A DNA stretch of 64,000 nt from an uncultured virus (IMG/VR IMGVR_UViG_3300036766_002285) (Duplodnaviria > Heunggongvirae > Uroviricota > Caudoviricetes): IMG/VR virus record IMGVR_UViG_3300036766_002285; one strand, given 5' to 3'. This document shows, one piece after another, positions 1-64,000 of this stretch. Position 1 is the stretch's first letter, and each line of letters opens with the position of its first letter. Both the position numbers and the translations under genes were made by a program. The notes below the pieces were generated by a model. That model saw only the letters and a program-made list of their open reading frames with translations. It had not been told where the DNA came from and did no database searches.

Positions 1-244
1 CTAACAAGTTGGGGGGGGGGAGGCTTGTACTTGGCTAGCTACCGGAAGTGTAAAAGCTAGGGCACCAATTAAAATACAAGCCAAAACACGACGCATATGT
101 CTAACCGGGGTGTTTATGATGGCCATAGGCGCTATAGTCCGATTTTATTAGGTTATAGCCGTAAGGTTACGGGAGTTTTATTTAGGAGATTTGGCCTGAA
201 ATTTTAGAGTATTTTATATCTAGTATCTATATTTGTTAAGCATT

Positions 245-733
245 CTAACGATATAGCCAGCCTGCTAATTCTAAAGCATAAAAGTCTGTCCATTCTTGGG
301 GAGAGATGGTTTCACATTCTTTACCAATTTTAAATGCATTAGCATAAGTGTTACCAGGCGGAACGAAACTTAAACTCTCATACTTTGCCATTAGTGCTCT
401 AAGTGGCGCCACTGCTTGCGTGCACTTTGTACCTAATTCTTGAACAATTGATTCAATAGATCCTCGTACGACTGCTTGTCCTGATTGAGTATCTAATTTA
501 GCTCTGATTGCTGGATTAACAGATACTGAGGGGGTTTGAATATTTGTAGGAATAGATGTTATAGCTGGGCTTAAGGTGGTCGGAGACTGGCCCGGGCTAA
601 TCGGTATTACAATCACCCTGTCTAGAGAAGTTGGTAATGTGACGCTATCCTGTGCGGATGTACATGCCACTAAAACAAAACCAGCAACTAATATGAGAAG
701 TAAATTTTCACGAAACCTAGTTATTGTACCCAT
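245..733 (-). CDS. Putative lipoprotein, paralog of 735..1193
   Basis: Hydrophobic signal ending LVAC (lipobox), S/T/P-rich linker, C-terminal domain VQELGxxCT-AVAPLR...CETxSPQEWTDFY shared with the next ORF. Confidence 0.7.
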   Translation of the reverse strand: MGTITRFRENLLLILVAGFVLVACTSAQDSVTLPTSLDRVIVIPISPGQSPTTLSPAITSIPTNIQTPSVSVNPAIRAKLDTQSGQAVVRGSIESIVQELGTKCTQAVAPLRALMAKYESLSFVPPGNTYANAFKIGKECETISPQEWTDFYALELAGWLYR

Positions 734-734
734 A

Positions 735-1193
735 TTATTTATTACTCATATTTACAGTAGTACTAACATTAGAGTCTATAGTAGTTGTGGTTGTTACTGG
801 CGTCTTAGAAATAGTTTCCTGAGATACGCCTTTAATCCAGCCTGTTAGTTCTAGCAGATAAAAGTCTGTCCATTCTTGAGGAGAAGCTGTTTCACAAGCA
901 GCTTTAGCCGGTCCAAATGCTTGCTCAAATTTATTTACTGGAGTAACTTGACGCACAGATGCGAACTCTGCCATAAGATCTCTAAGGGGCGCTACAGCTA
1001 AAGTACACTCTTCGCCTAGTTCTTGAACCACAACAGGGATTGCCCCCGGATCTATAACGGAATTTTCTTGAGAGTTTAGTAGTTTAGCAATACTTTCATC
1101 TACATGTATAGTACTTGAAGTCGTAGTCGATTGTGTACAAGCGGTACTGAACAAGATAATAATTCCTATTATTATTTTATTTTTAATGTTCAT
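735..1193 (-). CDS. Putative lipoprotein, paralog of 245..733
   Basis: Signal ending STAC, same two-Cys domain, Thr-rich tail; SD-like AAGGA upstream. Confidence 0.7.
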   Translation of the reverse strand: MNIKNKIIIGIIILFSTACTQSTTTSSTIHVDESIAKLLNSQENSVIDPGAIPVVVQELGEECTLAVAPLRDLMAEFASVRQVTPVNKFEQAFGPAKAACETASPQEWTDFYLLELTGWIKGVSQETISKTPVTTTTTIDSNVSTTVNMSNK

Positions 1194-1321
1194 ATTGGAG
1201 TTCCTTTTATGCCAGTATTGTTATACTGTGCTCTCTTTATAGCGCAGCGCCACTAGCTCAAAGAAGCTATATAATAGCTCAAAAATAGCCAAGCGTACGC
1301 ACAAGCGAGAAAGTAGCCTCT

Positions 1322-1350
1322 TTGACAGTGTGAGCCTGCACATGCACAGT
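1322..1350 (+). promoter_or_regulatory. sigma-70/SigA-like promoter TTGACA-N17-CACAGT
   Basis: Perfect -35 at 1322-1327 exactly 17 nt before CACAGT, upstream of the 1371 ORF. Confidence 0.6.
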
Positions 1351-1370
1351 ATAAAACGTAAATCAATTAT

Positions 1371-1601
1371 ATGGAGAACATAATGTCTGAAATGAGCATA
1401 GAAACCGCCACTAAAATAGTAGATACAGCAATGCGCAACCTTGTTGCTAAAGATAAAATTTGGGTTTTACTAGATACAGAGCTAAGTAAAATAGCTCAAC
1501 AGCGAATGAGCGCCGGCCAACAAGTAGATCTCGCACGAGCAGAACTGTATGCAGCAGAAGCACAACTAGCTGCCCTGGAAGAAAAACTAGTGAAGAAATA
1601 A
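1371..1601 (+). CDS. Small coiled-coil hypothetical protein (start may be 1383)
   Basis: ORF with heptad-like C-terminus; GGAG precedes the second ATG. Confidence 0.6.
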   Translation: MENIMSEMSIETATKIVDTAMRNLVAKDKIWVLLDTELSKIAQQRMSAGQQVDLARAELYAAEAQLAALEEKLVKK

Positions 1602-1611
1602 AACTCAGTAG

Positions 1612-1685
1612 TACCGGATGCAGGAATTGGACCTACCTCTAAGTGCTTATAAGGCACCCGCTAGCTACCAGCTAACCTATCCGGT
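1612..1685 (-). tRNA. Atypical tRNA-Ile(UAU), possibly degenerate
   Basis: Cloverleaf: acceptor ACCGGAT/ATCCGGT, D stem GTTA/TAGC, anticodon stem GGTGC/GCACT with loop CTTATAA, T stem GTAGG/CCTGC. Deviations: T-loop TCCAATT, A at position 8, ACTA instead of ACCA at the 3' end. Confidence 0.7.
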
Positions 1686-1799
1686 GTAATATACAATATA
1701 TTGTGGCGGCCCTGTCTACAGCGGCAATAAACCATACTGTAAGCTGTAAGTATGTGACTTTTATCACAGATAATCAGCTATCAAATATATTGAAACATG

Positions 1800-2311
1800 T
1801 ATAGGTACCGTGGAACATTAAATTTCAAACTTCATTTGTTAAGTTTTTCAACAATTGCATCTATAAATAAACATAAATACCAGCCAGAAGCACGTTTTAC
1901 TATTCGGCCACATTTAATTTTTCCCACGGGAAGAGTTTGCTTATGAAAACGTACCTGTCCTATACCGGGCAATTTAATGTAGTTACCAGCAGGAGCACTA
2001 ATAGGGTCTGGGAATGGTATGGAACTAAGTTTACGGCGGTTACCTTTCAGTTGCGGTTTACCGCTAATCTTTTTGAAACAGCATTACCAGGCAGTAAAGG
2101 TAGTGTTTAGTGTGCCTTGGAATATCAATCTTTCTACCGCGACCGGCTAGAAGATTTATAAAGTCATAGCGCGTATAGTAAATATTATATTTGGCATCTA
2201 ATTTTATTTTACGAATGGCCCAATTATAGACTCCGGTGAGAGAAAATAACTAGTCATTCAGCTGCTCTTCTTGTATAGGTTTTAATCTGAGTTTAATCTG
2301 ATGTTGGATCA
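1800..2311 (-). pseudogene. tnpB: Truncated tnpB pseudogene, paralog of 62077..63146
   Basis: Clear nucleotide similarity to 62670-63130 (KLSSIPFPDP...GRIVKRASGWYLCLFIDA); in-frame TAG where the paralog has Trp, further stops, RuvC half lost; 3' limit approximate. Confidence 0.8.
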
Positions 2312-2446
2312 TGGTTTCCTTATGCGAACAGAAGTATATCTAAATTACCATATATACAGTATTGTACGTATGTTAAGCACATAGTCAAGACACTCGCGTC
2401 TAAACCACGATGTTGTCCAAACAGAGAGTTGAGAGTTCGAAAACTA

Positions 2447-2484
2447 CAAAACACCTAGGAAGAACAAATTTCCTAGGTGTTTTG
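2447..2484. terminator. Probable intrinsic terminator
   Basis: Inverted repeat CAAAACACCTAGGAA / TTCCTAGGTGTTTTG just downstream of the 2496 gene. Confidence 0.6.
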
Positions 2485-2495
2485 TTTTCAGATAT

Positions 2496-2924
2496 CTATG
2501 TTTCTGGCGGAGCCTGTGATTCCTGTAGTCGCAGAAGCTCAGACTTGGGACCAGCCACTAGTAAAGATCCTAGCAGCAAGATAAGCCCTGTATTCAGAGT
2601 TAGACCGTTTATCAAGCCTAAACCTACAACTATACCACGTCCTATGACAAAACTAACAACCCGCAAAAATTGCACTTTTGCAACGGTTGAACTGCTTGCC
2701 ACTTGAAATGTTTTCAGTATCGTATACATGAGCGGCATGGTCGAAAACCACAACACCGCCATCCACACCCCACGATAGGCTTGGACTTGTGAAACTGCGT
2801 TATATACAGCTACCATAGTCAAAACGATTCCTGCTGTATATAATACGAGGGCAAGAAAAATGCCCGCTAATTTTTTGACGTCGGCCAGAGTAGATCTCTC
2901 TTCTGCCTCATATGTCATGTTCAT
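2496..2924 (-). CDS. Multi-pass membrane protein, likely paralog of 3043..3456
   Basis: About 4 hydrophobic segments; YNAVSQVQAYRGVWMAVLW aligns with HNATIQIIAQNGNWAVLAW. Confidence 0.6.
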   Translation of the reverse strand: MNMTYEAEERSTLADVKKLAGIFLALVLYTAGIVLTMVAVYNAVSQVQAYRGVWMAVLWFSTMPLMYTILKTFQVASSSTVAKVQFLRVVSFVIGRGIVVGLGLINGLTLNTGLILLLGSLLVAGPKSELLRLQESQAPPET

Positions 2925-3042
2925 CTATAAATCTCCAATTCAATGAGTTGATGAGTAATGCTATTGTACCATTAGCGCGTTATTTGGTAATTCACACTAA
3001 CAGTATAATAAATTGCAAGCACGATAGTTAGTAACTGCTGAG

Positions 3043-3456
3043 TTAATAGCCACCACTATTGATATCGTCTAGCCTGGCTGCTTCAGTACGACTGTCCAGG
3101 AGTTTATTGCCGCAATAAGCGAGTACCATTTCAGATACTATGATAGGTATAAATAACAACCCAGTCACGACAGATACTCCCCAACTGATACTAAATACAA
3201 AAATAAACAAATAATCCCAAATACCTCTAAAAATAATCTTATTTGTTGATTTAGTCGTCGTGCTAAGACAGCTAAATATCCAAGCAAGTATTAATATACT
3301 CCAAGCAAGAACCGCCCAGTTTCCGTTTTGAGCAATAATTTGTATAGTTGCATTATGGATAACATAGCTTGTTGCTGCCAACCACACAGACACTAAAGCT
3401 ATCCATGTTATTGTGTATTGTTTCACTTTATCTAGCGATTTCACATAGGAACTCAT
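3043..3456 (-). CDS. Multi-pass membrane protein
   Basis: About 4 hydrophobic segments, SD AAAGGA. Confidence 0.6.
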   Translation of the reverse strand: MSSYVKSLDKVKQYTITWIALVSVWLAATSYVIHNATIQIIAQNGNWAVLAWSILILAWIFSCLSTTTKSTNKIIFRGIWDYLFIFVFSISWGVSVVTGLLFIPIIVSEMVLAYCGNKLLDSRTEAARLDDINSGGY

Positions 3457-3637
3457 CTAGAGTCCTTTCGTTTATGAATGATATTATATACTATTTAGGC
3501 GTTTATATTAGAACAAAGGAGATTTAAATTATTTCTATTACAGGTACTCTAGTCAAGCACACCGCTTGTTTGAACTGCAACCGCTCGCATAGTATAGGTA
3601 AGACAAAAGTTCAACAAGACCTGTAGGAGACGCCATA

Positions 3638-3937
3638 ATGAGTGCTAAAAAGAAAGTTGTTAAAAAGAAGGCCATTAAAACCATACAAAAGAAAATAGTT
3701 GTACCACCCAGAGCGATTGGTGCTGAGGTAACATACTATTATAAAGGTGAAGAAACAGCAACAATGTCCTATATTTCTTTTGGCGAATACAATGAAGATA
3801 CCGAAAGAGATACTTTTGGCTATCCAGATGAGGATATTTTATATTATGCGACAAAAAAGGAATTTCCAGACCTATGCTCAGAACAACATTCCGGCGCAGA
3901 TTTTTATATAACAGAATACGACTTTAATTGTCTCTAA
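3638..3937 (+). CDS. Hypothetical protein, basic N-terminus and acidic C-terminus
   Basis: SD AGGAG, clean ORF. Confidence 0.65.
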   Translation: MSAKKKVVKKKAIKTIQKKIVVPPRAIGAEVTYYYKGEETATMSYISFGEYNEDTERDTFGYPDEDILYYATKKEFPDLCSEQHSGADFYITEYDFNCL

Positions 3938-3960
3938 ATATCGATGCTTAAAAACTAAGA

Positions 3961-4161
3961 TTATTCTATTTCAGTCAAAATATCAACTGCAACATCTGCT
4001 AATATAGGCGGCAATAACGTAAGACAGGCTGGCGAGCACCAGAGCTCTGCGTCGCTAGTTATCACTCGATGCAGAACCGCACCATCTGATACCAGTGTTG
4101 CTGCTACCTCTCCTGTGATATCGCTAGTTTCAATCTGCACCATATCACCGCGGTGGAACAT
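3961..4161 (-). CDS. Small hypothetical beta protein (KOW/SH3-like start FHRGDMVQI)
   Basis: ATG at 4161 lies 1 nt after the upstream stop codon; fold is a guess. Confidence 0.5.
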   Translation of the reverse strand: MFHRGDMVQIETSDITGEVAATLVSDGAVLHRVITSDAELWCSPACLTLLPPILADVAVDILTEIE

Positions 4162-4162
4162 T

Positions 4163-4480
4163 TTATCCCTCATCTTCGTATTCAAATTCATAATTAATAA
4201 ATAAGGTGCCGGGCCCGTTTCCCTCATCATCTCGAGAAGGTATTAATGTAGTCCCATCATCAAGGACAATCATCCATGAAAGACCATAGTCCCCCCAACC
4301 AAGCCAACTATAATTTCGCTCATCGTCTGTTAATGACCTAACACTCACAATGGTACGCCCAACTAAACAGCCATATTCAGACTGAACTGCTTCTTGCCGT
4401 TCCTTTTGGTCTTGCGCTCTCGCTTGCTCATCTGCTAGATCTATTGCCCGCGCTTGTTCTGGGGTTCGATTATTTGACAT
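4163..4480 (-). CDS. Phage-type hypothetical protein
   Basis: SD AAGGAGG; motif IVLDDGTTLIPSRDDEGNGPG. Confidence 0.6.
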   Translation of the reverse strand: MSNNRTPEQARAIDLADEQARAQDQKERQEAVQSEYGCLVGRTIVSVRSLTDDERNYSWLGWGDYGLSWMIVLDDGTTLIPSRDDEGNGPGTLFINYEFEYEDEG

Positions 4481-4943
4481 GAATAGCCTCCTTTTTTATT
4501 TTAATATTAATTTGTTTAAAGATATTTTTAGAAATTAGAGCAGCAAAGTGTATATTTATATTTAGTCTAATTACTTTATGTGCTTTCGCACAAGTTCGTA
4601 AAGCACCAGTAAAATCTGCACCGCTTAAATCCACCCCATCGAGCTGTGTTTCACGTAAATCGGCACCAATAAAGGATGCACCTTTAAGCTTTGTATCTGT
4701 TAAATTTGCACCCTTAAGACACGCCCCAGCAAAGTTGGCATTTTCTAGATTTGCACAAGTAAAGTTAGCTTTATATAAATTGGCGCATCTAAAGTCAGTA
4801 TGGGCACGGTTCGTGCCAACTAATTGTGCTCTGGCAAAATCAGCATTTTTTAGCGTCAACGAGCTTAGATCGGCATTTTCCAAACTACTATTGGTTACAA
4901 TTTTTGTAAAGTCCGGTGCTAAAAGTGGCGCTACTTGGTTCAT
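4470..4943 (-). CDS. Pentapeptide-repeat protein with degenerate C-terminus (lacks MPDG tail)
   Basis: A(D/N)L/Fxx repeats to about residue 115, then an unrelated AT-rich tail. Confidence 0.8.
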   Translation of the reverse strand: MNQVAPLLAPDFTKIVTNSSLENADLSSLTLKNADFARAQLVGTNRAHTDFRCANLYKANFTCANLENANFAGACLKGANLTDTKLKGASFIGADLRETQLDGVDLSGADFTGALRTCAKAHKVIRLNINIHFAALISKNIFKQINIKIKKEAIHVK

Positions 4944-5109
4944 ATTTTCTCCCTATAACAGTTACAGTCAAGGCGAATTTTGTAACTCAAATAGGCCTGC
5001 GTTTTTACCATTTTTAATATAGAAAAATATATTTGGTTTATTTTAGGCGCCCTTATGGTAACATTATACTTATTTCACATAATCACCTAACGGTGGAGAG
5101 GGGCTCAAA

Positions 5110-6594
5110 ATGGACCCTAAAGTAGAAAAAGCTCGACTGTTAAATGTTAAGCCCATTGAAGAAGAAGTACTTGTGGAAGCACAAGAAATTCTAAAAATGG
5201 CTCGAACAAAAGTTGCATTAGGACCTAGCGTCATTACTTCAATCGTTGTTGGCTTATGCCACTTCGCCTGGACCTATGAGATAGATACTTTGGCTGTAAA
5301 ACTTGCTGGTGACGGTAATGCTATGCTAATGGTAAACCCCGCGTTCTTAATTGGATTAGGAAAAACCATTGATGCAAATAACCAACCGGTGTTTAGCCGC
5401 GACTTGGCCGCTAATAAAGCATTATTTGCTCTCACTCATGAGGCGTACCACTTGATGCTTGTGCACTTGTACGTAGATCCTGCTTTGAGAAGAAACCCAA
5501 ACTGGACCACTGCTACAGAAGCTTGTATCAATTATCGCATCACCAAGCATTTACATTTACCACTCATCGCTTGGGTTGGAGACGAAAGTAAAGACAAGCC
5601 AGGTACATGGGAAGACGGTTGTGGCGTATATCCTGACAGCGTGTTTACGCGCTGGCAAAAAGCTATGAAAGACGCCAATATGGCAAGTGTGTTGAAGAAA
5701 GAAGATTTCTTTGCCACTGACATAGGTTGTTTTTCTTATCTTGAGTCATGCCCTAAGCATATTCCTGCTCAACCTAGAGGTCAAAAAGGCATGGGCGACT
5801 GTGTTCACTCTAAGGATGATCAGCAGGGAGAGGGCGAAGGTCAAGCACCTCTTGATCCTAATGAAGTCGGAAAACTCATGGATCGTGTTCTGGAAGGCGC
5901 TATTCAAGCAGCCAAGCAAGGATACGGTGAGGGCGACGACGGTAGTGGAGCTGCTAAAGATGAAATTTTGTCTTGGGTTGATTCTTCACCAGAAGCATCA
6001 AAAATGTGGGGTGACCTGGGAGCAGGTACACTTCGCGGCGATACTTCGCACTCTACTAAATCAGATCTGTGGGAACGTTGGACAGCTGATGCGATAGCAT
6101 CACGCCTTGCTGATGGTACCAGATGGAAGTACAATAAAAAACTTCCATGGGACAGAAGGGTGTCTGCATCCGGACGCGAACCACGTAAGCATGGAAGTGT
6201 TTTCGTTGACGCATCTGGATCTATGGAACAAGCCTTTTTAGATAAAGTAGCGTTCATTATTAGTGATATCGAAAATATCGAAATTGAGTGGCACTCATTT
6301 GACGGCGAAGTTTGGCCGTTCAAAGCAGGTGAAGATATGCGAGGAGGCGGTGGAACGTCTTTTCAAATTATCGATGACCATATCAATGGAGAATCTCCTT
6401 CTTATGAAGGCGACGACGAACATGCCGAAGGCGACCAAGATGATGACTTCGTTTTAGTTATTACCGATGGTTATGCACCACATATTCAACCTCGAGAGAG
6501 CGATAAATGGCTCTGGTTGATTACACCTGGCGGAGATGGTTGGCCGTTAGATGCTGGTATGTCTTGTCGAGAAGTCGATATTGATAACGAGTAA
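5110..6594 (+). CDS. DUF2201-type metallopeptidase + VWA-like domain protein
   Basis: HEAYH zinc motif, acidic/Gly linker, MIDAS-like VDASGSM, GGGGT and VITDG. Confidence 0.8.
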   Translation: MDPKVEKARLLNVKPIEEEVLVEAQEILKMARTKVALGPSVITSIVVGLCHFAWTYEIDTLAVKLAGDGNAMLMVNPAFLIGLGKTIDANNQPVFSRDLAANKALFALTHEAYHLMLVHLYVDPALRRNPNWTTATEACINYRITKHLHLPLIAWVGDESKDKPGTWEDGCGVYPDSVFTRWQKAMKDANMASVLKKEDFFATDIGCFSYLESCPKHIPAQPRGQKGMGDCVHSKDDQQGEGEGQAPLDPNEVGKLMDRVLEGAIQAAKQGYGEGDDGSGAAKDEILSWVDSSPEASKMWGDLGAGTLRGDTSHSTKSDLWERWTADAIASRLADGTRWKYNKKLPWDRRVSASGREPRKHGSVFVDASGSMEQAFLDKVAFIISDIENIEIEWHSFDGEVWPFKAGEDMRGGGGTSFQIIDDHINGESPSYEGDDEHAEGDQDDDFVLVITDGYAPHIQPRESDKWLWLITPGGDGWPLDAGMSCREVDIDNE

Positions 6595-6595
6595 G

Positions 6596-6633
6596 AAAAA
6601 GCACCCTAGACACTTTGTCCTGGGTGCTTTTTT
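6596..6633 (+). terminator. Intrinsic terminator
   Basis: AAAAAGCACCC...GGGTGCTTTTTT immediately after the stop codon. Confidence 0.8.
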
Positions 6634-6721
6634 ATTTTATTAACTAGCACACTAATAGTAATATTATTAACGCAGTATAGGCGCCCGCCTGTCATGCGGG
6701 TAACTTTATACATATTTTTAG

Positions 6722-6934
6722 ATGTATGACAAGCCACCCCCATTTGTGACAGTGTTTGTTATGCTATACATATCTATTCTTTTACTAGCAAGCATAGTAA
6801 TTTTCATAGTTAGTTTAATTTCCAAAATTAAACAACGTATTTCTGCTATAAAACTAGCGCCAGTTACGCTCAAGGATACTAAAAGTGTTTCGGCACGTTC
6901 CAATACTTTGTACAAAATGAAGAAGAAAGTCTAG
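6722..6934 (+). CDS. Small single-TM protein
   Basis: Hydrophobic stretch followed by a basic tail. Confidence 0.45.
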   Translation: MYDKPPPFVTVFVMLYISILLLASIVIFIVSLISKIKQRISAIKLAPVTLKDTKSVSARSNTLYKMKKKV

Positions 6935-6950
6935 CTGCTAAGATAAGAGC

Positions 6951-7748
6951 TTACTTAGAACAAATTTGGCATGTAGGACAAAAAGTAGTGCTGCGTCCGG
7001 CCACTTTTTTATTTAGTAGAATAGTGGCACATCTAGAACATGCCTCTCCATCTTTACCGTACACATTTAAGTGTTCTCCAAATGTGCCAAATGTTCCATC
7101 TAGATGCACATAGTCGCGCATACTTACTCCCCCACATTTCAAAGAAGCAGTGATTACATATAAAAGAGCATTATACAAGTCGCGAGCTTTGGTTTCAGTG
7201 AGCAAAGTTGCCTCTGGATGTATAAAACTAAGCCACAATGCCTCATCGGCTATATAGTTACCGACCCCAGCTAAAACTTTTTGATCTAACAAAATAGCTT
7301 TTATAGAGGTTTTGGATTTAGATACTATATTAAAAAAATGCTCAACAGTAAATTCTGGCCAATCATATTCAGGTCCCAAGTTCGCTAGGGTTGGCATATT
7401 AGTGTAAATTCCAGGTGCATGTATGGTTACCCCTCCAAATCCTCTAGGGTCTCGTAGAACTAATATGTTGTTGTTGATATTCCAGGTAACCCGCACGTGT
7501 GGTACATTGCCGGGATTTAATAAAAGCTGTCCAGTCATACCTAAATGTATCAACATTTCAGTAAAGTCATCTAAGGCCACTATTAAATATTTGCCTCGTC
7601 TGCTAACTTTTTCTACTTGTTTATTTGAACTACTGGTTGCTGAAATAAATCGCTGTGATCCGTCTGTTACAACTTTAGATAATACCTTTCCGACAAGTTC
7701 TTTTTCTAGGTGAACACGGATAGTCTCCACTTCTGGTAATTCTGGCAT
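6951..7748 (-). CDS. mutM: Formamidopyrimidine-DNA glycosylase (Fpg/MutM)
   Basis: N-terminal PELPEVE, RRGKY, HLGMTG, H2TH GVGNYIADE, C-terminal zinc finger CSRC...CPTCQ. Confidence 0.95.
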   Translation of the reverse strand: MPELPEVETIRVHLEKELVGKVLSKVVTDGSQRFISATSSSNKQVEKVSRRGKYLIVALDDFTEMLIHLGMTGQLLLNPGNVPHVRVTWNINNNILVLRDPRGFGGVTIHAPGIYTNMPTLANLGPEYDWPEFTVEHFFNIVSKSKTSIKAILLDQKVLAGVGNYIADEALWLSFIHPEATLLTETKARDLYNALLYVITASLKCGGVSMRDYVHLDGTFGTFGEHLNVYGKDGEACSRCATILLNKKVAGRSTTFCPTCQICSK

Positions 7749-7850
7749 GTTATATACTGTGCATTATAGCAATATAAATGCTACCATTGCAGCTAAGTTT
7801 TGTCTCCTAAAATGCCACAATAGTATAGCATAGAATAAAGGAGTTTTTTA

Positions 7851-8429
7851 ATGAGCAGTACTATGGATAGACAAGATGTAATAGACGCAGTAGCAAACGG
7901 TTCTGGCCTCGTAAATGCAGACTTAACTAACATAAATTTAACTGGGATCTGTTTAGCTAATGTGAATTTATCAGGAGCGAAATTGTCCTATAAGGATTTG
8001 CGTGGTATAGATTTGTCCTGTGCAAACCTTGAGGGTGCTGATTTATCAGACGCCAAATTGTGGGTGTCCATGTTAAACAAAGCAATCTTTAAAAACGCCG
8101 ATCTTACTCGTGCAGAGTTTACTTTTGCCAAAATGTGTCAAACTAATCTAGAAGGCGCCACATTATCAGGCGCAGATCTCAAAGGAGCTAACCTAAGTGG
8201 TGCAAATCTTAGATGTGCTAATATAACTAGAATAACTATAACAGGATGCGACCTTAGTGACGCTGATCTAACTGGTGCCAATATGTCTGGAAAAGATCAG
8301 TATAGCATTTCTTTAGAAGGAGTTCTCTTGTGTAGAGCAAATCTTACAAATTGCTACACCGAAGGCACCGATCTTACTAAAGCAGACTTAACTGGTACCA
8401 TCATGCCAAACGGATCCGTCCATGAATAA
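7851..8429 (+). CDS. Pentapeptide-repeat protein (array 1)
   Basis: Rfr repeats, tail TIMPNGSVHE, SD AAGGAG. Confidence 0.9.
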   Translation: MSSTMDRQDVIDAVANGSGLVNADLTNINLTGICLANVNLSGAKLSYKDLRGIDLSCANLEGADLSDAKLWVSMLNKAIFKNADLTRAEFTFAKMCQTNLEGATLSGADLKGANLSGANLRCANITRITITGCDLSDADLTGANMSGKDQYSISLEGVLLCRANLTNCYTEGTDLTKADLTGTIMPNGSVHE

Positions 8430-8446
8430 TTACAATTGGTATTTGT

Positions 8447-9106
8447 ATGGCTCGTAAACTTATCCGTACTCAAGTCCTAAAAATTATAGAAGCTCAAGGT
8501 ACTTTAGCTGAAACTAACCTATCCGGAGTTGATTTACACGGTATTAACTTCTCTGGCACCAGTTTGGCTTTTGCTAATTTATTAGAAGCCAACCTGGCAG
8601 GTGCTGATCTTTCTCACTGTGATTTAGTAAAAGCAACCCTTTATGAAGCAATTTTGACGAGGGCTGACCTGTCACACTCGAACTTATCTGGCGCTATGCT
8701 GGCCTATATAACCGGTGATAAAGCTAACTTTTTTGAAGCAAACCTAACCAAAACACACATGGCCGGTGCTGACTGCCGCGGTGCTAACTTAACTGGAATG
8801 ACGGCTTGTGGTTATGGCGTAGGTGGTGCAACCACAGAAGATGGATATGTGTTCGCTCATCACGCAGATTTTTCGTACGCCGATCTGTCTCGTGCAGATT
8901 TTAGAGGCGCCGATTTTAGAGGAGCACATTTTATTAGCGCTAATCTAATTAACGCCGATCTAGAAAATGCAGATTTAACAGACGTAAAGTTTACAAATGC
9001 CGATTTAAGTTGCGCAAATTTGCTTAAAGCTCAGGTAAAAATGAAACAACTAAAAACCGCCGTCCTGACCAGGACTATTATGCCAGACGGTAGTATCCAT
9101 GTATAA
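8447..9106 (+). CDS. Pentapeptide-repeat protein (array 1)
   Basis: Rfr repeats, loop ACGYGVGGATTEDGY, tail TIMPDGSIHV. Confidence 0.9.
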   Translation: MARKLIRTQVLKIIEAQGTLAETNLSGVDLHGINFSGTSLAFANLLEANLAGADLSHCDLVKATLYEAILTRADLSHSNLSGAMLAYITGDKANFFEANLTKTHMAGADCRGANLTGMTACGYGVGGATTEDGYVFAHHADFSYADLSRADFRGADFRGAHFISANLINADLENADLTDVKFTNADLSCANLLKAQVKMKQLKTAVLTRTIMPDGSIHV

Positions 9107-9121
9107 TAGAGGAATTACATT

Positions 9122-9784
9122 ATGACTCAATCACTCACAAGACCCCAAGTGCTAGAAGCTATAGAAGCTAAACAGAGCTTAGCAGATATTTTGTTAAACA
9201 ATGCAGATTTACATGACATAGATTTTAAAGGTATCAGCTTAGCTTCTGCCAGTCTCGTGGGGGCCAATTTACAAAATGTTAACATGTCGCATTGTGATCT
9301 AACTAGAATTAATTTCAGAGAGGCTAATCTCACTTGTGCAGATCTATCCTACACCCTTCTAGCCGGAAGCAGATTCTTTAACGTACAGGCCGAGGAAATA
9401 AATTTGGCTGGCGCCAATCTTACTAAAACAGACATTTTTTCCGGCATTTGGCACCATGCAAATCTATCAAATATCATTATGTGCGGACCTTCTATTAAAA
9501 AATATCCTGATCTTCAGTACAATACTTCTTGCTCTCATGCAGATTTAAAAGAAGCTAATATGATTAATGCTGATATGAGAAATGTGTATTTTGGCGGCGT
9601 AAATTTCAGTGAAGCTAATTTAACAAAAAGTGATTTACAGGGATCCGATTTCACGTATGCATGTTTCAATAACACAATACTTGAAGATGCGAACCTGTTT
9701 GAAACAAAAATAGATTTAGCACAACTAAAAACCGCTGTTCTGACCAGAACTATTATGCCAGACGGTAGTATTCATGGCTCGTAA
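9122..9784 (+). CDS. Pentapeptide-repeat protein (array 1)
   Basis: Rfr repeats, tail TIMPDGSIHGS. Confidence 0.9.
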   Translation: MTQSLTRPQVLEAIEAKQSLADILLNNADLHDIDFKGISLASASLVGANLQNVNMSHCDLTRINFREANLTCADLSYTLLAGSRFFNVQAEEINLAGANLTKTDIFSGIWHHANLSNIIMCGPSIKKYPDLQYNTSCSHADLKEANMINADMRNVYFGGVNFSEANLTKSDLQGSDFTYACFNNTILEDANLFETKIDLAQLKTAVLTRTIMPDGSIHGS

Positions 9785-10418
9785 ACTTATCCGTACTCAA
9801 GTCCTAAAAATTATAGAAGCTCAAGGTACTTTAGCTAATACTGATTTAAGAGATATTGATTTGCATGGAATTGATTTTAATGAAATTAGTTTATCTGAAG
9901 CCTACTTCTATCATGCGGATCTCAGCTATGCCAATCTCTCCAATTGCGATTTAACTAGAGCTGTATTAAGTTTTGTTACGGCAAACGACGCCAATTTCTC
10001 GAACAGCTCTCTAGCTGGAACGTCTATATCCAATATCACGGCCGAAAACGCCAATTTCTCTTCCGCCAATTTAACTAGAAGTTTTACATCAGATAGTTCT
10101 CTTCAATGTGCGAATTTTAGTTATGCTAATTTAGCAGGTACTGGGTTTGAGGATTTTTATACGAGTTTTTTTCACGTAGATTTAGCAGGTAGCAATTTTA
10201 CCTGCGCTGATATGCGTGGTATATTTATACAGAAAACGAATTTGGCAGATGCTAACCTAAGTAGTGCTGATTTGAGCCACTCTCAACTAGAAGACGTCTT
10301 GTTTGCTGGAGCAAATCTTTACAACTGTGATTTTACGGCCGCTACTTTAACAGACACCTATTTCGACGATGTCGTATTGACCGGAACTATCATGCCAGAT
10401 GGCGTACTACATGTCTAG
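9774..10418 (+). CDS. Pentapeptide-repeat protein (array 1)
   Basis: Rfr repeats; first 63 nt identical to the 8447 gene. Confidence 0.9.
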   Translation: MARKLIRTQVLKIIEAQGTLANTDLRDIDLHGIDFNEISLSEAYFYHADLSYANLSNCDLTRAVLSFVTANDANFSNSSLAGTSISNITAENANFSSANLTRSFTSDSSLQCANFSYANLAGTGFEDFYTSFFHVDLAGSNFTCADMRGIFIQKTNLADANLSSADLSHSQLEDVLFAGANLYNCDFTAATLTDTYFDDVVLTGTIMPDGVLHV

Positions 10419-11115
10419 ATCTAGGATTCTTCATTACCCCGTTCTTACACGCCAAGAAGTGCAAGAAGTGGCTAAAATTAAAGGAAGTCTCGCTGAAACT
10501 AATTTAGGTGCCCTCGATCTTAGTAATATAGATTTCTCTGGTATGGATTTTTCTGATGCCATATTGAGCAGAGCTAACCTTCGAGGCGCTAACTTATCCG
10601 GCTGTGATCTAACTAGAACTTTTCTATGGTCAACAGTAGCAACGGGTACCAATTTCGAAAAATGTTCTCTATCAGGTTCCCACATGGATGAGATACAAGC
10701 CATGGGTGCGAATTTTCATGAAGCGAATTTAACCAGAGCTTCTTTACAAAAAGCTGATCTTTCCGGCGCTGATTTTTCACTTTCTAATATATCCGGGTCT
10801 GGAGATTTTTCTGCAATATTTACTAGGGCAAACCTGGCCAATGCTAATTTTAGAGCAGCCAATATGTATGGTGCAACTCTTAATGATACTATATTGACTG
10901 GCGCTGACTTAAGTTTCGCTGATTTAAGATTCGCTGATTTACAAGGCGCCAGGCTCAGACATGCTAATCTAGAAAATACTAATCTACTGGGGGCAAAATT
11001 TACAAATGCAAATCTTGGAGATGCAAATCTAGCAGGTGCCAAAATTGACTTGAGCCAACTTCGTTGGGCTGCCTTGATTGGTACTATTATGCCAGACGGA
11101 ACAATCCATTCATAA
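10411..11115 (+). CDS. Pentapeptide-repeat protein (array 1)
   Basis: Rfr repeats; start placed at the ATG overlapping the upstream tail. Confidence 0.9.
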   Translation: MSRSRILHYPVLTRQEVQEVAKIKGSLAETNLGALDLSNIDFSGMDFSDAILSRANLRGANLSGCDLTRTFLWSTVATGTNFEKCSLSGSHMDEIQAMGANFHEANLTRASLQKADLSGADFSLSNISGSGDFSAIFTRANLANANFRAANMYGATLNDTILTGADLSFADLRFADLQGARLRHANLENTNLLGAKFTNANLGDANLAGAKIDLSQLRWAALIGTIMPDGTIHS

Positions 11116-11184
11116 AACTATATCTTGTTTGACCGTATAGACAGCGCGCTTATAGTTTATTATTACAAAAAGGGAGATATTAAT

Positions 11185-11841
11185 ATGAGTAAAGCAAAAT
11201 TAACCAGAAATGATGTTATTAGACATACAAAAGACCATAATAGTCTACAAGGCTCAGATCTTGCAGACCTGGATCTCCACGAACTGGATTTTTTCGCAAT
11301 GAATTTAAAAGACACTAATCTATACGGTGCTAACCTAAGAGGAGCCCGCCTTTGTTGGGCGGAGCTGGACCGTGCTGATTTACGGGTGGCAAATCTTGTT
11401 GGTGCAAATTTAAATGAGGCTAGAATGGAAAATGTAAAACTATGTAAAACTAATCTAACAGACGCTAGGCTAGATGAGGCCCGTCTTCAAGATGCTGATT
11501 TAACCAGAGCAATTCTAACGGGTGCAAACTTATCAAGTGCATGGTTGATGCGCGCGGATCTAACAGCTGCTGATCTAACTAGAGCTTATATGTCGGGGGC
11601 TAATTTAGAGGAAGCTATCCTCATAGACGCTAAGCTAGCTGGATTCGGGGATCATGAAGGTACCAACACAGAGATGTGGCAGACTAATCTAAGGCGCGCA
11701 GATTTAACCAGAGCTGACATGCGTGGAGTTAACTTAAGCAATGCTGATTTAACAGGTGCTATTGTAAAAGATACCAACTTTGAAAATGTTATCTGGTTCC
11801 AAACCACGATGCCTGACGGGACTAAGCGTTCCAATAATTAA
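11185..11841 (+). CDS. Pentapeptide-repeat protein (array 1)
   Basis: Rfr repeats; SD AGGGAG; promoter TTGACC-N16-TATAGT at 11129-11156. Confidence 0.9.
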   Translation: MSKAKLTRNDVIRHTKDHNSLQGSDLADLDLHELDFFAMNLKDTNLYGANLRGARLCWAELDRADLRVANLVGANLNEARMENVKLCKTNLTDARLDEARLQDADLTRAILTGANLSSAWLMRADLTAADLTRAYMSGANLEEAILIDAKLAGFGDHEGTNTEMWQTNLRRADLTRADMRGVNLSNADLTGAIVKDTNFENVIWFQTTMPDGTKRSNN

Positions 11842-11890
11842 GTATCTTCACTCCCCCATATTGCCATTATAGAAATTTTAGCATTAAAAT

Positions 11891-11935
11891 AAAAATAGAG
11901 CGAAACCTTTAATGAAAGGCGTCGCTCTATTTTTT
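11891..11935. terminator. Bidirectional intrinsic terminator
   Basis: AAAAATAGAGCGA...TCGCTCTATTTTT between convergent genes. Confidence 0.75.
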
Positions 11936-12461
11936 ACACTGTTTGTGTTTTTACTTGTTTTCTACGCAGACGATAACCTGCGATCAGCACAAGTGGAATA
12001 CCCGCAAAGGCAATTTTGCCAAAAGGGATCTTCCTGTATGGATTTGTACCTAAAGTTGCTAACTGTGGAATTACGAGTTCAGGTAAAGCATCAGCTGCAT
12101 GTAATTGAGCTAATAGTGCATCGGGTGCACTTAAAACACCTGTCACAATTCCAGGAGAAGTTGCATTTTTATTACTGGTTGTGCTAGCTTTTTTTGTTCC
12201 TACTTTTGTGTTAGTAGGTATCGTCGGCAGTACCAGAGCAGGTAAACTCGGTGCTACTAAAACAGGCATAGCCGGGACTACTAGTTGTGGCAATGTAAGA
12301 GTAAAAGCTGGTAATGTCGGCAAGGTCAATGGACCTGGTGTATCTAAAGCAGGCACTGTAGGTAACGTAGGCACCGGCAGAGATTCGTCGGCCAGTGCTG
12401 CAGTTGGAACAAAGAAAAATGCTACCAAGCCTAGGGCTGTTGCATATTTACTTAATTGCAT
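11934..12461 (-). CDS. Secreted/surface Pro-Thr-rich protein with C-terminal membrane anchor
   Basis: Signal peptide ending AALA, LPT repeats, C-terminal TM plus RRK tail. Confidence 0.7.
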   Translation of the reverse strand: MQLSKYATALGLVAFFFVPTAALADESLPVPTLPTVPALDTPGPLTLPTLPAFTLTLPQLVVPAMPVLVAPSLPALVLPTIPTNTKVGTKKASTTSNKNATSPGIVTGVLSAPDALLAQLHAADALPELVIPQLATLGTNPYRKIPFGKIAFAGIPLVLIAGYRLRRKQVKTQTV

Positions 12462-12665
12462 TGGGTTTGACTCCTTTCAGGAGTTGTATTAAAGATACCA
12501 TCAACTATAAGGGCAAATGACCAAAACCCAAGTCCGGTTACTTACGACTATATTTCTAACCACTTGTCTGCCCCAAAAGGCAATATATACTTGAGTTATA
12601 AAGAAAATTTTTCTCTATCAAATCGTAGTCAATGCCCTATTTATCAGGCTAAGCACTATAATAGC

Positions 12666-13178
12666 ATGGACATAAATATATTCGATCTCAACTGTCCAGA
12701 AACCATAGACGAAGCTGGCCTAATTCGCGCTTTGGGTATACTTACCTCAGAACAGTCCCGCCGTGCATTAGCAAACTATGAACCAGAAGCTCTTATTGAA
12801 AATGCATTTGCAACCGGATTTACTTCAAAATTCATGCCAAAAGATCCTATCGTGGTTGGTGGAATTTTAATATGTATGGGTGCGAAATTAGATCGCTCTG
12901 TTACGAACCACCGTTGTGCTTTTGTTAAAGTAGCAGGCAACTGGTCTTGGGAGCACCCAGATCAGGCCAACGACGTCGTACGCTATTTACCAGGCCCGCA
13001 TGGAAGAATGCAGACAGTTACTCTCATACCCGCAATAGAGGGCATGGCCGTTGATTTAGTAGAAGCCAAAACTAAAAATGGGGTACATGAATTTGTCGGG
13101 GTTAGATCTTTTGTTTTCGAGCAAAATGAGTTACTTTTAGTAGCAGCCAGGGCAGTATCTAGAACCCAACACCGTTAG
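12666..13178 (+). CDS. Hypothetical protein
   Basis: Long ORF; probable leaderless ATG 6 nt after CACTAT. Confidence 0.65.
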   Translation: MDINIFDLNCPETIDEAGLIRALGILTSEQSRRALANYEPEALIENAFATGFTSKFMPKDPIVVGGILICMGAKLDRSVTNHRCAFVKVAGNWSWEHPDQANDVVRYLPGPHGRMQTVTLIPAIEGMAVDLVEAKTKNGVHEFVGVRSFVFEQNELLLVAARAVSRTQHR

Positions 13179-13241
13179 AAGTCTAGATTTTGAGCCTATA
13201 CTACAAATGGATACTGTTTTATAATTTCCAGGAGGACCGTC

Positions 13242-14213
13242 TTGCATCCAGAGCTACAAAAACTAGAACATTTCTATGAAGAACAGTACAACCGCGTGCT
13301 TGCCGGAGAGATAACCCAAGATGAAGCCACTTATGCTCTAGAAAATGCAGTAGCCATAGATGGAAGCGGAGCCGAGTGGACAATAAGTGCAGACAGTGTT
13401 GATGTATTCTTTTTGCGCGCAGAGCCAGGCTATGAGCCCGAGCGTGCGGATCCGAATCAATTTATAGCCTCCCAATTACCAGTGGTACCTTTTAACCCAA
13501 ATTCAATTCCCCAACCAATGCATAGCGGCCAACAAAGATCCTCAAGCCAAGAAGCAGTACGCAGGGCACCTACGCGATCTTCACAGTCCGATGATAATCA
13601 AGAATACACAAACGCGCCGCCATCTCGAGTTAAAAAATCAAAAAAGAAGCGTATCAGCGGTGCAAACATTCTATCTAAACTATTAGTAATATTATTGTTA
13701 CCTATAAAATTGCTTAGATCAAAATTTAAAAAAGTAGCATTTCCCCTAATAATGATATTGCTGGTTCTTTTTTTGATAACTAAAAAACCAAGCTCCGATA
13801 ATACAACTGGCGATCCTCTAGTTACAGTGCCGGGGGTACCTGTAACTATTTACGTACCAGGAGTAGCTCCTGTTATAAGCGCAGCCCCCGTAACCGTACC
13901 AGAAACAACTCTCCCAATAGTAGTGCCTACCCAAAAACAATTAGATGCCATGACAACCACCATATTTAGTGGTACAACTTCCCGTATAAATACTCTACTA
14001 CGCGATTCACAAGACAATAAAAAACTTCTACTCGCAGCATTTGGAGCTAAACGTGCTGGATTTATTATAGGTATTAGCAACCTCCAAGGCACCAGTGCCG
14101 GAGTAACTGTGACCTTAGAAGTAGGCACAGATACTGAAGTATTTACTTCGTGGACTCTAGGGCTAGTATTGGAAGGGAAAGCTTGGCGAATTGATAGTGT
14201 GCGCCTAAACTGA
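13242..14213 (+). CDS. Membrane protein; N-terminal domain shared with 56289 ORF
   Basis: SD AGGAGG + TTG start; HPEL...AIDGSGAEW domain, disordered linker, hydrophobic segments, Pro/Thr stalk. Confidence 0.7.
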   Translation: MHPELQKLEHFYEEQYNRVLAGEITQDEATYALENAVAIDGSGAEWTISADSVDVFFLRAEPGYEPERADPNQFIASQLPVVPFNPNSIPQPMHSGQQRSSSQEAVRRAPTRSSQSDDNQEYTNAPPSRVKKSKKKRISGANILSKLLVILLLPIKLLRSKFKKVAFPLIMILLVLFLITKKPSSDNTTGDPLVTVPGVPVTIYVPGVAPVISAAPVTVPETTLPIVVPTQKQLDAMTTTIFSGTTSRINTLLRDSQDNKKLLLAAFGAKRAGFIIGISNLQGTSAGVTVTLEVGTDTEVFTSWTLGLVLEGKAWRIDSVRLN

Positions 14214-14274
14214 TTTTATTTCAATATTAACTTCCAGAGAGTGCGCTAGTGTCCGATCTTTACACAATAATATT

Positions 14275-14772
14275 ATGATATTTATAAAAACCAGCCAAAC
14301 TAGAACTGCAATCAAAAAGGCAAAATCCCAAGCAATTCTTAGGCGAGACCTAGCCAAACAATCCTTAAAAAATGACATAGTCAAAATTAAAAAAGACGGC
14401 GTCGCTGCAAAACATATGCACAAACAATCCCTAAAAAATGACATAGTCAAAATTAAAAAAGACGCCGTCGACGCAAAACGTGTACGAAAACAAGCCAAAA
14501 AAGATAGCCGACGTGCAAGTAAACAAGCTAAAAAAGATAAGCATGCGGCAAAACTTACTGCAAAAAAGTCCGCCAAAATTAAAGCTGCCGAACAAAAGAT
14601 TACTAATAAAGAAACAATCGCTAGAACTAAAAAAGACGCCGCCGACGCAAAACGCGCAGCTCAAAACGACCGCAAGCAGACAAAAACACAAAATGCCGAA
14701 ACATTAGCAGCTATTCGTAAGATCGCAGCAGATGAAATAAGCCAAGCTAAAATTTCCGTCCGTAAAAACTAA
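14275..14772 (+). CDS. Lys/Ala-rich histone H1-like basic protein
   Basis: Very high K/A/R content; 22-aa (66-nt) internal tandem repeat. Confidence 0.6.
   Translation: MIFIKTSQTRTAIKKAKSQAILRRDLAKQSLKNDIVKIKKDGVAAKHMHKQSLKNDIVKIKKDAVDAKRVRKQAKKDSRRASKQAKKDKHAAKLTAKKSAKIKAAEQKITNKETIARTKKDAADAKRAAQNDRKQTKTQNAETLAAIRKIAADEISQAKISVRKN
14355..14479 (+). repeat. Two copies of a 66-nt-period tandem repeat
   Basis: CAAACAATCCyTAAAAAATGACATAGTCAAAATTAAAAAAGACG at 14355 and 14421. Confidence 0.9.
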
Positions 14773-14827
14773 GACTTCTTGCTCAGTATACTAATTATAA
14801 ATCATTATCTAAATCGGCATAGAAGTT

Positions 14828-14916
14828 CTAGCTAGAGTAGATACTACCATCAGGCATAGTAGTGTCCTCGAAATAACAGTTTTTAAGAAGTGTGTTTTTA
14901 ACATAATTCTTAGCAC
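14828..14916 (-). pseudogene. 3' fragment of the PRP gene starting at 16999, split by IS607
   Basis: Translates (G)AKNYVKNTLLKNCYFEDTTMPDGSIYSS*; rejoins in frame to ...ADLK at 16534. Confidence 0.85.
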
Positions 14917-16533
14917 CGTTCCTTTTGAGTGTCGTTTAGTGACACTCTAGGAGTTCTCCCTTGCGAAAGAACAGTTCTTGTTTTAGGCCACCATTGCTGG
15001 TTGCTTCAAGATTGACGCTTCATCGGCCACAACATTTATATCTAATAAAGATACTTTAGTTTTACGTAGGCCTTCACGTCCAGACTCCGGACTACTCCCG
15101 GAGTTTACTATTATATTGCTTGACTGCCTAGGTAACCCTAGTTTAGCCAAATTCACTGCTGCATTAAGATCTCTATTCAAGACATTAGGGCAAACAGTGC
15201 ATTTATATATACGCTCTTGGCGTGGTAGTTTGGCTTTCACTGATCCACACTTTGAACATGTTTTACTAGAGGGATAGAACCGGTCAGCTATAACTAAAGT
15301 TGAGCCATACCAGAGCGTCTTATATTTAAGTTGCCTGTAAAATTCTCCAAGACCGGCATCTGCCATCTGTTTTCCAAGCAGACCACTTTGTATTATCCCT
15401 GCGACATATAAGCCTTCAATAACTATTGTGTCAAAGTTTTTGGCAATATTCGTTGTAGTTTTGTGGTTCAGATCCAGACGACAATTAGCAGGTTTTGCAT
15501 GAATACGTCTGTTCCTTTTTTGTTCTTTAATATATCGATTTGATGCTTTAGTACCAGGTATTTTATTATGGCTTTGTTTGCGTGACAAGTTCTTGTTTGA
15601 ACGTCTAAGCAGTTTAGCCTGTTTATCTGTATTTCGTGGATTTTCAGTTCTAAAAAGCTCTTCACCAGTTGGGCTAGCTCCGATATGCAAAGTATTTATA
15701 CCCACATCAATACCTATAATGCGTTTGGCTTTGCGTGGTGTAGGTATATCACGATCTACTTCTACAGTAAAAGACACAAACCATCTGTTTTGTTTATGAG
15801 AAAGAGTCGCAGCTAGAATGCGGGCGCTACAGTTTTCGATACGCCGAGTTAGCTTGCGGGTACTCTCGTAGGTGCGGATTTGACCTATAACTGGAAGAAG
15901 TATATGGTGACGATCTACAGTTACCCCGATGTTACCTGTGGTGAACCGAACACTCTCATGTTGGCCGCGCTTATGATATTTAGGAAATCCGACCGGTTTA
16001 CCTTTCCTGTTAAAGAATCTATATGGTTTGATACCCCTAAAGATAACCGTTTAGTGCCATCTGAGTAGGCTTCCTTAGAGTTTTCTCTCCACCAGGGGGC
16101 AACCAAATCTTTCTTTGTGTTCCAAATCTTTCTTAAAGCATAATGTGAAGTCGGAAAATATGGGGTCAGTGCACTTTTCGCCACACCGGAACTAATCTCA
16201 GCTTTTCTTAAATCATTGGTAGCTTTCATACAGCCAAGAAGATAATTGTAAACATACCTGGAAGCTCCCACATGAGAGTTACAAGCCCGCGCTTGAGTTG
16301 GAGTAGGGTCAAGTGCGAACTTGTAAGCCTGATGGATTATGCTCATAAAGGTTTAATTTGTTCAGGCATGTCTCGTACAAGATCATCATTCCGTTCATCA
16401 CGCAACCTACCTGCCGCTGTAGTCAATGTTCCACCTACTTCACTAGTCCAATCTGGATGTTCATACATCTAGTATCGGCACTAGATGCCCTTTGATGGCA
16501 CTCGTTGCCGCTGAACCTTATACTGCTCGCAAT
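14917..16533 (-). mobile_element. Degenerate IS607-family element (tnpA remnant + frameshifted tnpB)
   Basis: Right junction GGAACGG, GG at both junctions, no target duplication; tnpA remnant motifs RASSAD, TSEVGGTL, DDLVRDM at ~16343-16500; removal restores the PRP frame. Confidence 0.85.
14983..16346 (-). pseudogene. tnpB: IS607 TnpB, frameshifted near 16000
   Basis: N-terminus QAYKFALDPT...WWRENSKEAY; second frame KGKPVGFPKY...; RuvC GIDVG, IVIEGL, NRDLNAA and zinc finger intact. Confidence 0.9.
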
Positions 16534-16999
16534 CCTTTAGATCGGCTTTTGTTAGATCTGTGTCTTCAAAATATGTATTACTAAGATTAGCTCCTCTCAA
16601 ATTTGCTTTACAAAAAGTAACCTTAGTAGCGACGCCATTAGATAAGTCAGCATATTGTAGATTCGTACCACTCAAGTCAGCACCTTCAAGGTCACAGCTA
16701 AGAATAGCGCCCGAAAGATTTGCTCCAGTAATCTCCGCGTCCGTAAGCTCCGCATCTTCTAAGTTAGCATCTCTAAGATCAGCACCACACAGCGTAGCGC
16801 ACCCCAACCACGCATCTGTTAGGTTAGCGCCTCGCAAATTGGCACCCCGCATATCAGCTCCAAAAAAATCTGCCCCAACTAGGATCATACCGCTTAGATC
16901 TATATAACTTAAATTTTTATTGGAAAGATTCAGATGTTCATCCTTATTAGCAGCAATTTGTTTTTCAACTTGCTTACGAGTATAATGTTTAGGTGCCAT
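16534..16999 (-). pseudogene. Pentapeptide-repeat protein, 5' part interrupted by IS607
   Basis: Rfr repeats stop abruptly at the insertion; ORF reads into the IS to 16481. Confidence 0.85.
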
Positions 17000-17028
17000 T
17001 CATATCACCTCCGCTGCAATAATTTTTA

Positions 17029-17199
17029 TTATTTATGGTTCTTGCGGCGGTTTTCCATTGATTCTTTGACAGACTCAGGCAATCCTTCACCTTCAGCAGC
17101 CTTAACCCGAAATCTGGGGTAGTTAGGATCTTTAGCATTTTTAAGAAACTTGGCACTTCGTTTTTCTTCTTTACGTTTGGCTCTATCTTCTTTGTTCAT
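17029..17199 (-). CDS. 56-aa basic hypothetical protein (not in ORF track)
   Basis: SD AGGAG; MNKEDRAKRKEEKRSAKFLKNAKDPNYPRFRVKAAEGEGLPESVKESMENRRKNHK; tandem paralog adjacent. Confidence 0.75.
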   Translation of the reverse strand: MNKEDRAKRKEEKRSAKFLKNAKDPNYPRFRVKAAEGEGLPESVKESMENRRKNHK

Positions 17200-17217
17200 T
17201 ATAATACTCCTGTTCTA

Positions 17218-17382
17218 TTATTTCTGATTCTTGTAGCGGTTCTCCATTGATTACTTAGTGGCCTCGGACAGGCCTTTACCGTCAGCAGCTTTAACCAGAA
17301 ATCTAGGATCGTTCTCGAATTTGTCAATGACCTTAGCATGTTGTTTTTCTTCTTTACGTTTGGCTCTATCTTCTTTATTCAT
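17218..17382 (-). pseudogene. Tandem paralog of 17029..17199 with premature TAA at 17251-17253
   Basis: MNKEDRAKRKEEKQH...GLSEATK*SMENRYKNQK*; the paralog has GAA at that codon. Confidence 0.7.
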
Positions 17383-17507
17383 TGCAATTCCCACAGTTGC
17401 TGTACACTATTGGCGCGCCGCTCGCCAAGTGCGTAATACTAGCCTCAAATAAATTTGTACGGTACATAAACAGCACAATTCCTATAATATTAAAAGTTTT
17501 AGATAAA

Positions 17508-18242
17508 TCAAGTGTGTCTGGTACCATCTGGCATAATAGCGCCTTTAAGGTCGCATCCGGGGAAATTTGTGGTCATATTGGTAGCTCCAAAAAAGTTAGC
17601 ATTACGCATAATAGTATTTGTAAATAGTATTTCTTGTAAATTAGCACAACTGAAGTTTGCATTGCTCAAGTCAGCATTTGTGAAATTAATACCGTTTAAG
17701 TCAGTTAATTCTAGATTAGCACCCGTAAAATCAGCGTTAGAGCAATTACAGTTGAATAACACCGTACCCCGCATATCAGCAAAACTCAAATTTGCAGAAG
17801 CTAACTCAGTAGTGTGTAACTGCGTTTTATATGTATCTCCCATTCCAGCTAGATTAGCTCTCTCTAGATTTGCATTAGTCAGATTTGCTTTTGTGAGGCC
17901 ACATCTTGTTAAATTAGCACCCGTAAAATTAACATGTTCGGCCGCTACGAAAGACAAGTTACAACCAGCAAGGGAAGCGTGTGATAGGTCAGCATATGCT
18001 AAAGTAGCTCTATATAATGTACTTTTTGTTAAATCACAAGAATTAAGATTAGCACCGTAAAGATTAGCAAACATTAAATCGCAGTTTGAGATATTCATGT
18101 TAGATAAATCCATATGCTCAAGATCAATTCCATACAGACCTTCATTGGTTCCAAGAACTGTATCCCGTAACTCAAGCCCAGCTAGACTGCCTTTAGTTTT
18201 TATTATTTCTAGAATATCAGATCTCAGAATTCTGTGTAGCAT
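17508..18242 (-). CDS. Pentapeptide-repeat protein (array 2)
   Basis: Rfr repeats, tail AIMPDGTRHT, SD GAGGAGG. Confidence 0.9.
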   Translation of the reverse strand: MLHRILRSDILEIIKTKGSLAGLELRDTVLGTNEGLYGIDLEHMDLSNMNISNCDLMFANLYGANLNSCDLTKSTLYRATLAYADLSHASLAGCNLSFVAAEHVNFTGANLTRCGLTKANLTNANLERANLAGMGDTYKTQLHTTELASANLSFADMRGTVLFNCNCSNADFTGANLELTDLNGINFTNADLSNANFSCANLQEILFTNTIMRNANFFGATNMTTNFPGCDLKGAIMPDGTRHT

Positions 18243-18260
18243 GCTAACCTCCTCGGGCCA

Positions 18261-18917
18261 TTACTTACTAATTGTGCCGTCTGGCATAATTGTATTTTCT
18301 AGTAAAGCTCGCGCAACGTCGCAATTTACCATTGAGGCTTGAGATAAATTTGTGCGACATAGTATGGTTTTATCTAATTCTGCATTATTAAAATTTGCAC
18401 CAATAGCAAGAGCATCTGTTAAGTTTGTGTTAGCTAAACAAGCAAAGTTGAAACCAACACCGCGCAAATCAGCCGAAATGAAAGTTGCACCCAGCAAATC
18501 AGCGTAAAATAACTCCGTTCTGTAAATTTCACCATAACCAGCCATATTGACCGCATTTAGGTTAGCATTTTGCAGCCTGGCTCTTATTATGTTAGCTCTT
18601 GTTAGATTGGCCTTATAAAAATTACACCCCCCAGCTTCTGTCATAGAAAGATCTGCGCCCGCCATCGCGCTGTTCGAAAAATCAACCCCAACCAGGTTTG
18701 CCGCATAGAATATTGTCCTAGTTAGATCACAGTTTGATAAATTAGCAAAAGTTAAATTTGCCTCAAATAAATTTGCTTCAGATAAATTCATATTAGATAA
18801 ATCACAGCCACAAAGATCAACCCCCCGCATATTAGCACAAGCCAAGCTTCCTCCAGCCATAACAATGGCTAAAACGTCAGATTTAGAGAGTCCGGGAGTT
18901 ATTATTTGGTTAGTCAT
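18261..18917 (-). CDS. Pentapeptide-repeat protein (array 2)
   Basis: Rfr repeats, tail TIMPDGTISK. Confidence 0.9.
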   Translation of the reverse strand: MTNQIITPGLSKSDVLAIVMAGGSLACANMRGVDLCGCDLSNMNLSEANLFEANLTFANLSNCDLTRTIFYAANLVGVDFSNSAMAGADLSMTEAGGCNFYKANLTRANIIRARLQNANLNAVNMAGYGEIYRTELFYADLLGATFISADLRGVGFNFACLANTNLTDALAIGANFNNAELDKTILCRTNLSQASMVNCDVARALLENTIMPDGTISK

Positions 18918-19560
18918 GCACGCTTCCGTCGAACATGATAGTTCCAGTCAAATTTGCAAAACTAAAATTGGCACCGGAGATATTGCAGTTTGTAAGGTTT
19001 GCTTTACTTAAATTGGCATATGCAAAGTCTGCATTGCTTAAGTCCGCGCCCTCAAGGTCAGTTCCAGTTAAGTTTGCTTCTTGCAGGGATGCTCTCGCAA
19101 AACACACTTTTCGCATATCGGCTCTACTTAGGTCAGCTTTTATTAGTTTGATATGAGTTCCGCCCCTAGCTAGATTTCTGGTATCTAGCATGATTGCACC
19201 AATCAAGTTGCAGTAACTAAAGTTAGCCCCAGTGAGTTTTGTTTTACTCAAATTCGCCTCAAATAAATTTGCCCCCGCAAGATCTGTATAAAACATACGT
19301 GCTCCAGTTAAATTTGAATGAGACAGATCGGCATTTTTTAGTCTAGAATTGTTCAATTCCACTCTGGTCAAGTCACACCCTTGCATATTTACCCCCTCTA
19401 AATCAGCACCTAACAACTCAGCCCCTGCTAAACTTAACGAAGCAAAATCTACACCAGCTAATTTAGCAAAACGTAAGTCATAACCAGCCAAACTTTGACG
19501 TTTGTCTATCATCGCTAAAATATCTTCCCGTTCTATTGCTTCTTTAGTTAATTTAATCAC
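18910..19560 (-). CDS. Pentapeptide-repeat protein (array 2)
   Basis: Rfr repeats; probable GTG start inside the upstream tail. Confidence 0.9.
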   Translation of the reverse strand: MIKLTKEAIEREDILAMIDKRQSLAGYDLRFAKLAGVDFASLSLAGAELLGADLEGVNMQGCDLTRVELNNSRLKNADLSHSNLTGARMFYTDLAGANLFEANLSKTKLTGANFSYCNLIGAIMLDTRNLARGGTHIKLIKADLSRADMRKVCFARASLQEANLTGTDLEGADLSNADFAYANLSKANLTNCNISGANFSFANLTGTIMFDGSVHD

Positions 19561-20146
19561 GTATGGTTCCATCCGGCATAGTAGCTCCTTTAAAGTTGGC
19601 TCCTTGGACCTGTGAATTTCTCAAGTCAGCTTTAAATAAATTCGCGCAACCAAAATCAGCATCTGTTAAATTTACATGACTTAAGTCAGCCAATTCCAGG
19701 TCCGCTCTAGTAAAGTTAGCGTCACTGAAATCAGCATGTAATGTCAGCGGATGTTCTTTTCCTCGGCCAACCATAATCGCCCCGGTCAAGTCTGCACCTT
19801 GAAAATCAGAGTCTCCTAGATCACACTTAGTTAAGTTTGCCTCAAACAGATTCGCTCTCCTGGCCACCACAAAGCGCATGTCAGCCCCAGCTAGGTTCGA
19901 GCGAGACAAGTCGGCGTCTGTCAAATTTGCTCGCTGCATCTGCGTTCTAGTCAAATCACAATTTGACATATTAGCGCCTGTTAGATTTGTCATCCATAAT
20001 ATGGTGGAAGCAAGACTTATTCCTGAAAAGTCAACACCACTCAGATCCAAATTTTTCAGATCCGTTTCAGCCAAGCTCGCACCCCGCGCTACAGCACTCA
20101 GAACATCGAGTCTTGTTCTTCCATAATTATTGTTTGCACCACTCAT
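19553..20146 (-). CDS. Pentapeptide-repeat protein (array 2)
   Basis: Rfr repeats; start inside the upstream tail after GGGAG. Confidence 0.9.
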   Translation of the reverse strand: MSGANNNYGRTRLDVLSAVARGASLAETDLKNLDLSGVDFSGISLASTILWMTNLTGANMSNCDLTRTQMQRANLTDADLSRSNLAGADMRFVVARRANLFEANLTKCDLGDSDFQGADLTGAIMVGRGKEHPLTLHADFSDANFTRADLELADLSHVNLTDADFGCANLFKADLRNSQVQGANFKGATMPDGTIRD

Positions 20147-20804
20147 GTACACTCCCATCTGGCATAATAGTGCCAAAAAGCCTAGCAGTTTTTAACTGTT
20201 CTAGCTCTACTTGAGCTTTAAATAAATTTGCGCGACTCAAATCGGCATTTGTAAAATCTGCATTGCTTAAATTAGCATTTTCTAGATCTGTATTTGTTAA
20301 ATTGGCGCAGCTCAAGTTTGCTTTACTAAAAAATGCACCTCTAAAATCTCCACGACTTAAGTCAGCACCCTCCAAGTCCGCGTAATAAAATACAGTTCTA
20401 TATTTGTTGCCATCACCACAAGCCGTCACCCCTATTAAATTAGCTTGATTTAAGTCACTGTGCTGCAAATCTGCTCTAGTTAAATTTGCGCACATGAAGT
20501 TAGCTTCTTCGGCTCTCACATGTGATATATCAGCACCTGACAAATTTGAATAGGACAGGTCTGCATCTTCTAGAATTGCATCATAAAGGTTTGCTTTGGT
20601 TAAATCACAATGAGAAAGGTTAGCACCAGTTAGATTAGATCTGACAATTAAAGCATTTGCTAAACTAAGGTGCGCAAAATCAACATCTCGTAAATTAATT
20701 CCATATAAATCGGCAGCAGCTAAAGTACTGCTGTTAGCTATTATCAGAACCTGTTCTCTGGTATATTTTAGTCTCTCTGAATAGGGGGTTGTTCTCTCAA
20801 GCAT
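20127..20804 (-). CDS. Pentapeptide-repeat protein (array 2)
   Basis: Rfr repeats; start inside the upstream tail after GGGAG. Confidence 0.9.
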   Translation of the reverse strand: MLERTTPYSERLKYTREQVLIIANSSTLAAADLYGINLRDVDFAHLSLANALIVRSNLTGANLSHCDLTKANLYDAILEDADLSYSNLSGADISHVRAEEANFMCANLTRADLQHSDLNQANLIGVTACGDGNKYRTVFYYADLEGADLSRGDFRGAFFSKANLSCANLTNTDLENANLSNADFTNADLSRANLFKAQVELEQLKTARLFGTIMPDGSVHEWCKQ

Positions 20805-21468
20805 GTATGCTCCCATCGGGCATAATTGTATTTTCTAGGTAAGCAACGCTATCATGCTCGCCTACCGAAATGAGGTGGGTTAATTCGGTGCCTATGATAG
20901 TAGCTTGAAATAGGTTAGTCTGACGCAATTTAGCACGCCCCAGATGTACGTAGTTCAGGCTAGCACCCTGGAGATTTGCATTCGAGAGGTCGGCACCTGC
21001 TAAGATGGCGTGGTCGAGTTTCACTCCCCGCATGTCAGCAAATTGGAGGTTTGCCTCGAAAAAATTGGCGTAGGTTGCTTGAGTTTGATAATCCTCTCCG
21101 ACACCTACCATATTCACTTCGCACATATTAGCATTCTGTAGCTGCGCTCTTGTCATAACAGCTCTAGTCAGATTAGATTTATAAAAATTGGCACCCTTAG
21201 CAATTGCCATAGATAAATCCGCCCCAGCAAGGGAGCTATTAGATAAATCAGCATTTGTAAGTTCTGCTGCAAAAAACACTGTTTTAGTTAAATCGCAGCT
21301 GTTAAAATTAGTGCCACTAAGCTTTGCATCAAATAACAGTGCTCCGGACAGATCCAAACAAGATAAGTCACAACCGCGTAAGTCAATTTCTCGCATATCA
21401 CAGCCGGCTAAGCTTTCGCGAGCCACTATCATAGCCAGCACATCATGTTTTGTAAGTTTAGTTGTCAT
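20797..21468 (-). CDS. Pentapeptide-repeat protein (array 2)
   Basis: Rfr repeats; close paralog of the 18261 gene. Confidence 0.9.
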   Translation of the reverse strand: MTTKLTKHDVLAMIVARESLAGCDMREIDLRGCDLSCLDLSGALLFDAKLSGTNFNSCDLTKTVFFAAELTNADLSNSSLAGADLSMAIAKGANFYKSNLTRAVMTRAQLQNANMCEVNMVGVGEDYQTQATYANFFEANLQFADMRGVKLDHAILAGADLSNANLQGASLNYVHLGRAKLRQTNLFQATIIGTELTHLISVGEHDSVAYLENTIMPDGSIHA

Positions 21469-21482
21469 ACTGTAGTTTTCCC

Positions 21483-22130
21483 CTATCCACGTATACTCCC
21501 GTCTGGCATTATAGTATTAGAAAATATAGCATCATCAAAATTACCATTGTGTACTGCTCTAAATAAACTTGTCCCATGCATGTTTGCAAAACTGAACAAA
21601 GTCCCCTCTATATATGCATGTTGTAAATTTGCAAAAGTTAAATTTGAAAAAGACAAGTTAGAGCGAGTTAGAGCCACTCCACGCATGTCAGCATCACAAA
21701 AATTAGCATTCTTTAGATTGCATCCAGATAAATCTGTGCTTTGTGGGTAACAAACACCTGCCATATTTGCATCACAAAAATTAGCATTCTCTAGATCAGA
21801 CCCCCATAAACTAGCCTTGGTCAAGTTAGCACATGAAAAATTTGCGCCACAGCCGACCATACTTGGAAGTATCGCACCGCTCAGCATTGTGTTTGACAAA
21901 TTAGCATTTATAATCACAGCCCCCGCCAAACAAATTCGAGTCAAATCACAATAAGAAAAATCAGCGCAAGTCAAGTTGGCCTCTGTCAGGTCAGTTCTAT
22001 ATAAGGTTAAGCCAGTAAAATTTACGTAGGCTAAGTCAACCCTAACCATATTTAATTCAGCCAAACTCTCACCTCTGCCTATTAATGTCAGCACGTTTTT
22101 GCGGCTAAGAGTAGATGAATTTTTAATCAT
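21483..22130 (-). CDS. Pentapeptide-repeat protein (array 2)
   Basis: Rfr repeats; start inside the upstream tail. Confidence 0.9.
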   Translation of the reverse strand: MIKNSSTLSRKNVLTLIGRGESLAELNMVRVDLAYVNFTGLTLYRTDLTEANLTCADFSYCDLTRICLAGAVIINANLSNTMLSGAILPSMVGCGANFSCANLTKASLWGSDLENANFCDANMAGVCYPQSTDLSGCNLKNANFCDADMRGVALTRSNLSFSNLTFANLQHAYIEGTLFSFANMHGTSLFRAVHNGNFDDAIFSNTIMPDGSIRG

Positions 22131-22851
22131 GTATACTCCCATCTGGCATGATTGCGTTTGTTAGGATGCAATTTGTTAAAATAGCGCCTTTCAGCTCGGC
22201 TCCGAATAAATCAGCCGCCGTCAAGTCAGCTGAACTCAAGTCAGCATTTGTGAAGTTAGCTTCACTCAAGTCAGTTCCACGCAAAATCGTATTTTGTAAT
22301 ATAGCGTCCTCAAAATAAGCATTCCCTAGTTTTGCAGAGTTAAAATTAGCGAAACTAAGATTTGCACCCTTGAAATTTGCATCGTAACAATGTGTCCCCC
22401 GCATATCTGAGTTTTGTAAATTGGCGCAAGTAAAATCGGCTTCGTCTAAGAAAGTAATGAATTTAAAATCATCTTCCTCGTTCGCCGAAGGCGTCTCAAT
22501 TCCGCCCATCATTACTCCCTCCAGATTGGCATAGCTAAAGTTTGCATAGCGCAAGTCCGCCCTGGTTAAATTAGCATAACTAAAATTCGCACGCAAAGCC
22601 TTTATATGTGTCATAAATGCTCCAGCTAAAGCACATTGCGTCAAATCAGCATCCACAAGAATTGCTCCCCGCAAATCAGCTTTAGTTAAATCACAATTGG
22701 AGAGGTTAGCACGTGATAGATCAGCAGAAGGTAATTCAGCACAAGAGAAATCTATATGAGAAAGGTCTATACCGCACAACACAGCCCCAGCCAGGCTGCC
22801 AGATGCTGCAAGTACAGTTAGTACTTTTTCTCGACTATACGTTTCAGCCAT
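22123..22851 (-). CDS. Pentapeptide-repeat protein (first gene of array 2)
   Basis: Rfr repeats, long acidic loop GGIETPSANEEDDFKF, SD AAGGAG. Confidence 0.9.
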   Translation of the reverse strand: MAETYSREKVLTVLAASGSLAGAVLCGIDLSHIDFSCAELPSADLSRANLSNCDLTKADLRGAILVDADLTQCALAGAFMTHIKALRANFSYANLTRADLRYANFSYANLEGVMMGGIETPSANEEDDFKFITFLDEADFTCANLQNSDMRGTHCYDANFKGANLSFANFNSAKLGNAYFEDAILQNTILRGTDLSEANFTNADLSSADLTAADLFGAELKGAILTNCILTNAIMPDGSIHD

Positions 22852-22922
22852 TAGATCTCCTTATAGCTATTTCTACATACTATTGGCGGCGCTCGAACCT
22901 AGCAGGCCTAGTCTAAAAGTAC

Positions 22923-24893
22923 TTATTTGAGCATTTCTGCTAATTCGTCTGGAGAGAGTACTGTTATTTTTAATGCTATTGCTTTGTCTAGCTTACTGCC
23001 AGCCGAGTCCCCAGCCACAAGGTAGTTTGTGTTCTTGCTAACAGAACTAGAAGTTTTTCCGCCAGCAAATTCTATCAAGTCAAGCACTTCTTGCCGACTT
23101 TTATTTGCAAGCTGTCCTGTCATAGTGCCGGTTACCACAAAGATTTTTCCAACAAGAGGTGTTGGCACAGATGTTGTAGTTTCCTGCATAGTCACTCCAG
23201 CTTTTGCTAATTCCGTAATCACTTCAGTTAATTCTTTTAGATCTTTACAAATGGTTGCTGCTTTATCTTCGCCAATACCATCTATTTCAGCTAGCTCTTC
23301 AACAGTTGCTTTTACAATAGCATCCATAGTTTTAAATTTAGCCGCAATCCGTCTACTCATTGACCGGCCAGTATTGCGTACACCGAGAGCACAAAATACC
23401 TTGTTTAAAGGAGCAGTACGTGCTTTTTCTATTTGTGCTATTAAATTATCTGCACTAGTTTCTCCCATCCGGTCCAAACTACTTAGCACTTCTTTTGTGA
23501 GAGTAAATATATCTGCAACGCTAGTCACAGCTCCAGTATCCACCAGTTGTTGCACCACTGCCTTACCCATTCCTTCAATATCCAAGCAATCTCGCGATGC
23601 TGCATATTGTATAGATTCAGACAATCCACATTTGCGTCCCTGAACGCATCTCCAGATAATGTCAGTTGTGTTGATTTTCCCCCCACATCGTGGACAGACA
23701 GTTGGTGATTTAATCTTCTTTTGGGTACCGTCACGCTTTTCTATTAAAGGGGCCTCTATTCTAGGAATAACTTCTCCGGCTCTTTTCACTAACACCGTGT
23801 CGCCAATCATCAAGTCTTTTTTCTCTATGTCTTGAGCATTGTGTAAAGTAGCATAGGTTACTGTAGTACCGCCCACCAATACTGGATCTATGGTCGCTCG
23901 GGGCGTAATTCGTCCAGTTCGCCCTACTGTCCATTCGACTTCTCGAAGTATCGAGGTAGCTTCTATTGCCGGATACTTAAAAGCAAGTCCCCATCTTGGG
24001 GCTCGACTTGAGTTTCCAAGTTTCTTTTGTGTAATATAATCGTCAATTTTTATAACAACACCATCTACATCTACACTTAGGGTCTCACGATCATTTTTAA
24101 ATTTTTCCACAAGCTCTACTACCTTTTTCGCGCTAGCACAAACCCGCAGCTCCAAGCCCTTATCGCCGCAAGCTATACCCAGGCCCGCTAGTTTAGACAT
24201 ACAAGCGCTGTGGGAAACGTGCTCGTCTAGCCCAACTTGTCCGTGTGCATAAAAACTAAGAGTTACAACATACTCCAGTTTTTCTGCTCGCAAGGTACCC
24301 GCAGCTGCGTTTCTAGGGTTCGCAAAAGCCGCTTTCCCCGCCGCCATACGATTGCTGTTAGCTATTTCAAAATTTGTTTCATTAAATATAACTTCACCTC
24401 TAACTTCAAAACTTAAAGGTTCTCCTAAAGTTTTTGGTAAGCCAATAATACGATCTAAAGCATAAGTGACATTTTCCCCACTTGTTCCGTCTCCGCGAGT
24501 GGCGATATGAGTAAGTGTGCCATCTTTATATGTAGCAGCCAGACTTAGTCCGTCATATTTAGGTTCCACAGTGAAACTTGACCCGCTGTGCGCAGCTAAC
24601 CAGGTTTCTAGCTCGCTTATATCAAAACAGTTATCCAAAGATAACATGGGCTCCACATGTTTTATTTCCCCACCACTAGATGTTCCCCCAGCTACCGTTG
24701 AGTGCAGATTGTGCGCGATAACCCACTTTGGGTGAAGATCTTCGGTTTGTTTAATTTGAATAAGTAACCCGTCATATTCGGCATCACTCATAAGAAGTCC
24801 AGTGGAATTATAATAATTAGCGGCCGCCGCGACGGCTTCTTCCACAGCCTTTTTGTAACCTAATTGATTAAGCTTTTTTTGTGTTTTAGTCAT
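22923..24893 (-). CDS. ligA: NAD-dependent DNA ligase
   Basis: MLSLDN, EPKYDG adenylation motif, EVRGE, ANPRNAAAG, DGVVIK, OB fold, zinc finger, HhH, C-terminal BRCT. Confidence 0.97.
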   Translation of the reverse strand: MTKTQKKLNQLGYKKAVEEAVAAAANYYNSTGLLMSDAEYDGLLIQIKQTEDLHPKWVIAHNLHSTVAGGTSSGGEIKHVEPMLSLDNCFDISELETWLAAHSGSSFTVEPKYDGLSLAATYKDGTLTHIATRGDGTSGENVTYALDRIIGLPKTLGEPLSFEVRGEVIFNETNFEIANSNRMAAGKAAFANPRNAAAGTLRAEKLEYVVTLSFYAHGQVGLDEHVSHSACMSKLAGLGIACGDKGLELRVCASAKKVVELVEKFKNDRETLSVDVDGVVIKIDDYITQKKLGNSSRAPRWGLAFKYPAIEATSILREVEWTVGRTGRITPRATIDPVLVGGTTVTYATLHNAQDIEKKDLMIGDTVLVKRAGEVIPRIEAPLIEKRDGTQKKIKSPTVCPRCGGKINTTDIIWRCVQGRKCGLSESIQYAASRDCLDIEGMGKAVVQQLVDTGAVTSVADIFTLTKEVLSSLDRMGETSADNLIAQIEKARTAPLNKVFCALGVRNTGRSMSRRIAAKFKTMDAIVKATVEELAEIDGIGEDKAATICKDLKELTEVITELAKAGVTMQETTTSVPTPLVGKIFVVTGTMTGQLANKSRQEVLDLIEFAGGKTSSSVSKNTNYLVAGDSAGSKLDKAIALKITVLSPDELAEMLK

Positions 24894-25016
24894 ACTATTA
24901 TTGTGCTTTAAATTTGATTTTTAGCACTTAAATATTCACATATTTACCGAATTTGGGTGTGCCATTTGACACCAAAAACACGTTAAAATACATAACAAAT
25001 AATGGCATATAAACAA

Positions 25017-25050
25017 AAAAGGAAGGCAACCGGGTAGTCACCTTCCTTTT
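25017..25050 (-). terminator. Intrinsic terminator after trpS
   Basis: AAAAGGAAGG...CCTTCCTTTT with a T-run on the minus strand. Confidence 0.7.
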
Positions 25051-25072
25051 CATGTTTTGTAGTCACAGCTAG

Positions 25073-26095
25073 CTATAAGCTAGGCAAAAGCCCGACTGCT
25101 GAATATGCACGCACTAGTGTTACACTAGCAACTTCGCGAGCTTGAAGCGCACCGAGTCTGAGAATTTCTTGTAGTTCGGCAGGATTCGATAAGAGCTCAT
25201 GATAGGTTTTTGTTATTGGCGCAATCGCAGCTATAACAGCATCACTGCAGTCAGTTTTCAGCTTGCCATATTGTGTATATGACGCAGCTAACTTGACTGG
25301 GTCGCCATTAGTGACCGCTCCTAATATTTCTAGGAGGTTAGTTACTCCCGGAGCAACATCACCATCATAGCGAACAATGCCACTGCTATCAGTAACCGCA
25401 CGTTTGAACTTTTTTGCAATTACTTCACTGGTGTCAGTTAAATAAATAACTCCAGCATCAGCTCCAGCAGATTTAGACATTTTTACACTAGGATCTTGCA
25501 AATTCATAACTCTTGAGCCCAGCATCGGTGTAATCGCTTTAGGAACAACAAAGGTATCGCCATAACGTTGATTAAAACGTATTGCAATATCTCTGGTAAT
25601 TTCAATATGTTGTCTCTGATCAGCTCCAACAGGAACTAGCTCAGCGTCATATAACAAAATATCGGCTGCTTGTAGGGCGGGATAAGTAAAAAGTCCGGCT
25701 GAAACAAATTCTGATGTTTGTTTGGCAGATTTCACCTTGAATTGTGGAGCACGGTGAAGTTCACCAAAACTTACCGTACACTGTGTAATCCAAGCGAGCT
25801 GACTATGTTGTGGTACATGACTTTGAACAAATACGCAAGCAACCTTCGGGTCAATTCCAGCGGCAAACAACATCGACGCACATTCTAAAGTGCGCTGTGA
25901 TATATTGCCATGACCACTGTCAGTCAAGGCATGTAGGTCAGCTATACCATAAAAAGCATCGCCGTCATACTGGCTTTGAACTAAAGTATGCAAAGCACCA
26001 AGGTAATTTCCCAGATGCATTTCGCCAGTAGGCTGTATGCAAGACAGCATTCTTTGCGTTTTATTGCTTTGTGAAGAAACGGGTTCTAGAGACAT
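25073..26095 (-). CDS. trpS: Tryptophanyl-tRNA synthetase
   Basis: QPTGEMHLGNY, ADLHA, YPALQAADIL, VPVGADQ, KMSKS. Confidence 0.96.
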   Translation of the reverse strand: MSLEPVSSQSNKTQRMLSCIQPTGEMHLGNYLGALHTLVQSQYDGDAFYGIADLHALTDSGHGNISQRTLECASMLFAAGIDPKVACVFVQSHVPQHSQLAWITQCTVSFGELHRAPQFKVKSAKQTSEFVSAGLFTYPALQAADILLYDAELVPVGADQRQHIEITRDIAIRFNQRYGDTFVVPKAITPMLGSRVMNLQDPSVKMSKSAGADAGVIYLTDTSEVIAKKFKRAVTDSSGIVRYDGDVAPGVTNLLEILGAVTNGDPVKLAASYTQYGKLKTDCSDAVIAAIAPITKTYHELLSNPAELQEILRLGALQAREVASVTLVRAYSAVGLLPSL

Positions 26096-26260
26096 TTGCT
26101 GTCCTTTCTGTTAAGTTTCTTGGATAAGAGTACCTTGTACTATTGAGGCATACATGCCAGCGCCAACAAAGGCCGCTTTGTGACTAACGCCACACAAAGT
26201 AGCCTAATAAATACCTGCAAACTTTGTGCAATTCCTCCCTACAGAAGCACAATATTATAT

Positions 26261-26941
26261 ATGAGATTCCTATTTCGCAAGCTATTTATGTTGTTTATTT
26301 TGATTGGCTTAGGTTCCATGCTTTTTATTTCTCACCCGGCCCTATCTTCAAGGTTGGCTGCAAAATTTACGAATACTGCTACAAATCAAGTTTCTTCTGT
26401 TATATCTACAATACCTTTACAAAATGATTTAGATATGTTGGTAGTAAAAAAAGAACCTTATCGTACTGGATATGATCGCGCCTTATTTCCACATTGGTTA
26501 GATACCGACAATACCGGGTGCAATACCAGACAAGACGAACTACAAGATCAGGTGCAGGGTTCTATCAAAATGGCTAAAACCGGCTGCTACGTTATTTCTG
26601 GAGTATGGTTGTCTATATATGATGACATATTATATACAGGACTTTCAAAAGGGCTTGACGCCGATCACGTAGTCGCCCTAGCTGAGGCCTGGGACTCTGG
26701 GGCTAATAGCTGGTCGCTTGCTAAACGTACTGCTTTTGCTAATGATCGCGAAAATATTTTAATTGTTACAGCAAACTCAAATAGAGAAAAAAGCGATTCA
26801 GATGTCGCCAAATGGCTACCTCCATCACAGAAATCTTGGTGTAAAATGGCTACAATTGTAGTAACCGTAAAACTTAAATACCATCTCAGTGTAGATACTC
26901 TTGAGCTAGCATCATTAGTAAAAATGCTTCAGACCTGTTAA
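26261..26941 (+). CDS. Secreted/membrane-anchored HNH nuclease (DUF1524-type)
   Basis: N-terminal TM, GYDRALFPHW, GCNTR, DHVVALAEAWDSGA, FAND, NREKSD. Confidence 0.85.
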   Translation: MRFLFRKLFMLFILIGLGSMLFISHPALSSRLAAKFTNTATNQVSSVISTIPLQNDLDMLVVKKEPYRTGYDRALFPHWLDTDNTGCNTRQDELQDQVQGSIKMAKTGCYVISGVWLSIYDDILYTGLSKGLDADHVVALAEAWDSGANSWSLAKRTAFANDRENILIVTANSNREKSDSDVAKWLPPSQKSWCKMATIVVTVKLKYHLSVDTLELASLVKMLQTC

Positions 26942-27057
26942 AACATTTTAAAAATTAAACTTCCTAATACCTATATATTTATTCGCAGCTACAGTATATA
27001 GCCTACTGTAAGCACCATTAGCGGAGAAACCATGTATAATAAAAAGAAGACCGTTAT

Positions 27058-27714
27058 ATGATTCATAGACTTTCCCGTGCTCGGGTTCTAGAAATTATAG
27101 CAAGTAAAGGGACTCTGTTTGAAGCTGACCTAGGAGGCCTTGATTTGCATGGAATTAATTTTGCGGGCATAAGCTTAGCCGAAGCAAATTTAAACGATAC
27201 CAATCTAACCACCGCCAATTTGTCCAATTGTGACCTAGCCAAAGCAAGCTTTTGTGGCGCACTTATGAAAGACGCTAACCTATCTTATTCAAATTTGGCT
27301 GGAGCATGTATGTCAGGGATAGACGGCGAGAGAGCTAACTTTTTTGAAGCAAATTTAACCAAAGCAGATTTGGATGAGGCCAACTTAAGCAGCGCCATCT
27401 TAACAGGAGTGGTCGCTGCTGGTTTGGGGATAGCGCCCCACACTGATTTGGAGTATGTACTAGTATGTGGTACAGATCTCAGCGATGCCAATCTAAGTCG
27501 TGCGGATTTTAGAGGTGCAGATTTTTTTGGAGCTGATTTTAGTGGCGCAGCTCTGGTAAATACAGATCTAGAAAATACTAATTTAGAAAACACAGACTTC
27601 TCTGATGCTAATTTGGGCGGAGCAAATCTATTCAAATCGTATATGAAAAACACAAATCTTAATGGAGTTCTTCTGGTAGGCGCTACCATGCCTGATGGGA
27701 CCAAACATGAATAA
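27058..27714 (+). CDS. Pentapeptide-repeat protein (array 3)
   Basis: Rfr repeats, tail ATMPDGTKHE. Confidence 0.9.
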   Translation: MIHRLSRARVLEIIASKGTLFEADLGGLDLHGINFAGISLAEANLNDTNLTTANLSNCDLAKASFCGALMKDANLSYSNLAGACMSGIDGERANFFEANLTKADLDEANLSSAILTGVVAAGLGIAPHTDLEYVLVCGTDLSDANLSRADFRGADFFGADFSGAALVNTDLENTNLENTDFSDANLGGANLFKSYMKNTNLNGVLLVGATMPDGTKHE

Positions 27715-28357
27715 TAAGACTCCAAAACTTACTCGCCAGAAAGTGCTAGCAATAATAGCAGCCAGAGGTACTCTAGCTGAGACCAATTTACGCGGAGTTG
27801 CTTTACATGGAATTAACTTTTCTGGCACTAGTTTAGCTGAAGCTGACCTAACAAAGGCCAACTTGACAGGTGCGAATTTGTCCAATTGTGATCTAGCCAA
27901 AGCAAATTTCAAAGACGCACTCCTAGAAGGTGCTGATCTATCACGCTCGAACCTGGCTGGAGCTAGTCTGTACAATACAAAAAGTAAAAATGCTAACTTT
28001 TTCAAAGCAAATTTAACTCGCACATTTATGTACGGTTGCGATCTTAGGCATGCTAATTTAGTTGAAGTAACAGCCTGCGGCTTTGGTGCAGATAACCACG
28101 TGTTGATTGGTTATGTAGATCTAAGGTCGGCCAATTTAACGCAAGCAGATTTTAGAGGCGCAGATTTTGAAAAGTCTAATTTTTCGCAAGCAAATTTGAC
28201 AAACACAGATTTAGACAACGCTAACCTAAAAGATGCAAAGTTTACAAGTGCTAACTTGAGTGGAGCTAATCTATTTAAAGCCGCAGTTAAAATGAGGCAA
28301 TTAGAAACCGCTATACTTTTCGGCACCATCATGCCTGCCGGAGAAATTCATGAATAA
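27707..28357 (+). CDS. Pentapeptide-repeat protein (array 3)
   Basis: Rfr repeats; start inside the upstream tail. Confidence 0.9.
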   Translation: MNNKTPKLTRQKVLAIIAARGTLAETNLRGVALHGINFSGTSLAEADLTKANLTGANLSNCDLAKANFKDALLEGADLSRSNLAGASLYNTKSKNANFFKANLTRTFMYGCDLRHANLVEVTACGFGADNHVLIGYVDLRSANLTQADFRGADFEKSNFSQANLTNTDLDNANLKDAKFTSANLSGANLFKAAVKMRQLETAILFGTIMPAGEIHE

Positions 28358-28374
28358 GTACAATCGGTGTTTCT

Positions 28375-29043
28375 ATGTCTAGTAAACTAACTCGTATTAA
28401 AGTCTTAAAAATTATAGCAAGCAAAGGCACCCTATTTGAAGCAGAACTAGAAGGGCTTGATTTACATGGAATTAATTTTCTTGGTATCAGTTTATCTGGG
28501 GCCAGTTTACAAGATGCTGACCTGTCGCGTGCTAATCTAACCAGTTGCGATTTAGTCAGAGCTTGTCTTCATGCAACAAATTTAGAAGGTGCTGACTTAT
28601 CTCACTCAAATTTGGCTGGAGCTAATATGTCAGGTATACAAGGTAAGAATGCTAACTTCGTGTGCGCAAATCTAACCAGAGCAGATATAGACGAAGCTAA
28701 CCTAAGTGGTGCGAACCTAAAAGGAGTAGTCGCCGCAGGTTTTGGGGTAGCAGGCACAAGCAGTCAAGCTGAGTTCGTGTATATTAGTCATACAGATCTA
28801 TCTCGCGCTGATCTAAGTCATGCAGATTTTAGAGGCGCCTATTTTAGAGGCACAAATTTTACCCAGGCAAATCTAACAAACACTGACCTAGAAAATGCTA
28901 ATTTAACAAGGATAAATTTTACAAATGCTAATTTGCAAGGCGCAAACCTGTATAATTCCGAGGTGGAAAAGGCAAACCTTAGCAGAGCTATCCTGAAGGG
29001 CACTATTATGCCAGACGGCAGCGTCACAAGCAGCAGCAAATGA
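28375..29043 (+). CDS. Pentapeptide-repeat protein (array 3)
   Basis: Rfr repeats; close paralog of the 27058 gene. Confidence 0.9.
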   Translation: MSSKLTRIKVLKIIASKGTLFEAELEGLDLHGINFLGISLSGASLQDADLSRANLTSCDLVRACLHATNLEGADLSHSNLAGANMSGIQGKNANFVCANLTRADIDEANLSGANLKGVVAAGFGVAGTSSQAEFVYISHTDLSRADLSHADFRGAYFRGTNFTQANLTNTDLENANLTRINFTNANLQGANLYNSEVEKANLSRAILKGTIMPDGSVTSSSK

Positions 29044-29084
29044 TTAGTCTAAAGGTGTCACTCTAATGGTAATCATAATATTTA

Positions 29085-29744
29085 ATGGCGGTATTGTTAA
29101 TGGTTAAACAAAAATCTACTGTAAAAGAAGTCATAGAGATTATAAATAATAGAGGCAGTTTACAGAATATTGACTTATCCTATCTAGATCTATCCAACAT
29201 TGATTTTCTCGGTATAGGTTTATCCAAAATTGATCTGAGTCATGTTATTTTAAAGAGCTCAAATCTCTCTCATTGTGATTTAACCGAATTTTATGCCTCC
29301 GGTGTAGATTTATCTTCTACCAATATTTCTAGTGGCGCACTTGCCGGAGCCGCTATATATAAGTCCAAAGCCTGTGGCGCTAATTTTTTCGAAGCAAATT
29401 TAACCAAGTCATCCATACAAGAGTCTGATTTCAGTAATACAAATTTCACCGGAGCAATCATGGCAGGTTTTGGTCTTAAGTACGCCACATATTTAACAAA
29501 AGTAAATTTTAAACAAGCTACATTTGTTCGTGCAGACCTTCGAGGGGCATGCTTTAAAGATGTAAATTTTGAGAGAGCAGATCTAGAAGGAGCCGACCTA
29601 GAAGGAGCAATTTTTATAGGCTGTGATTTTAATGGTACAATATTTAAAAAGGCAAACCTCACCCACTGCAGCATAGAACTAACACTACTTAAAAATGCAG
29701 ATCTCACAGACTGCACCATGCCAGATGGCACCATCCATGCATAG
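29085..29744 (+). CDS. Pentapeptide-repeat protein (array 3)
   Basis: Rfr repeats, tail CTMPDGTIHA. Confidence 0.9.
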   Translation: MAVLLMVKQKSTVKEVIEIINNRGSLQNIDLSYLDLSNIDFLGIGLSKIDLSHVILKSSNLSHCDLTEFYASGVDLSSTNISSGALAGAAIYKSKACGANFFEANLTKSSIQESDFSNTNFTGAIMAGFGLKYATYLTKVNFKQATFVRADLRGACFKDVNFERADLEGADLEGAIFIGCDFNGTIFKKANLTHCSIELTLLKNADLTDCTMPDGTIHA

Positions 29745-29753
29745 TTTACTTGT

Positions 29754-30401
29754 GTGGCTAATATGATTACTAACCTTTGCCGTAGAGACGTCGAAGCCAA
29801 GATAGCACTAGGCACGAGTTTAGCTGAAACGGACCTAAGAAATTTAGATCTTCAAAGTATAGATTTCACAGGTTTATCTATTAATGACGCTCACCTAGGC
29901 GAAACAAACCTGTCTTCAGCCAATCTATCCAACTGCGATCTAACCAGGTCGTATCTTGGTCGGACTGACCTTACCTGTGCTAATTTATCTTACTCAAATT
30001 TGGCTGGCGCTGAACTATACTGGATAAATGCGGCCGGTGCCGATTTTAGTTTTGCAAATTTAACCAGAACAACCATTCATGAATCTAATTTTAGTAAAGT
30101 CATTATGACTAATGTAGTTGTAGCTGGTTATAAAAAATACGGCGCACTTATACTTTATACTGATTTTACCGGTGCTATTTTAACTAATTCTGATCTGCAA
30201 GGCTCCACACTTGAGGGCTCGATTTTTGACGATGCTGATTTGCGCTGTTGTAATTTACAAGGCACTGATTTAAGCGGAGTAAGTTTTCAAAACACAATAC
30301 TTAAAGGCGCTAGTTTATTTAAATCAGCTTGTAAACTTTCACAGCTTGCAAGCTGTGATCTGACACAAACAATTATGCCAGATGGAACAATACATGTATA
30401 A
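29754..30401 (+). CDS. Pentapeptide-repeat protein (array 3)
   Basis: Rfr repeats, tail TIMPDGTIHV; start uncertain (29754 or 29763). Confidence 0.9.
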   Translation: MANMITNLCRRDVEAKIALGTSLAETDLRNLDLQSIDFTGLSINDAHLGETNLSSANLSNCDLTRSYLGRTDLTCANLSYSNLAGAELYWINAAGADFSFANLTRTTIHESNFSKVIMTNVVVAGYKKYGALILYTDFTGAILTNSDLQGSTLEGSIFDDADLRCCNLQGTDLSGVSFQNTILKGASLFKSACKLSQLASCDLTQTIMPDGTIHV

Positions 30402-30437
30402 GCACAGATCAAACACAAACAAACCAAGGAGCATATA

Positions 30438-30884
30438 ATGATTGAAATAACACCCCCAAATACATACCAGTATTTCGCTCGCTCAGTTTTTCTTGCGGGC
30501 GGAATTTCTAACTGCCCGAACTGGCAAAAAGATTTAATAGCTATGCTTGAGTCTACTAATTTAGGCATCTTCAATCCTCGCCAAGATAATTATACAAACA
30601 ATCAAGCAGCAGCAACCACGCAAATACAATGGGAGCATACACATTTACGCATGGCTACTGCCATCTCTTTTTGGTTTCCTAGTCAAACATTATGCCCGAT
30701 TACTTTATATGAACTTGGTTATTGGTCGAGTTTGCAAAAACCGATATTTATAGGGGTGCATCCAGATTTCGAACGAAAACTGGACGTATCTATTCAGACT
30801 TCGTTAGTTGTGCCTGAAATTAAAATTGTAGATTCTCTAGAAGCTCTAGCCGGGCAACTAATCAAATATGATAGTAGCAAATAA
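30438..30884 (+). CDS. Nucleoside 2-deoxyribosyltransferase-like protein
   Basis: SVFLAGGI, NWQ, FNPR, QIQWE, ISFWF, CPITLYELG. Confidence 0.8.
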   Translation: MIEITPPNTYQYFARSVFLAGGISNCPNWQKDLIAMLESTNLGIFNPRQDNYTNNQAAATTQIQWEHTHLRMATAISFWFPSQTLCPITLYELGYWSSLQKPIFIGVHPDFERKLDVSIQTSLVVPEIKIVDSLEALAGQLIKYDSSK

Positions 30885-30964
30885 CAACCATTCATTTATA
30901 GAAATTCCTAGCGCCAACGGTATAATCCATGTTACTCGCTAGGCACAAAAGGAGATAAATATAC

Positions 30965-31570
30965 CTGAAAAATCTATCCCGCCCACAAATTCGAGAAATT
31001 ATAGAAAGTCGCGGTACCTTAGCAGACGTCAACTTATATGGAAGAGATCTGCATGGAATTGACTTTTCTGGGATCTGTCTTTCTGGGGCTGGTTTGCAGG
31101 GGGCAAATATAACGGGGTCTACTTTTATTGGCTGTGATCTAACTAAAATAAATCTACACGGTGTTGATGCTAGTAATATTAATTTTTCCAATAGCTCTCT
31201 GTCAGGTGCGTGGATGAATAGGTCAAATTTTAAAGGTGCGATTCTTCACAAAGCTAATTTAACAAGGGCTACGATCTGGTCAGCAGATTTTGAAGGCGCC
31301 GACCTAAGTGAAACTAATATGGCAGGTTTCGGGGACATGTTCATGGATTTTTCGTACACTAATTTAACAAAAGCTAATCTTAAAAATGCAGATCTTAGGG
31401 GAGTTTATTTAGAAGGCGCCATGCTAACGGATGCGGATTTAACCAATTGTGATCTGAGGGGTGCTGATCTTACTGAAGCGAATCTTAAAGGCGCAACTGT
31501 AAATCTCGCCCAACTTAAAAATGCTCATCTGTTTAGAACTATAATGCCAGATGGGAGTACCCATGGATAA
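30965..31570 (+). CDS. Pentapeptide-repeat protein (array 4) with probable non-canonical start
   Basis: Family N-cap LSRPQIREIIESRGTLA is encoded upstream of the tracked TTG; only ATA (30959) or CTG (30965) lie between SD AAGGAG/in-frame TAA and the cap. Confidence 0.8.
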   Translation: MKNLSRPQIREIIESRGTLADVNLYGRDLHGIDFSGICLSGAGLQGANITGSTFIGCDLTKINLHGVDASNINFSNSSLSGAWMNRSNFKGAILHKANLTRATIWSADFEGADLSETNMAGFGDMFMDFSYTNLTKANLKNADLRGVYLEGAMLTDADLTNCDLRGADLTEANLKGATVNLAQLKNAHLFRTIMPDGSTHG

Positions 31571-32213
31571 CACCCCACTAAACAGAGATGATGTACTCGC
31601 TGTAGTTGCTTCCGGCAAAAGTCTAGCTAATACAGATATGCGCGGTGCCCTGCTAAATGATATTGATTTTTTTGGTATATCACTGTCCGGATCTTATTTA
31701 CAGGGCGCCTGGTTACGAGGAGCCAATATGTCTAACTGCGATCTGACGCGCGCTAGCTTGTACAATACCGATCTAAGAGATACCAACCTGACTCGTGCCA
31801 ACTTATCTGGAGCAGACCTATCAAGGGCGGTGGCTACAGGAGCTACTTTTTTTGAAGCTAATCTTACTCGTGCCACCCTACGCAATACAAATCTTAGTTG
31901 CGCTGATTTGGCAGGTATAATCGCTTCCGGCGATGGTGAAAAATATATGACAATATTTTCATACGCAGACTTCACAGACGCTAATTTAAGTCGCGCTGAC
32001 CTGAGAGGAGCTAATTTTCAAGGAGCAAAACTCGAAAGGACTAATTTAGAAAATGCTGATCTAGAAAATACCGATCTGTCGGCTGCTGATATGACCGGCT
32101 GTGACTTAAGTGGAGCAAATTTACTTAGAGCCTCAGTGCACTTACCCGGGCTCACCTTAGCGCTAGCTACTTTAACCAATACTACCATGCCAGACGGTAG
32201 TATTCATGAGTAA
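31563..32213 (+). CDS. Pentapeptide-repeat protein (array 4)
   Basis: Rfr repeats; start inside the upstream tail after GGGAG. Confidence 0.9.
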   Translation: MDNTPLNRDDVLAVVASGKSLANTDMRGALLNDIDFFGISLSGSYLQGAWLRGANMSNCDLTRASLYNTDLRDTNLTRANLSGADLSRAVATGATFFEANLTRATLRNTNLSCADLAGIIASGDGEKYMTIFSYADFTDANLSRADLRGANFQGAKLERTNLENADLENTDLSAADMTGCDLSGANLLRASVHLPGLTLALATLTNTTMPDGSIHE

Positions 32214-32913
32214 ACTTCAACCAGATGCTCTAAATAAATTTAGCAGAAAAACAGTTATTGCCAGGATTGCCGCTCATAAAAATTTAGTCGGCCTGGATCT
32301 AAGCGCCCTTGATCTGCATGGAATTGACTTTGCTAAAAGTAGTCTAAGCTATGCAGATCTGAGCAATGCCAACTTAGAAGGCGCTGACTTGTCCAACTGC
32401 GATTTAACGAAAGCAGACTTATCTTCAGCAGATTTAACTTGTACTAATTTGGCTTATTGTCTACTGGCAGGTGCCTTTCTAGAAGGAGCAACCTTAAGAA
32501 AAGCTAATTTATATAAAGCCAATCTAAGTAGAGCTGATTTATCAGCCGCTGATTTAATCGAAACTGACTTACGTTGTGCTAATTTATCTGGAACCTATGA
32601 TTTTTTTACAGATCTTTGGGACGCCAAGCTTACTTCGGCTGATCTTAGCGGTGCTGATTGTCGTAACGCAAGATTTTATGGAGCCAGGCTGCACCATGTA
32701 AATTTTACACAAGCCGACCTCTCTCATGCTTCTTTTAAGAAAGCGGATTGCTTAAAAGCCGATTTTACGGGCGCGATATTATTTGAGGCGAATTTGACTG
32801 ATGCATGTTTACAGAAGGCTATTTTCAAAAATGTAGATCTGCAAAATACCATGTTGCCTAGCGGCGAATATCCAGTAAACTCAAGCCACATTAGGGCATT
32901 TTGTGACTATTAA
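32206..32913 (+). CDS. Pentapeptide-repeat protein (array 4)
   Basis: Rfr repeats; start inside the upstream tail; variant tail TMLPSG. Confidence 0.9.
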   Translation: MSKLQPDALNKFSRKTVIARIAAHKNLVGLDLSALDLHGIDFAKSSLSYADLSNANLEGADLSNCDLTKADLSSADLTCTNLAYCLLAGAFLEGATLRKANLYKANLSRADLSAADLIETDLRCANLSGTYDFFTDLWDAKLTSADLSGADCRNARFYGARLHHVNFTQADLSHASFKKADCLKADFTGAILFEANLTDACLQKAIFKNVDLQNTMLPSGEYPVNSSHIRAFCDY

Positions 32914-33088
32914 ACCCAACTGGTCTAGTATTTAAGTAATCTAAACAACCTTACGTGAAATTGCGTTGATCGCAATTATAATATTTTTAACAAAACACCT
33001 CCCTAAAACTTGGCACAAGTCAATTTGCCGTTACTGTTTAGAACATTCCAAACAATCATGTCACATTTGACATACAGAAAGATTTTCG

Positions 33089-33682
33089 ATGGATCCACAA
33101 AAAGTAATTAGAAAAAGACCCGCGCAAAAACCGGTGCTCTATGAGAACTGGAAATGCAGGGCGTGTAAAACTACGGATTTCGAGCAATTTTATAAATCAG
33201 GTTTGGTGCCGCATTGTTATACTTGTACGGCCTGGCGAAATGCTGTAAGGAACTGCGCTCAAAAAAAGCATAAAAGAGCAGGCATTGCTCGCAAAGTAGC
33301 TTTTACTTTACTGGAATTCCACGCTTGGGCGAAAGCTCATCCGAGAATATGCAGATATTGTAAAATAAATGATGCTCAATATCACGCACTTGGTTATAGA
33401 ACATCAAATGGCAAAACATTAGAAGCCTTAGGTTTAGACCGTCGTAATGACGGCAACTACACTCTAGACACTATAGATTGGTGTTGCTATCCATGCAACA
33501 AAACTAAATCTAATGAGCTCACTCCAGCAGAAATGGACATCTTAGCTCCAGGACTGGAAGCTATTTGGAGAAAACGCCTCGGTTCCAAATCAACGCGTAA
33601 ACGTAATTACGCTATGATTAACCCACCCCATTTAGAGTTGGCCAGAAAAAAGCCTAAAAAGCACAGCCACACTCACGATTAA
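33089..33682 (+). CDS. Zinc-binding HNH-like protein
   Basis: CxxC pairs; CRYC...GLDRRNDGNYTLDTIDWCCYPCNKTKS resembles HNH-type endonucleases. Confidence 0.6.
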   Translation: MDPQKVIRKRPAQKPVLYENWKCRACKTTDFEQFYKSGLVPHCYTCTAWRNAVRNCAQKKHKRAGIARKVAFTLLEFHAWAKAHPRICRYCKINDAQYHALGYRTSNGKTLEALGLDRRNDGNYTLDTIDWCCYPCNKTKSNELTPAEMDILAPGLEAIWRKRLGSKSTRKRNYAMINPPHLELARKKPKKHSHTHD

Positions 33683-33693
33683 TTGAACTATAT

Positions 33694-33738
33694 AACGAGA
33701 CCCTCTTGATGCTATGTCGAGGGGGTCTCGTTGTTTTT
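33694..33738. terminator. Intrinsic terminator between convergent genes
   Basis: AACGAGACCCTC...GGGGGTCTCGTT followed by GTTTTT. Confidence 0.75.
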
Positions 33739-33759
33739 ATGACTTAATCTAAAAATAAT

Positions 33760-34599
33760 TTATTGACAGCTAAGCATGTTTGAAGCTAGCCATAAGGTAT
33801 CTATACTAGGAATACAACCTACACATTTTTTGGTATTATCACACAAACATCCAAATATATCACAGACCTCTTGTGGTATATCGGACTTGGTTATGCTTTG
33901 ATCTAAAACCACACCTATTTGCTGTGCAGTATTTTTATAAATGGGCCACTTAGGCACCAGTGCTAGCCAGAGCGAATCTTTTGGGGAGGCATATATAAAA
34001 TTAGCTGCCACCATCATTTTTGCCATATAATACATATCTGGGTCTACGAGCCGCCCATAGCGAATATCTCGTGCACTAAAAGCCACTAAAGTTCCAGCTG
34101 AATCATCTTTATTTGCCCACATTTGGTCATTTAGTTTATAAAGTTCTGGAATGAGAAAATTCGTACGCAGCAATCTAAAATCTTTTTTTGAAATACTGGT
34201 GTTAGGTCCAGCCCAGATAATAGAAACTAATAGTAAAGCACGTTCCGCTTGAGTTAGGGTAGTTTCTGATAGCAAGTATCGCAGATCGTTAGTGTCGGAA
34301 GCTACCATAGTACCTATGATACCATCTTGTTCTACAGCCGGGTCCAGACATCTCGGACAAGTCTGGGTTCTAGAACACAGGTCTCGCAACGATACAGTCT
34401 CTATGGTAACTGGTGGTATAGAGCACGCGCGCACCACGGTACGTATAGAATGTCTTATACCGCGATTGTCAGTTTCGACTGCTATAAGATTATCTAAAAA
34501 ATCAGGAAATACAGAGTAAAGCTGCCTGGCTACTTCCCGAGGATTAGCTGGCATTTGGGTTGCAATAGCAGGAAACATGGGTGTTATTGTCCACGTCAC
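33760..34599 (-). CDS. Hypothetical protein
   Basis: 279-aa ORF with H/C cluster (RH...C...CPRC); start uncertain. Confidence 0.6.
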   Translation of the reverse strand: MTWTITPMFPAIATQMPANPREVARQLYSVFPDFLDNLIAVETDNRGIRHSIRTVVRACSIPPVTIETVSLRDLCSRTQTCPRCLDPAVEQDGIIGTMVASDTNDLRYLLSETTLTQAERALLLVSIIWAGPNTSISKKDFRLLRTNFLIPELYKLNDQMWANKDDSAGTLVAFSARDIRYGRLVDPDMYYMAKMMVAANFIYASPKDSLWLALVPKWPIYKNTAQQIGVVLDQSITKSDIPQEVCDIFGCLCDNTKKCVGCIPSIDTLWLASNMLSCQ

Positions 34600-34744
34600 C
34601 TATGGTCTGTCTAACATACTAGAAGCTAGTTGCACATTTAAATACCCTCGGCACTATAAATAGATAGATATGGTATTTTATCACTTCAATAACTACTTGG
34701 CGTCAGTGGTCTGATTTTGCTTTTTATAATATGAGGCACGTTTC

Positions 34745-35284
34745 GTGAGTAATGCAGCAAATCATAGTTTGCCTATAAACTCTAATATTAAATCTAAATC
34801 AGTGCGCGTTGTGCTCCCCACTGGCGAATTTCAAGGTGAAATGCCTATAGCAGAAGCACTAGAATTGGCGAGAAGTATGGATTTAGACTTAGTGGAAGTG
34901 AGTAGCAATGCAGAGTCAGGTGTATGTAAAATTATGTCGTATGCTAAATGGCAGTATACTAAAGATAAAGCTGCCCGTAAGTCTAAACAGCATAATATCG
35001 TTGTAAAAGATCTTAAATTTAAAGTAGGTATAGGGGTCCAAGATTTGAAAGTCAAATGTCAGCATATTGTAGACATGCTACGACATGGAGATCAAGTGAA
35101 AGTCAGTATACTAATGCGGGGCCGGGAAGTAACCCACCCAGAAATAGCTGACAAGCTGGTAGAAAGTGTTCTGGGCACAGTGGGCAGCATTGGACAGTGC
35201 GATGGAATTATACATAAGTCACAACGTCAATATAACTTTACTCTTGTACCGGCACGGGCTGTAAAAAAAGTAGCCAAAAATTAG
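34745..35284 (+). CDS. infC: Translation initiation factor IF-3
   Basis: INSNI...VRVV, ALELA...DLDLVEVS, VCKIM, GDQVKVSI.MRGRE.THPE. Confidence 0.92.
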   Translation: MSNAANHSLPINSNIKSKSVRVVLPTGEFQGEMPIAEALELARSMDLDLVEVSSNAESGVCKIMSYAKWQYTKDKAARKSKQHNIVVKDLKFKVGIGVQDLKVKCQHIVDMLRHGDQVKVSILMRGREVTHPEIADKLVESVLGTVGSIGQCDGIIHKSQRQYNFTLVPARAVKKVAKN

Positions 35285-35288
35285 TAAA

Positions 35289-36311
35289 GGCCGTGGAGCG
35301 CTAGATACTGTCTTTCAACAGAAAATCTAAAACACTCCACGGCCACTTCCGGAGACCAGGTCAAAAGGAGATAATGACATTGGTAGTCCGGTTCCGTAGC
35401 TACTCTTTTCCACAATGGGTTAGGAGCAGTTTAGGTTGCCACGCACTCGCGCTAAGCGTGCTAGGGGTAAGCACCACAAAGCCGCAACAGTCCGGCAAGA
35501 AACCTATAAGTTTTATATGTAAATGTTACATGTATGAATTGTTTACGATACTCTAGGGGCGAATTTTAAATACCCAAATATTAAATTGCGCCTCACAGAA
35601 TTTTTATTTTTTGCCATATTCTTGTCATATATATTTGATAGCATAGTTAAGTTTCTTTTGAGGTTTTATAGCAAAGATATCAGGCATCAGCTGCTTCCTG
35701 TTGCCCATAAAGCCTGTAAATTAAAGGAAATTAAATCAAGCTCAGCCTATTGGCACATTTGAAATCGCGCGCACAGTATTATATACCCTCGAGGACTTAT
35801 TTGCAGATGCATCTCTTGCACCTACAGATGGGTGCAGAATATCTGCTAAAAAACAGTTAGTTTAGCTCCGGCCACTAACATCGCGAAGGCGAGTTTTTTA
35901 CTAAAGACGGCGAATGGAAACAGTACCCCTGAATCCACTCAGCCGTCGGGTGCATTACGAAAATATTTACTTCTCATTTAGTTGCGGCCACAGCCGTACA
36001 AAATAGATATAAATATCTGAACTTATGTGATTCATATCACATAGAATGCTAAAAGCGCAAGTGAAGTCGCCTACATGGGACTTCGAAAGTATTTGTTAGA
36101 ATTGCCTACATGGAATTTTAACAGCTCTTGCACTTAAGTGTGATTATACAGGCCTTGAAAACGCTTGAACATTTATCACAGGAATTCTAGCTAGCGAAAG
36201 TTGGTTGAGAATTTGAAGGACGATTTCAACAATTGAAATCAAAACTATAATAAACGGGGTACTAGAAGATGACCCCCAAGGTTGATATTTGACCTCACGG
36301 GGTCATTTTTA
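35289..36311. ncRNA. Candidate structured non-coding RNA region (unassigned)
   Basis: ~1 kb without a credible ORF, with many hairpins (35289-35344, 35803-35846, 35906-35947, 36063-36084, 36094-36123, 36266-36311) and promoter-like motifs on both strands. Confidence 0.5.
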
Positions 36312-36374
36312 TTATATTAGCTATGCATTTTATAAACATCTATTTAATTACAATTTCCACTTCGCAGATATGGT

Positions 36375-39300
36375 CTACCGAGCGGCGCGTTGTACTGCCG
36401 AGTTGACCCGACGAAGTGATTCGTCGCGACCTAATAATTCAATTGGCTCAAACAACGGTGCACCAATGCTTCGCCCGGTGATAGCCACCCGCAGCGGGGC
36501 CTGCAGTTTTCCAAGTTTGACATCATGCTGCATACCAACAGCTTCGACTTCTGTCTTTAACGCATCGGCTGTCCACTCACACTTTTCAAATCGTGCCGCG
36601 ATCTCGATCAATGTTGGACGCGCCCATTTGGTGTTAAATGCCTTTGTAAATGCATCGCCATCAATGATTGGCTCTGCCATAAATAGAAAATCGACCAAGG
36701 CCGGAACTTCTGCAAGTACAGCAACGCGAGTCTGAACGAGCGGTGCCATCGCCCTAAATACGGCCGCATCGAACCGGTGTGCCGGCCAAGGGACATTTTC
36801 TGATCCAAGTACACTTTGACATGCCTCAATAAAATCCTCCAGAGACAGCGCTCGAATGTATTCACCGTTGAAGGCGTTCATTTTTTTGACGTCAAAAAAA
36901 GCTGGAGAATGATTTACATCTTCCAATCTGAATTCATCAACGATGGATGACCACGGGACAATTTCGCTGTCACCGCTGGGTGCCCATCCGAGAGTCATCA
37001 GATAGGAGATCATGGCTTGCGGCAATACTCCTTCACTGCGATACTGTTTGACAGCCACCTTGTCGCGGCGCTTAGATAGTTTTTTGTGCTCCTTGTTAAC
37101 CAAAACAGGAACATGAGCCCATGTCGGCAGCGGTGCGCCTAATGCGTTCCACAACATCTGTTGCTTTGGGGTGTTCGATAAATGCTCTTCAGCGCGCACC
37201 ACATCAGTGATGTTCATCGCAATATCGTCCACCACATTGGCCAACAGAAACACTGGCGTTCCATTACTTCGCAACAATACGAAATCTTCAATAGTATCAT
37301 TAGCAAAAGTCACATCACCACGCACAATGTCGCGTATGACAGTCAGTCCGACCGGAACTCTAAATCGCAATACACGTCCCGGCCCAGGACCAAGCCCAAG
37401 GTCACGTGAGTAATCATCGTAGCCATTTAGGCCAGAGGCCTTCGCTCGCTCCTGAACCTGGATCGATGTAAGATCATAATAGTACGCGTGACCAGAAGCG
37501 AAAAGCGCTTCTGCGGCTTCGACATGCGCGGCCGCAAAAGAGGATTGAAAATACGGCCCCTCAAAATGCGGGTCACTACTGTCTATTCCGAGCCAAGCGA
37601 GCGCATCAAGTATTCCTTGAGTCCATTGCGGATGGTTGCGCGACTCGTCGGTGTCTTCAATACGCAACACGAACACACCATCATTTTGTAACGCTAATAT
37701 CCAGTTGTACAGAGCAGTACGCCCGCCGCCGACATGGAAAAATCCAGTTGGAGACGGAGCAAAACGGTACCGATGCGCGTCTGATTGACTTGGGGCGATT
37801 TTGTTGAGCTTTGCCATTTGAACCGCAAATGTATCTAGATTAGCATGCGACTCCGTCACTGCATCGATTGCGTCTTGTCTAACTTTTACAGGCGACTTAT
37901 AATGAGATTGTGCCGATACATGGGTGCCTTCTTTTGTGGTCTCAACAATGAAGCCAGCTTCCTGCAGCTCCATACGAATTGCATCAGCCGAGGCAAAATC
38001 TTTTGCTGATCTAGCCGCGTCTAGATCAGCAGCCCGCTGTTTGACTACCTCATCAATTTCATCGGTCTGACCTAAAACGAGTCCAACGGCCCCAAACAGT
38101 TCGATTACTGCTGCAGCTAGGCTTGCAGCTTGGACTTTATTACCACGATCTAAGGCTGTATTGGCCTGACTAATCGCCTCAAAGATGTGTGCAACTGCTC
38201 CTGGAGTATCAAGATCGTTATTCATGAGTTCGCGGAATTTAGTTAGCACACTTTGATCTGGAGCGATTTTATCAAGATTTACCATCCGAGACACAAATGC
38301 ATCTAAATTAGCAAGCGACCGGCACGCTGCATCGATTGTGTCTTGTCCAATTTTTACAGGCGATCTATAATGGGACTGTAATAATATTATTCGAAATGCA
38401 CGTGGGTCATAGTGCTCGATCAGATCAACCAGATTGGTAACATTTCCGAGACTTTTAGACATCTTGACACCTGTTGTATCTACGACAAAAGCGTGATGCA
38501 TCCAGTGCTGCGCAAACACCTTGTTTAGTGCTACAGCCTGGGCACGTTCGTTTTCGTGGTGCGGAAAACGAAGATCCTCACCCCCACAGTGCAAATCAAA
38601 ATTTTCACCAAGTAATTCTAAACTCATGACCACGCATTCACTGTGCCAACCCGGCCGGCCATCTCCCCACGGAGAAGTCCATGCTGGTTCGCCTGGCTTA
38701 GAAAATTTCCATAATGCAAAGTCCGCCGTATTTCGTTTCGCAGCAACACCAAGTACTTCACGCTCCCCATTACTTAGCATATCATCTAATGACTGTAAGG
38801 CAAGCAACCCATAGTCAGATACAGTTGTAATATCCATGTATACACCGTCACAGGTCAAGTAGGCGAATTTACCTTCTACCAATTTTTCAATCATTTCTAC
38901 CATCTGTTCTACATACTCAGTTGCATGCGGAGTATCAATGTCCGTAGGTTTTTTCACCCCAAGTTTGCCCATTGTTTCAAACCAAACGTCTTCACACTCA
39001 CTTGCGATTTCAGACCACAGGCGACCCTCTAGTTGTGCGCGATCGATGATTTTATCGTCGATATCAGTAATATTTGAAACCAAACGAACCTCTACGCCGC
39101 ACCATTCCATGTAACGACGTAAAATGTCATAAACAATAGTTGCCCGTCCATGTCCTATGTGCGGTGGACCATATACTGTAGGGCCACATAGATACATACC
39201 AAGTTTGCCTGGTTCGCGACAGCCGAGCTCTCGGATCTCTTGTGTGGCGGTATCATAGAGAGACAAAACGGGCATAAGCTTAGTAGTGTCCGTATTGGCA

Positions 39301-40619
39301 CCCACTTGTCCTAAGATGTTTTCTGACGTTAATTTGCCACAGGCGGTCCTAACTGCTTCTAGGGTCGTTACAGGCCCCACAAGGGTCGCAAGTGCCCTAC
39401 AGGATTCTATAGGGTCAGCCGTTAAGGCAGCTAGAAGCATAGAAATATGCAGGTCTGTTTTGGCAAGTTCTATTATAAGTGTTTCAACAACCACATTTGA
39501 AGGACCGCAAAATATAGGAGTAGTAGATATTGTATTACCATACAACTGAACCTCATAATGAGCTGCTATAGATCCATTTTGAATAGAATACATTAGTTTT
39601 GGTTTTTCTCCAACACATCCGGCCGCTATGTCAATTGGCATATCAGAAAAAGTTGCTGTCACCGTAAATAAGTTGTTTATCTTACCATTTGGCAGTGTTC
39701 CTTGTTTTTGTATTTTGATATGCACCTGTTGGCCGCCGGCAGCTATTAGTAGCTTTTTAGCATAAAGAATATTTGTATGGCTTTTACAAGAAACTTTTAA
39801 CTTGCTGCCAGTAGAAAGAGAACTTAGATCAGTTATTATTCCAGGTAACTTAGATAAGTTTCTAGCAAGTCTGTCTTGCAGTTTCAAGGTGTCTGGGAGC
39901 GGAGCTGTAAATTTTATGTTTTTTTCGTTACCGGCATTAATACCCACTTTGACTGCCTCTCGAACTAGTTCACGAGAAAGCTTGGTAAGATCTATTTTGT
40001 ATTCAGGATGCGCTGGAGAATTGATTAAATTTGCCTGCACATCTAAAATATGTTTCCCACCTAAGTGTTTAATTGCGATCGTCAGCGCTAAAGCAGGATC
40101 TGTACTTCTTGATATTTGGTCTAACATGGTTCGTCTGGCTAGTACACCAATATTTGCAAGTTTAGCAATACGACAGAAACGAGCTATCATCTGTTTATCT
40201 AGCTCAGACGCCCTGGCACCAAATTCGCCAATGATACAAGATCCTTCTGGTAATAGTTTTATATCATGAAACTGCAATATGTTAGGAGCCGGATGTCCGC
40301 GACGTTGTTCTACAACTATGGCCCCGCGTGGAATTTTTACTCCCGGCTTCATACTTACAGCCTGTCCGGTTATCTCATCTAGATACCACTGATTTAGTTT
40401 GGTTGGGCGGGTACGTCGACTCATCTTCTTGTCCAGCTCGGCTTCTTTTTTACGACCAGATTGTTTTGCACACGGACGTTTGCGGGAGTTCTTTTTAGGT
40501 CCATTCAAAAATATATCTGCATTGTTTTCAACGCACACGGCTTGGGTAGGCAGCTCTGCTTTAGTCTCTGCATGAAGTGCTGGTTCGCCTATTTTAATGA
40601 AATTTAAAGATTCTGGCAT
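36375..40619 (-). CDS. Fusion protein: unknown ~448-aa N-domain + cysteinyl-tRNA synthetase + glutamyl-tRNA synthetase
   Basis: CysRS (39275-~37917): CGPTVY, HIGH, PGWHSEC, FPHHENE, KMSKS. GluRS (~37775-36375): RFAPSPTG, HVGG, LRIEDTD, KLSKR. One uninterrupted frame. Confidence 0.92.
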   Translation of the reverse strand: MPESLNFIKIGEPALHAETKAELPTQAVCVENNADIFLNGPKKNSRKRPCAKQSGRKKEAELDKKMSRRTRPTKLNQWYLDEITGQAVSMKPGVKIPRGAIVVEQRRGHPAPNILQFHDIKLLPEGSCIIGEFGARASELDKQMIARFCRIAKLANIGVLARRTMLDQISRSTDPALALTIAIKHLGGKHILDVQANLINSPAHPEYKIDLTKLSRELVREAVKVGINAGNEKNIKFTAPLPDTLKLQDRLARNLSKLPGIITDLSSLSTGSKLKVSCKSHTNILYAKKLLIAAGGQQVHIKIQKQGTLPNGKINNLFTVTATFSDMPIDIAAGCVGEKPKLMYSIQNGSIAAHYEVQLYGNTISTTPIFCGPSNVVVETLIIELAKTDLHISMLLAALTADPIESCRALATLVGPVTTLEAVRTACGKLTSENILGQVGANTDTTKLMPVLSLYDTATQEIRELGCREPGKLGMYLCGPTVYGPPHIGHGRATIVYDILRRYMEWCGVEVRLVSNITDIDDKIIDRAQLEGRLWSEIASECEDVWFETMGKLGVKKPTDIDTPHATEYVEQMVEMIEKLVEGKFAYLTCDGVYMDITTVSDYGLLALQSLDDMLSNGEREVLGVAAKRNTADFALWKFSKPGEPAWTSPWGDGRPGWHSECVVMSLELLGENFDLHCGGEDLRFPHHENERAQAVALNKVFAQHWMHHAFVVDTTGVKMSKSLGNVTNLVDLIEHYDPRAFRIILLQSHYRSPVKIGQDTIDAACRSLANLDAFVSRMVNLDKIAPDQSVLTKFRELMNNDLDTPGAVAHIFEAISQANTALDRGNKVQAASLAAAVIELFGAVGLVLGQTDEIDEVVKQRAADLDAARSAKDFASADAIRMELQEAGFIVETTKEGTHVSAQSHYKSPVKVRQDAIDAVTESHANLDTFAVQMAKLNKIAPSQSDAHRYRFAPSPTGFFHVGGGRTALYNWILALQNDGVFVLRIEDTDESRNHPQWTQGILDALAWLGIDSSDPHFEGPYFQSSFAAAHVEAAEALFASGHAYYYDLTSIQVQERAKASGLNGYDDYSRDLGLGPGPGRVLRFRVPVGLTVIRDIVRGDVTFANDTIEDFVLLRSNGTPVFLLANVVDDIAMNITDVVRAEEHLSNTPKQQMLWNALGAPLPTWAHVPVLVNKEHKKLSKRRDKVAVKQYRSEGVLPQAMISYLMTLGWAPSGDSEIVPWSSIVDEFRLEDVNHSPAFFDVKKMNAFNGEYIRALSLEDFIEACQSVLGSENVPWPAHRFDAAVFRAMAPLVQTRVAVLAEVPALVDFLFMAEPIIDGDAFTKAFNTKWARPTLIEIAARFEKCEWTADALKTEVEAVGMQHDVKLGKLQAPLRVAITGRSIGAPLFEPIELLGRDESLRRVNSAVQRAAR
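37782..38378 (-). repeat. 129-nt internal duplication (38250-38378 and 37782-37910)
   Basis: QSHYRSPVKIGQDTIDAACRSLANLDAFVSRMVNLDKIAPDQS vs QSHYKSPVKVRQDAIDAVTESHANLDTFAVQMAKLNKIAPSQS. Confidence 0.9.
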
Positions 40620-40779
40620 AGGTTCTCTTTTTTATGTCTCAAGTCAGACATTACTTTCTCCTTTCTTGTCTAAGTACTCTAAAGGGCCTTTGTCTAAAAA
40701 CAAGCTACGCCCGGCTGTTTTATAGTTTAAACGCTTGTGCTCTTATCTAGGGCGCTTATAGTATACTGAAAGGAGAACA

Positions 40780-41406
40780 ATGAATATAACAAAACTTAAC
40801 GTTGAGCAGATCTTAGAAAATGCTGACTTATGTAAGGATTTTAATGGCGTAGATTTAAGCGAGTTAAATCTCAGAGGTATAAAGCTTAGTGAAGCCAATT
40901 TATCTGGTGTAAACTTGTGCCGCACAGACCTATCTAAAGCCGACCTATACAAAGTAAATCTCAGTCGTGCTACTTTAGATAAGGCGTCATTCACACTCGC
41001 CAATCTTAATTATGCACTCTTTACTGCAGCGTCGCTGTCAAAAACAGATTTTAGAGCTGCTCACCTCTATAAAGCAGACTTTGAGGGGAGCATTGCAACG
41101 TCTGCAAAATTTACTGGCGCAGATCTTGAAAGCGCTAATTTTGAAGGTGCCGACCTTAGTTTCACTTTATTTGATAAAGCGTATCTTTTATATGCCAATT
41201 TATCTAAAGCTAATCTAAAACAAGCTTTTATGCTGGGAGCCGATTTTACTTCGGCTGATTTAACTGGAGCTAATCTTCATGGTGCTGATTTAACAGGTTG
41301 TAATCTTCAAGGTGCAAACTTAACCGGCGCACAGCTTTTTGAAACCATCCTTGCCTATACAAATCTAACCAAAACAATAATGCCAGATGGAAGCATTCAT
41401 GAGTAA
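40780..41406 (+). CDS. Pentapeptide-repeat protein (array 5)
   Basis: Rfr repeats, SD AAGGAG, tail TIMPDGSIHE. Confidence 0.9.
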   Translation: MNITKLNVEQILENADLCKDFNGVDLSELNLRGIKLSEANLSGVNLCRTDLSKADLYKVNLSRATLDKASFTLANLNYALFTAASLSKTDFRAAHLYKADFEGSIATSAKFTGADLESANFEGADLSFTLFDKAYLLYANLSKANLKQAFMLGADFTSADLTGANLHGADLTGCNLQGANLTGAQLFETILAYTNLTKTIMPDGSIHE

Positions 41407-42016
41407 AAATATTAGTTTGAAACACAATGACCGAAAAATTGTCGAATTTAATGACAAATATGGTAATAAAAAGTTTTTAATTTGTGGCAATGTCTCTGCA
41501 TCCAACGTAACAAACCCTTCGTCTGCTACTACCTTTATTATAGATCGTCTTGAGGATATTGATTTAAAACGACCATGGCCTATTGCACATATAGACTTAA
41601 GACAAGTAACGTTCGACTTGACAGATCTTAGTGGCACGCGTTTCCATAGTGTAAACTTTGAAGGAGCATCCTTGCGTGGGACTAATCTGCAGGCGTCTAT
41701 TTTAACTAACGCAAACCTACAAGGCGCCGACATGTCTCAAGCAAATCTCAGGGACGCTGATCTTGATGATGCAAACTTACAAAAAGCAAATTTCTATCAA
41801 GCTGATCTAGCGTATGCAGATCTGGGGGACGCGAACCTTCAAAAAGCAAATTTTATTGAAGCTAACCTAACACATGCCCATTTGTGGGGGATAGATTTTA
41901 ATGGAGCCAATTTTTCTTCTGCCAATCTTTATGGTTCAGAGTTAGATTTTGATGTTGATTTCTTATGTGCGACATTTGCAGGTGCTACCATGCCAGACGG
42001 GAGTATTCATGAGTAA
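41399..42016 (+). CDS. Pentapeptide-repeat protein (array 5) with extended non-repeat N-terminus
   Basis: Start inside the upstream tail; tail ATMPDGSIHE. Confidence 0.9.
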   Translation: MSKNISLKHNDRKIVEFNDKYGNKKFLICGNVSASNVTNPSSATTFIIDRLEDIDLKRPWPIAHIDLRQVTFDLTDLSGTRFHSVNFEGASLRGTNLQASILTNANLQGADMSQANLRDADLDDANLQKANFYQADLAYADLGDANLQKANFIEANLTHAHLWGIDFNGANFSSANLYGSELDFDVDFLCATFAGATMPDGSIHE

Positions 42017-42971
42017 AAGTAATCTATCTAGAGAACAAGTATTAGCAAGACATGCGACCGGAAAAGGTCTCACCAAAATGGATTTATGCGGGCTAAACTT
42101 GGCTCATTGTTCTTTGAATAAAGCGGATTTCCATGAGTCTCTAATGAACGATATTGTTTTCGTGGAGTCTAATCTTGAATATGCTGATTTTTCGCACACT
42201 AAATTAAACAGTTCTAATTTTGATAACACCCATTTAATCCACGCAAATTTTAAAGGATCTGAGCTAGCTAAAAGTACTTTTATTCGCGCACGAGCAGATC
42301 ATATGAATTGCATGGGCGCAGATCTGACCTCAGCCAATTTATCTGGAGCAATTATGATAGGAGCTAGTTTTGTAGATGCCGAAATGCCTCACGTCAATTT
42401 AACTAGAGTTGAGGCCACACATGCAGCTTTTACTGGCGCTAACTTAACTGATGCAAATATAGCTGGATTCGGAAAATATTCTGCTTATTTTTATCAGGTC
42501 TATTTTATTAAGACCAATCTAACAAGAGCTGACCTGCAAGGAGCTTTCTTATTTGAAGCAAGCTTCAATCAGGCTAACCTTACCTATGTAAATCTAACTG
42601 GTGCTAATTTAATACGTGCTGACCTTTCTCAAGCAAATATGTCACGAGCTAATCTTGAACGCGCATATATGCAAGGCGCTAACTTGTTTGGTGTTAACTT
42701 GTCTATGGCAAACTTTAATGGGGCGAATTTGAGAGATGCGGATTTAAGGTTCACTAATTTATGCAATTGTGTCTTTACGAATTCAAGTCTAAGTGATGCT
42801 GACTTACGAGGTGCTAATTTGTATGGTGCTGACTTTACTAATACAAACTTAAGCGGTGCTGACTTTACCGGTAGCCAATGTGAAAATACTTGTTGGGACG
42901 GCGCCCTATTTGAAAATACTATTATGTCTGATGGGACTATAAGAAACAGCGCCGACAAGGACGAAAGCTAA
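42009..42971 (+). CDS. Long pentapeptide-repeat protein (array 5)
   Basis: Start inside the upstream tail after GGGAG; tail TIMSDG. Confidence 0.9.
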   Translation: MSKSNLSREQVLARHATGKGLTKMDLCGLNLAHCSLNKADFHESLMNDIVFVESNLEYADFSHTKLNSSNFDNTHLIHANFKGSELAKSTFIRARADHMNCMGADLTSANLSGAIMIGASFVDAEMPHVNLTRVEATHAAFTGANLTDANIAGFGKYSAYFYQVYFIKTNLTRADLQGAFLFEASFNQANLTYVNLTGANLIRADLSQANMSRANLERAYMQGANLFGVNLSMANFNGANLRDADLRFTNLCNCVFTNSSLSDADLRGANLYGADFTNTNLSGADFTGSQCENTCWDGALFENTIMSDGTIRNSADKDES

Positions 42972-42972
42972 T

Positions 42973-43257
42973 ATGCGTAGTATTATAGTAACCACTGTGA
43001 AAAATAATGAGACGTTTATCTACACTTTTGAGGTAGACAGCTGGATGACTAGCTGTACAGTGCAGCGGATCGATGTAGATACAGAAACATTTGCTAGTAT
43101 CTTTAATACTATAGAAATACACTCGTCAACAAGCATACCTACGGATGTTAAAATCGGTCAAAATTTCACATTTGAGGTATTGGCTGGCTACAATAATGAT
43201 CGACCGCACGTTGTGTTAGCTGGTTCAGTCGTTTCTGTTGATCAAAAAGAGCTGTAA
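42973..43257 (+). CDS. Hypothetical beta-rich protein within PRP operon
   Basis: Abuts both neighbours (1-2 nt gaps). Confidence 0.6.
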   Translation: MRSIIVTTVKNNETFIYTFEVDSWMTSCTVQRIDVDTETFASIFNTIEIHSSTSIPTDVKIGQNFTFEVLAGYNNDRPHVVLAGSVVSVDQKEL

Positions 43258-43259
43258 AC

Positions 43260-43715
43260 GTGGGTGCGCTAAATAGACAAGAAGTCATAGCAAGACTACA
43301 AAACAGAGATACCCTAGCTAGAGCCGACTTAACTTGTGTGGATTTGAGCGATTTAGATCTAAGAGAAGTTAATCTGTATCAAACAAACCTTAAGAACGCT
43401 AACTTGAACAGATCTGACCTATCCCATAGTGTGCTGTGGAGAGCGAGCCTTAATAAAGCAACATTGCATGGAACCAATCTATCATATACCATTTTAAGCG
43501 GGGCATATCTTCATAATGCCGAACTACCCCATGCGAATCTAAAATATGCAAACTTAACCGACGCTAATTTATGTGGGGCTGATTTAATGTACGCAGACCT
43601 CTCATATGCAGACCTGTCAGGTGCTGATTTAACTGGAGCCCATATATTTGGAACAATATTTGATAATACTATTTTGACTAACACGCTTATGACTAATGGC
43701 CTGGTCCTAGAGTAG
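43260..43715 (+). CDS. Pentapeptide-repeat protein (array 5)
   Basis: Rfr repeats, tail TLMTNG. Confidence 0.9.
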   Translation: MGALNRQEVIARLQNRDTLARADLTCVDLSDLDLREVNLYQTNLKNANLNRSDLSHSVLWRASLNKATLHGTNLSYTILSGAYLHNAELPHANLKYANLTDANLCGADLMYADLSYADLSGADLTGAHIFGTIFDNTILTNTLMTNGLVLE

Positions 43716-43779
43716 TAAATGCCTCCAAACTAAAGTCGCACAATTGGCCCCTATAGTAGACTTATATCAAAGGAGCAGC

Positions 43780-44841
43780 ATGACTAACCAGGATAGTAAA
43801 TGTAAAAATATTGAGATTCTAGTATCGCAAGGCTCAGATCTTGCTGGGTCAAAATTGGCCGGTGCTAATTTGTTTAAAGCGAACCTTAAAGGTGCGAAGT
43901 TGTCGAAATCTGATCTAAAAGAGATAAACCTTGAAAAAGCTAACCTAAAATATGCTGACTTAAGTGGCTGTGACCTGCGTGGTGCTGATTTAAGAGAAGC
44001 TAACTTTAAGTGCGCAAACCTATCTTTTGCTAATTTAACCAATGCAGTTTTAGATAATGCCTATATGGACCAAGCGGATTTAAGAGGAGCTATGTTTGTT
44101 GATGCCGCTTTGAGTGCGGTATCTTTTATAGGCGCCAAACTGCAACAGGCCAACTTTGAGGGAGCTGATTTGAGAAACGCAAATTTTTTTCACACAGACC
44201 TGACAAATGTAACCTTGACCGGTGCTGACTTGTTGGGGGCAACGTTGTGCGGGGCTAATTTAGCTCATTGTGGGCTCGATGGCGTATATTTTTATGACAC
44301 TCGTCTTGACAAAACAGATTTTAAAAATCTTGATTTACGTAAAGTATCTTTTGAACGTGCTTCAGTTAAAAATGCAGATTTTAGCTGTGCAAATCTTAGA
44401 GGCGTGAATCTTTACAAAGCAAATCTTGAGGGTTCTCTCTTTATTAACGCTAACTTGGACATTGCTACTCTTATGAGTGCTCAAATGATGGGTGCGAATC
44501 TGACCGGTGCTACCCTTCGACAAGCGGACTTGCGGGGCGCAGACCTAAGTAAAGCAAATCTAAATGTAGCTGATATGTTTGGAGCAAACCTTGCTAGTGT
44601 TGTGTTGGCGGGAGCTAATCTTAGATCTGCAAACTTAGAGGAGGCTGATTTAACTAATGTCGATCTAAAAGGTGCTAATCTTAGATGCGCTAATTTACAA
44701 AAAGCTATTTGTATTGAAACAGATTTCAGTGGTGCTGATTTGACTGGAGCAAATTTATTAGGCGCGAACGCTACTTTGGCAAACTGTAGGGGTGCTATTC
44801 TCGATAGTGTTATTTTGCCAGACGGAACTGTCTATAAATAG
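43780..44841 (+). CDS. Long pentapeptide-repeat protein (array 5)
   Basis: Rfr repeats, SD AAGGAG before ATG 43780, tail VILPDG. Confidence 0.9.
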   Translation: MTNQDSKCKNIEILVSQGSDLAGSKLAGANLFKANLKGAKLSKSDLKEINLEKANLKYADLSGCDLRGADLREANFKCANLSFANLTNAVLDNAYMDQADLRGAMFVDAALSAVSFIGAKLQQANFEGADLRNANFFHTDLTNVTLTGADLLGATLCGANLAHCGLDGVYFYDTRLDKTDFKNLDLRKVSFERASVKNADFSCANLRGVNLYKANLEGSLFINANLDIATLMSAQMMGANLTGATLRQADLRGADLSKANLNVADMFGANLASVVLAGANLRSANLEEADLTNVDLKGANLRCANLQKAICIETDFSGADLTGANLLGANATLANCRGAILDSVILPDGTVYK

Positions 44842-44978
44842 AACCATACCTCCGATTTAGATGCTTATAGTAGATCTAATATAGTTAACTTGTAATATCG
44901 ATGTAATTTTTTGGTAACATTTGTATAAATAGCTAGTTATAGTGTAGCGCTTTGCTAACAGCACGTAACAATGTTAGT

Positions 44979-45506
44979 ATGCCCTCGGAAAACAATACTA
45001 TTATTACTAAACATAAATTTCTAACAATAATACTAGCAACAATGCTAGCGGCTTGCTTATTTTATATTGTAATGCCTGTAGTAGTTCATAGTGTAAGACC
45101 AAATTTATGCGGGGGCTGGGAAAACCGGCCGGTTCAAATAGAACCTATAAAATATTCAGATATCGAAATTTTGCGTAAAACGACTACCGTAGTCCATTTT
45201 CCTAGAATGCTGGCTACCGTATTACCAGCACGAGGGATATCTGTGCCTGGAGTGGTGGCTGTTATAGATAATATAGACACAAAAGCCAGGGAATATTTAT
45301 TAATACACGAAATGGTTCACCAGTATCAGTATAAACGTGACGGAAAATTTGCATTCATGCTAAAATATACAGTAGACTTTCATAGAGGACTAATTCGTGG
45401 ATGCTCGTTTTCTAAAGCATACAGAGCTATTTACTATGAAATTGAGGCTGATGAAGTAGCGCACTACGCAGTAGTAAGTCGCTGTAATGTTAGTATATGG
45501 TGTTAA
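44979..45506 (+). CDS. Membrane-anchored HExxH metallopeptidase-like protein (DUF4157-like)
   Basis: N-terminal TM; LIHEMVHQYQY...YEIEA. Confidence 0.65.
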   Translation: MPSENNTIITKHKFLTIILATMLAACLFYIVMPVVVHSVRPNLCGGWENRPVQIEPIKYSDIEILRKTTTVVHFPRMLATVLPARGISVPGVVAVIDNIDTKAREYLLIHEMVHQYQYKRDGKFAFMLKYTVDFHRGLIRGCSFSKAYRAIYYEIEADEVAHYAVVSRCNVSIWC

Positions 45507-45534
45507 GAGTTTATTGCGGCCGTACTTATTATAT

Positions 45535-46035
45535 TTATTTTTTAGTAGCTTGTTGCAGATGAAGGCAGAAAGCTTTTTGCTTATCTGAAAGAATGACATC
45601 TGTTAGATTTGTCATTTGTAAACTTGTGTTATATAATAGCGCTGAATCTAGATTTGCCGAAGTTAAATTTGCTGCACACAAATTAGCGTTACTTAAATCA
45701 GCTTCAGTTAAATTCGCTCCTGTAAGGTCAGCGCCAAAAAAATTAGCAACACACAGCAGTGCTTTGGTCAAGTTTGCTGAAGTCAAGATGGCGAGCGTTA
45801 AATTAGCACAGTTCAACCTAGCTCCCGTTAGGTTTACGTTAGTTAAATTAGCGTAGCTAAGATTTACACGATATAAGTCTGCACCCTCTAAATTTGCTCC
45901 TCTAAAATCCGCATAAGAGAGATCTCTTTCTGCCCATGATTTGTCCCATGATAGTTCCTGTGTGTTACCCTTACGATCAATATATTTCACATTTTCTTTT
46001 AATTTAGGAAGAGCATGCTTTTTATTTTTTGTCAT
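45535..46035 (-). CDS. Pentapeptide-repeat protein, second N-cap type
   Basis: [14 protein letters not shown] cap then Rfr repeats; no MPDG tail. Confidence 0.9.
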
Positions 46036-46424
46036 TTTATTTCTCCTCTACGATCAGCGTCTTGCAGGTGACACGGGCCTATAACTGTAGCCCATGGTCC
46101 CGTCACTAGATCATAGGCATCTTGATCGATTTTAGCACCAGGTGTGCCTATAAGGTCATGCATTGATAAAGCGTTTATGGTCCAAGTTACAATATCTTCG
46201 CTTTGATATGAAGCCGGCCACATTTGTTGCCGAGCTGCTCTGAGCGCCATTATTTCACTTTCGGTAAGATTTTTAGCACGGTTGTTTAGTGCAACCATCG
46301 CCTCTTGAGTTTTAAAAGTTAACTTAGGATCTTCTGTCTGCCCTGCGGCATTAAGTACATGAGTCCAGCTGCCAGTTAATATAAGATTGACTACTTCGCG
46401 ATTAGAAATGTTATCTATTAACAT
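46032..46424 (-). CDS. Hypothetical protein
   Basis: SD AAGGAG; overlaps the next gene (ATGA). Confidence 0.65.
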
Positions 46425-46468
46425 GCTAACTCCTTTATTGTTAGTATATAACTATAGCGGCTGGTACT

Positions 46469-47299
46469 CTAAACGGTAGTTTTACTTAAAATCTTATAAG
46501 TTTCTTCTTTTGTTATATTCAAAGAGGTAACTGTACACTCTGGTAAATTAAGTACTGCTATACCGTAAAATACAGATTCGGAGCCGAGGCCATGTACTTT
46601 AAGTTTTATGCCACGTACCATAGCGTTGGTCTGATGTCGTATATGCCAGTGGCCGTGTATGAGAAGTTTTGGCCGCAATGTTACTACTGCGTCATCTATT
46701 AGAGTTCTCATTTTATAGGCTTCTTTAACTAAAAGCGGTGGACGGTGTTTGCCATCTCCTAGCAAATTCACACTAGTAATCACATCATGAGTTACTAGAA
46801 TATCAAGTCCGTCTGCAGAAGCAAGTTTTAACTTATCAAGCTGTTGTAGTGTGAGAGTTTCTTGTGGCCACCAAGATTTTCCTTCGATACGATCGTTTCT
46901 GTCCATACTGACTGCGCCGCCTAAAAACCCAATACGAATGCCCGCTATAGTGGTTACAGACCCGCGATTCCACCAATGCACATTTGGACGCACTAGAATA
47001 GAGCCATCAGGTGCCCTGTCTGCTTCTTTTTCAAAAAGATCTAACTGATCAAAATCTTCATGATTTCCGTCAATAAAGTCAAAACGTATACCATAAGCTA
47101 AGCTTAAAGAGTTTATCTCATTTAAAAGCTGAAAACCTTTACCGACTGGCAGTACCCCAAGATCTCCGAGTTGTAAAATCCTAGATATTCCTTGACTGCG
47201 GGCCAATTCAAAGGCGGCTCTTATATATTGTACTTTACCCTGTATATCGCCTATAAGTAAAATACGTTCACTTAATTGCGTACCGGTGCTAGTTAACAT
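46469..47299 (-). CDS. Calcineurin-like metallophosphoesterase
   Basis: GDIQG, QLGD, GNHED, VTHD, HGHWH. Confidence 0.88.
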   Translation of the reverse strand: MLTSTGTQLSERILLIGDIQGKVQYIRAAFELARSQGISRILQLGDLGVLPVGKGFQLLNEINSLSLAYGIRFDFIDGNHEDFDQLDLFEKEADRAPDGSILVRPNVHWWNRGSVTTIAGIRIGFLGGAVSMDRNDRIEGKSWWPQETLTLQQLDKLKLASADGLDILVTHDVITSVNLLGDGKHRPPLLVKEAYKMRTLIDDAVVTLRPKLLIHGHWHIRHQTNAMVRGIKLKVHGLGSESVFYGIAVLNLPECTVTSLNITKEETYKILSKTTV

Positions 47300-47469
47300 G
47301 TTTATTATTGTGACTGGGGTCTCTACAGTAGCACAGACGGCTGCTTTAGTTTCTTAGTTTATCTGCCATTTGACAGCAATATAGGCAAAAACGGTCAGAC
47401 GAACATTGTGGGCTGTATACTTGGATTCGATATTTATATTTTATCTTTGACTGTACTTTATACTAAAAC

Positions 47470-47497
47470 TTGACGTATCGACAGTAGTATGCACAGT
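47470..47497 (+). promoter_or_regulatory. Promoter TTGACG-N16-CACAGT, 7 nt before the ftsH ATG (leaderless)
   Basis: Spacing matches a SigA-type promoter; no SD before the ATG. Confidence 0.55.
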
Positions 47498-47504
47498 TGT
47501 CTAG

Positions 47505-49136
47505 ATGGCCTCCATATTTGCACTCTCCGCTGGGCACACCAAAACGATGTACATTGTAATCGCAGTAGTAGGTGTCTTATATCTTCTTAAAAAGTTCGCT
47601 AAAGATCCTGGTCCGGTTGTTGTATCGAAAAATCCTGAGGTTACTTTTGCAAATGTTGCTGGCTGTCAAGAAGCTATTGAAGACCTGGCAGATATTGTGA
47701 ACTATCTAAAAAATCCTAAAAAATATGAAAAACTAGGAGCCATACCGCCCAAAGGCGCTTTGTTGAGTGGACCGCCAGGAGTAGGGAAAACTTTACTAGC
47801 CAGAGCAGTCGCAACAGAAGCGGGAGTACCTTTTATAGCATGCACCGGTTCAGATTTTGTTCAAGAATTTGTAGGTATAGGATCCAAACGAATTCGTGAA
47901 CTATTTGTTCAAGCCAGAACTCATAAAAAAGTTATCATTTTTATAGATGAGATTGATGCACTAGCGCGCAAAAGAGGGTCAGGCGGACCTGAGGACGCAA
48001 GCACTCCTCGAGGCAATGCAGAGCATGATAATACTCTAGTAGCATTACTGTCTGAAATAGATGGTTTTACCGTTAATAATGATATTGTGGTACTAGCCGC
48101 TACTAATAGACCTGATGTCTTAGATCCGGCTTTAACTAGACCGGGACGCCTGGACCGTATGATTACTGTAAGTCTGCCTGATATTAAAGGCCGTTTAGAA
48201 CTATTTCATGTACATACAAAAAAGAAACCTATGGAAAAAGATGTGAATTTAACAGAGCTTGCCGCTATCACTGGCGGAATGAGTGGGGCGGACATAGCTC
48301 GAGTATGCAATGAAGCAGCATTGTTTGCTGCCGGACAAAATGCTACAAAAATTTCTATGGCGTTTTTGAATCAGGCAGTTGAATATGTGGTTCTGGGCAG
48401 ACCACGGCTTAGTGCTGTAGTGACTAAGCGTGATAGAGAGATTGTTGCTTGGCACGAAGCAGGCCATGCTTTAACTGCAGCTCTTTTAGATGATGCCGAA
48501 ATGCCTATTTTAATATCTATTGTCCCAAGAGGAGTAGCTGGTGGGGTAACTATGATGAAACACCCGGAACATAACTTACTATCTTTGCAACAAGCCGAAG
48601 CGCGCCTGATTGTGGCCTTGGGAGGTAGAGCAGCTGAACAAGTGCACATGTCAGGAGAATTCACCCAAGGAGCAGCAGCCGACCTTTTAACAGCGACCCA
48701 GATAGCTACAGCCATGGTGTCCCAATATGGGATGACCTCAAGGGGCTTGTCTGTGCGTAGTCACTCTGTGTTTCATGCAACAGATATAGCGACCCAAGAA
48801 GTTATAGAAACATTGTTAGAAACAGCCTACAATAATGCTGTGGCACTTTTAACTGACAATCCTAAAGCTCTAGAGCGTTTAGTAGCAGCGCTTCTAAAAA
48901 ATGATACTTTGCGGGGACCAGAAATTCATAAAGCTATTGCTAAAACTAATGTTACGGCTAAACTTATGCGGGTGTCTGATAGTAAAAAACGCAGTAAAGA
49001 AGGTACAGATGCAGCACATGAGACATTGGTCTCTAGTGACGTTAAAGTATTTCAACCGCAAAGAAAGGTTTCTGTGCGTGAAAAAATTCTAGCTATTCTA
49101 TTAGATCGGGTTAGAAGGCGGAGCCGTCAGAGCTAG
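47505..49136 (+). CDS. ftsH: FtsH-like AAA+ zinc protease (single TM, short N-terminus)
   Basis: Walker A GPPGVGKT, Walker B IIFIDEID, SRH TNRPDVLDPALTRPGRLDR, HEAGH. Confidence 0.93.
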   Translation: MASIFALSAGHTKTMYIVIAVVGVLYLLKKFAKDPGPVVVSKNPEVTFANVAGCQEAIEDLADIVNYLKNPKKYEKLGAIPPKGALLSGPPGVGKTLLARAVATEAGVPFIACTGSDFVQEFVGIGSKRIRELFVQARTHKKVIIFIDEIDALARKRGSGGPEDASTPRGNAEHDNTLVALLSEIDGFTVNNDIVVLAATNRPDVLDPALTRPGRLDRMITVSLPDIKGRLELFHVHTKKKPMEKDVNLTELAAITGGMSGADIARVCNEAALFAAGQNATKISMAFLNQAVEYVVLGRPRLSAVVTKRDREIVAWHEAGHALTAALLDDAEMPILISIVPRGVAGGVTMMKHPEHNLLSLQQAEARLIVALGGRAAEQVHMSGEFTQGAAADLLTATQIATAMVSQYGMTSRGLSVRSHSVFHATDIATQEVIETLLETAYNNAVALLTDNPKALERLVAALLKNDTLRGPEIHKAIAKTNVTAKLMRVSDSKKRSKEGTDAAHETLVSSDVKVFQPQRKVSVREKILAILLDRVRRRSRQS

Positions 49137-49200
49137 TTTCTAAAGGTTGCAATTTTTGTGGACTGCCTTTGCTGTCAATATACTTTATGTTTTCTCTCAC
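49111..49200 (-). pseudogene. Remnant 5' end of a second-cap-type PRP gene
   Basis: SD AAGGAG + GTG; MRENIKYIDSKGSPQKL matches [16 protein letters not shown] of 45535..46035, then runs into the ftsH 3' end. Confidence 0.6.
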
Positions 49201-49237
49201 ATTATTCTCCTTGTAGTGATCGCTCTATTTTCGCGCC

Positions 49238-49429
49238 TTAAAGTACTTCCCAGACATCTTCTCCTGGAATTAGTCCTAACTGGGATCCGCTATCCCATTT
49301 AATATGCACGGTACCGACTGCGTCAATAAGTTCTACAATGCCCTCATCTCCTGGTTTTAGATCAGTATATTCATCGGTAGTGCGCACCAATCTTACACGC
49401 TTTCCTAGCAGGTCTGTATTATTTGCCAT
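49238..49429 (-). CDS. DUF4314-like small protein
   Basis: GKRVRL...LKPGDEG.V..ID..GTVHIKWDSGS.LGLIPGED. Confidence 0.8.
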   Translation of the reverse strand: MANNTDLLGKRVRLVRTTDEYTDLKPGDEGIVELIDAVGTVHIKWDSGSQLGLIPGEDVWEVL

Positions 49430-49537
49430 AAATTTCTCCTTGTATTAGTAGTTTTGTTTAGGGTTTAGCTGTACTATACTATTGGTGCTAGTAATAAAAC
49501 ATAAAATTTATATATTTATTTTATTATATAGTGCCCT

Positions 49538-50068
49538 TTAGGGCGCATCATATTTTGGAGTCGGCATGACCGAGCCGTCTGGCATAACTGTATCGTAACA
49601 GCGTGCGCCAGATATGTTTGTTTTATTAAGATTTGCTTTTAAAAACGATGCATGCTCGACATCTATATTTCTAAGATCAGCAAACTCTAGATTTGCACCC
49701 TCAAAATCAGCAAATGGAGCATATGAACCTGTAAGGGTGGCTCTGGTTAAATTAGCTCCACGAAAACAAGCGCTGCTAAGAGTTGTTCCTTGCAATATAG
49801 CGTCAGTGAGATCGCAGTTGGAAAGATCTGCTGCATGCAAGTCAGCATAAGTGAGGTCAGCGCCCCGAAGGTTAGCTCCACGCAGACCGGCACCGCTCAG
49901 GTATGCTCCATTTAAATTAGCGCCAGACAGATCAGCACCATCGAGATCAAGGCCGCACGTAATACTATTGTCTTCAATATTGTCTCGCCAAATAATATCT
50001 TCACCCCACTGTAAAATAGCGAGTTCACCGTCGCAAGTGACATATTCAATCTTAGGCCATTGCCTCAT
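49538..50068 (-). CDS. Pentapeptide-repeat protein, second N-cap type
   Basis: EYVTCDG..LQWGE cap, Rfr repeats, tail TVMPDGSV. Confidence 0.9.
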   Translation of the reverse strand: MRQWPKIEYVTCDGELAILQWGEDIIWRDNIEDNSITCGLDLDGADLSGANLNGAYLSGAGLRGANLRGADLTYADLHAADLSNCDLTDAILQGTTLSSACFRGANLTRATLTGSYAPFADFEGANLEFADLRNIDVEHASFLKANLNKTNISGARCYDTVMPDGSVMPTPKYDAP

Positions 50069-50112
50069 CAGTTAGCTCCTTATATTTGTTCTAAACTTAT
50101 TATATTATTTAA

Positions 50113-52575
50113 TTAGCCGACACTGCCTTCCATCTGCAGCTCTATTAACCGGCTCCACTCTACTGCGTATTCCATAGGTAGGGTACGAACAATAGGTTCT
50201 ATAAAACCATTTACGATCATCCCCATTGCTTGATCTTGAGATAGGCCGCGACTCATTAAATAAAATAGTTGTTCGTCTCCGATTTTTGATACTGTGGCTT
50301 CATGTCCTATTTGAGCATCACTTTCACCTACTTCCATATATGGTAAAGTATTGCTTTTAGACTCTTCATCTAATATTAGTGCGTCACACTGTACAAAACT
50401 TTTACAATTGGTTGCACCGGGTTCTACTCGTACCAACCCCCGGTAAGTGGTAGCGCCTCCGTTTTTAGAAATAGATTTAGATAGAATTTTTGAAGAAGTC
50501 TCTGGGGCAACATGAACCATTTTTGCACCTGCATCTTGATGTTGTCCGGCTCCCGCATAAGCAACTGAAAGTACCTCGCCTGTGGCTTTTGGTCCCATAA
50601 GATAAATGCTGGGGTACTTCATAGTTAACTTCGATCCTATGTTCCCGTCAATCCATTCCATGTGGCCGGCTTCTTCTACTCTGGCTCGTTTAGTTACTAA
50701 ATTATACACGTTAGGTGACCAATTTTGTATGGTCGTATAGGTTACTCTAGCGTGGGGTTTTACGATAATTTCTACGACAGCTGAATGCAGTGAATCATTA
50801 GTATATACTGGAGCTGAGCAGTTATGTACGACGATCCCATTAGCCACATAGCTCTCGCTCGGTTCGCAGTGAAGGTTGTAGACGACGCCGTCGTGCTCTT
50901 CTTTGGTCACGCGCTTAATGGGGAGCAAGAACCAGCGGCCGTTGCGCCGCACCTCGCTTTGTCTCGGGCTTGCAGTCCATTGGACTTGATACATCGCGTG
51001 CCTCTGTACGTTGCGGCCCATAATCACCGCCGGCCCTGCCTCACGTACCTTGCTAACTGATGCGAACTGACCCATGCGAGCCATGATCGCCTGTAGTTGG
51101 ATAGCCCACTCTCTGGATGTGGTATGGCACCTCACCCACTCCCTTAGTTCACGACGGCGAGAGCGGTTCCCATCACCGTTCACATAGGCGTCAACGAGCG
51201 CAGCAAGAGCAGGCTCGTCCTGATTGAAGAACAACGGCGAGAGCTTCTTGGTCCAGGACCTGCAACCAATGTTCTCACGCATGGCTTCGTATCCTGCGTT
51301 GGTGTACACCGTCACGCACAGTGCGTTCCTGGACGGCTGCAGCGTCACTGAACCGCGCTTGTCCCACAAGCGTTCGCAAAGGTCCTGCACCTCCGTCGCG
51401 TACTCAACCTCCTTGATGTGGAACGAAAATGTGAGAGCTTTGCATCCGTTTATGAGCTGGGCTGACCCTTCGGCCAGGTACCAGCCAGCCAGCCGCATCA
51501 GGTCATCGCTCAACGTTGACACCAGTTCGATGACCGGAGCGTTGTAGACGATGAAGTCCCCCTCCTCGAGCTCCCCGGCCGGTACGAACTGTGGTTGAGC
51601 GACCTCTAGCTTTGCCGTGGACACCTCCGGTTTCCAGCCGTTGCGCGGTTTGCGTCCGCTGCACACATCACGCCGGCGCACCGCTAACACCGGGTGCTCT
51701 GTGGTAGCGGTGATGCTGTTGAGTGATGAACCCGGCTGGAGCGTCACGATCTCGCCGCTGTAGTCACGGCGAGAGACGGCGACAACGCGCGACTTTCCGC
51801 CATGCTCATTGGCAACAAAGTCGCCTGGCAGCAGTGATTCCACCGTCTGCTGGACGCCGCCGCCTACGTCGATATGTGCACCTTTGAGCAGGCAGCCTTC
51901 AATATAATGTACTTTGGATCCAGACTCTGCTATTATTAAAGTGCGCTCAAATTGTCCGGCATTGTCTGAATTAATTCTAAAATATGCTTGCAGCGGGAGA
52001 GCACACTCTACTCCTTCTGGAATATATACAAAAGATCCTCCAGACCAAGCAGCAGTATTTAGAGCAGCAAACTTGTTATCACCAGCTGGGATCACCGTAC
52101 CAAAATACTTTTTTACAAGATCTGGATATTCTTGCAAAGCTGTGTCCATATCACAAAATAAAATACCTTGCTTTTCTAAATCTTCACGGTTTCTGTGATA
52201 TACTACTTCTGAGTCGTATTGACTAGTTACCCCAGACAAATACAAACGTTCGGCTTGCGGGATGCCGAGTTTTTCGTAAGTATTTTTTATTTGTTCTGGT
52301 ACTTTATTCCAGTCGTCTGTCAATGTCCCCGATGGCTTTAGATAGTAGTAAATATCTTGAAAATCAATATCAGGCATGTTTTTAGCAAACCAAGGCGCCA
52401 TGGGTTTGCCTTCAAATATTTTTAGAGACTTGAGCCTATTTTGTTTCATCCAGTCGGGCTCGCCTTTCCACCATGATATTTCTTCTATAACTTTAGCGTC
52501 CAGGCCTTTGCGTGGAGTAAATGCGTAATCTGCTTTGTCGTGCCAACCTAGCTGATAGCGATCCAAATCTAGCAT
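50113..52575 (-). CDS. sufB: Fe-S cluster assembly protein SufB with intein
   Basis: KLGIP, FAALN, WSGGSF, LQAYFRIN, GQFERTL, LHSAVVE, NLVTKR, GHEATVSKI, LPMEYA, MEGSVG; start placed at 52575 after the sufA stop. Confidence 0.95.
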   Translation of the reverse strand: MLDLDRYQLGWHDKADYAFTPRKGLDAKVIEEISWWKGEPDWMKQNRLKSLKIFEGKPMAPWFAKNMPDIDFQDIYYYLKPSGTLTDDWNKVPEQIKNTYEKLGIPQAERLYLSGVTSQYDSEVVYHRNREDLEKQGILFCDMDTALQEYPDLVKKYFGTVIPAGDNKFAALNTAAWSGGSFVYIPEGVECALPLQAYFRINSDNAGQFERTLIIAESGSKVHYIEGCLLKGAHIDVGGGVQQTVESLLPGDFVANEHGGKSRVVAVSRRDYSGEIVTLQPGSSLNSITATTEHPVLAVRRRDVCSGRKPRNGWKPEVSTAKLEVAQPQFVPAGELEEGDFIVYNAPVIELVSTLSDDLMRLAGWYLAEGSAQLINGCKALTFSFHIKEVEYATEVQDLCERLWDKRGSVTLQPSRNALCVTVYTNAGYEAMRENIGCRSWTKKLSPLFFNQDEPALAALVDAYVNGDGNRSRRRELREWVRCHTTSREWAIQLQAIMARMGQFASVSKVREAGPAVIMGRNVQRHAMYQVQWTASPRQSEVRRNGRWFLLPIKRVTKEEHDGVVYNLHCEPSESYVANGIVVHNCSAPVYTNDSLHSAVVEIIVKPHARVTYTTIQNWSPNVYNLVTKRARVEEAGHMEWIDGNIGSKLTMKYPSIYLMGPKATGEVLSVAYAGAGQHQDAGAKMVHVAPETSSKILSKSISKNGGATTYRGLVRVEPGATNCKSFVQCDALILDEESKSNTLPYMEVGESDAQIGHEATVSKIGDEQLFYLMSRGLSQDQAMGMIVNGFIEPIVRTLPMEYAVEWSRLIELQMEGSVG
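50821..51894 (-). mobile_element. LAGLIDADG homing-endonuclease intein (358 aa) in SufB
   Basis: IEG|CLLKG ... VVHN|CSAP; block B TTEHPV; LAGLIDADG-like LAGWYLAEG and VDAYVNGDG; visibly higher GC than the exteins. Confidence 0.93.
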
Positions 52576-52580
52576 GGTTT

Positions 52581-52907
52581 TCAGCTGAAAGACTGACCGC
52601 ATCCGCAGGTACGACTTGCTCCAGGATTTGTTATTTTAAAACCGGCGTCCATGAGACCATCGTTATAATCAAGAGTAGCTTGTTCCAATAAAACAGCGCT
52701 TTGGTTATCTACTATAACATTAACACCGTGTTGATTAGTTATCGTACAGGGTTCTTCTTGATGATCTAAAGTATCAAAATACATTTCGTACGAATACCCA
52801 GAACAACCGCCAGGCCTAACTGCTACTCGGAGTGCCATATTAGGAGTACCGTCGGTTGCGAGAAGTGCTGAAATTTTAGTAGCTGCGGTTTCGGTGATAG
52901 TTATCAT
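52581..52907 (-). CDS. A-type Fe-S carrier (HesB/IscA/SufA/ErpA family)
   Basis: ITITETA, GGCSG, CGCGQSF. Confidence 0.93.
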   Translation of the reverse strand: MITITETAATKISALLATDGTPNMALRVAVRPGGCSGYSYEMYFDTLDHQEEPCTITNQHGVNVIVDNQSAVLLEQATLDYNDGLMDAGFKITNPGASRTCGCGQSFS

Positions 52908-52970
52908 ATACTATATTGTGCACATATGTGGAGGTTTTGCCATTAGCTGGCCAGTGTTTAAATATGGTTT

Positions 52971-53174
52971 CTATCTGACTTCCACTCTGGTTACTAGTCC
53001 GTTTTCGATGTCCACAGTTACCCGGTCAGATCTCTCGTCTTTTGTGAGGTTAAAGCGAGTGTTATTATGACTTGCTATTCTAAATCCCCAGCCGTGCTCG
53101 GTTGCATAATTGTGGGCAGCATTGACAGTCATCCCCATAATTTTGTTTGCGTCTATGTCTGCGATAATAAACAC
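52971..53174 (-). CDS. Putative peptidase inhibitor (I78/potato-inhibitor-I-like)
   Basis: IMGMT...FRI...TKDERSDRVTVDIENGLV. Confidence 0.6.
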   Translation of the reverse strand: MFIIADIDANKIMGMTVNAAHNYATEHGWGFRIASHNNTRFNLTKDERSDRVTVDIENGLVTRVEVR

Positions 53175-53271
53175 TTGGTCTCCTTTTTGAATAGTAATAT
53201 TTGAACGATTGTTTTAGCTTATTGCGTACTGTTAGGGCGTGCATTTGATATGCACGACTTTTGTCTAGTAT

Positions 53272-53475
53272 TTATCCTATGTCGGCTGTGATGACGTGAC
53301 CATCTATGAGTTTGACATTAATACGATCGTGGCGCATATCTCTAGTGCCTACCCCATAATGACCGTCTCTTTTAGTGACTCGTAATTCCCAGCCAGACTG
53401 TGTACAGTAGTTTAGAGCTTCTGTCTCGGTCATGCCTATAAGTATATCAAGTTCTTCTTGTTTAACTTGTGTCAT
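53272..53475 (-). CDS. Putative peptidase inhibitor (I78-like), tandem paralog
   Basis: LIGMT...LRV...TRDMRHDRINVKLIDGHV. Confidence 0.65.
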   Translation of the reverse strand: MTQVKQEELDILIGMTETEALNYCTQSGWELRVTKRDGHYGVGTRDMRHDRINVKLIDGHVITADIG

Positions 53476-53697
53476 ATTCTAGCCCCTTTGGTAAGTTAGA
53501 TACTATTGGCGCTATTTGGATAAATTTGATCCAGGAGTGCCTTCAGGTACGGCGTGGATATAAGTTCTGTTATTAGTAAACTACTATCGGAGTCGAAATA
53601 TCCTTAAAACTCTAAGGGGTATGCCTGGTTGAATAATTTTCTGTTTAGTTTGATCGTTAGTTATGTTAAAATTGAAGTTTGGGGCACTATTATATAC

Positions 53698-54384
53698 ATG
53701 GAAACTTTTGAAACAAACGTAGTGCGCCCAGGACATATTTTACTAGAAGGCGTGACTGGATCTGTGGCGTATGGTCTAAATGATGCAAACTCTGATATAG
53801 ACATGCTCGGGGTATTTGTTACTCCGACCTTAGACCTTTTCAAATTAGCGAAAACACCCCAAAGCGTGGTTAGTACTAATCCCGACTTTACTTATCATGA
53901 AGCAGAGAAATTTGTACGCCTTGTGCTAAAAGCTAACCCGCCGGCTAGTGAATTGTTGTGGTTAGAAAAAGATTCATATACACAAATAACTGAACTAGGA
54001 CAGGAACTTCTAGATATTCGGAGTGCTTTTTTATCAGCAGATAAAGTTAAAAACTCTTATATGCACTATGCCGCTTCGCACCTAAAGCTTCTATCTAAAC
54101 CAAACCCTACTAAAACTATAAAAAATGCTCTACATATGGCGCGCACTTTACGGCAAGGACGCGAGCTATACCGCACAGGTAAACTGTCAGTATTAGAAGC
54201 TGGAAATGCTACATGGCTTTTAGAGTTTTCTAATAGCACTCTTGTTACACAGACTAGTTGGCTAGAAGAGCAACTTAGAGCATTTGAGTGTGATACGACA
54301 GTGTTGCCACAAGCGCCTGATCTGCTGCGAGTTGAAGCCTGGCTGTGTGGGGTTCGCTTAGAATACTTGCAAATAAATTTATAA
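53698..54384 (+). CDS. Pol-beta superfamily nucleotidyltransferase (RlaP/YcgL-like)
   Basis: GSVAYGL...SDID.LGVF, HEAEKF...KANP...ELLW; probable leaderless ATG. Confidence 0.85.
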   Translation: METFETNVVRPGHILLEGVTGSVAYGLNDANSDIDMLGVFVTPTLDLFKLAKTPQSVVSTNPDFTYHEAEKFVRLVLKANPPASELLWLEKDSYTQITELGQELLDIRSAFLSADKVKNSYMHYAASHLKLLSKPNPTKTIKNALHMARTLRQGRELYRTGKLSVLEAGNATWLLEFSNSTLVTQTSWLEEQLRAFECDTTVLPQAPDLLRVEAWLCGVRLEYLQINL

Positions 54385-54418
54385 ATTTAAGTATACGTTT
54401 AAGACGGGGTTTAGATTG

Positions 54419-54721
54419 TTAGCCGGCGATATATTTTTTGGTAATTGCCCATGTGATATAGTGTATTGTTTGACCTTCTGCTTTTGCTATCCAGTAAATA
54501 GCGTCGGCTGCTAGCATATCAAAATCGCTAAGGCGTTGCATTGGTACGAATACGTGTTGGCCGCTAATGGTATCTCTATAACCTTCGCGGAGATCATTTT
54601 TACGCTCAAGAACCCAACGAGGGTTGGCTTGTAGATATGTAGGAATGGTAGTGACATCCATAGTGGCTACAATATCAGATAAACTAAGACCTTTTATATA
54701 TACTTCCTGTGATTCGTTCAT
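54419..54721 (-). CDS. Hypothetical protein
   Basis: ORF; start uncertain. Confidence 0.55.
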   Translation of the reverse strand: MNESQEVYIKGLSLSDIVATMDVTTIPTYLQANPRWVLERKNDLREGYRDTISGQHVFVPMQRLSDFDMLAADAIYWIAKAEGQTIHYITWAITKKYIAG

Positions 54722-54803
54722 TGTGTAGTCTTCTTTGTGCAAGTTGATATCTTATTATCATACTATATGCGCGAGCGTGACTGTATCAAATAGATATCTA
54801 GTT

Positions 54804-55235
54804 TTAGATGTCTGGTGCGGGTTTTCTGACCATATCATCAGCCAGCGGGGGCATCATTTCTAAAGAACCACTAAATATGCTATCGTCAGGCATCATTGTT
54901 TTTTTAAATATGGCTCCGTTTGTATTAACTTTTTTTGTAAGTGCACACTCAAAAGTTACCCCGGTTAGATTTGTATTAGCCAAATTAGCATAAGAAAGAT
55001 CCGTCCAGCTAAAATCTGCGTAACTTAAATCAGAGCCCGCGAAGTTAACACCTCTGAGATCTGCATAATAAAAATATGTGCCTTTAAGGCAAGCACCATG
55101 AAAATCAGCATGTTTTAAGCAAGCTCCGCCTAAATCTATACCTGCCCACGATTCTCCATATATCAAAACTAGTGAGTTACCGTCTCTATCAATAAAATGA
55201 ATGTTTTGCGAGTTTATTTCACCGGTATCACTCAT
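54804..55235 (-). CDS. Pentapeptide-repeat protein, second N-cap type
   Basis: HFIDRDG..LIYGESW cap; start inside the upstream tail after GGGAG. Confidence 0.88.
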   Translation of the reverse strand: MSDTGEINSQNIHFIDRDGNSLVLIYGESWAGIDLGGACLKHADFHGACLKGTYFYYADLRGVNFAGSDLSYADFSWTDLSYANLANTNLTGVTFECALTKKVNTNGAIFKKTMMPDDSIFSGSLEMMPPLADDMVRKPAPDI

Positions 55236-55446
55236 GAATACTCCCATCTGGCATGGTAGCGCCACTAAAGTTTGTTCCATGACATTGAGTCTCATTAATA
55301 TTTGCTAGATACAGATTAGCACCCGATAAATCTGCTCCTTGCAAATTAGCGCCTTTTAGATCAATATTCTCCCAATCTTCGCCCCATTTTAGAACAGCTT
55401 TTTTACCGTCACGAGTTGTGAATTTAACATCATTACGCTCAATCAT
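55228..55446 (-). CDS. Minimal pentapeptide-repeat protein (72 aa), second N-cap type
   Basis: KFTTRDG..LKWGEDW cap, ~7 repeats, full tail ATMPDGSIHE, SD AGGAG. Confidence 0.85.
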   Translation of the reverse strand: MIERNDVKFTTRDGKKAVLKWGEDWENIDLKGANLQGADLSGANLYLANINETQCHGTNFSGATMPDGSIHE

Positions 55447-55477
55447 GGATAATCTCCTCTAATATTTTTATTTGCAT

Positions 55478-56146
55478 TTATTCGTGTATTGTGCCATCGG
55501 GCATTGTGGCACCTCTAAGATCTGCGTCATTGAAAATACAACCCGTAATAATAGCAGAAGTTAGATTAGCTTGTCGCAAGTCAGCTCCACTAAAATCCGC
55601 TTTAGTTAAATTAGCCCCAGACAGTTGTATTCCTCTAAGAAAACTGTTTGTAAGATTTGCATTAGTTAGATTTGCTTCCTGCAGCACAGCTGCAAATTTA
55701 TCCAATCCCTCAAGGTTAGCACCTTGAAGATTCGCACCACTTAAGTCCGCGCCTACCCCACTTACTCTTGTCATATTAGTGTAACTTAAATTACAGCCTG
55801 CCATTTTAGTTTCTTTCAAGGTTGCCCCGGCCAAAGTTGCTCTGCAACATGTAACTTTTTGAAGTTTTGCATAACTTAGATCTGCACAAGTGAGATCTGC
55901 TTCAGTCAAATTAGCACCTTCAAATTCAGTTCCATATAAAGAAGCATAACTTAAATCAGTTTTTGTTAAATTGGTAAATCGTAGATTTGCCCAACTGGCA
56001 CTAACTTCACGTAAAACAGTTTTAGACAAATCTAAGTTACTCAGGTCGGTTGGGGCTAGATTTAGTTTTGATTGAAGTTTTACTAAAACTTCGTCGCGAG
56101 TAAGTTTGATTACGATTTCTTTAGCGACCGGCGGTTGTTTGCTCAT
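55478..56146 (-). CDS. Pentapeptide-repeat protein
   Basis: Rfr repeats, tail ATMPDGTIHE, SD AGGAG. Confidence 0.9.
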   Translation of the reverse strand: MSKQPPVAKEIVIKLTRDEVLVKLQSKLNLAPTDLSNLDLSKTVLREVSASWANLRFTNLTKTDLSYASLYGTEFEGANLTEADLTCADLSYAKLQKVTCCRATLAGATLKETKMAGCNLSYTNMTRVSGVGADLSGANLQGANLEGLDKFAAVLQEANLTNANLTNSFLRGIQLSGANLTKADFSGADLRQANLTSAIITGCIFNDADLRGATMPDGTIHE

Positions 56147-56288
56147 CAGTGATCTCCTATGTTTTTAATAAGTTTTTATAGTCACAGTATACTGTACGCG
56201 CTAGCCTTGAAAAACAAGCCTTTAGAACAGCGTTTTGAACACGAGTCCACTTGTTTATAATATTCAAGCTATAAAAACAGCACTTCTA

Positions 56289-56777
56289 TTATAGTAGATT
56301 AGTGAAATAATGCAAAATACCTAAACTAGCTGCGATGAGCACAATCCCAGAAATTAAAAAAATTCGCGTTTTAGCGCTCAAAGATAGTCTGGGAGAACTA
56401 GGTATATAGGAAGTTTCAAGATCATCTACAACTATGACTGTTGAACCCGCATTTTGATTACTAATAGAAACACTGAGAATGCTTGTTCTTGGTGTAGTAT
56501 AATATTCTCCAACATTACCATTAGTAGTATGAAAAGGCGGCTCTGCTATAATTAGTTCGTCCTGGTACGTCCGATATCTCCATTCCCCCGATTCCGGATT
56601 TATAGACCATTCCAGCCCATTGTCGTCAAAAGCCTTCAGCGCCCATATATTTCGCTGAGCTTGGGTAGCCGTTATATAGCTAAAACTATAGTCTCGTAAA
56701 ATATTATCGTACGCAAGTGCTACCCGCACCAAATCTGGATGTAAAATCTTGTTTGTGATAAGTGCTTTTGAGCGCAT
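56289..56777 (-). CDS. Membrane protein; N-domain paralogous to 13242 ORF
   Basis: LHPDL...AFDDNGLEWSI, C-terminal TM; start placed 7 nt after TACAAT. Confidence 0.65.
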   Translation of the reverse strand: MRSKALITNKILHPDLVRVALAYDNILRDYSFSYITATQAQRNIWALKAFDDNGLEWSINPESGEWRYRTYQDELIIAEPPFHTTNGNVGEYYTTPRTSILSVSISNQNAGSTVIVVDDLETSYIPSSPRLSLSAKTRIFLISGIVLIAASLGILHYFTNLL

Positions 56778-56910
56778 ATTTATCATTGTACACAACTGTT
56801 AGAAATATGCACGAATTCAAAAGATTTTGTTTGAAAAGTGTGAAAACATCTACTATTAATGACATAGCACAGACCCGTGCATAGTATGTAACCAGGTGAC
56901 TATATCATGC

Positions 56911-57459
56911 ATGTCACGAAAATCTTACAGACTTGTATCTGCAATATTCCTCATGGGAGTCATCAGTCTAAGCAGCATAACTCAAGTTAAGGCAAATTCA
57001 ACCCAAGATAGCTATATACAACAAGCTCTTAAAAACGTGAAAAAATACACAATAGGATCTCCTGCTAATATACAGAACTTGACCAATGAACTACGCCAAA
57101 ACCCTCAGAAGTTAGCATCCTTAGCAAAGACCGGCCGATACGTATGTACAATGTTGGCTAAACCTTACGGTGGAAAACTTTATTATAATTGGCTTGTAGA
57201 AAGCGTTAACATATCTTCAGGAATATTGGATGATGCTCCGGACAATGAAGCAGAATACGATAGAGCTACCACCGGTTTGTTCATGGAGATGTTAGCCGCG
57301 CGCACTGCCCCATCCAACAAGGGCTTTTGCCCTAAATATAGCACTATTGCTGCTGAGGAAGGCAGACGGTTTTTTACAGGATTTATGGCAGCAATCTTAT
57401 CAGGCAGTGTCAATGCGAACCTCAAAGGTTTTAAGAACTTTCCCTTTTGGGGTAAGTAA
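56911..57459 (+). CDS. Secreted protein, weakly DUF732-like
   Basis: Signal peptide ending VKA; DSYIQ...GRYVCTML. Confidence 0.55.
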   Translation: MSRKSYRLVSAIFLMGVISLSSITQVKANSTQDSYIQQALKNVKKYTIGSPANIQNLTNELRQNPQKLASLAKTGRYVCTMLAKPYGGKLYYNWLVESVNISSGILDDAPDNEAEYDRATTGLFMEMLAARTAPSNKGFCPKYSTIAAEEGRRFFTGFMAAILSGSVNANLKGFKNFPFWGK

Positions 57460-57591
57460 TTGCTAGAAGTTTTAGCATATTTTTAAATAGTTTTCATATC
57501 GTATAAGGCGAGAAGTAACTGAACCTCACAATTTTGGTGTGACTTTCGTCTCGCGAGTGCTATAGCTCTAGAAGCCAGCACACTATAAGAT

Positions 57592-58875
57592 ATGGAAGTT
57601 AAAATTGCCCATTTCTCCGATAGTCATATAGGCTATGAAGCGTATAAAGCACTATCGGTCAGTGGAGAAAACCAACGTACTCAAGATATAGTTAAAGCTT
57701 TCGCTAACGTGGTTTCTGACATTATTGCTTCCGATCCGCCTTTAGTTCTTCATTCTGGTGACTTGGCGGACCGTACGGTAATTTCTTTTAGATTAATGTT
57801 GATGATTAGAGCTCAAATAATTAAACTAACCGCAATCAGACCAGACGGATCCCGGCGACAGCTAGTAATAATAGCGGGAAACCACGAATTATCTCGCAAT
57901 AGAAAAGAAGCCTGTTACCTGCACCTATTTGACGGGTTACCTGGGGTACATATTGTTACTAATGAATATAAACAAGTTTCTTTCACAGATCCTGACGCAT
58001 CTAAAGATTTAGAAAATGTTATTGTGCACTGTTTGCCTCATGATATTTTGAAAAGTGTAGATTTCGATTCAGTACAGCCTATTGTGGGAAAATATAATGT
58101 TTTGCTTGCACACGGGGTTGCTGGGGGATCTGAGCTTTACGTGCGATCTTTAGGTCGAGAATTTGCTATTCCAACTGACGTCTTAGCTAGAAATTGGAGT
58201 TATGGAGCACTCGGTCACTGGCATAAACAAGGTCCTATCAATTTGTTTGCGAAAGCAACTCAAGCAGTCGACGTTGGATCTATCTGGTATGCCGGGTCTG
58301 CTGAAAATATGGGATTTGGAGATTTACGCGAAAACGGACTTAAGCGTGGTTGGCTGCATGTGACACTACAAGACACAGGCCACCCAAAAGTTGAAAGGCG
58401 AATACTACCTATCAGAAACATGTTTAGGCTACCTATAATAGACGGAGCAGAACTAAATCCAGATGAGCTTCATAGTTTACTTCTAGCACGCTTGCGATCT
58501 CAAGATATTCAAGGTGCAGTGGTGGGTCAAATTGTTGAAAACGTTCCTCGTGATATCTGGTCTTTAGTAAACATGGTAGACGTTAAAATAGCTGCAGCCG
58601 GCGCACTCTATTATGATGTTGTAGTTAGACCATATAAAAGCACTAATTCTCTAGTGCTTGCCCAGTCCGGCAAAAACTCTCTAGGTGATATTCAAGATGT
58701 CTTACAAAAGTGTGCACTCGAGATTCTAGCTCCACACGAGAGGTCTGCTGGAATAACTATGGCACTAGAACTGTTGGATATAGAAGTAGAAAAATCTGTC
58801 AGCAGTGCAGACGCTAATACAGATCAAACAATCGAGCCTACTAGTGCGGACGTAATTGTTGGAGATAAGTCATGA
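57592..58875 (+). CDS. sbcD: SbcD/Mre11 nuclease
   Basis: SDSHIG, SGDL, GNHE, AHG, ALGHWH, YAGS; overlaps the sbcC start. Confidence 0.9.
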   Translation: MEVKIAHFSDSHIGYEAYKALSVSGENQRTQDIVKAFANVVSDIIASDPPLVLHSGDLADRTVISFRLMLMIRAQIIKLTAIRPDGSRRQLVIIAGNHELSRNRKEACYLHLFDGLPGVHIVTNEYKQVSFTDPDASKDLENVIVHCLPHDILKSVDFDSVQPIVGKYNVLLAHGVAGGSELYVRSLGREFAIPTDVLARNWSYGALGHWHKQGPINLFAKATQAVDVGSIWYAGSAENMGFGDLRENGLKRGWLHVTLQDTGHPKVERRILPIRNMFRLPIIDGAELNPDELHSLLLARLRSQDIQGAVVGQIVENVPRDIWSLVNMVDVKIAAAGALYYDVVVRPYKSTNSLVLAQSGKNSLGDIQDVLQKCALEILAPHERSAGITMALELLDIEVEKSVSSADANTDQTIEPTSADVIVGDKS

Positions 58876-61193
58876 TAAAATCTATCAAAGCTTCGAATTT
58901 CAGACGGCATAGCGATCTAGATTTAAGATTTGATGAAGATCATCAACTAATTTTAATATCTGGAGCTAACGGATCTGGGAAAAGTACAATATTAGAAGTA
59001 ATAATGTACGCGATGTTTGGTGAAGGACGTTACGGTCGACGTGGTTTAGATTCTTTAGTAAAAAGAGGTTGCGAACTAGAAGGTATGAACGTAGAGTTGG
59101 TATTTACTATGGGAGACGTGGTGTACCGTGTTCATCGTAGGCGCGATGGAAAAACTCCAACTGCAGTACTGTATGCTAATGATATTGCTCTAACTGAAGG
59201 AGTAATTCAGGTTTCTCGTGAAATAGGGTTGCTGCTTGGCATGGACTCAGCTGGTTTTAAGTTAGCTGTGATCGCTCAGCAAAAAGATCTCGACGGGCTA
59301 GCTTCACTGCGACCATCTGAGAGAAGCCAAATGGTATCTAGATTGCTGCGGCTAGACATAGTCACAGCAGCCAGGATAGCTGCCTCAACTAAATTTCGCT
59401 CGGAACGTGATATAGCTAAAGAAATACAAAGCGAAAATATAGAAGATCTAAAAGTAGAGCTACACACTTTAAATGATCTATATAAAACAAGTCAAACTGA
59501 GTTAGCTTCGGCAAAACAGGAAATTATCGATATTGACGCTAAGCTGGAAGCAACCACTACTGTTACTTCGGCCTGGCAGGATTGTATAAACAAAGTGGCT
59601 AAAATTGAAGGTGGAATGCTACAGCTAAAAACTTCTCGCGCACAGACAGCTCTGCAGCTTGAAGCTATTATAGTTCCAGAAGTACCAATCGAGCCTCAAA
59701 ATACATTCACTTTGACAGAATTAACAAATGAAATCAGTAGAGTCGAGCGAGAACTAACCCAAGCCGAAACAGCCCTAGATACAAAGCGCGCGCACGCAAC
59801 TGTAACAGAAGAGCTTGATCGGGTAAACTCTATCAAAGTCGAGCTTACCACTATAATAGAAGAATTAAAAGATGATAAATCCCAAGAACTAGAAGACCAA
59901 GTAGCTATACAACTAGAAAAAGTAAACAGCAGCGCAGCCGCCCAACAAATACAAAATAATGCTTGCATTAAAATCGCTAACATAATAGAAACCCTAGAAG
60001 AGCACCTTGCACATAGTAAAACTTTACAAGCTGAATGTGACTCGTGCGGACAAAGTATTTCAGACCAACATCGAGATAAACAAATAAATAATATCACACG
60101 AGAGCTAACAGACGCTAAAACAAACCAAACAAAGTTTATGGGCGAGCACGCTAAAGCTCAAGAGCAGAACATCGCCGCAAAAGCTATTTTGTCTGAACTA
60201 ACCAACGCTTTAGAGCGCGCCCGCGCAAATAAACTTAAATATGACAGAGCACTTTCGGATCTGGTTGATATACAGCGTAGAATTGCAAATTATCAAGCCC
60301 AAATCTCAAGACTTAAGGTAGTAGAGTACCCTACTGACGAACTTTATGCAAGAAAAGCTGAGCTCGTTTTATCTATATCTGCAGTTGATAGCCATACCCA
60401 ACTCGTTAAAGCTCAACTAGAAGCAAATACTAATATTAAACACCTAACAGCGCAGCTTGCCACCATTGATGCCGATATTGCAACAAACCTTATTGAATTG
60501 GTAGCCGCCCAACCAGACAGTGAGCTACAAAATAGCTACCAGGCAAGATGCGATGTCGTAAGTCGTCGCGAAGAAGAATTATTGCTAGTCACACATTGGG
60601 ATAAAGAATTGGCAGTTTTGAGCTCTACAATCGATGCGGTTGAAAAACGTATAGCAATGGCTACGGCAACCAATATACGCAGACAAACCCATCAAAATTT
60701 AGCAGTCGCAGCTCAAGCAGCGAGCCGGTTGTTAGACGCAACTTCCGACGTATTAGCAACCCAAATACGACCAAGTTTACAAGGTGCAGTGTCTGTTATA
60801 TTGGCAGCAATGTCTCAGGGGCGCTTTTCGGCAGTTAAAATTTCTGATGAATATGATATAACAGTGCAAGATGACGGCAAATTTCGCCCACTAACAGAGT
60901 TGTCGGGTGGCGAAATGGACCTTGTAGCTTTGTCTGTACGTCTGGCTCTTTCTCAAATAGTGTCAGAAAGACACGGATCTGGGGGAGCAGGATTTCTTAT
61001 ACTAGATGAATGCTTTGCAAGTCAAGACTCAAACCGTCGCAGATCCATTCTAGAGGCCTTACGAAATCTTAGAGATGTATATAGTCAGATATTTCTTATC
61101 AGCCATGTGGAAGACATGGAAGAATATGCAGATTGTGTTATTTCTTTAGCTGTAGACCAAGAAACCCAAGAAACGCTAATAACAGCAGGATGA
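58872..61193 (+). CDS. sbcC: SbcC/Rad50 SMC-like ATPase
   Basis: GANGSGKS, coiled coils with CDSC zinc hook, LSGGE signature, LILDE, ISH. Confidence 0.92.
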   Translation: MIKSIKASNFRRHSDLDLRFDEDHQLILISGANGSGKSTILEVIMYAMFGEGRYGRRGLDSLVKRGCELEGMNVELVFTMGDVVYRVHRRRDGKTPTAVLYANDIALTEGVIQVSREIGLLLGMDSAGFKLAVIAQQKDLDGLASLRPSERSQMVSRLLRLDIVTAARIAASTKFRSERDIAKEIQSENIEDLKVELHTLNDLYKTSQTELASAKQEIIDIDAKLEATTTVTSAWQDCINKVAKIEGGMLQLKTSRAQTALQLEAIIVPEVPIEPQNTFTLTELTNEISRVERELTQAETALDTKRAHATVTEELDRVNSIKVELTTIIEELKDDKSQELEDQVAIQLEKVNSSAAAQQIQNNACIKIANIIETLEEHLAHSKTLQAECDSCGQSISDQHRDKQINNITRELTDAKTNQTKFMGEHAKAQEQNIAAKAILSELTNALERARANKLKYDRALSDLVDIQRRIANYQAQISRLKVVEYPTDELYARKAELVLSISAVDSHTQLVKAQLEANTNIKHLTAQLATIDADIATNLIELVAAQPDSELQNSYQARCDVVSRREEELLLVTHWDKELAVLSSTIDAVEKRIAMATATNIRRQTHQNLAVAAQAASRLLDATSDVLATQIRPSLQGAVSVILAAMSQGRFSAVKISDEYDITVQDDGKFRPLTELSGGEMDLVALSVRLALSQIVSERHGSGGAGFLILDECFASQDSNRRRSILEALRNLRDVYSQIFLISHVEDMEEYADCVISLAVDQETQETLITAG

Positions 61194-61290
61194 CAATAAT
61201 GGCGCCGATACTAGAATATCCATACACTTATAAAATAACACAATTCACACTAGCCACACCATGTACAACATATGTGCCAGGAGACAATAA

Positions 61291-61659
61291 ATGATAGGTA
61301 ATACAGACCAAGGTTCACAATATCCCGACGAAGACGTCGATGCCTGGCTAGATGATATAGCATGCAAAGATCTTCCTATAGAAGCATTCTTTGTGCAAGC
61401 CGGCCATATTATCGATGAAGAAGTTTTAAACGTATGCAGAGGATGTCCAGTGCGCATTGAATGCATCACACATGCTTATGATAAAAAACTGAATATTATT
61501 GGAGGTTACTTCGGAGGAATGAGCCCAGGCCAAAGGCGTACCCCCGGCGGAATGACCTTAGAGCAGGCTATCGAATTTTGTAAAAATGATCCAATAAAAG
61601 TATTCAGCCCAACAGCACCAGATTCAGACCCTCAACTAGAACAAGTCATTTACGAGTGA
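61291..61659 (+). CDS. WhiB-family (Wbl) Fe-S transcription factor
   Basis: AC...FF...VCRGCPVRIEC...GYFGGMS. Confidence 0.88.
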   Translation: MIGNTDQGSQYPDEDVDAWLDDIACKDLPIEAFFVQAGHIIDEEVLNVCRGCPVRIECITHAYDKKLNIIGGYFGGMSPGQRRTPGGMTLEQAIEFCKNDPIKVFSPTAPDSDPQLEQVIYE

Positions 61660-61684
61660 GTTTCACCAATTAAGGAAAATAACT

Positions 61685-61936
61685 ATGACAGATACTCGCA
61701 TCACTTATCGCAGAAAAGACGGACAAGAGACATATCAAGACGAGGATACAACGTGTCACCATCTAAGAGTTGAATCATTGGACGATTTCGGCAACGAGGG
61801 GCATCACGGCGGACATCAATGGAACCATAAAGACCAGAAATGGGAATTAGTGCCGTTTACTATAGTTGAAGAAGTATGGCAATTAGTAAGTAGTCGTGAA
61901 TTGCATTTACCAGAAGATGAAGAGTACAACGGCTGA
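61685..61936 (+). CDS. Acidic hypothetical protein
   Basis: SD AAGGA, clean ORF. Confidence 0.6.
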   Translation: MTDTRITYRRKDGQETYQDEDTTCHHLRVESLDDFGNEGHHGGHQWNHKDQKWELVPFTIVEEVWQLVSSRELHLPEDEEYNG

Positions 61937-62076
61937 AACTATGGAAAGCTTCCTATTAAAAGCAATGGAAGTTTAGAATTAATTAACAAACAGTACTTTG
62001 CAATTAGCATTATTCTAAAATCAACTCGCCATGAGCCTCTCTGTTCAATAAATTAAACGGAGATTTCGGGAAAAAA

Positions 62077-63146
62077 TTAACCAACTTTGGCTAGTTCTTT
62101 ATAGTTCGAGGCCTGCACCAGGCCCAGCACTAGAGTGTTCATAGCCGCATTAATATCGCGATCATGAGTGATTCCACAATCACACGTCCAATGCCTTACT
62201 GTCATCATGTCCCAACCTGTAGGGCCTGTTAAGGCTCCACATGCAGAACATGTACGAGTGGAATTCTTTGAAGGAACTTCGATATAGCGCGTACCGCCGG
62301 CAAGGCTCTTGTATGCGAGTTGTTTACGAAGTTCCCCGTGACTTGCTGAAGCCACTGACTTTCCTAGCTTTTTTGCTATCTTTACATGGTTATCTTTAGA
62401 GAATGCTATTAAAGAATTTTCTTGTACCAACCGATAAGATGTCTTATGGTTACGATCTTTACGTTGGTTCTTGATCTTTTCACTAATCCGAGCTACTAGT
62501 TTAGTATTGCCACCACGTTGAGCTTGTCCTAGACGTATAGCAGAGTTCTCTAGTTCTTTTGGATGAGGAATCTTCTCCCCGGTAGATAAGGTTAGCAGGC
62601 TTATATATCCAGGGTCGATACCTATTTCACCAAAAACTTTACGCTCAATAGGAGCTCGATCCGCGTCAATAAATAAGCATAAATACCAACCGGAAGCGCG
62701 TTTTACTATTCTTCCACATTTAATTTTACCTACGGGAAGAGTTTGTTTATGAAAGCGTACTCGACCTATACCAGGCAGTTTAATATAGTTATCTTTTGGA
62801 GCACAGATAGGATCTGGAAATGGTATGGAACTAAGTTTACGACGATTACCTTTCAGTTTGGGTTTACCAGCAGATTTTTTGAAACAGCGATCCCAAGACA
62901 TATAGACAGTACTTAAAATACCACGAATAGTGTGACCCGAGATACCTATTTTTTACCGTGCCCTGCCAAAATATTAATAAAATCATAATGCGTATAATAG
63001 ATACCACATTTAGCATCCAATTCGATTTTACGAATTGCCCAATTATACACTCCGGTAAGTGAAAACAGCCAGGACTGTAGCTCTAATTCTTGGGCTGTTT
63101 TTAACCTGAGTTTAAGCTGGTATTGGAGCATAATAGTATACTGCAT
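62077..63146 (-). pseudogene. tnpB: TnpB-family nuclease split by a 1-nt frameshift at an A6 run (~62949-62954)
   Basis: N-part QLKLRL...VYNWA; adding one A gives GKKIGISGHTIRG... in frame with GIDPG, TRTCSAC, HDRDINAA; no tnpA adjacent. Confidence 0.85.
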
Positions 63147-63444
63147 ATTGTGCAGTATACTATTAGTTAGTCAAGATACCTTAGTCATTATTATGGTAAA
63201 TTTGATGGTTTAATTGCCAACAATCTCTTGTAAACACCATATAACATTACTACAATCTCAGACATAAAAAAGGGCCACAGTCACCGGTGTGGCAACTGCA
63301 GCCCTCTTTAATATTTTTAAATTTCTATGGAAGTTTTCAATAAGGCAATAAGCATATAATTTCACGTCTTACTTAAAACTAATGAAAATTACCAAGCTAT
63401 AATTGAATTAAAAACAACGCCTAAACGCGTTAGCGTTCTGATTT

Positions 63445-63975
63445 TTAATATAGCGCTAGTTGTAAATCCTCTAGTGCTTCGGGAATAATGCGAGCATCTG
63501 CTTGCGTTAGTCCGTCTATGGTGTCTAATAATAGAGTTAAAGTCCCAGTCCAGTTATCTGCAAAAGAAAAATAACTTTCCCATGCTATAATCATATTCGG
63601 GGCTTGACTATTACTAAAACCAAGACGTTTTACGAGATACGGAAAAACAGCTTGTGCAACCGAGGAATCACTAAGTGAAGTACCTATCTCCAAGTCATAA
63701 AAAGGCAAAATCTCTTCAAATAGCCAATCGAACTTTTCACAGGCTTCTATTAGCACATTTAGAACAGCAATTTCTGCAGTTGGTGTGTTACTATATCTCA
63801 GAAAATATTTAAGGGTATCTTTTGGATCCGCTAGTAACGAAGCTACTATACCAGGCCGTAGACCATTAACCATATTCTCTGAGTTTTGAATCCAGTATAT
63901 AGTAGAAGTGCTTGACCCGACCTGTAGGAGCTCTAAAAGCAAGGCGCTTTCTAGCTTATGCGTTAAATTGCTCAA
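63445..63975 (-). CDS. Hypothetical helical protein
   Basis: 176-aa ORF near the window edge; start uncertain. Confidence 0.55.
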   Translation of the reverse strand: MSNLTHKLESALLLELLQVGSSTSTIYWIQNSENMVNGLRPGIVASLLADPKDTLKYFLRYSNTPTAEIAVLNVLIEACEKFDWLFEEILPFYDLEIGTSLSDSSVAQAVFPYLVKRLGFSNSQAPNMIIAWESYFSFADNWTGTLTLLLDTIDGLTQADARIIPEALEDLQLALY

Positions 63976-64000
63976 AATCTCATAAACACTTACCGTCTTA

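Follow-up and report, generated by a model that had tools for sequence, protein, structure and literature searches.

Thirty-four divergent pentapeptide-repeat proteins, mostly in tandem arrays, on a probable megaphage, a candidate binder repertoire

Why a single element would carry thirty-four strongly different versions of one small repeat protein is the question raised by this locus, which lies in a stretch of 64,000 nucleotides (the window) from the IMG/VR record of an uncultured virus. A first-pass annotation, made from the sequence without database searches, had described a maintained and diversified arsenal of cytoplasmic DNA mimics or binders in a phage-like segment. The best explanation, which we put forward tentatively, is a lineage-specific expansion of a small cytoplasmic pentapeptide-repeat protein (PRP) that would serve as a binder or decoy repertoire; the element that carries it is most likely a huge phage whose host resembles a cyanobacterium.

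In a Pfam scan of the window, 33 of the 77 non-nested open reading frames of at least 80 amino acids scored above the PF00805 gathering cut-off of 20.2 bits, at 64-251 bits. A profile built from 23 core members matched 35 stop-to-stop segments, comprising these 33 frames, a mini-PRP of 72 aa (55228-55446, (-)) and a tail fragment of 35 aa (14831-14935, (-)). The PRP genes thus total 34 and occupy 21,642 nt, a share of 33.8% for the whole window (0.53 genes per kb) and of 41.9% for the interval 4470-56146, which reproduces the earlier estimate of about 34 genes filling a third of the window. For comparison, 120 cellular loci picked because they carry the C-terminal tail described below gave 110 matches in 1.21 Mb, and 80 IMG/VR loci, totalling 1.13 Mb, contained zero PRPs. 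Contigs built by a second assembler from the single run that contains this DNA, a DNA run, reproduce the arrays with zero differences and an even depth of about 41; they are not independent data, because the same reads were used. The seven PRPs scanned against PADLOC models matched no family.

The genes are grouped as six same-strand arrays and three singletons, and the arrays were found where the first-pass annotation had put them. Array A (7851..11841, (+)) consists of six tandem genes, all six matching PF00805, at 7851-8429, 8447-9106, 9122-9784, 9774-10418, 10411-11115 and 11185-11841, with junction gaps of 17, 15, -11, -8 and 69 nt. Array B (16481..22851, (-)) contains nine genes, again all matching PF00805, at 16481-16999 (truncated), 17508-18242, 18261-18917, 18910-19572, 19553-20146, 20127-20804, 20797-21468, 21483-22130 and 22123-22851, with gaps of 18, -8, -20, -20, -8, 14 and -8 nt. 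Five PF00805 genes form Array C (27058..30401, (+)), at 27058-27714, 27707-28357, 28375-29043, 29085-29744 and 29754-30401, and three, identified by PF00805 and the family profile, form Array D (30965..32913, (+)), at 30965-31570, which has a CTG start with a strong AAGGAGA ahead of it, 31563-32213 and 32206-32913. Array E (40780..44841, (+)) holds five PF00805 genes, at 40780-41406, 41399-42016, 42009-42971, 43260-43715 and 43744-44841, the last being the longest member with 365 aa; a non-PRP frame of 94 aa lies within it at 42973-43257. The triplet at 54804..56146 (-) comprises 54804-55235 (143 aa), the mini-PRP and 55478-56146 (222 aa). All three singletons are on the (-) strand: 4470..4943 (157 aa; PF00805, 1.2e-24) is basic, with a pI of 9.4; 45535..46035 (166 aa), also basic, has a subfamily II N-terminus; and 49538..50068 (176 aa) has the same N-terminus (xxFxDRDG...LxWGEDW).

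Across 23 tandem junctions, the gaps range from -20 to 69 nt, and 11 are exactly -8, an 8-nt overlap of stop and start. GGAG stands upstream of the first genes and, at overlaps, inside the D-G-S codons, where the following gene has both its ribosome-binding site and its ATG within the gene-end codons GAT-GGG-AGT ... CAT-GAG-TAA. The arrays are operon-like and translationally coupled.

The C-terminal tail that had been credited to 32 of the 34 proteins reaches that number only under a loose reading. The strict motif (T/A)x(M/L)PDG occurs within the last 30 aa of 22 genes, a looser regular expression takes in 28, and three further tails are degenerate by eye (LMTNG, ILPDG and MMPDD); the genes at 4470 and 45535 have no tail. 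At the DNA level, 13 copies of the tail-coding pattern were counted where 0.00 were expected. The exact pattern also turned up in cellular genomes, at 120 loci or more, of which 100 are from Cyanobacteriota, and always once per locus, and the tail was further seen in unrelated metagenomic PRPs, two of them with a hydrophobic N-terminal leader. As a signature of the repertoire the tail therefore fails, since it also ends dispersed, single cyanobacterial PRPs.

Near-complete intactness, by comparison with this claim, was borne out, with 33 of the 34 genes intact. The exception, 16481-16999, lost its tail to an IS605-type TnpB insertion at 14983..16346 (-) (PF07282, PF01385 and PF12323), which is split into two frames (14983-15777 and 15921-16346), sits inside the PRP gene and has a summed depth of 146-324, where the flanks have about 41. 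The orphan tail fragment, which ends in ...TTMPDGSIYSS and a stop and matches profile positions 189-212 (E 4.4e-6), is the severed 3' end of this gene. A crude hydropathy scan found no leader-like N-terminus common to the family, in agreement with the reported absence of signal peptides, and the family is probably cytoplasmic.

The paralogs are strongly diverged, as had been described, with a median pairwise identity of 38%, a maximum of 60% and a general range of 25-60%. In eight close pairs dN/dS is 0.13-0.33, values that are rough because dS is near saturation, and in a ninth pair dS is saturated. In-frame stops number 0, whereas each of the two alternative frames has many (18.4 and 24.5 per gene), and a frame of 217 codons would remain open by chance with a probability of 4e-7. 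Terminal branches carry about one substitution per site, yet 33 of the 34 frames are open. Codon use in the PRPs agrees with that of 20 other window genes (RSCU r=0.84). These results point to old paralogs kept by purifying selection, and the idea of a maintained family, with dN/dS not near 1, holds. Sequence exchange among the genes is also continuing: the 5' ends of the genes at 8447 and 9774 have 63 nt in common at 100% identity, and this patch and another of 56 nt at 93% connect genes that are otherwise 43% identical.

An AlphaFold model of 28375-29043, the one gene of the 34 that was folded, has a pLDDT of 94.2 and a pTM of 0.89, with beta-bridges every five residues and a single low-confidence loop at 121-135. 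It predicts the Rfr fold, a right-handed quadrilateral beta-helix, with one central loop. Fifty PDB entries match at E<=0.001, the top ones being PRP structures; the best are HetL (7e-15), the nearest solved structure, followed by Np275/276, QnrB1, AlbG and MfpA. The only helix of at least four residues in the model spans 7-15, and none is present at the C-terminus. The predicted protein of the family begins with a cap helix at its N-terminus; five coils follow, then a central loop 13-20 residues long, another four coils and the MPDG cap.

Entropy averages 1.30 bits at inward and 2.31 bits at outward positions, and pooled omega is 0.15 for inward and 0.24 for outward codons. By face, with the faces assigned from a single predicted model and a single alignment, outward entropy is 3.01, 2.63, 2.14 and 1.48 bits (Kruskal-Wallis p=4e-11; face 0 versus face 3, p=2e-8). 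The conserved face bears conserved Thr-Arg/Lys pairs and the loop exit. In nine orthologous Nostocales PRPs, a small control of orthologs rather than paralogs, the asymmetry is absent (p=0.17). What is new here, as mapped on the model, is that outward residues are conserved on one face and hypervariable on another. Given the pooled outward omega, the variable face gives no sign of positive selection, and it may simply be unconstrained.

The contig that carries the window's own aminoacyl-tRNA synthetase is 616,293 bp long, above the 200 kb that defines huge phages. Besides the PRPs, the window encodes NAD ligase, SbcCD, endonuclease VII-like, HNH, RlaP and Fpg proteins, TrpRS, a fused CysRS-GluRS, IF3, tRNA-Ile(UAU), WhiB, SufB, SufA and an FtsH-like protein, and 25 of its 44 non-PRP frames have no Pfam family. 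The element is a probable megaphage, likely but unproven, because the window contains no capsid, portal or terminase gene; of the phage-like segment described earlier, the phage-type genes on a 616-kb contig stand and a virion gene within the window is missing. The host is most likely cyanobacterium-like. Should the element instead belong to an uncultured bacterium, as part of its chromosome or as a large plasmid, an unlikely reading that still carries weight, the PRPs would serve a cell function. Cyanobacteria carry many PRPs, both the tail and HetL are cyanobacterial, and the SufB, SufA, FtsH-like, WhiB, aminoacyl-tRNA synthetase and IF3 genes are of cell type. The lack of virion genes in 64 kb fits as well, as does the comparison with IMG/VR, where four window proteins have no close relative and a search for the tail pattern found no match. 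Against a cellular origin, the 64 kb lack ribosomal, metabolic and envelope genes, the TrpRS shares no more than 44% identity with those of 41 sampled cyanobacteria, and SufB is 59% identical to Firmicutes SufB. The aminoacyl-tRNA synthetase is an odd three-part fusion, the FtsH has no membrane part, and endonuclease VII-like, SbcCD, RlaP and HNH genes are typical phage sets. Moreover, such PRPs are single in cellular loci: of the 120 loci selected by the tail, 96 have one PRP and 7 have two.

The function of the PRPs can likewise be read in several ways. Following the Qnr/MfpA analogy, they would be mimics of B-DNA that bind gyrase, other topoisomerases, restriction enzymes or other DNA-binding defence enzymes. 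MfpA, QnrB1 and AlbG have the same fold, 31 of the 34 PRPs are acidic (median pI 5.1), and a central loop is present; loops matter in Qnr. Gyrase is also a known target, hit by phages with small proteins (PMC10886550). However, the two genes tested of the 34, 28375-29043 and 43744-44841, remain far under the cut-offs, with 62.2 and 92.2 bits for Qnr (NF033086, cut-off 240) and 43.1 and 92.3 bits for MfpA (NF000349, cut-off 360). Both also fall under the cut-off of 260 for HetL (NF047416), the nearest NCBIfam model, with 114.5 bits and, via three stretches of the 365-aa member, 258.6 bits. According to a review, C-terminal helices join Qnr and MfpA tail to tail into a dimer that forms a DNA-like rod, and this dimer helix is missing in the 28375-29043 model. 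Net charge is only -0.033 per residue, with outward charges of -1.3 to -2.4 per face; three PRPs are basic, and the conserved face carries conserved Arg/Lys. A single target such as gyrase would, in addition, leave 34 divergent copies unexplained. Since the Qnr/MfpA tests failed, acidity is moderate and Arg/Lys is conserved, DNA mimicry is one possibility among several rather than the best-supported one, and we consider it rather improbable. Of the proposed arsenal, selection, divergence and the probable cytoplasmic location stand, while DNA mimicry is neither supported nor excluded, and this applies equally to mimicry of the anti-restriction kind (Ocr/ArdA), in which a strongly acidic surface imitates the DNA backbone. 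A structural or scaffolding role in the virion or in an intracellular phage compartment appears very improbable: tail spikes and fibres often contain beta-helices, BFVD gives weak matches (E >0.01) to right-handed beta-helix and tail-spike proteins, and the conserved face could be an assembly interface, but the PRPs are small and stand alone without another domain, no structural genes are nearby, and the viral proteins that match best are stand-alone PRPs of phages, themselves uncharacterised. Scarcely credible, and already disfavoured, is neutral or selfish amplification, in which the arrays would be duplication debris without a function of their own. It would accommodate the tandem arrays, the recombination patches, the copy killed by the insertion and the lack of measurable positive selection, but it conflicts with the frames kept open over long branches, the low dN/dS, the conserved core positions, and the retained ribosome-binding sites and start/stop overlaps.

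All copies retain the rigid core of the beta-helix and a single conserved face, while the other faces, above all one, have diverged almost freely. Under the favoured explanation, a binder or decoy repertoire, the constant face would dock a shared partner or keep a shared activity, and during infection the variable faces would each recognise a different macromolecule of the host or of a rival element, such as a protein of defence or DNA handling. In its boldest form, which is doubtful at present, a megaphage panel of more than 34 rigid beta-helix binders, each with a constant docking face and a hypervariable recognition face, would neutralise many different host defence or DNA-handling proteins and so widen or secure host range. 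In function it would compare with a panel of germline antibodies or ankyrins and, if true, would be without precedent both for the pentapeptide-repeat scaffold and for phages.

PRP genes are scattered over hundreds of phage genomes, and none has a demonstrated phage role in the available portions of the literature searched. With 34 natural versions of a single scaffold, whose constant and variable surfaces are clearly split, the locus should make a pull-down or defence-system screen unusually informative; it also amounts to an existing library of a solenoid scaffold suited to design.

Compared with known systems, Qnr, MfpA, AlbG and McbG resemble the window PRPs in the Rfr fold and in acidity, but they are single-copy in their hosts, whereas the window PRPs form arrays. 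In Qnr and AlbG the helix is interrupted by a loop, as in the window, and loops affecting partner binding are described in the review. HetL (PDB 3DU1), Np275/Np276, Rfr23/Rfr32 and the Nostocales PRPs of about 220 aa are similar in length. Cyanobacterial PRPs share the C-terminal cap TIMPDG(S/T)IH, but their genes are dispersed singletons, and the Nostocales family differs in having no central loop, another N-terminus and no face asymmetry.

Tailed phages of several groups carry single stand-alone PRPs with the Rfr fold and 150-350 aa: mycobacteriophages, the Caulobacter phage RW group, Listeria P100-like phages, Staphylococcus phage Twort (ORF044) and the Rheinheimera Barba phages. A window PRP is matched by 403 of 50,697 phage records, all below 60% identity, with at most five matching places per record among the 30 matches listed, and BFVD matches reach 6e-15. 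In the accessible parts of the literature searched, a phage PRP gene appears only as an annotation entry or, once, as linked to quinolone resistance by family name. The window differs from these single genes in its 34 genes per 64 kb, coupled arrays, family-specific cap helix, loop and face asymmetry.

The locus adds a bacterial-virus example to the very large viruses that amplify repeat-protein families and, if the contig is confirmed as phage, brings one of the largest phage genomes into this pattern. Giant eukaryotic viruses carry multigene repeat-protein families (ankyrin/PRANC, F-box, MORN and BTB) in tandem, fast-diverging copies that take up a sizeable share of the genome and presumably bind host factors and influence the host range. 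The window resembles them as an amplified repeat scaffold in a large, probably viral, element, and it differs in its beta-helix scaffold and in its setting, a bacterial-type element with Shine-Dalgarno sites and coupled operons.

The window contains 118 ORFs of at least 80 aa at a G+C content of 0.39-0.47, and a Pfam scan of the 77 non-nested ORFs among these placed PF00805, the family of pentapeptide-repeat proteins (PRPs), above cut-off in 33. A profile built from 23 aligned core members (alignment A1) matches 35 stop-to-stop segments, comprising the 33 Pfam-positive ORFs and two minus-strand additions, namely a mini-PRP of 72 aa (55228-55446) and a tail fragment of 35 aa (14831-14935, profile positions 189-212). 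Since this fragment, a TnpB gene in two frames (14983-16346, minus strand) and a tail-less PRP gene (16481-16999, minus strand, profile positions 1-165) follow one another on the same strand with complementary profile ranges, the two PRP pieces are one gene interrupted by an IS605-type insertion. Gene 30965-31570 retains the family N-terminus and starts with CTG, with AAGGAGA upstream. In total, 34 PRP genes, 33 of them intact, occupy 21,642 nt or 33.8% of the window, which bears out the estimate of the first-pass annotation that some 34 such genes fill about a third of it; the array positions it assigned were recovered as well, and its view that nearly all copies are intact has the IS-cut gene as its single exception.

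The window sequence is present in one sediment-metagenome DNA run, with no RNA run listed as containing it, and a different assembler applied to this single public run reproduced the arrays with zero differences, a support that is not independent because both assemblies draw on the same reads. Read depth over the arrays is even (~41) and greater at the IS region only; apparent read joints were discounted, having sides of less than 30 nt or representing cross-matches between paralogs. The IS region itself (14983-16346) reaches 4-8 times the run depth of its flanks, indicating that the IS is multi-copy in the sample. The other IS605-type TnpB gene of the window lies at 62077-62901 (minus strand), and a 253-nt remnant at 1857-2109 is 81% like its 5' part. 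Within the 500-nt gap between genes 16481-16999 and 17508-18242, two 68-nt copies (17138-17205 and 17321-17388, 82% alike) possibly represent two small paralogous minus-strand genes.

Most members measure 200-240 aa; in A1 they have in common a helix at the N-terminus (LTRxxVLxIIA), the NLSNCDLT(R/K), ANFFEANLT(R/K) and ADxRG motifs, an insertion in the middle that varies in length, and the C-terminal tail; a second subfamily of five carries a distinct N-terminus, xxFxDRDG...LxWGEDW. The strong divergence noticed at first pass is evident in pairwise identities of 25-60% (median 38%), with the closest pairs often drawn from separate arrays. The tree is star-like, with terminal branches of median 1.0 change per column; arrays are not clades, and with 3 of 30 inner branches well supported it leaves the order of duplication unresolved. 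None of the 34 PRP frames contains a stop codon, compared with averages of 18.4 and 24.5 in the other two frames, and the chance of a 217-codon frame staying open at this composition is 4e-7. Nei-Gojobori estimates for nine close pairs gave dN of 0.31-0.65 and dS from 1.2 to saturation; the resulting dN/dS is 0.13-0.33 in eight pairs, dS being saturated in the ninth. A ratio near 1, the outcome that the first-pass annotation associated with neutral expansion, was thus not seen as far as saturated dS allows. Codon use is close to that of 20 other window genes (RSCU r=0.84; G+C 0.402 versus 0.433), and the PRP genes are residents of long standing. Recombination among the copies is ongoing: genes 8447 and 9774 (named by start coordinate) are 100% identical over their first 63 nt and 43% overall, and 8447 and 9122 have tails that match at 93% across 56 nt.

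Prediction of gene 28375-29043 with A1 yielded a confident model (pLDDT 94.2, pTM 0.89) consisting of a cap helix (residues 7-15), five coils (23-122), a low-confidence loop (121-135), four more coils and the tail. Its best solved match is HetL (3DU1, 7e-15), followed by designed solenoids, Np275/276 and then QnrB1, AlbG and MfpA, while among viral structures it best matches uncharacterised PRPs from Megaviridae and from uncultured tailed phages; a homodimer prediction scored 0.00 against a mark of 0.42. What was claimed at first pass about structure and evolution is upheld. Among the 23 aligned members, entropy is 1.30 bits at inward and 2.31 bits at outward positions (p=1.5e-13), as expected for the fold. 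The outward positions further differ among the four faces of the helix, at 3.01, 2.63, 2.14 and 1.48 bits (Kruskal-Wallis p=4e-11), with the same gradient in both protein halves, and the inward span is much smaller (1.65 to 1.06 bits). The motifs CDLT(R/K), ANLT(R/K) and ADxRG lie on the conserved face together with stacked glycines, the tail and the exit of the loop; this face is the least acidic of the four. Such asymmetry was absent from a small control of nine orthologous Nostocales PRPs (p=0.17). Pooled omega is 0.15 for inward and 0.24 for outward codons, which shows relaxed constraint on the variable surface and does not show positive selection. Judged on the predicted structure, the new feature is the division into a constant and a hypervariable face.

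At the 23 tandem junctions the gaps range from -20 to 69 nt, and 11 are exactly -8; there, the ATG of the next gene sits within the final ...CAT-GA(G/T)-TAA and a GGAG-like site within the tail codons GAT-GGG-AGT. Ordinary GGAG sites precede array-first genes and singletons. The arrays thus use bacterial-type, coupled translation, which argues for co-expression per array and against a eukaryotic virus. Scans for promoters (54 sites versus 46.0 +/- 6.6 in shuffles) and terminators (23 versus 15.6 +/- 3.3) were uninformative. An Rfam scan of the window matched tRNA alone; a tRNA-Ile with anticodon UAU lies at 1611-1685 (minus strand), and ATA is the codon used for 121 of 314 Ile residues that the PRP genes encode.

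The tail, reported at first pass in 32 of the 34 genes, is present in most of them, at lower counts: the strict form (T/A)x(M/L)PDG occurs in 22 and a looser form in 28, with three more degenerate by eye. Because the family alignment is too variable for locus searches, relatives were sought with a back-translated tail pattern. The exact pattern encoding TIMPDG(S/T)IH occurs 6 times in the window (0.00 expected), nowhere in IMG/VR and once per listed locus in at least 120 loci of species-representative genomes. The 120 loci listed belong to Cyanobacteriota (100), Chloroflexota (8) and other phyla (3), with 9 unnamed; by the family profile, 96 hold one PRP ORF, 7 hold two and 17 have none of at least 90 aa. 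IMPDGSEH also ends unrelated metagenomic PRPs, two of which have a hydrophobic N-terminal leader. The tail is thus an ordinary, widespread C-terminal cap, which links the family to cyanobacterial-type PRPs and does not define a new system.

The PRP expansion is real and unusual in degree. Its density is 0.53 genes per kb; by comparison, 110 hits in 1.21 Mb came from the listed set of 120 cellular loci, which were chosen for holding one such gene, and none from 80 IMG/VR loci (1.13 Mb). Four large cyanobacterial genomes (4.9-12 Mb) each contain at least 111-177 PF00805 stretches among 150 candidates scored, a count to be read against the 3-7 stretches contributed by each window PRP alone. Of the 50,697 records in a phage collection, 403 show a match to a PRP of the window, and none of the 30 of these listed has more than 5 matching places. 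Further paralogs probably lie outside the window, since P0004, a PRP of 228 aa that ends in this tail and is not encoded in the window, is recorded on a 616,293-bp contig, as is the fused aminoacyl-tRNA synthetase (aaRS) of the window. Querying protein collections with a single PRP or with the family profile recovered just generic PRPs and P0004; a search of 1.84 billion representatives gave 199,094 matches at E<=0.001, the 150 listed all being giant multi-repeat PRPs, and a metagenome scan with P0004 found nothing but unrelated short contigs.

Whether the replicon is a phage or a cell was weighed from the remaining genes; Pfam assigns no family to 25 of the 44 ORFs that are not PRPs. Besides the genes described individually in this text, the window encodes Fpg, NAD-dependent ligase, IF3, TrpRS, RlaP, SbcD/SbcC, a GmrSD_C-like nuclease, an endonuclease VII-like protein (PHROG 1035), an HNH-like protein and a deoxyribosyltransferase-like protein, and the whole mix suits a huge phage or some other giant extrachromosomal element more than it suits a chromosome. 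No phage record exceeds 39% identity to the ligase, TrpRS reaches at most 44% across 41 sampled cyanobacterial genomes (40 with a match), and SufB is 59% identical to Firmicutes SufB; these sequence distances lead away from every cell and phage sampled. In IMG/VR, the aaRS, SbcC and ligase have no close relative, and FtsH homologs are just 38-46% identical. The 64-kb window, however, contains no virion genes and no relatives were found in IMG/VR; overall, we regard it as fairly probable that the element is a phage. Hits of FtsH, SufB and TrpRS to 'phage' records were dropped as evidence of phage kinship, these being mostly records that resemble bacterial DNA. In MW495066.1, a record titled Microcystis phage MaAM05, the stretch 181419-222993 bears housekeeping annotations alone (mtnBCD, metG, purB, proS, lepA, ftsH, glgX, pgcA) and looks like bacterial chromosome.

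The fused aaRS (36375-40619, minus strand, 1,414 aa) joins an N-terminal part of ~450 aa with zero Pfam hits to a complete CysRS (452-902) and a complete GluRS (950-1407); just 4 other proteins (777-2475 aa) matched among 5.8 billion, and a 941-aa relative, annotated as a HAD-family hydrolase, is 66% identical across 29% of the query. SufB (50113-52602, minus strand) contains a LAGLIDADG-domain intein at residues ~341-595 between exteins 56-59% identical to Firmicutes SufB, and is followed by SufA (52581-52907). The FtsH-like AAA+/M41 protease (47505-49136, plus strand) matches its profile only from position 143 of 598 onwards; it is thus a soluble FtsH, devoid of the membrane-spanning N-terminus. 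A WhiB-like gene (61291-61659, plus strand; PF02467, 7.9e-11) adjoins SbcCD; WhiB proteins are characteristic of Actinobacteria and of the phages that infect them, a poor fit with a cyanobacterial host. Two side-by-side ORFan paralogs (245-733 and 735-1193, both minus strand) share a 60-nt stretch at 82% and match no family in Pfam, PHROGs or PADLOC. For two ORFans of the window, the ESM Atlas yielded nothing usable. ORF 14275-14772 includes a 66-nt tandem duplication (14355-14486, 88%) and a third partial copy (14625-14654).

Compared with known PRPs, both genes scanned against NCBIfam models, 28375-29043 and 43744-44841, scored below the cut-offs for Qnr (62 and 92 bits; cut-off 240), MfpA (43 and 92; 360) and HetL (114.5 and 258.6; 260), and PADLOC matched none of 7 PRPs scanned. 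Qnr and MfpA dimerise through a C-terminal helix, as a review describes (PMC10886550), and the predicted model of 28375-29043 lacks it. These sub-cut-off scores, the lack of a PADLOC match and the missing helix mark the window PRPs as a PRP family of their own. The DNA-mimic mechanism put forward at first pass is unproven and somewhat disfavoured by the missed Qnr and MfpA cut-offs of the two genes and the helix-less model; the proteins may work like Qnr or MfpA, a role not favoured above other binding roles. In the available portions of three papers, phage PRPs appear just as annotated single genes (PMC8093824, PMC10886550, PMC11053796), and the available part of a preprint ties a Qnr-type gene to quinolone resistance by family name (bioRxiv 10.64898/2026.05.02.722434). 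The literature searched, which did not extend to subscription journals or bioRxiv supplements, contained no expansion of PRP genes in any phage. The expansion can be compared with the multigene families of ankyrin type in giant viruses of eukaryotes.

Follow-up and report, generated by a model that had tools for sequence, protein, structure and literature searches.

Pentapeptide-repeat genes in the window

The window, meaning the whole 64,000-nucleotide stretch of DNA analysed here, contains 33 genes matching the pentapeptide-repeat family PF00805, 23 inside 7851-32913 and 10 outside, which together occupy 21,426 of the 64,000 bases, about one third. Within 7851-32913 the set comprised the 23 open reading frames that show a 5-residue period and encode 140 aa or more, and all 23 match PF00805 at 101.9-191.1 bits (cut-off 20.2). 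Over the 33 window genes the scores are 64.2-251.4 bits against the same 20.2, and all 33 show what defines the superfamily, a contiguous run of eight or more A(D/N)LXX repeats that scores over the Pfam gathering threshold. The products are acidic (pI 4.26-5.93) in 30 of the 33 copies, and inspection of the 33 sequences revealed no visible N-terminal hydrophobic signal. We aligned the 24 copies that bear an N-terminal cap (alignment A1) and took rows 1-20 as the core family. The family profile matches 201,353 representatives at E <=0.001; no close relatives were found, and none of the 24 copies (0/24) matched any of 5027 defence-system models. Many orphan genes surround the arrays, whose neighbours also include DNA enzymes and homing nucleases. 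The features, with the basis of assignment after the semicolon, are as follows.

4470..4943, - strand: short solitary pentapeptide-repeat gene, basic (pI 9.42); PF00805
7851..8429, + strand: divergent cap-bearing gene, first of array 1, 192 aa, no break (gap 10 at the aligned site); PF00805 139.7 bits, A1 row 22
8447..9106, + strand: core paralog, +7 loop (CGYGVGGATTEDGY); PF00805, A1, spacing
9122..9784, + strand: core paralog, +7 loop (CGPSIKKYPDLQY); PF00805, A1, spacing
9774..10418, + strand: core paralog, +2 bulge; PF00805, A1, spacing
10399..11115, + strand: core paralog, site length unchanged, C-half with three extra units; start likely a later ATG
11125..11841, + strand: divergent copy with the cap, breaking at AGFGDHEGTNT some 26 units in; probable start 11185
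14829..16999, - strand: pentapeptide-repeat gene interrupted by an IS200/IS605-type TnpB element; PF00805 117.2 bits
about 14829-14900, - strand: C-terminal remnant of the split gene, ending ...TTMPDGSIYSS; frame translation
15921-16346 and 14983-15777: TnpB in two ORFs within the split gene; PF12323, PF01385, PF07282
16481-16999, - strand: N-terminal part of the split gene; PF00805
17508..18242, - strand: core paralog, +1 bulge, 11 extra residues following the cap; PF00805, A1, spacing
18261..18917, - strand: core paralog, +1 bulge, second AlphaFold model; PF00805, spacing, pLDDT 97.1
18910..19572, - strand: core paralog, length unchanged at the site; PF00805, A1, spacing
19553..20176, - strand: core paralog, length unchanged at the site, short C-half; PF00805, A1, spacing
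20127..20816, - strand: core paralog, +1 bulge; PF00805, A1, spacing
20797..21468, - strand: core paralog, +1 bulge; PF00805, A1, spacing
21483..22142, - strand: core paralog, +1 bulge; PF00805, A1, spacing
22123..22851, - strand: core paralog opening array 2, +10 loop (GGIETPSANEEDDFKF); PF00805, A1, spacing
27058..27714, + strand: core paralog opening array 3, +6 loop; PF00805, A1, spacing
27695..28357, + strand: core paralog, +1 bulge, the sole basic core copy (pI 8.76); PF00805, spacing
28375..29043, + strand: core paralog, +7 loop, the reference copy; AlphaFold pLDDT 94.3, VIA/Foldseek
29085..29744, + strand: core paralog, +1 bulge; PF00805, A1, spacing
29754..30401, + strand: core paralog, length unchanged at the site (AGYKKYG); PF00805, A1, spacing
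30438..30884, + strand: gene of another kind within array 3, nucleoside 2-deoxyribosyltransferase-like; PF15891 75.4 bits
30959..31570, + strand: core paralog, length unchanged at the site; PF00805, A1
31551..32213, + strand: core paralog, +1 bulge; PF00805, A1, spacing
32206..32913, + strand: core paralog, length unchanged, divergent tail (MLPSGEY...), last of array 3; PF00805, A1, spacing
40780..44841, + strand: fourth array, five pentapeptide-repeat genes (40780-41406, 41387-42016, 41949-42971, 43260-43715, 43744-44841); cap and AGFG site in 41949-42971 only (A1 row 24)
45535..46035, - strand: pentapeptide-repeat gene with a different, non-helical N-terminal segment; PF00805
49538..50068, - strand: pentapeptide-repeat gene with a different N-terminal segment and an MPDGS tail; PF00805
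54804..55295, - strand: short pentapeptide-repeat gene with a different N-terminal segment; PF00805
55478..56146, - strand: divergent cap-bearing copy outside the interval; PF00805 149.4 bits, A1 row 23

The copies are old and intact. Core copies are 33-57% identical, their median pairwise nucleotide identity is 0.49 (190 pairs), the family tree is star-like with a median tip length of 1.21, and the core frames are open in 20/20. The full-length frame of the 30959..31570 gene begins with ATA, 4 nt after AAGGAG; its first ATG/GTG/TTG lies at 31094, within the solenoid. The 8447..9106 gene shares its 5' 45 nt with the 9774 gene, identically, and a 3' tract, at 93%, with the 9122 gene.

Of 21 same-strand junctions, 12 overlap when longest-ORF coordinates are used, and at five junctions the sequence GGGAG lies inside the DG(S) codons of the preceding gene, 5 nt before the next ATG. 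Antigenic variation from silent cassettes, in which one expression site is fed by promoterless partial copies, was rejected, since the copies are full-length and co-oriented, have their own starts and often overlap the previous stop. As regards a diversity-generating retroelement or other targeted hypermutation, the Pfam matches of 61 scanned ORFs include no reverse-transcriptase domain. One contig in a single sequencing run, which may be the source sample itself, spans 17347-33000 with zero differences, contigs being apt to drop rare variants.

Core framework and break site

The first-pass annotation described more than 20 paralogs with a common cap and framework, each broken at a fixed register by one hypervariable loop. 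The framework is well borne out by the 20 core copies of A1, which have in common a cap helix at the N terminus followed by exactly 20 repeat units, the break, about 14 further units and a TIMPDGSIH tail. Cap residues R/K7 (19/20), V/I10 (20/20) and L20 (20/20) are conserved, and little or no variation occurs at C58-D59-L60, G82 and N99-L100 (n=20). The register also holds: the unit before the break lies 100 residues after L20 in 18/20, 60 after CDL in 20/20 and 20 after ANL in 20/20. What does not hold is a break in every copy. The centre-to-centre distance across the site is 15, which means no break, in 6/20, 16 in eight, 17 in one, 21 in one, 22 in three and 25 in one. A true extruded loop (+6 to +10 residues) thus occurs in 5/20, a bulge of 1-2 residues in 9/20 and an unchanged length in 6/20; in the tree, the five long-loop copies form one clade of three and two single genes. 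AGYGEIYRT, AGYKKYG and AGTGFEDFY, all quoted as loops, are bulges of 0-2 residues, and AGFGDHEGTNT does not belong to the common site, because gene 11125-11841 breaks after about 26 units and not 20.

With an insertion of at least six residues in only 5/20 copies, the loop does not behave as the CDR-like hypervariable element that had been proposed. Nor is it more variable than other exposed positions, the outcome named beforehand as telling against the proposal: loop columns occupied in at least 17/20 copies have a mean entropy of 2.74 bits, against 2.96 bits for outward positions of the variable face described below (Mann-Whitney p=0.32) and 2.07 bits for all outward positions of the N-half (p=0.05). 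Aromatic residues account for 30/147 of the residues in the loop columns. The base of the break is conserved, with GxG, Y/F-x-T and, below it, AD(F/M)RG.

AlphaFold models of two core copies, 28375..29043 (pLDDT 94.3) and 18261..18917 (pLDDT 97.1), are confident solenoids with a cap helix, and the strand marks, every 5 residues in both, predict the four repeats per coil of a quadrilateral beta-helix that is right-handed. In the reference copy the cap helix comprises residues 7-15 and the loop residues 123-134 (window 28741-28776); its +7 loop is predicted with low confidence (mean pLDDT 59 over residues 121-130). The +1 copy is modelled at pLDDT 97 through the site, with a helical turn at 129-132 and no low-confidence segment. 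Compared with solved pentapeptide-repeat proteins, the predicted model of the reference copy gives VIA Z of 20-31.

Constant and variable faces

Face-specific variation is a stronger signal than the loop. In the N-half of the core alignment, outward entropy by face is 1.18, 2.96, 2.38 and 1.77 bits (Kruskal p=1.7e-6), so that a conserved face (about 1.2 bits) adjoins a near-random one (about 3.0 bits). The C-half shows the opposite pattern (2.35, 1.43, 2.80 and 2.67 bits; p=0.006). The one variable solenoid face that had been postulated is therefore present, at 2.96 bits against 1.18, 2.38 and 1.77, and the break sits on it. It is rich in aromatics, with 42/297 against 31/900 over the remaining three (Fisher p=1.1e-9), and its net charge per copy ranges from -6 to +1. 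At conserved outward codons pN is 0.12-0.31 while pS is 0.40-0.77, which indicates that they are kept by selection and not by recent gene conversion; synonymous sites are saturated (pS 0.37-1.15).

The earlier observation is real yet overstated, and is partly confirmed; the reading drawn from it, a scaffold whose loop and one variable face set specificity, is partly supported. The variable face, for its part, may be variable just through lack of constraint. On such an account function would lie in the conserved surfaces only, for example in contacting one common partner or in joining solenoids side by side or end to end into a larger structure, with the variable face and loop exposed and drifting and the copies serving as dosage or interchangeable blocks. 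We regard this as unlikely, though it deserves weight: the outward ladders are under purifying selection, the loop is minimal or absent in 15/20 copies, the star-like tree gives no sign of recent diversification bursts, and HetL, discussed below, self-associates in two-hybrid assays (PMC7476756, in part). Drift of an exposed surface, however, is not expected to give a four-fold aromatic enrichment, 20 old copies (33-57% identity), all open, are hard to explain via dosage alone, and the conserved base of the break looks like a built feature.

Relation to HetL and possible roles

The nearest natural structure is HetL (All3740 of Nostoc sp. PCC 7120, PDB 3DU1), which matches the reference copy from cap to tail (VIA Z 31.3, rmsd 1.3 A, 205 residues) at 28% identity. 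The HetL model NF047416 is the top-scoring NCBIfam model for 24/24 copies, below its equivalog cut-off of 260 bits (reference copy 114.5 bits; lowest E-value over the 24 copies 1e-42). Our models predict the HetL architecture of N-cap helix, about ten coils, mid-helix loop and C-terminal MPDGSIH hairpin; HetL ends in AIMPDGSIHD, and HetL and the family share both the ...MPDGSIH(D/E) tail and a short loop whose mid-helix position aligns. What sets the family apart is that more than 20 copies stand in tandem, that one surface is constant and another variable, and that the DNA is of other than cyanobacterial origin. HetL acts by binding HetR and counteracting PatS; HetR is a cyanobacterial protein, and neither HetR nor PatS would be expected in such DNA; the Pfam matches of the window include no HetR-like gene.

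Described for HetL are a capping helix at the N terminus, a mid-helix loop of six residues and a second loop of nine residues (PMC8145042, in part); our family consensus lacks the second. HetL binds the HetR hood through a ladder on one face (E84ADLT, K104ASLC, Q124ADLR, Y149ADLR and others), D151A abolishes HetR binding, the interface derives from docking and single mutants, and HetL also associates with itself (two-hybrid; passages of PMC7476756). These HetR-binding rungs align to the variable face of the family (units centred at 85 and 105, the break unit and the AD(F/M)RG unit) in a mapping that is one HMM alignment of a repeat protein, HetL having an extra 5-residue unit upstream.

Our preferred reading, held tentatively and with somewhat less than even confidence, is of a lineage-specific family of HetL-like solenoids, co-expressed and cytoplasmic, that are binding or protective proteins of diversified specificity. 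The solenoids, of about 220 aa and with no visible signal peptide, would be produced jointly from polycistronic operons with partial translational coupling, and each is predicted to be a rigid, square beta-helix whose roughly ten coils run from the cap helix to the TIMPDGSIH tail. Purifying selection would preserve the core and the outward residues of one face, with part of a neighbouring face, in the N-half, and, on the adjacent face, the C-half ladder of AD(F/M)RG, ADLEN, ANLFK and TIMPD. In its N-terminal rungs (coils 2-5), rich in Tyr/Phe/Trp, this adjacent face would be nearly free to vary, with variation extending to the sixth rung, the site of the bulge or loop. By analogy with the aligned HetL face, this half-constant, half-variable face may be a protein-binding surface. 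The partners may then differ from copy to copy, or be variants within a single partner class, and the copies may work as HetL or Qnr/MfpA do, by protecting or competing through binding. The remaining conserved surface could be a shared contact, for self-association or a common partner. The arrays look like an inherited set of putative protein binders.

The first-pass annotation had instead looked to loop B of Qnr, an analogy weaker than that with HetL, which has both the top NCBIfam score and the closest structure (Z 31.3 vs 22.3). On this line the copies would be DNA mimics like Qnr, MfpA or AlbG, protecting a DNA enzyme (gyrase or another topoisomerase, a nuclease, a polymerase) from a poison or blocking DNA-targeting defence enzymes, with the loop corresponding to loop B. 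The fold is the same (VIA Z 22.3 for QnrB1, 21.5 for AlbG and 21.2 for MfpA), the copies at about 220 aa are of Qnr-like size, those proteins are mostly acidic as are 30/33 copies (pI 4.26-5.93), and DNA enzymes and homing nucleases lie nearby. Loops are extruded in QnrB1 (loop A Y46-G53, loop B S102-S113) and AlbG (T87-A99), and gyrase protection needs the Qnr loops (PMC8145042, in part). We nevertheless consider DNA mimicry improbable. The models have an N-terminal cap helix, and neither predicts a helix after the last coil, where Qnr has the C-terminal helix of its head-to-head dimer, and they show a monomer about half the length of the Qnr dimer; there is one break and not two; and HetL is much closer structurally. 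The curated cut-offs are missed widely, that for Qnr (NF033086, 240 bits) at 62.2 bits for the reference copy (best E-value 4.6e-23 among 24 copies) and that for MfpA (NF000349, 360 bits) at 43.1 bits. Because the net charge of the variable face spans -6 to +1, the copies have no single common DNA-like surface. That the copies are effectors, secreted or injected by a host-associated organism or giant mobile element and comparable to the pentapeptide domains found in PipB2, SopA and NleL, is very improbable, for although NCBIfam PipB/PipB2 models match 24/24 copies below cut-off and orphan genes abound around the arrays, the similarity is of repeats only (82 bits vs a 274 cut-off, 72.5 vs 354), the 33 sequences lack a visible hydrophobic N-terminal signal, and the Pfam matches of the window include no secretion-system gene.

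To our knowledge, the pentapeptide-repeat genes of a cyanobacterium lie scattered and are heterogeneous, and do not form tandem arrays that are translationally coupled and built on one framework with features at a fixed register. They do resemble the present set in having many genes per genome (more than 30 in Nostoc PCC 7120; PMC8145042, in part) and an MPDG tail. The top structural and sequence matches are engineered pentapeptide solenoids with loop insertions (PDB 4YC5, 4YFO, 5DNS, 5DQA and others; Z 31.4-31.6, E 3.4e-73), by their entry titles synthetic consensus proteins on a scaffold that tolerates such insertions. As an analogy only, lamprey variable lymphocyte receptors also combine a rigid repeat scaffold with one variable face and a variable protruding insert; theirs is a leucine-rich repeat fold, assembled somatically, whereas every copy here is a complete germline gene and all are apparently co-transcribed. 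It is conceivable, if quite unlikely, that the arrays are an inherited, simultaneously expressed binder repertoire for multi-target immunity or counter-defence, with scaffold and anchoring surface constant and a diversified paratope of 4-5 rungs of one face plus an optional loop, borne by a very unusual actinobacterium-related cell, a giant phage or a mobile element. If so, repeat-based antigen receptors would have a counterpart encoded in a prokaryotic germline, by which many different proteins of opponents would be neutralised.

We know of only a handful of pentapeptide-repeat proteins with a known mechanism, such as Qnr/MfpA/AlbG and HetL. More than 20 old copies of one HetL-like scaffold, side by side, are a natural experiment in which selection marks the fixed and the changeable surfaces; the resulting map gives testable predictions on where such solenoids bind their partners, and the copies provide a ready set of natural variants with which structure, binding and scaffold engineering can be studied. 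If their targets differ, the family would be a new case of specificity diversification on a beta-solenoid, and the mode of action of HetL would reach beyond cyanobacteria.

Gene arrays and the junctions between copies

All 23 periodic ORFs of the interval 7851-32913 belong to the pentapeptide-repeat family PF00805 (101.9-191.1 bits, against a threshold of 20.2), and these pentapeptide-repeat protein (PRP) genes occupy 15,013 of its 25,063 bases. Ten further PRP genes lie elsewhere in the window (G+C content 40%), giving 33 genes on 21,426 of its 64,000 bases. Five of these are singletons, and the others form four arrays.

Arrays, flanking nuclease-like genes and two further genes of the window
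7851-11841, plus strand: array of 6 PRP genes
16481-22851, minus strand: array of 9 PRP genes
27058-32913, plus strand: array of 8 PRP genes, interrupted by one nucleoside-deoxyribosyltransferase-like gene
40780-44841, plus strand: array of 5 PRP genes
5110-6594, plus strand: HNH endonuclease-like gene (phrog_1314), flanking the arrays
26180-26941, plus strand: GmrSD_C-like nuclease gene, flanking the arrays
33089-33682, plus strand: endonuclease VII-like gene (phrog_1035), flanking the arrays
22923-24893, minus strand: LigA, NAD-dependent DNA ligase
61291-61659: WhiB gene

Neighbouring genes overlap at 12 of 21 same-strand junctions (longest-ORF coordinates). In five of the junctions that we inspected, GGGAG lies within the Asp-Gly(-Ser) codons of the preceding gene, 5 nt 5' of the next ATG. 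That ATG falls within the codon after Ser-Ile/Val of the preceding tail, whose codons read MPDGS, I/V, H/Y, any residue and stop; examples of this superposition of tail and start are found upstream of 20146, 20804, 22130, 42009 and 55235. Since both GGGAG and ATG sit inside tail codons, the tail would also supply the next gene with its ribosome-binding site and start, a layout that suggests polycistronic, translationally coupled expression of the arrays. A promoter consensus scan of the window was uninformative, because its 44 sites are at chance level (41.9 expected). Terminator-like sites number 23, where 13.9 are expected; one weak site lies directly past 32913.

The full-length paralog 30959-31570 (plus strand) has no ATG, GTG or TTG at the expected start; its frame opens with ATA, 4 nt past AAGGAG, reflecting either a near-cognate start or loss of the start codon. 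Gene 14829-16999 (minus strand) is cut in two by a TnpB (IS200/IS605 OrfB) element, TnpB itself being present as two ORFs, and a second TnpB-like ORF lies at 62077-62901 (minus strand). A second type of PRP gene (41387-42016, 45535-46035, 49538-50068 and 54804-55295) lacks the helix cap and begins with a segment of 40-70 residues sharing an (F/Y)IDR(K/D)GN...W-like motif.

Framework, register and break site

Alignment A1 comprises 24 cap-bearing copies and contains no conserved stretch of 7-10 columns. We left out four divergent rows (11185-11841, 7851-8429, 55478-56146 and 42009-42971); the remaining rows, 1-20, make up the core family. Here the framework motifs reported in the first-pass annotation are genuine: in the cap, R/K7 is kept in 19 copies and V/I10 and L20 in all 20; no copy deviates at C58-D59-L60, G82 or N99-L100; 19 copies have G122, and the M-P-D-G tail is kept in 18-20 depending on position. 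The same annotation placed a break in the repeat period at a fixed register, and the register is indeed exact: the unit preceding the break lies 60 residues from CDL and 20 residues from ANL in all 20 copies, and 100 residues (20 units, five coils) from L20 in 18.

The break itself is optional. Every copy had been thought to interrupt the period with a loop, but if a centre-to-centre distance of 15 across the site is taken as an unbroken solenoid, six copies are unbroken and only five of the 20 extrude a loop.

Centre-to-centre distance across the break site in the 20 core copies
Distance 15 (no break): 6 copies
Distance 16: 8 copies
Distance 17: 1 copy
Distance 21: 1 copy
Distance 22: 3 copies
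Distance 25: 1 copy

Among loop-bearing copies (named by gene start), 8447, 27058 and 28375 form one clade in the tree, and 9122 and 22123 fall separately. The AlphaFold model of our reference copy (gene 28375-29043, +7 at the site) has a mean pLDDT of 94.3, with 59 over residues 121-130; that of a +1 copy (18261-18917) averages 97.1 and stays at 97 through the site, one strand giving way there to a one-turn helix (129-132). Conservation marks the base of the site: G122, G124 (14/20), Y or F (12/20) and then T (11/20), with AD(F/M)RG one coil lower.

The PRP family is old. Amino-acid identity to the reference copy is 33-57%, and the median pairwise nucleotide identity among core copies is 0.49 (190 pairs). 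The tree has a star-like shape, with good support for 5 of 21 inner branches and a median tip length of 1.21, and its few supported pairs join genes from different arrays. Judged from nucleotide identity, two short tracts suggest local conversion between genes at their cap and tail ends: 8447-8565 and 9774-9892, at the 5' end, are 100% identical over 45 nt, and 9046-9101 (gene 8447) and 9721-9776 (gene 9122), at the 3' end, are 93% identical. Both involve gene 8447, and the neighbouring paralogs that share them are otherwise 53% identical.

Relatives and replicon

The framework was found in no other protein or locus in searches of proteins, species genomes, viral contigs and metagenome contigs. 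A word-based search with a whole copy returned generic pentapeptide proteins only, at most 47% identical among the 120 matches listed, and one with the cap region gave 46 matches from 86 candidates; both missed the window's own PRPs, although the window's LigA was returned by its own search. Ten sequences inspected (seven from the cap-region search and three from the whole-copy search) lack the framework. In motif scans based on alignment A2, restricted to two peptide patterns, species genomes yielded 34 loci, viral contigs 11 and metagenome contigs 48, the best full-length match being about 41%. An exhaustive HMMER search was dominated by giant proteins with many repeats (708-7692 aa) and was uninformative on close relatives, and the ESM Atlas yielded generic pentapeptide clusters only.

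The window's LigA is found on a 616,293-base contig in the protein collection. Its best relatives are metagenomic proteins (61% identity), the named ones being from Kitasatospora and Streptomyces (46-50%). We found a LigA match at E<=1e-60 in 383 of 401 sampled Actinomycetota genomes (14 of the 401 are unpublished, none among the eight best); the best seven matches, at 48-49%, all come from genomes of 7.9-9.9 Mb with two LigA matches, and most others listed are at 36-42%. No phage record matches 44000-64000, and among the phage records listed, identity to LigA does not exceed 38.6%. Viral-contig scans with LigA and the SbcC-like gene found no relative, and the FtsH scan gave generic matches only (37-46%).

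An ordinary cellular chromosome is disfavoured by several features. The IF3 gene infC (region 34745-36375) stands alone, with no rpmI- or rplT-like ORF following it; 15 of 38 scanned non-PRP ORFs have no Pfam match (E<=0.001); and the window carries an HNH endonuclease, an endonuclease VII, an intein in SufB and two TnpB elements. The replicon may belong to an unusual cell with links to Actinomycetota, or be a giant phage or mobile element with such links.

Past infC, some 1.1 kb contains no convincing ORF. At 36375-40619 (minus strand), a single ORF of 1414 aa fuses CysRS (catalytic residues 469-766, DALR 794-847) to a GluRS/GlnRS-type catalytic domain (950-1248) with its own anticodon-binding domain; its first ~460 residues have no Pfam match. 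The SufB/D-type gene at 50113-52602 (minus strand) is split by an intein with a LAGLIDADG domain, and the local G+C content is 0.51, compared with about 0.40 elsewhere; directly upstream, on the same strand, is a SufA-like Fe-S biosynthesis gene (52581-52907). The FtsH-like AAA and M41 protease at 47505-49136 (plus strand) has only 543 aa, and its AAA domain begins at residue 86, leaving scant room for the usual membrane anchor. A single tRNA-Ile (anticodon TAT) is present at 1611-1685 (minus strand).

Conservation by face and likeness to HetL

With 20 residues to a coil, the face of a residue follows from its position modulo 20; face 0 is the one on which the first post-cap unit lies. The inward residues are conserved (i, 0.91 bits; i-2, 1.45 bits). 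Outward positions of the N-terminal half differ in entropy between faces (Kruskal p=1.7e-6; face 0 vs face 1, p=2.3e-5).

Mean outward entropy of the N-terminal half by face
Face 0 (rungs ISLSG, CDLTR, SNLAG, ANLTR, VNMAG): 1.18 bits
Face 1 (units centred at 25-105): 2.96 bits
Face 2: 2.38 bits
Face 3: 1.77 bits

On face 1 the four units centred at 45-105 reach 3.08-3.16 bits each. The pattern is reversed in the C-terminal half, where face 1 is the most conserved (1.43 bits; ADMRG 0.55, ADLEN 1.62, ANLFK 2.12) and faces 0, 2 and 3 have 2.35, 2.80 and 2.67 bits (p=0.006). The break coincides with the face-1 unit of coil 6, where the variable and constant halves of this face meet. Conserved outward codons have pN of 0.12-0.31 while pS at the same codons is 0.40-0.77, so this conservation is selective and not due to recent homogenisation; by site class (Nei-Gojobori), pS is saturated (0.37-1.15) in six of the closest pairs. 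Phe, Tyr and Trp are enriched four-fold on the variable face (42/297 vs 31/900, p=1.1e-9) and make up 30 of 147 residues in loop columns; net charge is -6 to +1 on the variable face and -1 to +2 on face 0. In one run of the probable source sample, using contigs only, no alternative letters were seen over 17347-33000, and differences at 16433-16505 trace to other contigs, which match paralogs or the end of the IS.

The loop had been singled out as the hypervariable element. However, the ten loop columns occupied in at least 17 core copies have an entropy of 2.74 bits, a value that does not exceed the one for the variable face (2.96, p=0.32) and is just marginally higher than that of all outward N-half positions (2.07, p=0.05).

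A sequence search of solved structures placed synthetic consensus solenoids first and HetL, a solenoid protein of Nostoc, next (E 3.8e-48); the HetL chain ends in AIMPDGSIHD. HetL also ranked first in Foldseek, and the structure comparison points to a HetL-like fold for the predicted copies.

VIA-align comparison with known structures
HetL: Z 31.3, rmsd 1.3 A, 205 aligned residues
QnrB1: Z 22.3, rmsd 2.6 A, 183 aligned residues
AlbG: Z 21.5, rmsd 2.7 A, 189 aligned residues
MfpA: Z 21.2, rmsd 1.9 A, 167 aligned residues

Scores fell short of the curated cut-offs for HetL (114.5 vs 260 bits), Qnr (62.2 vs 240) and MfpA (43.1 vs 360), and none of the 24 cap-bearing copies matched defence-system models.

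The review PMC8145042 describes HetL as a protein of ten coils with a capping helix of ten residues at its N-terminus, a C-terminal two-stranded sheet and two loops, of six residues near the middle and nine residues further on; for QnrB1 it gives loop A as Y46-G53 and loop B as S102-S113, gyrase activity being abolished without the larger loop. In the HMM alignment, it is the six-residue HetL loop that aligns with the break site; by position, the loop seen here is homologous to that one and not to Qnr loop B, with which it was first compared. According to PMC7476756, the interface of HetL with its partner HetR, derived from docking and point mutants, is mostly one face ladder (E84ADLT, K104ASLC, Q124ADLR, Y149ADLR, R169ANFG, Y197ANLE), and D151A abolishes binding. 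We indexed these residues from the HMM alignment, correcting for 20 extra N-terminal residues in the deposited chain. In this single alignment of a repeat protein, in which HetL carries an extra five-residue unit upstream of the binding rungs, the rungs align with the variable units centred at 85 and 105, the break unit and AD(F/M)RG, and D151 with the near-invariant Asp (19/20) of AD(F/M)RG. Because the binding rungs align there, the variable face noted in the first-pass annotation would correspond to the reported HetL binding face.

The first-pass idea of a constant framework carrying a diversified recognition surface holds up, with the emphasis shifted from the loop chiefly to the solenoid. 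Recognition would fall mainly to a solenoid face, and the loop is a minor, occasional addition, placed like that of HetL. The half-variable face would be a putative binding surface with copy-specific targets, the other, conserved surface may provide a shared contact, and the copies of each array would be co-expressed.

Follow-up and report, generated by a model that had tools for sequence, protein, structure and literature searches.

The window analysed here, a stretch of 64,000 nucleotides (64 kb), contains at least 36 pentapeptide-repeat (PRP) genes, which lie in the following five same-strand arrays.

7851..11841, plus strand: Array A, six tandem PRP genes (7851, 8447, 9122, 9774, 10411, 11185), from open reading frames (ORFs), starts and Pfam PF00805 for 9122-9784.
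17508..22851, minus strand: Array B, eight tandem PRP genes (22851, 22130, 21468, 20804, 20146, 19560/19572, 18917, 18242), from ORFs, starts and Pfam for 22123-22851.
27058..32913, plus strand: Array C, with eight PRP genes and, breaking the series, a nucleoside deoxyribosyltransferase-like gene (30438-30884), from ORFs, starts and Pfam.
40780..44841, plus strand: Array D, PRP genes 40780, 41399, 42009, 43260 and 43780, from ORFs, starts and Pfam.
54804..56146, minus strand: Array E, a PRP gene at 56146-55478, a 72-aa mini-PRP at 55446-55228 and a PRP gene at 55235-54804, from ORFs, starts and Pfam.

All ten of the PRP ORFs that were scanned pass the PF00805 cut-off of 20.2 bits (families PF00805 and PF13599), with scores of 101.9 bits for 9122-9784, 162.4 for 22123-22851, 152.9 for 41399-42016 and 64.2 for 54804-55295. 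The paralogs are old, with a median tip length of 1.31 changes per site in the paralog tree. These anciently diverged genes make up roughly a third of the window, and their arrays are apparently part of a metagenomic contig of ~616 kb on which Shine-Dalgarno (SD) sites are in use; the element that bears them may, at a guess, be a huge phage or a similar large element. Scans of 7700-23000 gave no excess over shuffled sequence of either promoters (39 versus 38.0 ± 5.9) or terminators (18 versus 12.4 ± 4.3).

The C-terminal consensus of the family is (T/A)(I/T)MPDG(S/T)(I/V)H-x-stop. A six-frame scan of the window yields 30 MPDGSIH-type tails, degenerate ones included, and the pattern ATGCCAGAYGGNAGTATHCAT, with at most two mismatches, occurs 14 times in the window versus 0 times in 100 shuffles. 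An nhmmer profile built from 20 tails recovered the known tails; a suspected fossil tail at 30916-30932 reached only E=3.3 with nhmmer and was rejected. When the His of the tail is coded by CAT and the last codon begins with G, an ATG is produced 8 nt before the gene end, and the CATG in question is present in 15 of the 18 H-x-stop tails of the window. It had been proposed that several genes without a coupled neighbour have lost the His-G; it is indeed gone from the tails TISK (18261), TKRSNN (11841), SVTSSSK (29043) and TVYK (44841), but a PRP neighbour does lie, after a gap, downstream of 18261 and 29043. CATG or CGTG is also retained in six uncoupled tails (8429, 9106, 21483, 28357, 29744, 30401), so its retention does not require coupling.

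The original prediction named 13 junctions at which the tail supplies the start of the next PRP gene, and at every one of them an NTG formed from the His or Arg codon of the tail and the base that follows is in frame with a full-length PRP gene. The start codon is ATG (CAT-G) in 12 cases and GTG (CGT-G) in one, at 19560. The overlaps are mostly of 8 nt, as had been claimed (11 of 13), the exceptions being 11 nt at 9774, where the tail ends in HGS-stop, and 20 nt at 20146, where it ends in HEWCKQ-stop. All 13 are overlapping pairs in the usual sense that both genes are on the same strand and the downstream start precedes the upstream stop. The junctions are as follows.

9755..9784, plus strand: tail MPDGSIHGS-stop, next start ATG 9774, 11-nt overlap; sole canonical start before the conserved N-terminus.
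10392..10418, plus strand: tail MPDGVLHV-stop, next start ATG 10411, 8-nt overlap; alternative ATG 10399.
18910..18936, minus strand: tail MFDGSVHD-stop, next start ATG 18917, 8-nt overlap; sole canonical start before the conserved N-terminus.
19553..19579, minus strand: tail MPDGTIRD-stop, next start GTG 19560 (8-nt overlap) or ATG 19572; start ambiguous.
20127..20165, minus strand: tail MPDGSVHEWCKQ-stop, next start ATG 20146, 20-nt overlap; GGGAG 5 nt upstream.
20797..20823, minus strand: tail MPDGSIHA-stop, next start ATG 20804; GGGAG 5 nt upstream.
22123..22149, minus strand: tail MPDGSIHD-stop, next start ATG 22130; GGGAG 5 nt upstream.
27688..27714, plus strand: tail MPDGTKHE-stop, next start ATG 27707.
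31544..31570, plus strand: tail MPDGSTHG-stop, next start ATG 31563; GGGAG 5 nt upstream.
32187..32213, plus strand: tail MPDGSIHE-stop, next start ATG 32206, the sole candidate listed for the first 60 codons.
41380..41406, plus strand: tail MPDGSIHE-stop, next start ATG 41399; the head that follows belongs to the second N-terminal type.
41990..42016, plus strand: tail MPDGSIHE-stop, next start ATG 42009; GGGAG 5 nt upstream.
55228..55254, minus strand: tail MPDGSIHE-stop of the 72-aa mini-PRP, next start ATG 55235; GGGAG 5 nt upstream.

An in-frame ATG in the tail need not be the start that is used. If translation begins instead at an ATG 12 nt upstream, or at internal or non-canonical codons, then the ATG of CAT-G is a mere internal Met. 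A second in-frame ATG (GAT-G) is in fact available 12 nt upstream at nine of the 13 junctions; ATG 19572, which is preceded by AGGAG (-7.9 kcal/mol), may be the real start of its gene, and the PRP gene 30971-31570 seems to have a non-canonical start. At 9774, 18917, 32206 and 42009, however, the Asp codon is GAC, so that there is no ATG 12 nt upstream. The first three of these genes have no other ATG, GTG or TTG before the conserved N-terminal helix, and for 42009 the earlier candidate starts are found only 9-20 codons upstream, within the preceding gene. Furthermore, the SD matches of eight of the nine upstream ATGs amount to only +1.9 to -5.5 kcal/mol, and N-terminal lengths are nearer to those of free-standing paralogs when they are counted from the CAT-G start. 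That the true starts lie elsewhere is accordingly highly unlikely. In practice, standard longest-ORF calling assigns nine of the 13 genes a start at an in-frame codon 12 to 60 nt further upstream, and annotation should allow for the tail ATG.

The presence of a start in the tail must be distinguished from a dependence of the downstream gene on translation of the upstream one, and it is the strength of the SD matches that bears on the latter. A GGGAG 5 nt before the start, which was said to be frequent, is found at six of the 13 junctions (20146, 20804, 22130, 31563, 42009, 55235). The anti-SD duplexes at these six starts are of -6.5 to -6.9 kcal/mol, as against -2.2 to -5.7 at the other seven, and a duplex of -6.5 or better is thus formed by six of 13 coupled starts versus 4.7% of the 2041 ATGs in the window. 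Much stronger matches are found in PRP genes that stand free or come first in their array (-7.3 to -12.5 kcal/mol for 12 of 13) than at the coupled starts (-2.2 to -6.9); this is the pattern expected if downstream translation depends on upstream translation.

Codon usage in the tails points in the same direction, with some reservations. Gly is coded by GGG in 7 of 13 coupled versus 3 of 17 uncoupled tails, with a background of 13% (binomial p=0.0007, Fisher p=0.056), and GGGAG occurs in 6 of 13 coupled versus 1 of 17 uncoupled tails (Fisher p=0.025), these being counts in which paralogs are non-independent samples and array B holds four of the seven GGGAG tails. A comparison of synonymous conservation in coupled and uncoupled genes, which had been suggested as a check, gives a divided answer. 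Synonymous codon identity between paralogs is higher in tails than in bodies for coupled genes (0.55 versus 0.37) and not for uncoupled ones (0.38 versus 0.39), but the CAT enrichment of coupled tails is circular because the ATG defines coupling, and when the His codon is left out the excess becomes marginal (0.47 versus 0.37, permutation p=0.058; for the difference, p=0.077). That the last codon retains its G was discarded as a sign of selection, since the G survives in any case in five of the seven single changes possible from GAR that are neither synonymous nor create a stop. The derived signs of selection on the coupled tails are modest.

The caveat attached to the original prediction, that TxMPDG tails also occur in unrelated PRPs, is correct and was understated: solitary PRPs of cyanobacteria carry the whole of MPDGSIHE-stop, together with its CATG, as an old motif. 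There are 174 matches to MPDGxxHx-stop in 78 of 251 cyanobacterial genomes, compared to 4 for a reversed control; among the 150 of these 174 tails that were listed, a hand count finds CATG in 37, GGGAG in 3 and both in none. The same tail with CATG ends solitary genes at six PRP loci in bacterial genomes (five have titles naming cyanobacteria), and none of the six has an in-frame coupled PRP. The gene 8447-9106 of the window matches All3740 of Nostoc (PDB 3du1, chain 3du1_X), which we take to be HetL, with a phmmer E-value of 1.6e-20 (residues 21-218 of the query aligned to 38-256 of the chain), and the C-terminal AIMPDGSIH of All3740 is aligned with the tail in the window, so that the likeness in sequence is full-length. 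Closer relatives of the arrays were also sought. A protein search with 22130-22851 as the query, which is two residues short of the C-terminus, found no full-coverage match above 37% identity. A metagenome scan returned 80 loci, none above 39% over the full length and one fragment at 46%, and among them no array like those of the window's PRP family. The exact tail pattern had one match in viral contigs, set aside as a chance match because it falls within a long ORF of unrelated content on a 2.2-kb contig. Full-text literature searches listed nothing relevant on tandem or overlapping PRP paralogs or on PRP translational coupling, only an unrelated phage description. The best reading of these comparisons is that the C-terminal motif is ancestral and held a latent ATG, which was repeatedly co-opted as an overlap start.

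The same comparisons can be turned into an argument for incidental compaction, according to which deletion bias in a dense genome produces the overlaps as a side effect, and any in-frame ATG near a gene end is used. The tail ATG would then be present by chance, His-Glu and His-Asp often being coded CAT-GAN; the tail would have no role as a cassette, and expression need not depend on coupling. Overlaps of 8 nt are a common class in prokaryotes. Compaction is favoured by the 37 listed cyanobacterial tails that have CATG without any coupling seen, by the NTG kept in the six uncoupled tails, and by the fact that the synonymous excess is marginal once His is excluded. It does not lead one to expect that GGG and GGGAG would be enriched specifically in coupled tails, that GGGAG and CATG would be combined in none of the 150 listed cyanobacterial tails, or that SD matches at coupled starts would be weak relative to those of free-standing genes, and it is for these reasons unlikely.

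It is instead probable that the ATG embedded in the tail is an overlap start which serves termination-reinitiation in the PRP arrays, and that the latent ATG is ancestral. The proposal that each gene carries the start signal for whichever paralog follows is well founded insofar as the start lies in the tail, is the only canonical one for three genes, serves heads of two unrelated N-terminal types and is accompanied by enriched GGG and GGGAG; coupled translation itself is a reading of the sequence. Each array would be read as one mRNA, and a ribosome ending the upstream gene would stop 5 nt beyond the tail ATG and re-initiate there, aided in about half the cases by the GGGAG that the Gly-Ser codons supply 5 nt upstream. 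The latent ATG would have come first and coupling later. The state of coupling differs within the sister pairs A2/C2, C1/C3 and B3/B7 of the paralog tree, and small indels in spacers of 14-18 nt may have toggled junctions several times, in one direction or the other, between an own ATG after a short gap and an ATG inside the tail.

A further role was proposed for the tail, namely that its ~25 nt, together with the ATG, form a crossover site for the gain, loss and shuffling of PRP genes, in which case the junctions are tail-to-head scars. One feature of Array A is relevant to this idea.

9721..9842, plus strand: a recent mosaic patch across the 9774 junction, from identity tracts.

On its tail side, 9721-9776 agrees with 9046-9101 at 52 of 56 nt, and on its head side 9774-9842 agrees with 8447-8515 at 67 of 69 nt, of which the first 63 are identical; the two tracts abut at the CATG, and the gene bodies are 62-68% identical. 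An A2-like tail is here joined to an A2-like head exactly at the CATG. It is also in keeping with a recombination joint that sister paralogs are located in different arrays and that the same tail precedes heads of different types. The patch is a single case, however, and it is explained equally well by a conversion tract of ~125 nt whose donor was a coupled A2-like junction at another place on the contig. Moreover, exact tail-to-tail matches reach 23, 22, 20 and 18 nt in four pairs, do not exceed 17 nt in the other 402 and have a median of 8, which is too little for ordinary homologous recombination, and no integrase or recombinase family was found among the 49 window proteins scanned with Pfam. 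What survives of the claim is one recent mosaic junction at CATG, and with exact matches mostly below 18 nt a recombination joint is quite improbable. Candidate variant joints on contigs of one sequencing run are best read as other paralogs rather than variants (sides of 21-68 nt, 85% likeness, depths like the organism's own) and count neither for nor against a joint; the window's own contigs have a depth of ~41x in that run.

The boldest version of this idea, which is very doubtful, would make the tail-CATG-head joint the junction of a mobile PRP cassette, with genes or pairs of genes excised and re-inserted as units, for instance through a tandem or circular tail-to-head intermediate. A perfect direct repeat of 63 nt (8447-8509, 9774-9836) flanks a two-gene unit of 1327 nt, and would be a fresh scar if such cassettes existed. 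The ATG and GGGAG already in place would then allow immediate expression of any cassette that landed behind a tail, and the arrays would be an integrase-free, coding-embedded counterpart of the integron which diversifies a DNA-mimic-like protein repertoire on a giant element.

The start in the PRP tail is of interest because exaptation would here have turned a conserved protein motif into a portable start of translation, and the gene family would bring along the "glue" for its own operons. The 13 natural variants in one locus provide a simple test system in which termination-reinitiation can be compared in the presence and absence of an SD. The many ancient PRP paralogs on one contig of ~616 kb are of wider interest, beyond the tail itself.

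The arrays resemble three known systems to differing degrees. Like integron gene-cassette arrays, they consist of small genes on the same strand with a short sequence that recurs at the boundaries; unlike them, the boundary sequence is coding and lacks a consistent hairpin, and the genes are paralogs rather than unrelated cassettes. An integron integrase was not found among the 49 proteins scanned with Pfam, nor was an attC-like inverted repeat seen at the boundaries: 60-nt segments centred on the 13 junctions, folded as RNA, showed no hairpin in common (z from -3.36 to +1.49). With All3740 and the solitary cyanobacterial PRPs, the window PRPs share the pentapeptide-repeat family and the MPDGSIH-x C-terminus, but the solitary genes stand alone, with no in-frame PRP after the CATG at the six loci examined, and their identity to the window's proteins does not exceed about 40%. 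The closest parallel is translational coupling by overlapping stop and start codons, or termination-reinitiation, of which pairs in the trp operon are classic cases. As in this coupling in bacteria and phages, the PRP genes are same-strand neighbours, the downstream gene begins a few bases ahead of the stop of the upstream one, and the downstream SD is weak; at six of the 13 junctions an SD-like GGGAG lies in the upstream coding region. They differ in that the start, along with the SD-like site in half the cases, lies inside the conserved C-terminal motif of a whole paralog family, so that the same signal recurs at 13 junctions and serves different head types. Rather than a new mechanism, the PRP tail start is a neat variation on ordinary overlap coupling.

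The tail-and-start anatomy is confirmed at all 13 junctions between pentapeptide-repeat protein (PRP) genes at which the His or Arg codon of the conserved C-terminal tail (MPDGSIH-x-stop), together with the next base, forms the start codon of the following gene.

Tail starts at PRP gene junctions
9774 and 10411, plus strand, array A (7851..11841)
18917, 19560, 20146, 20804 and 22130, minus strand, array B (17508..22851)
27707, 31563 and 32206, plus strand, array C (27058..32913)
41399 and 42009, plus strand, array D (40780..44841)
55235, minus strand, array E (54804..56146); its upstream partner is a 72-aa mini-PRP, which is too short for the ORF list, where the cut-off is 80 aa

As the original prediction held, the tail DNA recurs (14 matches with at most 2 mismatches in the window, none in shuffled sequences; 30 tails of this type in the window) and each start is in frame with a PRP reading frame (13/13), being ATG (CAT-G) at 12 junctions and GTG (CGT-G) at one. 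The predicted 8-nt overlap occurs at 11 of the 13; at 9774 the overlap is 11 nt and at 20146 it is 20 nt. GGGAG lies 5 nt ahead of the start at six, giving anti-Shine-Dalgarno (SD) duplexes of -6.5 to -6.9 kcal/mol, a level reached by just 4.7% of the window's 2041 ATG triplets.

At 9774, 18917 and 32206 the stretch from the preceding in-frame stop to the conserved N-terminal helix contains no alternative ATG, GTG or TTG, and at 42009 all earlier candidates are within the preceding gene, 9 to 20 codons ahead of the tail ATG. A second in-frame ATG, from the Asp codon GAT, is found 12 nt upstream at nine junctions; eight of these have a poor SD match (+1.9 to -5.5 kcal/mol), while the ninth is 19572, and the start at the 19560/19572 junction is ambiguous. 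Since free-standing genes have strong SD matches, the translation signals are prokaryotic. Of 13 free-standing PRP genes, 12 have values between -7.3 and -12.5 kcal/mol, against -2.2 to -6.9 at the coupled starts, a weakness that fits dependence on upstream translation. Translational coupling by the tail ATG is plausible and partly supported by the sequence.

Selection at the nucleotide level was evaluated by comparing coupled and uncoupled tails, with paralogs as non-independent samples.

Codon use and synonymous identity of tails
GGG for Gly: coupled 7/13, uncoupled 3/17, background 13%; binomial p=0.0007, Fisher p=0.056
GGGAG: coupled 6/13, uncoupled 1/17; Fisher p=0.025
CCA for Pro: coupled 9/13, uncoupled 11/17, background 32-36%
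Synonymous identity, tail vs body: coupled 0.55 vs 0.37, uncoupled 0.38 vs 0.39
Synonymous identity, His codon excluded: coupled 0.47, uncoupled 0.37; permutation p=0.058 (0.077 for the difference)

CCA is enriched in both groups alike and is therefore not tied to coupling. Because the definition of coupling fixes the His codon, the fairer test excludes it, and there the expected excess of synonymous conservation in coupled tails is present but modest (0.47, p=0.058).

The anticipated caveat that tail conservation is partly structural is borne out by genomes outside the window. The pattern M-P-D-G-x-x-H-x-stop matches 174 times across 78 of 251 cyanobacterial genomes (reversed control, 4), and All3740 (PDB 3du1), a solved PRP, ends in AIMPDGSIH, which aligns with the window's tail. 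At six loci in bacterial genomes, PRP genes that differ considerably in length close with the exact tail DNA pattern, CATG included. Five of these loci carry cyanobacterial titles (two from Scytonema, one each from Chamaesiphon, a Coleofasciculaceae member and a Cyanobacteriota MAG) and the sixth is from an uncultured bacterium; none of the six has an in-frame PRP after the CATG. In a hand count over the 150 cyanobacterial matches listed, G opens the codon after His in 70, CATG occurs in 37 and GGGAG in 3, never combined with CATG. Among the window's own 18 H-x-stop tails, CATG is present in 15. Because cyanobacterial PRPs and All3740 share the tail, the motif is, on these comparisons, ancestral and presumably structural; its ATG would have been a latent feature first, which the window's PRP family then fixed and used. 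On metagenome contigs (L008, L011, L012, L019), several PRP genes end in MPDGT(I/F)HD* (CAC GAC TAA), and the same ~20-nt sequence trails each stop, a further element that recurs where PRP genes end, here without overlap.

The paralogs are old (median tip length 1.31 changes per site; DNA identity 62-68%), and supported sister pairs occupy different arrays or non-adjacent positions. Three pairs, named by array and order, have unlike coupling states: A2 (8447-9106) has its own ATG behind a 17-nt spacer and C2 is coupled; the C1 tail is coupled and that of C3 uncoupled; B3 and B7 likewise differ. Since a 17-nt spacer difference separates coupled from uncoupled heads at the C1-to-C2 and C2-to-C3 junctions, small indels can probably switch the coupling state, and would toggle junctions in this way. 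The tail ATG serves heads of two unrelated N-terminal types, an LTRxxVL helix and DGxxxxLxWGEDW. A pattern like the latter marks the ~20-residue N-terminal module of a second PRP subfamily, most members of which keep the MPDG tail.

Second-subfamily members (one only 72 aa)
55446-55228
55235-54804
41399-42016
46035-45535
50068-49538

The tail was also proposed as a recombination joint for array growth and shuffling, which now seems improbable. In its favour is one junction, 9774, where 9721-9776 matches the A2 tail at 52 of 56 nt, stopping at CATG, and 9774-9842 is identical to the A2 head over 63 nt starting at ATG, similarity being gone on both flanks of 9721-9842. This alignment shows a recent mosaic, its junction sequence exchanged lately among paralogs, which also explains why 9122-9784 has the odd end HGS*. 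A ~125-nt conversion tract from a coupled junction elsewhere would account for the mosaic just as well as would crossing over at the tail. Against the joint, exact tail-to-tail matches are short (four pairs share 23, 22, 20 and 18 nt, the remaining 402 at most 17 nt), and no integrase was found among the window's Pfam-scanned proteins. Contigs of one sequencing run held no trustworthy variant joints, and protein and metagenome searches found no relatives usable for breakpoint mapping.

One PRP gene appears, from its parts, to be split by an IS605-family TnpB, in a region with contig depth of about 370-400 against about 41 elsewhere (one sequencing run).

Split PRP gene, 14828-16999, minus strand
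16999-16481, N-terminal part
16346-15921 and 15777-14983, TnpB pieces
14863-14828, orphan tail TTMPDGSIYSS*

The PRP gene 30971-31570 (+) has the conserved N-terminus with no ATG, GTG or TTG ahead of it; because AAGGAGA (30949-30955) precedes ATA (30959) and CTG (30965), a non-canonical start is likely. Just ahead, 30907-30942 (+) reads ...PSANGIIHVTR*, includes CATG and looks like a decayed tail, with no significant nhmmer match as a tail (E=3.3).

The window has 41% G+C, and ~36 PRP genes in five same-strand arrays fill roughly one third of it.

Non-PRP genes and repeats
1611-1685, minus: tRNA-Ile(UAU), anticodon TAT; in genes of the window, 40-42% of Ile codons are ATA
1857-2312 and 62663-63131: dispersed ~470-nt repeat, 76% identical, near both window ends, one copy adjoining a TnpB gene
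17024-17200 and 17213-17383: tandem ~175-nt pair, 75% identical, downstream of array B
25073-26095, minus: TrpRS
36375-40619, minus: CysRS-GluRS fusion (1414 aa); no Pfam match in the N-terminal 468 aa, CysRS catalytic domain at residues 469-766 plus DALR, GluRS/GlnRS-type catalytic and anticodon domain at 950-1408; internal 127-nt repeat (37785-37911, 38253-38379)
50113-52602, minus: SufB/D-like gene (SufB) split by an intein that contains a LAGLIDADG domain
52581-52907: SufA-like gene
Also IF3, NAD-dependent ligase, Fpg, SbcCD, FtsH-like protease, WhiB, RlaP, HNH, endonuclease VII-like, two TnpB genes, a deoxyribosyltransferase-like gene and many unknowns

TrpRS matches itself on a 616,293-base contig, the next best protein being 67% identical and one relative named Actinobacteria; the window seems to be part of that contig, without close relatives. 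A further paralog, P0002, shares the N-terminus, SNCDLTKA and ADMRG, ends in AIMPDGSEHG, and is encoded on a contig of equal length, so probably elsewhere on the same one. Our guess from the gene mix (IF3, synthetase fusion, ligase, SbcCD, WhiB, HNH, endonuclease VII-like, deoxyribosyltransferase-like, many unknowns) is a huge phage or similar large element.

Overlap coupling of neighbouring genes is well known. In the text reached by a full-text literature search, nothing concerned a conserved C-terminal motif as a family-wide coupling signal. The difference from ordinary overlap coupling, and the twist here, is that the window's PRP family carries the signal in a conserved C-terminal peptide motif, family-wide.

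Follow-up and report, generated by a model that had tools for sequence, protein, structure and literature searches.

Covalent fusions of aminoacyl-tRNA synthetases count among the rarities of the textbooks, the best-known case being EPRS of animals, and are usually tied to the multi-synthetase complexes of eukaryotes. EPRS connects a class I GluRS to a class II ProRS through WHEP repeats, an arrangement conserved across a large clade. Huge phages also encode aminoacyl-tRNA synthetases, which the available text of Al-Shayeb et al. (2020, PMC7162821) presents as stand-alone enzymes from single genes. In contrast, the locus described here encodes two complete synthetases and a third, unrelated module in one frame. 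It lies in a 64,000-nucleotide stretch of an uncultured virus (IMG/VR IMGVR_UViG_3300036766_002285), the whole of which is referred to below as the window. The protein is similar to EPRS (PMC7373986, PMC4072531) in that two complete synthetase cores, one of them a GluRS, lie within one reading frame and are separated by a non-catalytic linker. However, both enzymes here belong to class I, Cys precedes Glu, the linker is a duplicate of part of the CysRS, and only one copy is known.

With a probability of roughly 0.6, we consider this a genuine gene of a phage-like element, in which cysS and then gltX were captured and welded to the N-terminal part of a rare protein family (family X), the product probably being one chain of ~157 kDa. 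A virus of bacteria would then naturally encode a Cys-Glu double enzyme whose building steps are still readable: captures of two genes from a host family, both dated, an internal duplication that supplied the linker, and a resident gene that was truncated to form the head. Such a locus could be used to test how synthetase fusions arise and whether linkage helps a virus to redirect translation.

The preliminary description knew of no Cys-Glu fusion, and in the collections searched neither another protein with a complete fusion of the two synthetases nor a second copy of this one was found. A full-text literature search gave no Cys-Glu synthetase fusion in phages or bacteria among the matches listed, and in none of 80 IMG/VR loci does a GluRS gene lie within 6 kb of a CysRS gene. 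The sole other natural linkage of both genes that we met is a Firmicutes-type cluster in an unannotated Staphylococcus record of a phage collection, in which gltX (487 aa), cysE (243 aa), and cysS (476 aa) are consecutive on the same strand. This cluster differs from our locus in that its genes form three distinct ORFs and gltX comes before cysS with cysE in the middle; its enzymes are 33-35% identical to the query. Among the proteins scored (777-2475 aa), one other, P0003 (959 aa, from a 4.27 Mb bacterial contig), combines CysRS and GluRS. It forms a singleton cluster, shares 35% identity with the query, and has the order Glu then Cys. Its GluRS part covers positions 2-323 of the 470-position profile and lacks the anticodon-binding domain, and its CysRS part covers positions 76-465 of 466 and lacks the HIGH region.

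Gene anatomy and the two synthetase modules

The fused ORF was described as a single 1414-aa frame, and it does run from an ATG through 1414 codons and a stop at 36375..40619 on the minus strand, to which all features below belong. The CysRS (residues 449-902, 37914..39275) matches the NCBIfam model TIGR00435 (cysS) over residues 452-902, covering profile positions 1-464 of 466 with 408.9 bits against a cut-off of 340. The bacterial-type GluRS (residues 950-1414, 36378..37772) matches TIGR00464 (gltX_bact) over residues 950-1407, covering positions 3-465 of 470 with 388.8 bits against a cut-off of 289.95. Both modules thus exceed the equivalog cut-offs and carry their motifs, in agreement with the claim that each enzyme is complete. 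HIGH (residues 487-490, 39150-39161), KMSKS (719-723, 38451-38465), HVGG (962-965, 37725-37736), and KLSKR (1180-1184, 37068-37082) occur once each in the fused protein, and HVGG and KLSKR are identical in the host GluRS enzymes. Pfam additionally finds DALR_2 and Anticodon_2 domains, with PF19269 on residues 1278-1408. End-to-end alignments were obtained with solved structures, namely E. coli CysRS 1LI5 (residues 2-456) and 2JA2 for GluRS (residues 8-485). The YLCGP, GWHSEC, and HCGGEDLRFPHHENE stretches of the CysRS align with solved CysRS; their conserved Cys, His, and Glu positions are presumably the zinc ligands. The CysRS is complete except for the last 2-3 residues of the host enzymes. 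The GluRS is joined at about residue 6 of the host enzymes, and its own start codon has therefore been lost.

The two junctions had been placed at ~39275 and ~37780-37917; these positions prove accurate, as M449, the native start of the CysRS, lies at 39275 and the Cys/Glu joint spans 37773-37913. A 10-residue joint (residues 439-448, 39276..39305), delimited by the host CysRS alignment and the end of family X homology, separates the truncated family X module from the native CysRS start. Because composition steps occur at both junctions and the second one coincides with an internal repeat of 129 nt, the family X, CysRS, and GluRS pieces might have been joined by the assembler through common words such as the repeated CysRS segment. 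This explanation is very improbable. A 44,878-base Logan contig from run X1 covers 35900-41100, and hence the whole gene and both junctions, with zero differences, no joints, and a uniform word depth of 41. Run X1 is probably the source sample and its contig is a separate assembly, so that the agreement tests the assembly rather than the biology. Moreover, with 32 mismatches in 129 bases, the repeat copies have diverged too far to confuse an assembly graph of 31-mers. Each junction preserves the reading frame and coincides exactly with the natural ends of the proteins, and the synthetase parts, being only 66-83% identical to host genes, are not host reads.

Host origin, order of capture, and the linker

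The nearest relatives of both modules are stand-alone enzymes, of 453-457 aa with 67-77% identity for CysRS and of 469-491 aa (nearly all 469-471) with 73-83% identity for GluRS, and the named ones belong to Ilumatobacteraceae, Acidimicrobium, or Actinomycetota. In trees, the query falls within these stand-alone sets, as the sister of P0015 (98/94 support) and within a clade of 14 rows (100/100). Identities and trees show that both synthetases derive from Ilumatobacteraceae-like hosts.

The GluRS part had been described as more GC-rich than the N-terminal domain, and third-position GC (GC3) values of 0.471 and 0.308, with 0.377 for the CysRS, confirm this; the background is 0.316 ± 0.041 across 66 other ORFs of the window, and host gltX genes range from 0.59 to 0.66. 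The terminal branch is longer for CysRS than for GluRS (0.34 vs 0.20), and identity to hosts is correspondingly lower (66-77% vs 70-83%). Taken together, the GC3 gradient, the identities, and the branch lengths bear out the earlier suggestion of stepwise acquisition and show that cysS was captured first and gltX later. Against the same four host genomes, identities are 36-39% for IF-3, 61-65% for TrpRS, 66-74% for CysRS, and 70-82% for GluRS. The pair does not stem from a host operon: host cysS and gltX are 278 kb apart in genome G001 and on separate contigs in the other three genomes, and cysS was near host gltX at none of 80 loci with flanks of up to 3 kb.

The preliminary description located the linker and missed its origin, which is an internal duplication of the CysRS. 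Linker residues 904-946 (37782..37910) are an in-frame, diverged copy of CysRS residues 748-790 (38250..38378), with 27 of 43 residues and 97 of 129 bases identical and neither indel nor stop. Its dN/dS of about 0.66, at a dS of about 0.41, indicates relaxed constraint. Pfam detected no WHEP domain. An origin from DNA upstream of host gltX was considered and rejected, as tblastn extensions in seven host loci cross stops and show no real similarity.

Conservation of near-invariant positions also speaks for complete modules. Among columns at least 98% conserved in the 120 nearest relatives of each module, the CysRS keeps 210 of 222 and the GluRS 273 of 293, signature motifs included; the remaining 12 and 20 sites, where the query departs, count against the preferred reading, A966G (next to HVGG) and residues 1176-1178 (next to KLSKR) being among them. 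In a relative from a second metagenome (run X2; 92-100% identical, ~95%), 17 of the 21 listed differences are synonymous (5 of 8 in CysRS and 12 of 13 in GluRS). This predominance of synonymous changes shows purifying selection on both modules; since the X2 reads cover neither junction nor the N-module, this applies to the modules and not to the fusion. The alternative that the gene is a chimera that evolves neutrally or decays is improbable. In this view, the pieces were welded in frame by accident and the product is tolerated without being used as such, at least one module being inactive or the whole protein unstable. It would account for the singleton architecture, for the relaxed linker, for a family X part cut at both ends with its ancestral start broken by a frame shift, and for the fact that the sole other Cys/Glu chimera found, P0003, consists of two truncated halves. 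It fits poorly with 1414 codons free of stops in DNA of 41% GC, with the predominance of synonymous differences in both synthetase modules, and with the retention of all 24 invariant family X columns. The GC3 values, ameliorated far from those of the hosts, also argue against it, as they imply long retention of the genes.

Probable translation as one chain

The fused protein is probably translated as one chain, because the GluRS start is lost, no usable Shine-Dalgarno sequence precedes M449 or M935, and the linker contains neither indels nor stops. Alternatively, separate enzymes could arise in the cell by internal initiation at M449 (perhaps also at M935) or by proteolysis, in which case the fusion would be a matter of co-expression only. 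In its favor, the native CysRS ATG is retained exactly at the junction, and the GluRS core is preceded, at a distance of 15 codons, by another in-frame ATG (M935). An internal transcript could arise from a sigma-70-like match at 39501-39472 (minus strand), which is situated about 200 nt before M449, and leaderless-type starts are seemingly used at other genes of the element. However, neither M449 nor M935 has a Shine-Dalgarno-like motif within 25 nt, the sole GGAG strings (codons 883 and 922) are too far from M935, the GCACARTAW motif is absent inside the gene, and the GluRS module lacks its own first residues. As for proteolysis, a protease-like ORF lies nearby (44952-45506; phrog_15610, E 7e-5), and we know of no cleavage site in the fused protein. 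On balance, separate enzymes seem unlikely, although less so than a decaying chimera, and a single chain is preferred.

A 15-codon ORF at 40604..40651 begins 32 nt ahead of the main ATG, in a different frame. It has the sole strong Shine-Dalgarno sequence (GGAG at 40658-40661), whereas the annotated main start has a weak Shine-Dalgarno-like GAGA, which counts against the preferred reading. Homology to the family X protein P0002 crosses the frame break between the two frames, and an A6 run lies between the upstream ORF start and the main ATG. A programmed -1 frameshift from this ORF into the main frame was rejected, since the run does not fit the canonical X XXY YYZ pattern in the frame of the upstream ORF and the surrounding 131 nt fold no better than shuffles (z 0.30).

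The family X head and the carrier element

No Pfam, NCBIfam, or PHROG family matches residues 1-450, which agrees with their description as unrecognised; however, nine relatives (P0002 and P0006-P0013; loci L001-L003), missed by the preliminary description, were found among 1.84 billion representatives. The N-terminal part is therefore no free domain; its residues 32-438 are the first two thirds of a rare family X protein. The module (residues 32-438, 39306..40526), delimited by homology to its relatives, is 66% identical to P0002 and 27-39% identical to the other members, and all 24 invariant columns are kept. Its conserved SRKRPC motif (40449-40487) lies in a disordered basic stretch and is followed by KLNQWYLD (40377-40400; family form KLNQ(W/Y)YLD). 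In P0002, a HAD-type hydrolase domain (residues 16-236) precedes the family X module, and tblastn aligns P0002 residues 218-672 with window positions 40631-39306; residues 1-31 of the query (40527..40619) are thus the leftover of the C-terminal end of such a hydrolase. At the other end, homology to all relatives stops at ENILGQ438, their alignments ending at window positions 39300-39312. Full-length members have 709-941 aa and a C-domain of ~270-290 aa that ends in a DRGRAL motif and folds confidently in prediction (pLDDT 90.9). This domain has no tblastn match anywhere in the window. In the query, the synthetases have taken its place, whereas none of the other members is joined to a synthetase. 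An ORF-poor segment of 1.09 kb downstream holds no remnant of the C-domain (tblastn of seven relatives, E up to 10) or of a host flank (tblastx and blastn against 80 host loci), and Rfam finds nothing there.

AlphaFold2 gave a pLDDT of 75 for the family X module, with a confident core at residues 73-437. A structure search returned no clear fold match, and an ESM Atlas search no usable match. The earlier proposal that this part may localise or scaffold the enzymes is speculative: the module is a family N-part cut at both ends, which could misfold and may be vestigial. Family X could not be assigned to the hosts as a cellular family, being present in 0 of 401 genomes of their class. Two peptide patterns run over GTDB species genomes gave nothing, the family is absent from 72,556 plasmids and from IMG/VR, and tblastn of the N-part against 50,697 phage records gave no match starting before residue 402.

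The carrier contig is 616,293 bp long and exceeds the 200 kb size of huge phages. Genes for CysRS, GluRS, TrpRS, and IF-3 lie within 16 kb and are all related to Ilumatobacteraceae genes; PHROG matches in the window comprise IF-3, TrpRS, NAD ligase, SbcCD, endonuclease VII, HNH, and WhiB. The view of the fusion as phage-built, which would fit this size and these huge-phage-like genes, is tentative, and no capsid, portal, terminase, or tail gene was seen in the window by Pfam (57 ORFs) or PHROGs (9 + 31 sequences).

In the preferred reading, a very large phage-like element would infect freshwater or sediment Acidimicrobiia of the family Ilumatobacteraceae, take cysS and later gltX from such hosts, and weld both, by in-frame rearrangements, to a truncated resident family X gene. 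The ~157 kDa chain would then charge tRNA-Cys through its CysRS module and tRNA-Glu, probably along with tRNA-Gln, through its GluRS module, like the presumably non-discriminating enzyme of the hosts. A non-discriminating GluRS is expected in an organism that lacks GlnRS and has GatCAB; GlnRS exceeds the cut-off in 0 of 4 host genomes and GatB is found in 4 of 4, which bears on the enzyme of the donors, not on the phage copy. The fused enzyme could top up translation capacity during infection alongside the neighboring phage TrpRS and IF-3, with the family X module and its disordered basic head as a passenger of the fusion or a tether. The locus also suggests that a phage-like element of ~0.6 Mb has its hosts among the Ilumatobacteraceae (freshwater acIV-type Acidimicrobiia).

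A more adaptive interpretation is doubtful. It holds that the chain is a viral mini multi-synthetase, the head of which binds nucleic acid or a phage structure and thereby keeps the CysRS and a non-discriminating GluRS at the site where phage messages are translated, or carries both into the virion. It draws on the conserved disordered head, basic in composition (SRKRPC...GRK), and on a fold that has no known relatives. If true, this would be the first tethered, covalently linked pair of two class I synthetases outside eukaryotes. Apart from the fusion, the locus draws attention to a small protein family, two domains of which are predicted with confidence and resemble no solved fold. At three metagenome loci, family X genes stand beside cell-like genes (rubrerythrin, DUF3501, RNase D-like, and DprA; SerA-like).

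The fused frame and its two synthetase modules

The fused gene (36375-40619, minus strand) is a single open frame of 1414 codons with an ATG start. Residues 452-902 form a full cysteine--tRNA ligase (NCBIfam TIGR00435, profile positions 1-464 of 466, 408.9 bits against a cut-off of 340), and residues 950-1407 form a full bacterial glutamate--tRNA ligase (NCBIfam TIGR00464, positions 3-465 of 470, 388.8 bits against 289.95); Pfam agrees with NCBIfam and also recognises the DALR_2 and Anticodon_2 domains. Each signature motif occurs once, HIGH (residues 487-490) and KMSKS (719-723) in the CysRS module and HVGG (962-965) and KLSKR (1180-1184) in the GluRS module. Each module can be aligned over its full length with a solved enzyme, CysRS with residues 2-456 of E. 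coli CysRS (1LI5) and GluRS with residues 8-485 of the GluRS 2JA2. Among the columns at least 98% conserved in the 120 nearest relatives, 210 of 222 are kept in CysRS and 273 of 293 in GluRS; no departure lies within a signature motif, and A966G and residues 1176-1178 adjoin two of the motifs. Profiles, motifs and alignments with solved enzymes thus agree with the preliminary description of a double synthetase frame, whose junction coordinates were also correct. The fused gene is real and well preserved, and its architecture is new.

It is very improbable that the frame is an artefact of assembly. The preliminary description had proposed a check of both junctions, and these are spanned without any difference by a separately built Logan contig (44,878 bases) of X1, a public sequencing run from a sediment metagenome that is probably the source of the DNA and, not being an independent sample, checks the assembly only. 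This contig covers 35900-41100 with no differences and no joints, at a flat word depth of 41. A repeat does lie at the second junction, but its copies differ at 32 of 129 bases and are too dissimilar to mislead a 31-mer graph, and both junctions coincide exactly with natural protein ends.

The phage-borne synthetases treated in the accessible part of one survey of huge phages are single genes (PMC7162821). In animal EPRS, as presented in the accessible parts of two accounts, WHEP repeats join GluRS and ProRS (PMC7373986, PMC4072531); compared with the enzyme so presented, the fused gene has no WHEP domain, pairs two class I enzymes and is known in one copy. It is not a member of the EPRS family and resembles EPRS only in principle. 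When proteins of 777-2475 aa were searched for Cys/Glu combinations, the only other one among the 8000 scored candidates sharing most words was P0003, a chimera of two truncated halves in reverse order, and in the Firmicutes-type cluster gltX-cysE-cysS the genes are linked yet remain three separate ORFs. Among the papers listed by the full-text literature search, none dealt with a Cys-Glu synthetase fusion, which is not proof of absence. The fused gene is striking for synthetase evolution, and it is a singleton.

Composition of the N-terminal part and the Cys-Glu joint

The region before CysRS had been described as an unknown N-domain. It is indeed unmatched in Pfam, NCBIfam and PHROGs (residues 1-450); rather than one domain, it consists of three pieces. 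Searched against 1.84 billion representative proteins, the N-terminal part gave 10 matches at E <= 0.001, nine of them at E <= 1e-30; the tenth, P0014, is a repeat protein and was rejected as unrelated. In all nine relatives (596 to 1134 aa) the module is embedded in a larger protein. The nearest of them, P0002 (941 aa), comprises a HAD hydrolase domain, the module and about 270 more residues, and its residues 264-672 match query residues 32-438 at 66% identity. Six further relatives (709-856 aa) likewise carry the module and share that C-terminal extension. For all seven full-length relatives the similarity to the window ends at 39300-39312, directly after ENILGQ438, and their C-domain has no match anywhere in the window. 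Query residues 1-31 correspond to the last stretch of the P0002 HAD domain. Because of these two boundaries, the N-terminal part divides into a HAD remnant (residues 1-31), the N-terminal two thirds of a member of the rare protein family X, and a 10-residue joint (residues 439-448) leading into the native CysRS start M449.

Residues 73-437 are confident in an AlphaFold2 model of the N-terminal part (mean pLDDT 75), and residues 1-72, including a conserved basic SRKRPC...GRK stretch, are modelled as disordered; the model of the family X C-domain is very confident (pLDDT 90.9). Structure searches, already proposed for the N-terminal part, found no clear relative of either model among solved or viral predicted structures. 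A LAGLIDADG-type likeness of residues ~247-338 was weak and recurrent and stayed at background level. No member of family X turned up in IMG/VR, 72,556 plasmids, 50,697 phage records, 401 genomes of the hosts' class or the GTDB species genomes, for which two patterns were used, and three metagenome loci carry the family next to cell-like genes. It is a small orphan family (loci L001-L003; proteins P0002 and P0006-P0013) with two confidently modelled domains lacking a solved-structure match. A variable head, which may be a HAD domain, LRV repeats or a 900-aa repeat region (P0011), is followed by the conserved basic motif, the N-module and the C-domain.

At the second joint, the C-terminus of host CysRS proteins is ...EGTRVRRG; in the query it is ...EGTHVS902, after which the chain continues. 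Residues 904-946 duplicate, in register, residues 748-790 of the CysRS module itself; the copies are identical at 27 of 43 residues and 97 of 129 bases, with no indels or stops (dS ~0.41, dN/dS ~0.66). Both copies have traits, ANLD and KIAP among them, that are absent from the host enzymes, so the duplication arose within the phage lineage. GluRS begins three residues past the copy at RYRFAPSPTG, about residue 6 of the host proteins (MASPTPRYRF), and has no start codon of its own. Host matches that seemed to extend into the linker run through stop codons and were set aside as spurious.

Origin of the modules and order of capture

The best 120 stand-alone relatives of the CysRS part (447-463 aa) are 67-77% identical to it and those of the GluRS part (469-491 aa, nearly all 469-471) 73-83%; in both sets, the named ones belong to Ilumatobacteraceae, Acidimicrobium or Actinomycetota. 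The GluRS part also retrieved 80 GTDB loci (66-82% identity), mostly labelled Ilumatobacteraceae or other Acidimicrobiia. Trees of 31 rows each were built with the first 12 matches and every sixth of the remainder. The query is sister to P0015, a CysRS relative with 77% identity, in the CysRS tree (support 98/94, terminal branch 0.34), and in the GluRS tree it lies within a 100/100 clade that includes a named Ilumatobacteraceae protein (terminal branch 0.20).

The stepwise acquisition suggested in the preliminary description is supported by GC3 and host identity, which rise in step. GC3 is 0.308 in the N-terminal part, 0.377 in CysRS, 0.356 in the linker and 0.471 in GluRS, as against 0.316 +/- 0.041 for the 66 other window ORFs and 0.59-0.66 for host gltX, and identity to the same four host genomes is 36-39% for IF-3, 61-65% for TrpRS, 66-74% for CysRS and 70-82% for GluRS. 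This evidence supports capture of cysS first and of gltX later, both long enough ago for partial amelioration. In one host genome (G001) 278 kb of the main contig separate the two genes, in the other three they are on different contigs, and cysS was near host gltX at none of 80 loci with flanks up to 3 kb. Since the host copies are not neighbours, it was the element that joined them. The fused gene is thus the work of an Ilumatobacteraceae-infecting giant phage-like element, which combined two separately captured host synthetases, a duplicated segment from one of these and the stump of a rare family X protein.

The contig carrying the window has 616,293 bp (window GC 40.9%). It also encodes a complete TrpRS (25073-26095, minus strand; TIGR00233, 297 bits against 176.75) and IF-3 (34745-35284, plus strand; TIGR00168, 135 bits against 60), whose GC3 values of 0.30 and 0.32 are fully phage-like; both were captured earlier than CysRS and GluRS. 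Other window genes include NAD ligase, Fpg, FtsH-like, SufA, SufB with an intein, SbcCD, WhiB and TnpB-type genes, and 21 of the 57 scanned ORFs are pentapeptide-repeat ORFs. Many genes match PHROG families, and no virion gene turned up among the window ORFs scanned with Pfam (57) or with PHROGs. Huge phages carry up to 15 synthetases and IF1/IF3, according to the accessible part of their survey (PMC7162821). The element is likely a phage; its gene content fits huge phages without proving this.

Selection, translation and neighbouring sequence

In X2, a freshwater metagenome run from a different study, pieces of 151 bases match parts of both synthetase modules at 92-100% identity, none lying across either junction or over the N-terminal part. 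They carry about 36 differences in total, of which 21 are listed and the others lie near contig ends; 17 of the 21 are synonymous (5 of 8 in CysRS, 12 of 13 in GluRS). Both modules are under purifying selection, because these differences are mostly synonymous and the conserved columns are kept. A tolerated but decaying chimera, the linker of which shows the dN/dS of ~0.66, is an improbable reading.

Separate products from the one frame, for which M449 would offer a native CysRS start, are unlikely, though less so than decay. M449 and M935 both lack a Shine-Dalgarno-like motif at a workable spacing. Since, in addition, GluRS is startless and the linker has kept its frame over a dS of ~0.41, we infer that translation through both joints as one chain is the simplest reading, and we favour one bifunctional chain of ~157 kDa as the product, with a probability of roughly 0.6.

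Just one strong ribosome-binding site is present, GGAG at 40658-40661. It belongs to an ATG at 40651, the first codon of a 15-codon frame (40604-40651, minus strand) that overlaps the main start out of register. The main ATG lies 32 nt downstream, with an A6 run between the two that is also present in the X1 Logan contig. The P0002 match reaches 12 bases beyond the annotated ATG on its upstream side, and its similarity crosses a frame break at the A6 run, near which no stimulatory RNA structure was found (z 0.30). We read the frame break as an old deletion that took away the HAD part.

The indirect pathway requires a non-discriminating GluRS in an organism without GlnRS. Since GlnRS exceeds the cut-off in none of the four host genomes and GatB is present in all four, the hosts' GluRS must be non-discriminating, and the phage copy probably is as well. 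The window contains no tRNA-Cys or tRNA-Glu, its sole tRNA being tRNA-Ile (anticodon TAT, 1611-1685, minus strand).

Downstream of the fused gene, an ORF-poor gap of 1.09 kb (35285-36374) has no ORF above 83 aa and no Rfam match. Within it, 35785-36312 (528 nt) folds at -172.9 kcal/mol on the plus strand against -118.6 +/- 5.9 for shuffles (z -9.2), and the minus strand also folds better than shuffles (z -6.4). The plus strand also carries the promoter-like motif GCACAGTAT at 35771-35779 and, at 36290-36315, a hairpin with a T-run that resembles a terminator; two hairpins share the loop GCCUACAUGG. The segment is a candidate structured RNA of ~0.5 kb, convergent with the synthetase gene.

The motif GCACARTAW occurs at nine sites, namely 7754-7762, 24898-24906 and 52913-52921 (all minus strand) and six others, against 3.4 +/- 1.9 expected, a count reached in none of 100 shuffles. 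Three of the sites end 5-6 nt ahead of a start codon that lacks a Shine-Dalgarno, and the motif there looks like a -10-type element of leaderless messages, which are common in Actinomycetota.

An intein containing a LAGLIDADG-type domain (Pfam Intein_splicing, LAGLIDADG_3) splits SufB (50113-52602, minus strand), which is adjoined by a SufA-like gene (52581-52907). With 0.49, SufB has the highest GC3 of the window, suggesting that it too was captured recently from a host. TnpB/Cas12f-like genes (OrfB_IS605 and TNB) lie at 14983-16346 and 62077-62901 (both minus strand), the first apparently split into an HTH part (15921-16346) and a remainder (14983-15777). The pentapeptide-repeat ORFs (~150-365 aa) form long tandem arrays at 4470-4943, 7851-11841, 16481-22851, 27058-32913, 40780-44841 and elsewhere; many overlap by a few codons, many terminate in ...MPDGSIHE-like tails, and two flank the fused gene on its upstream side.
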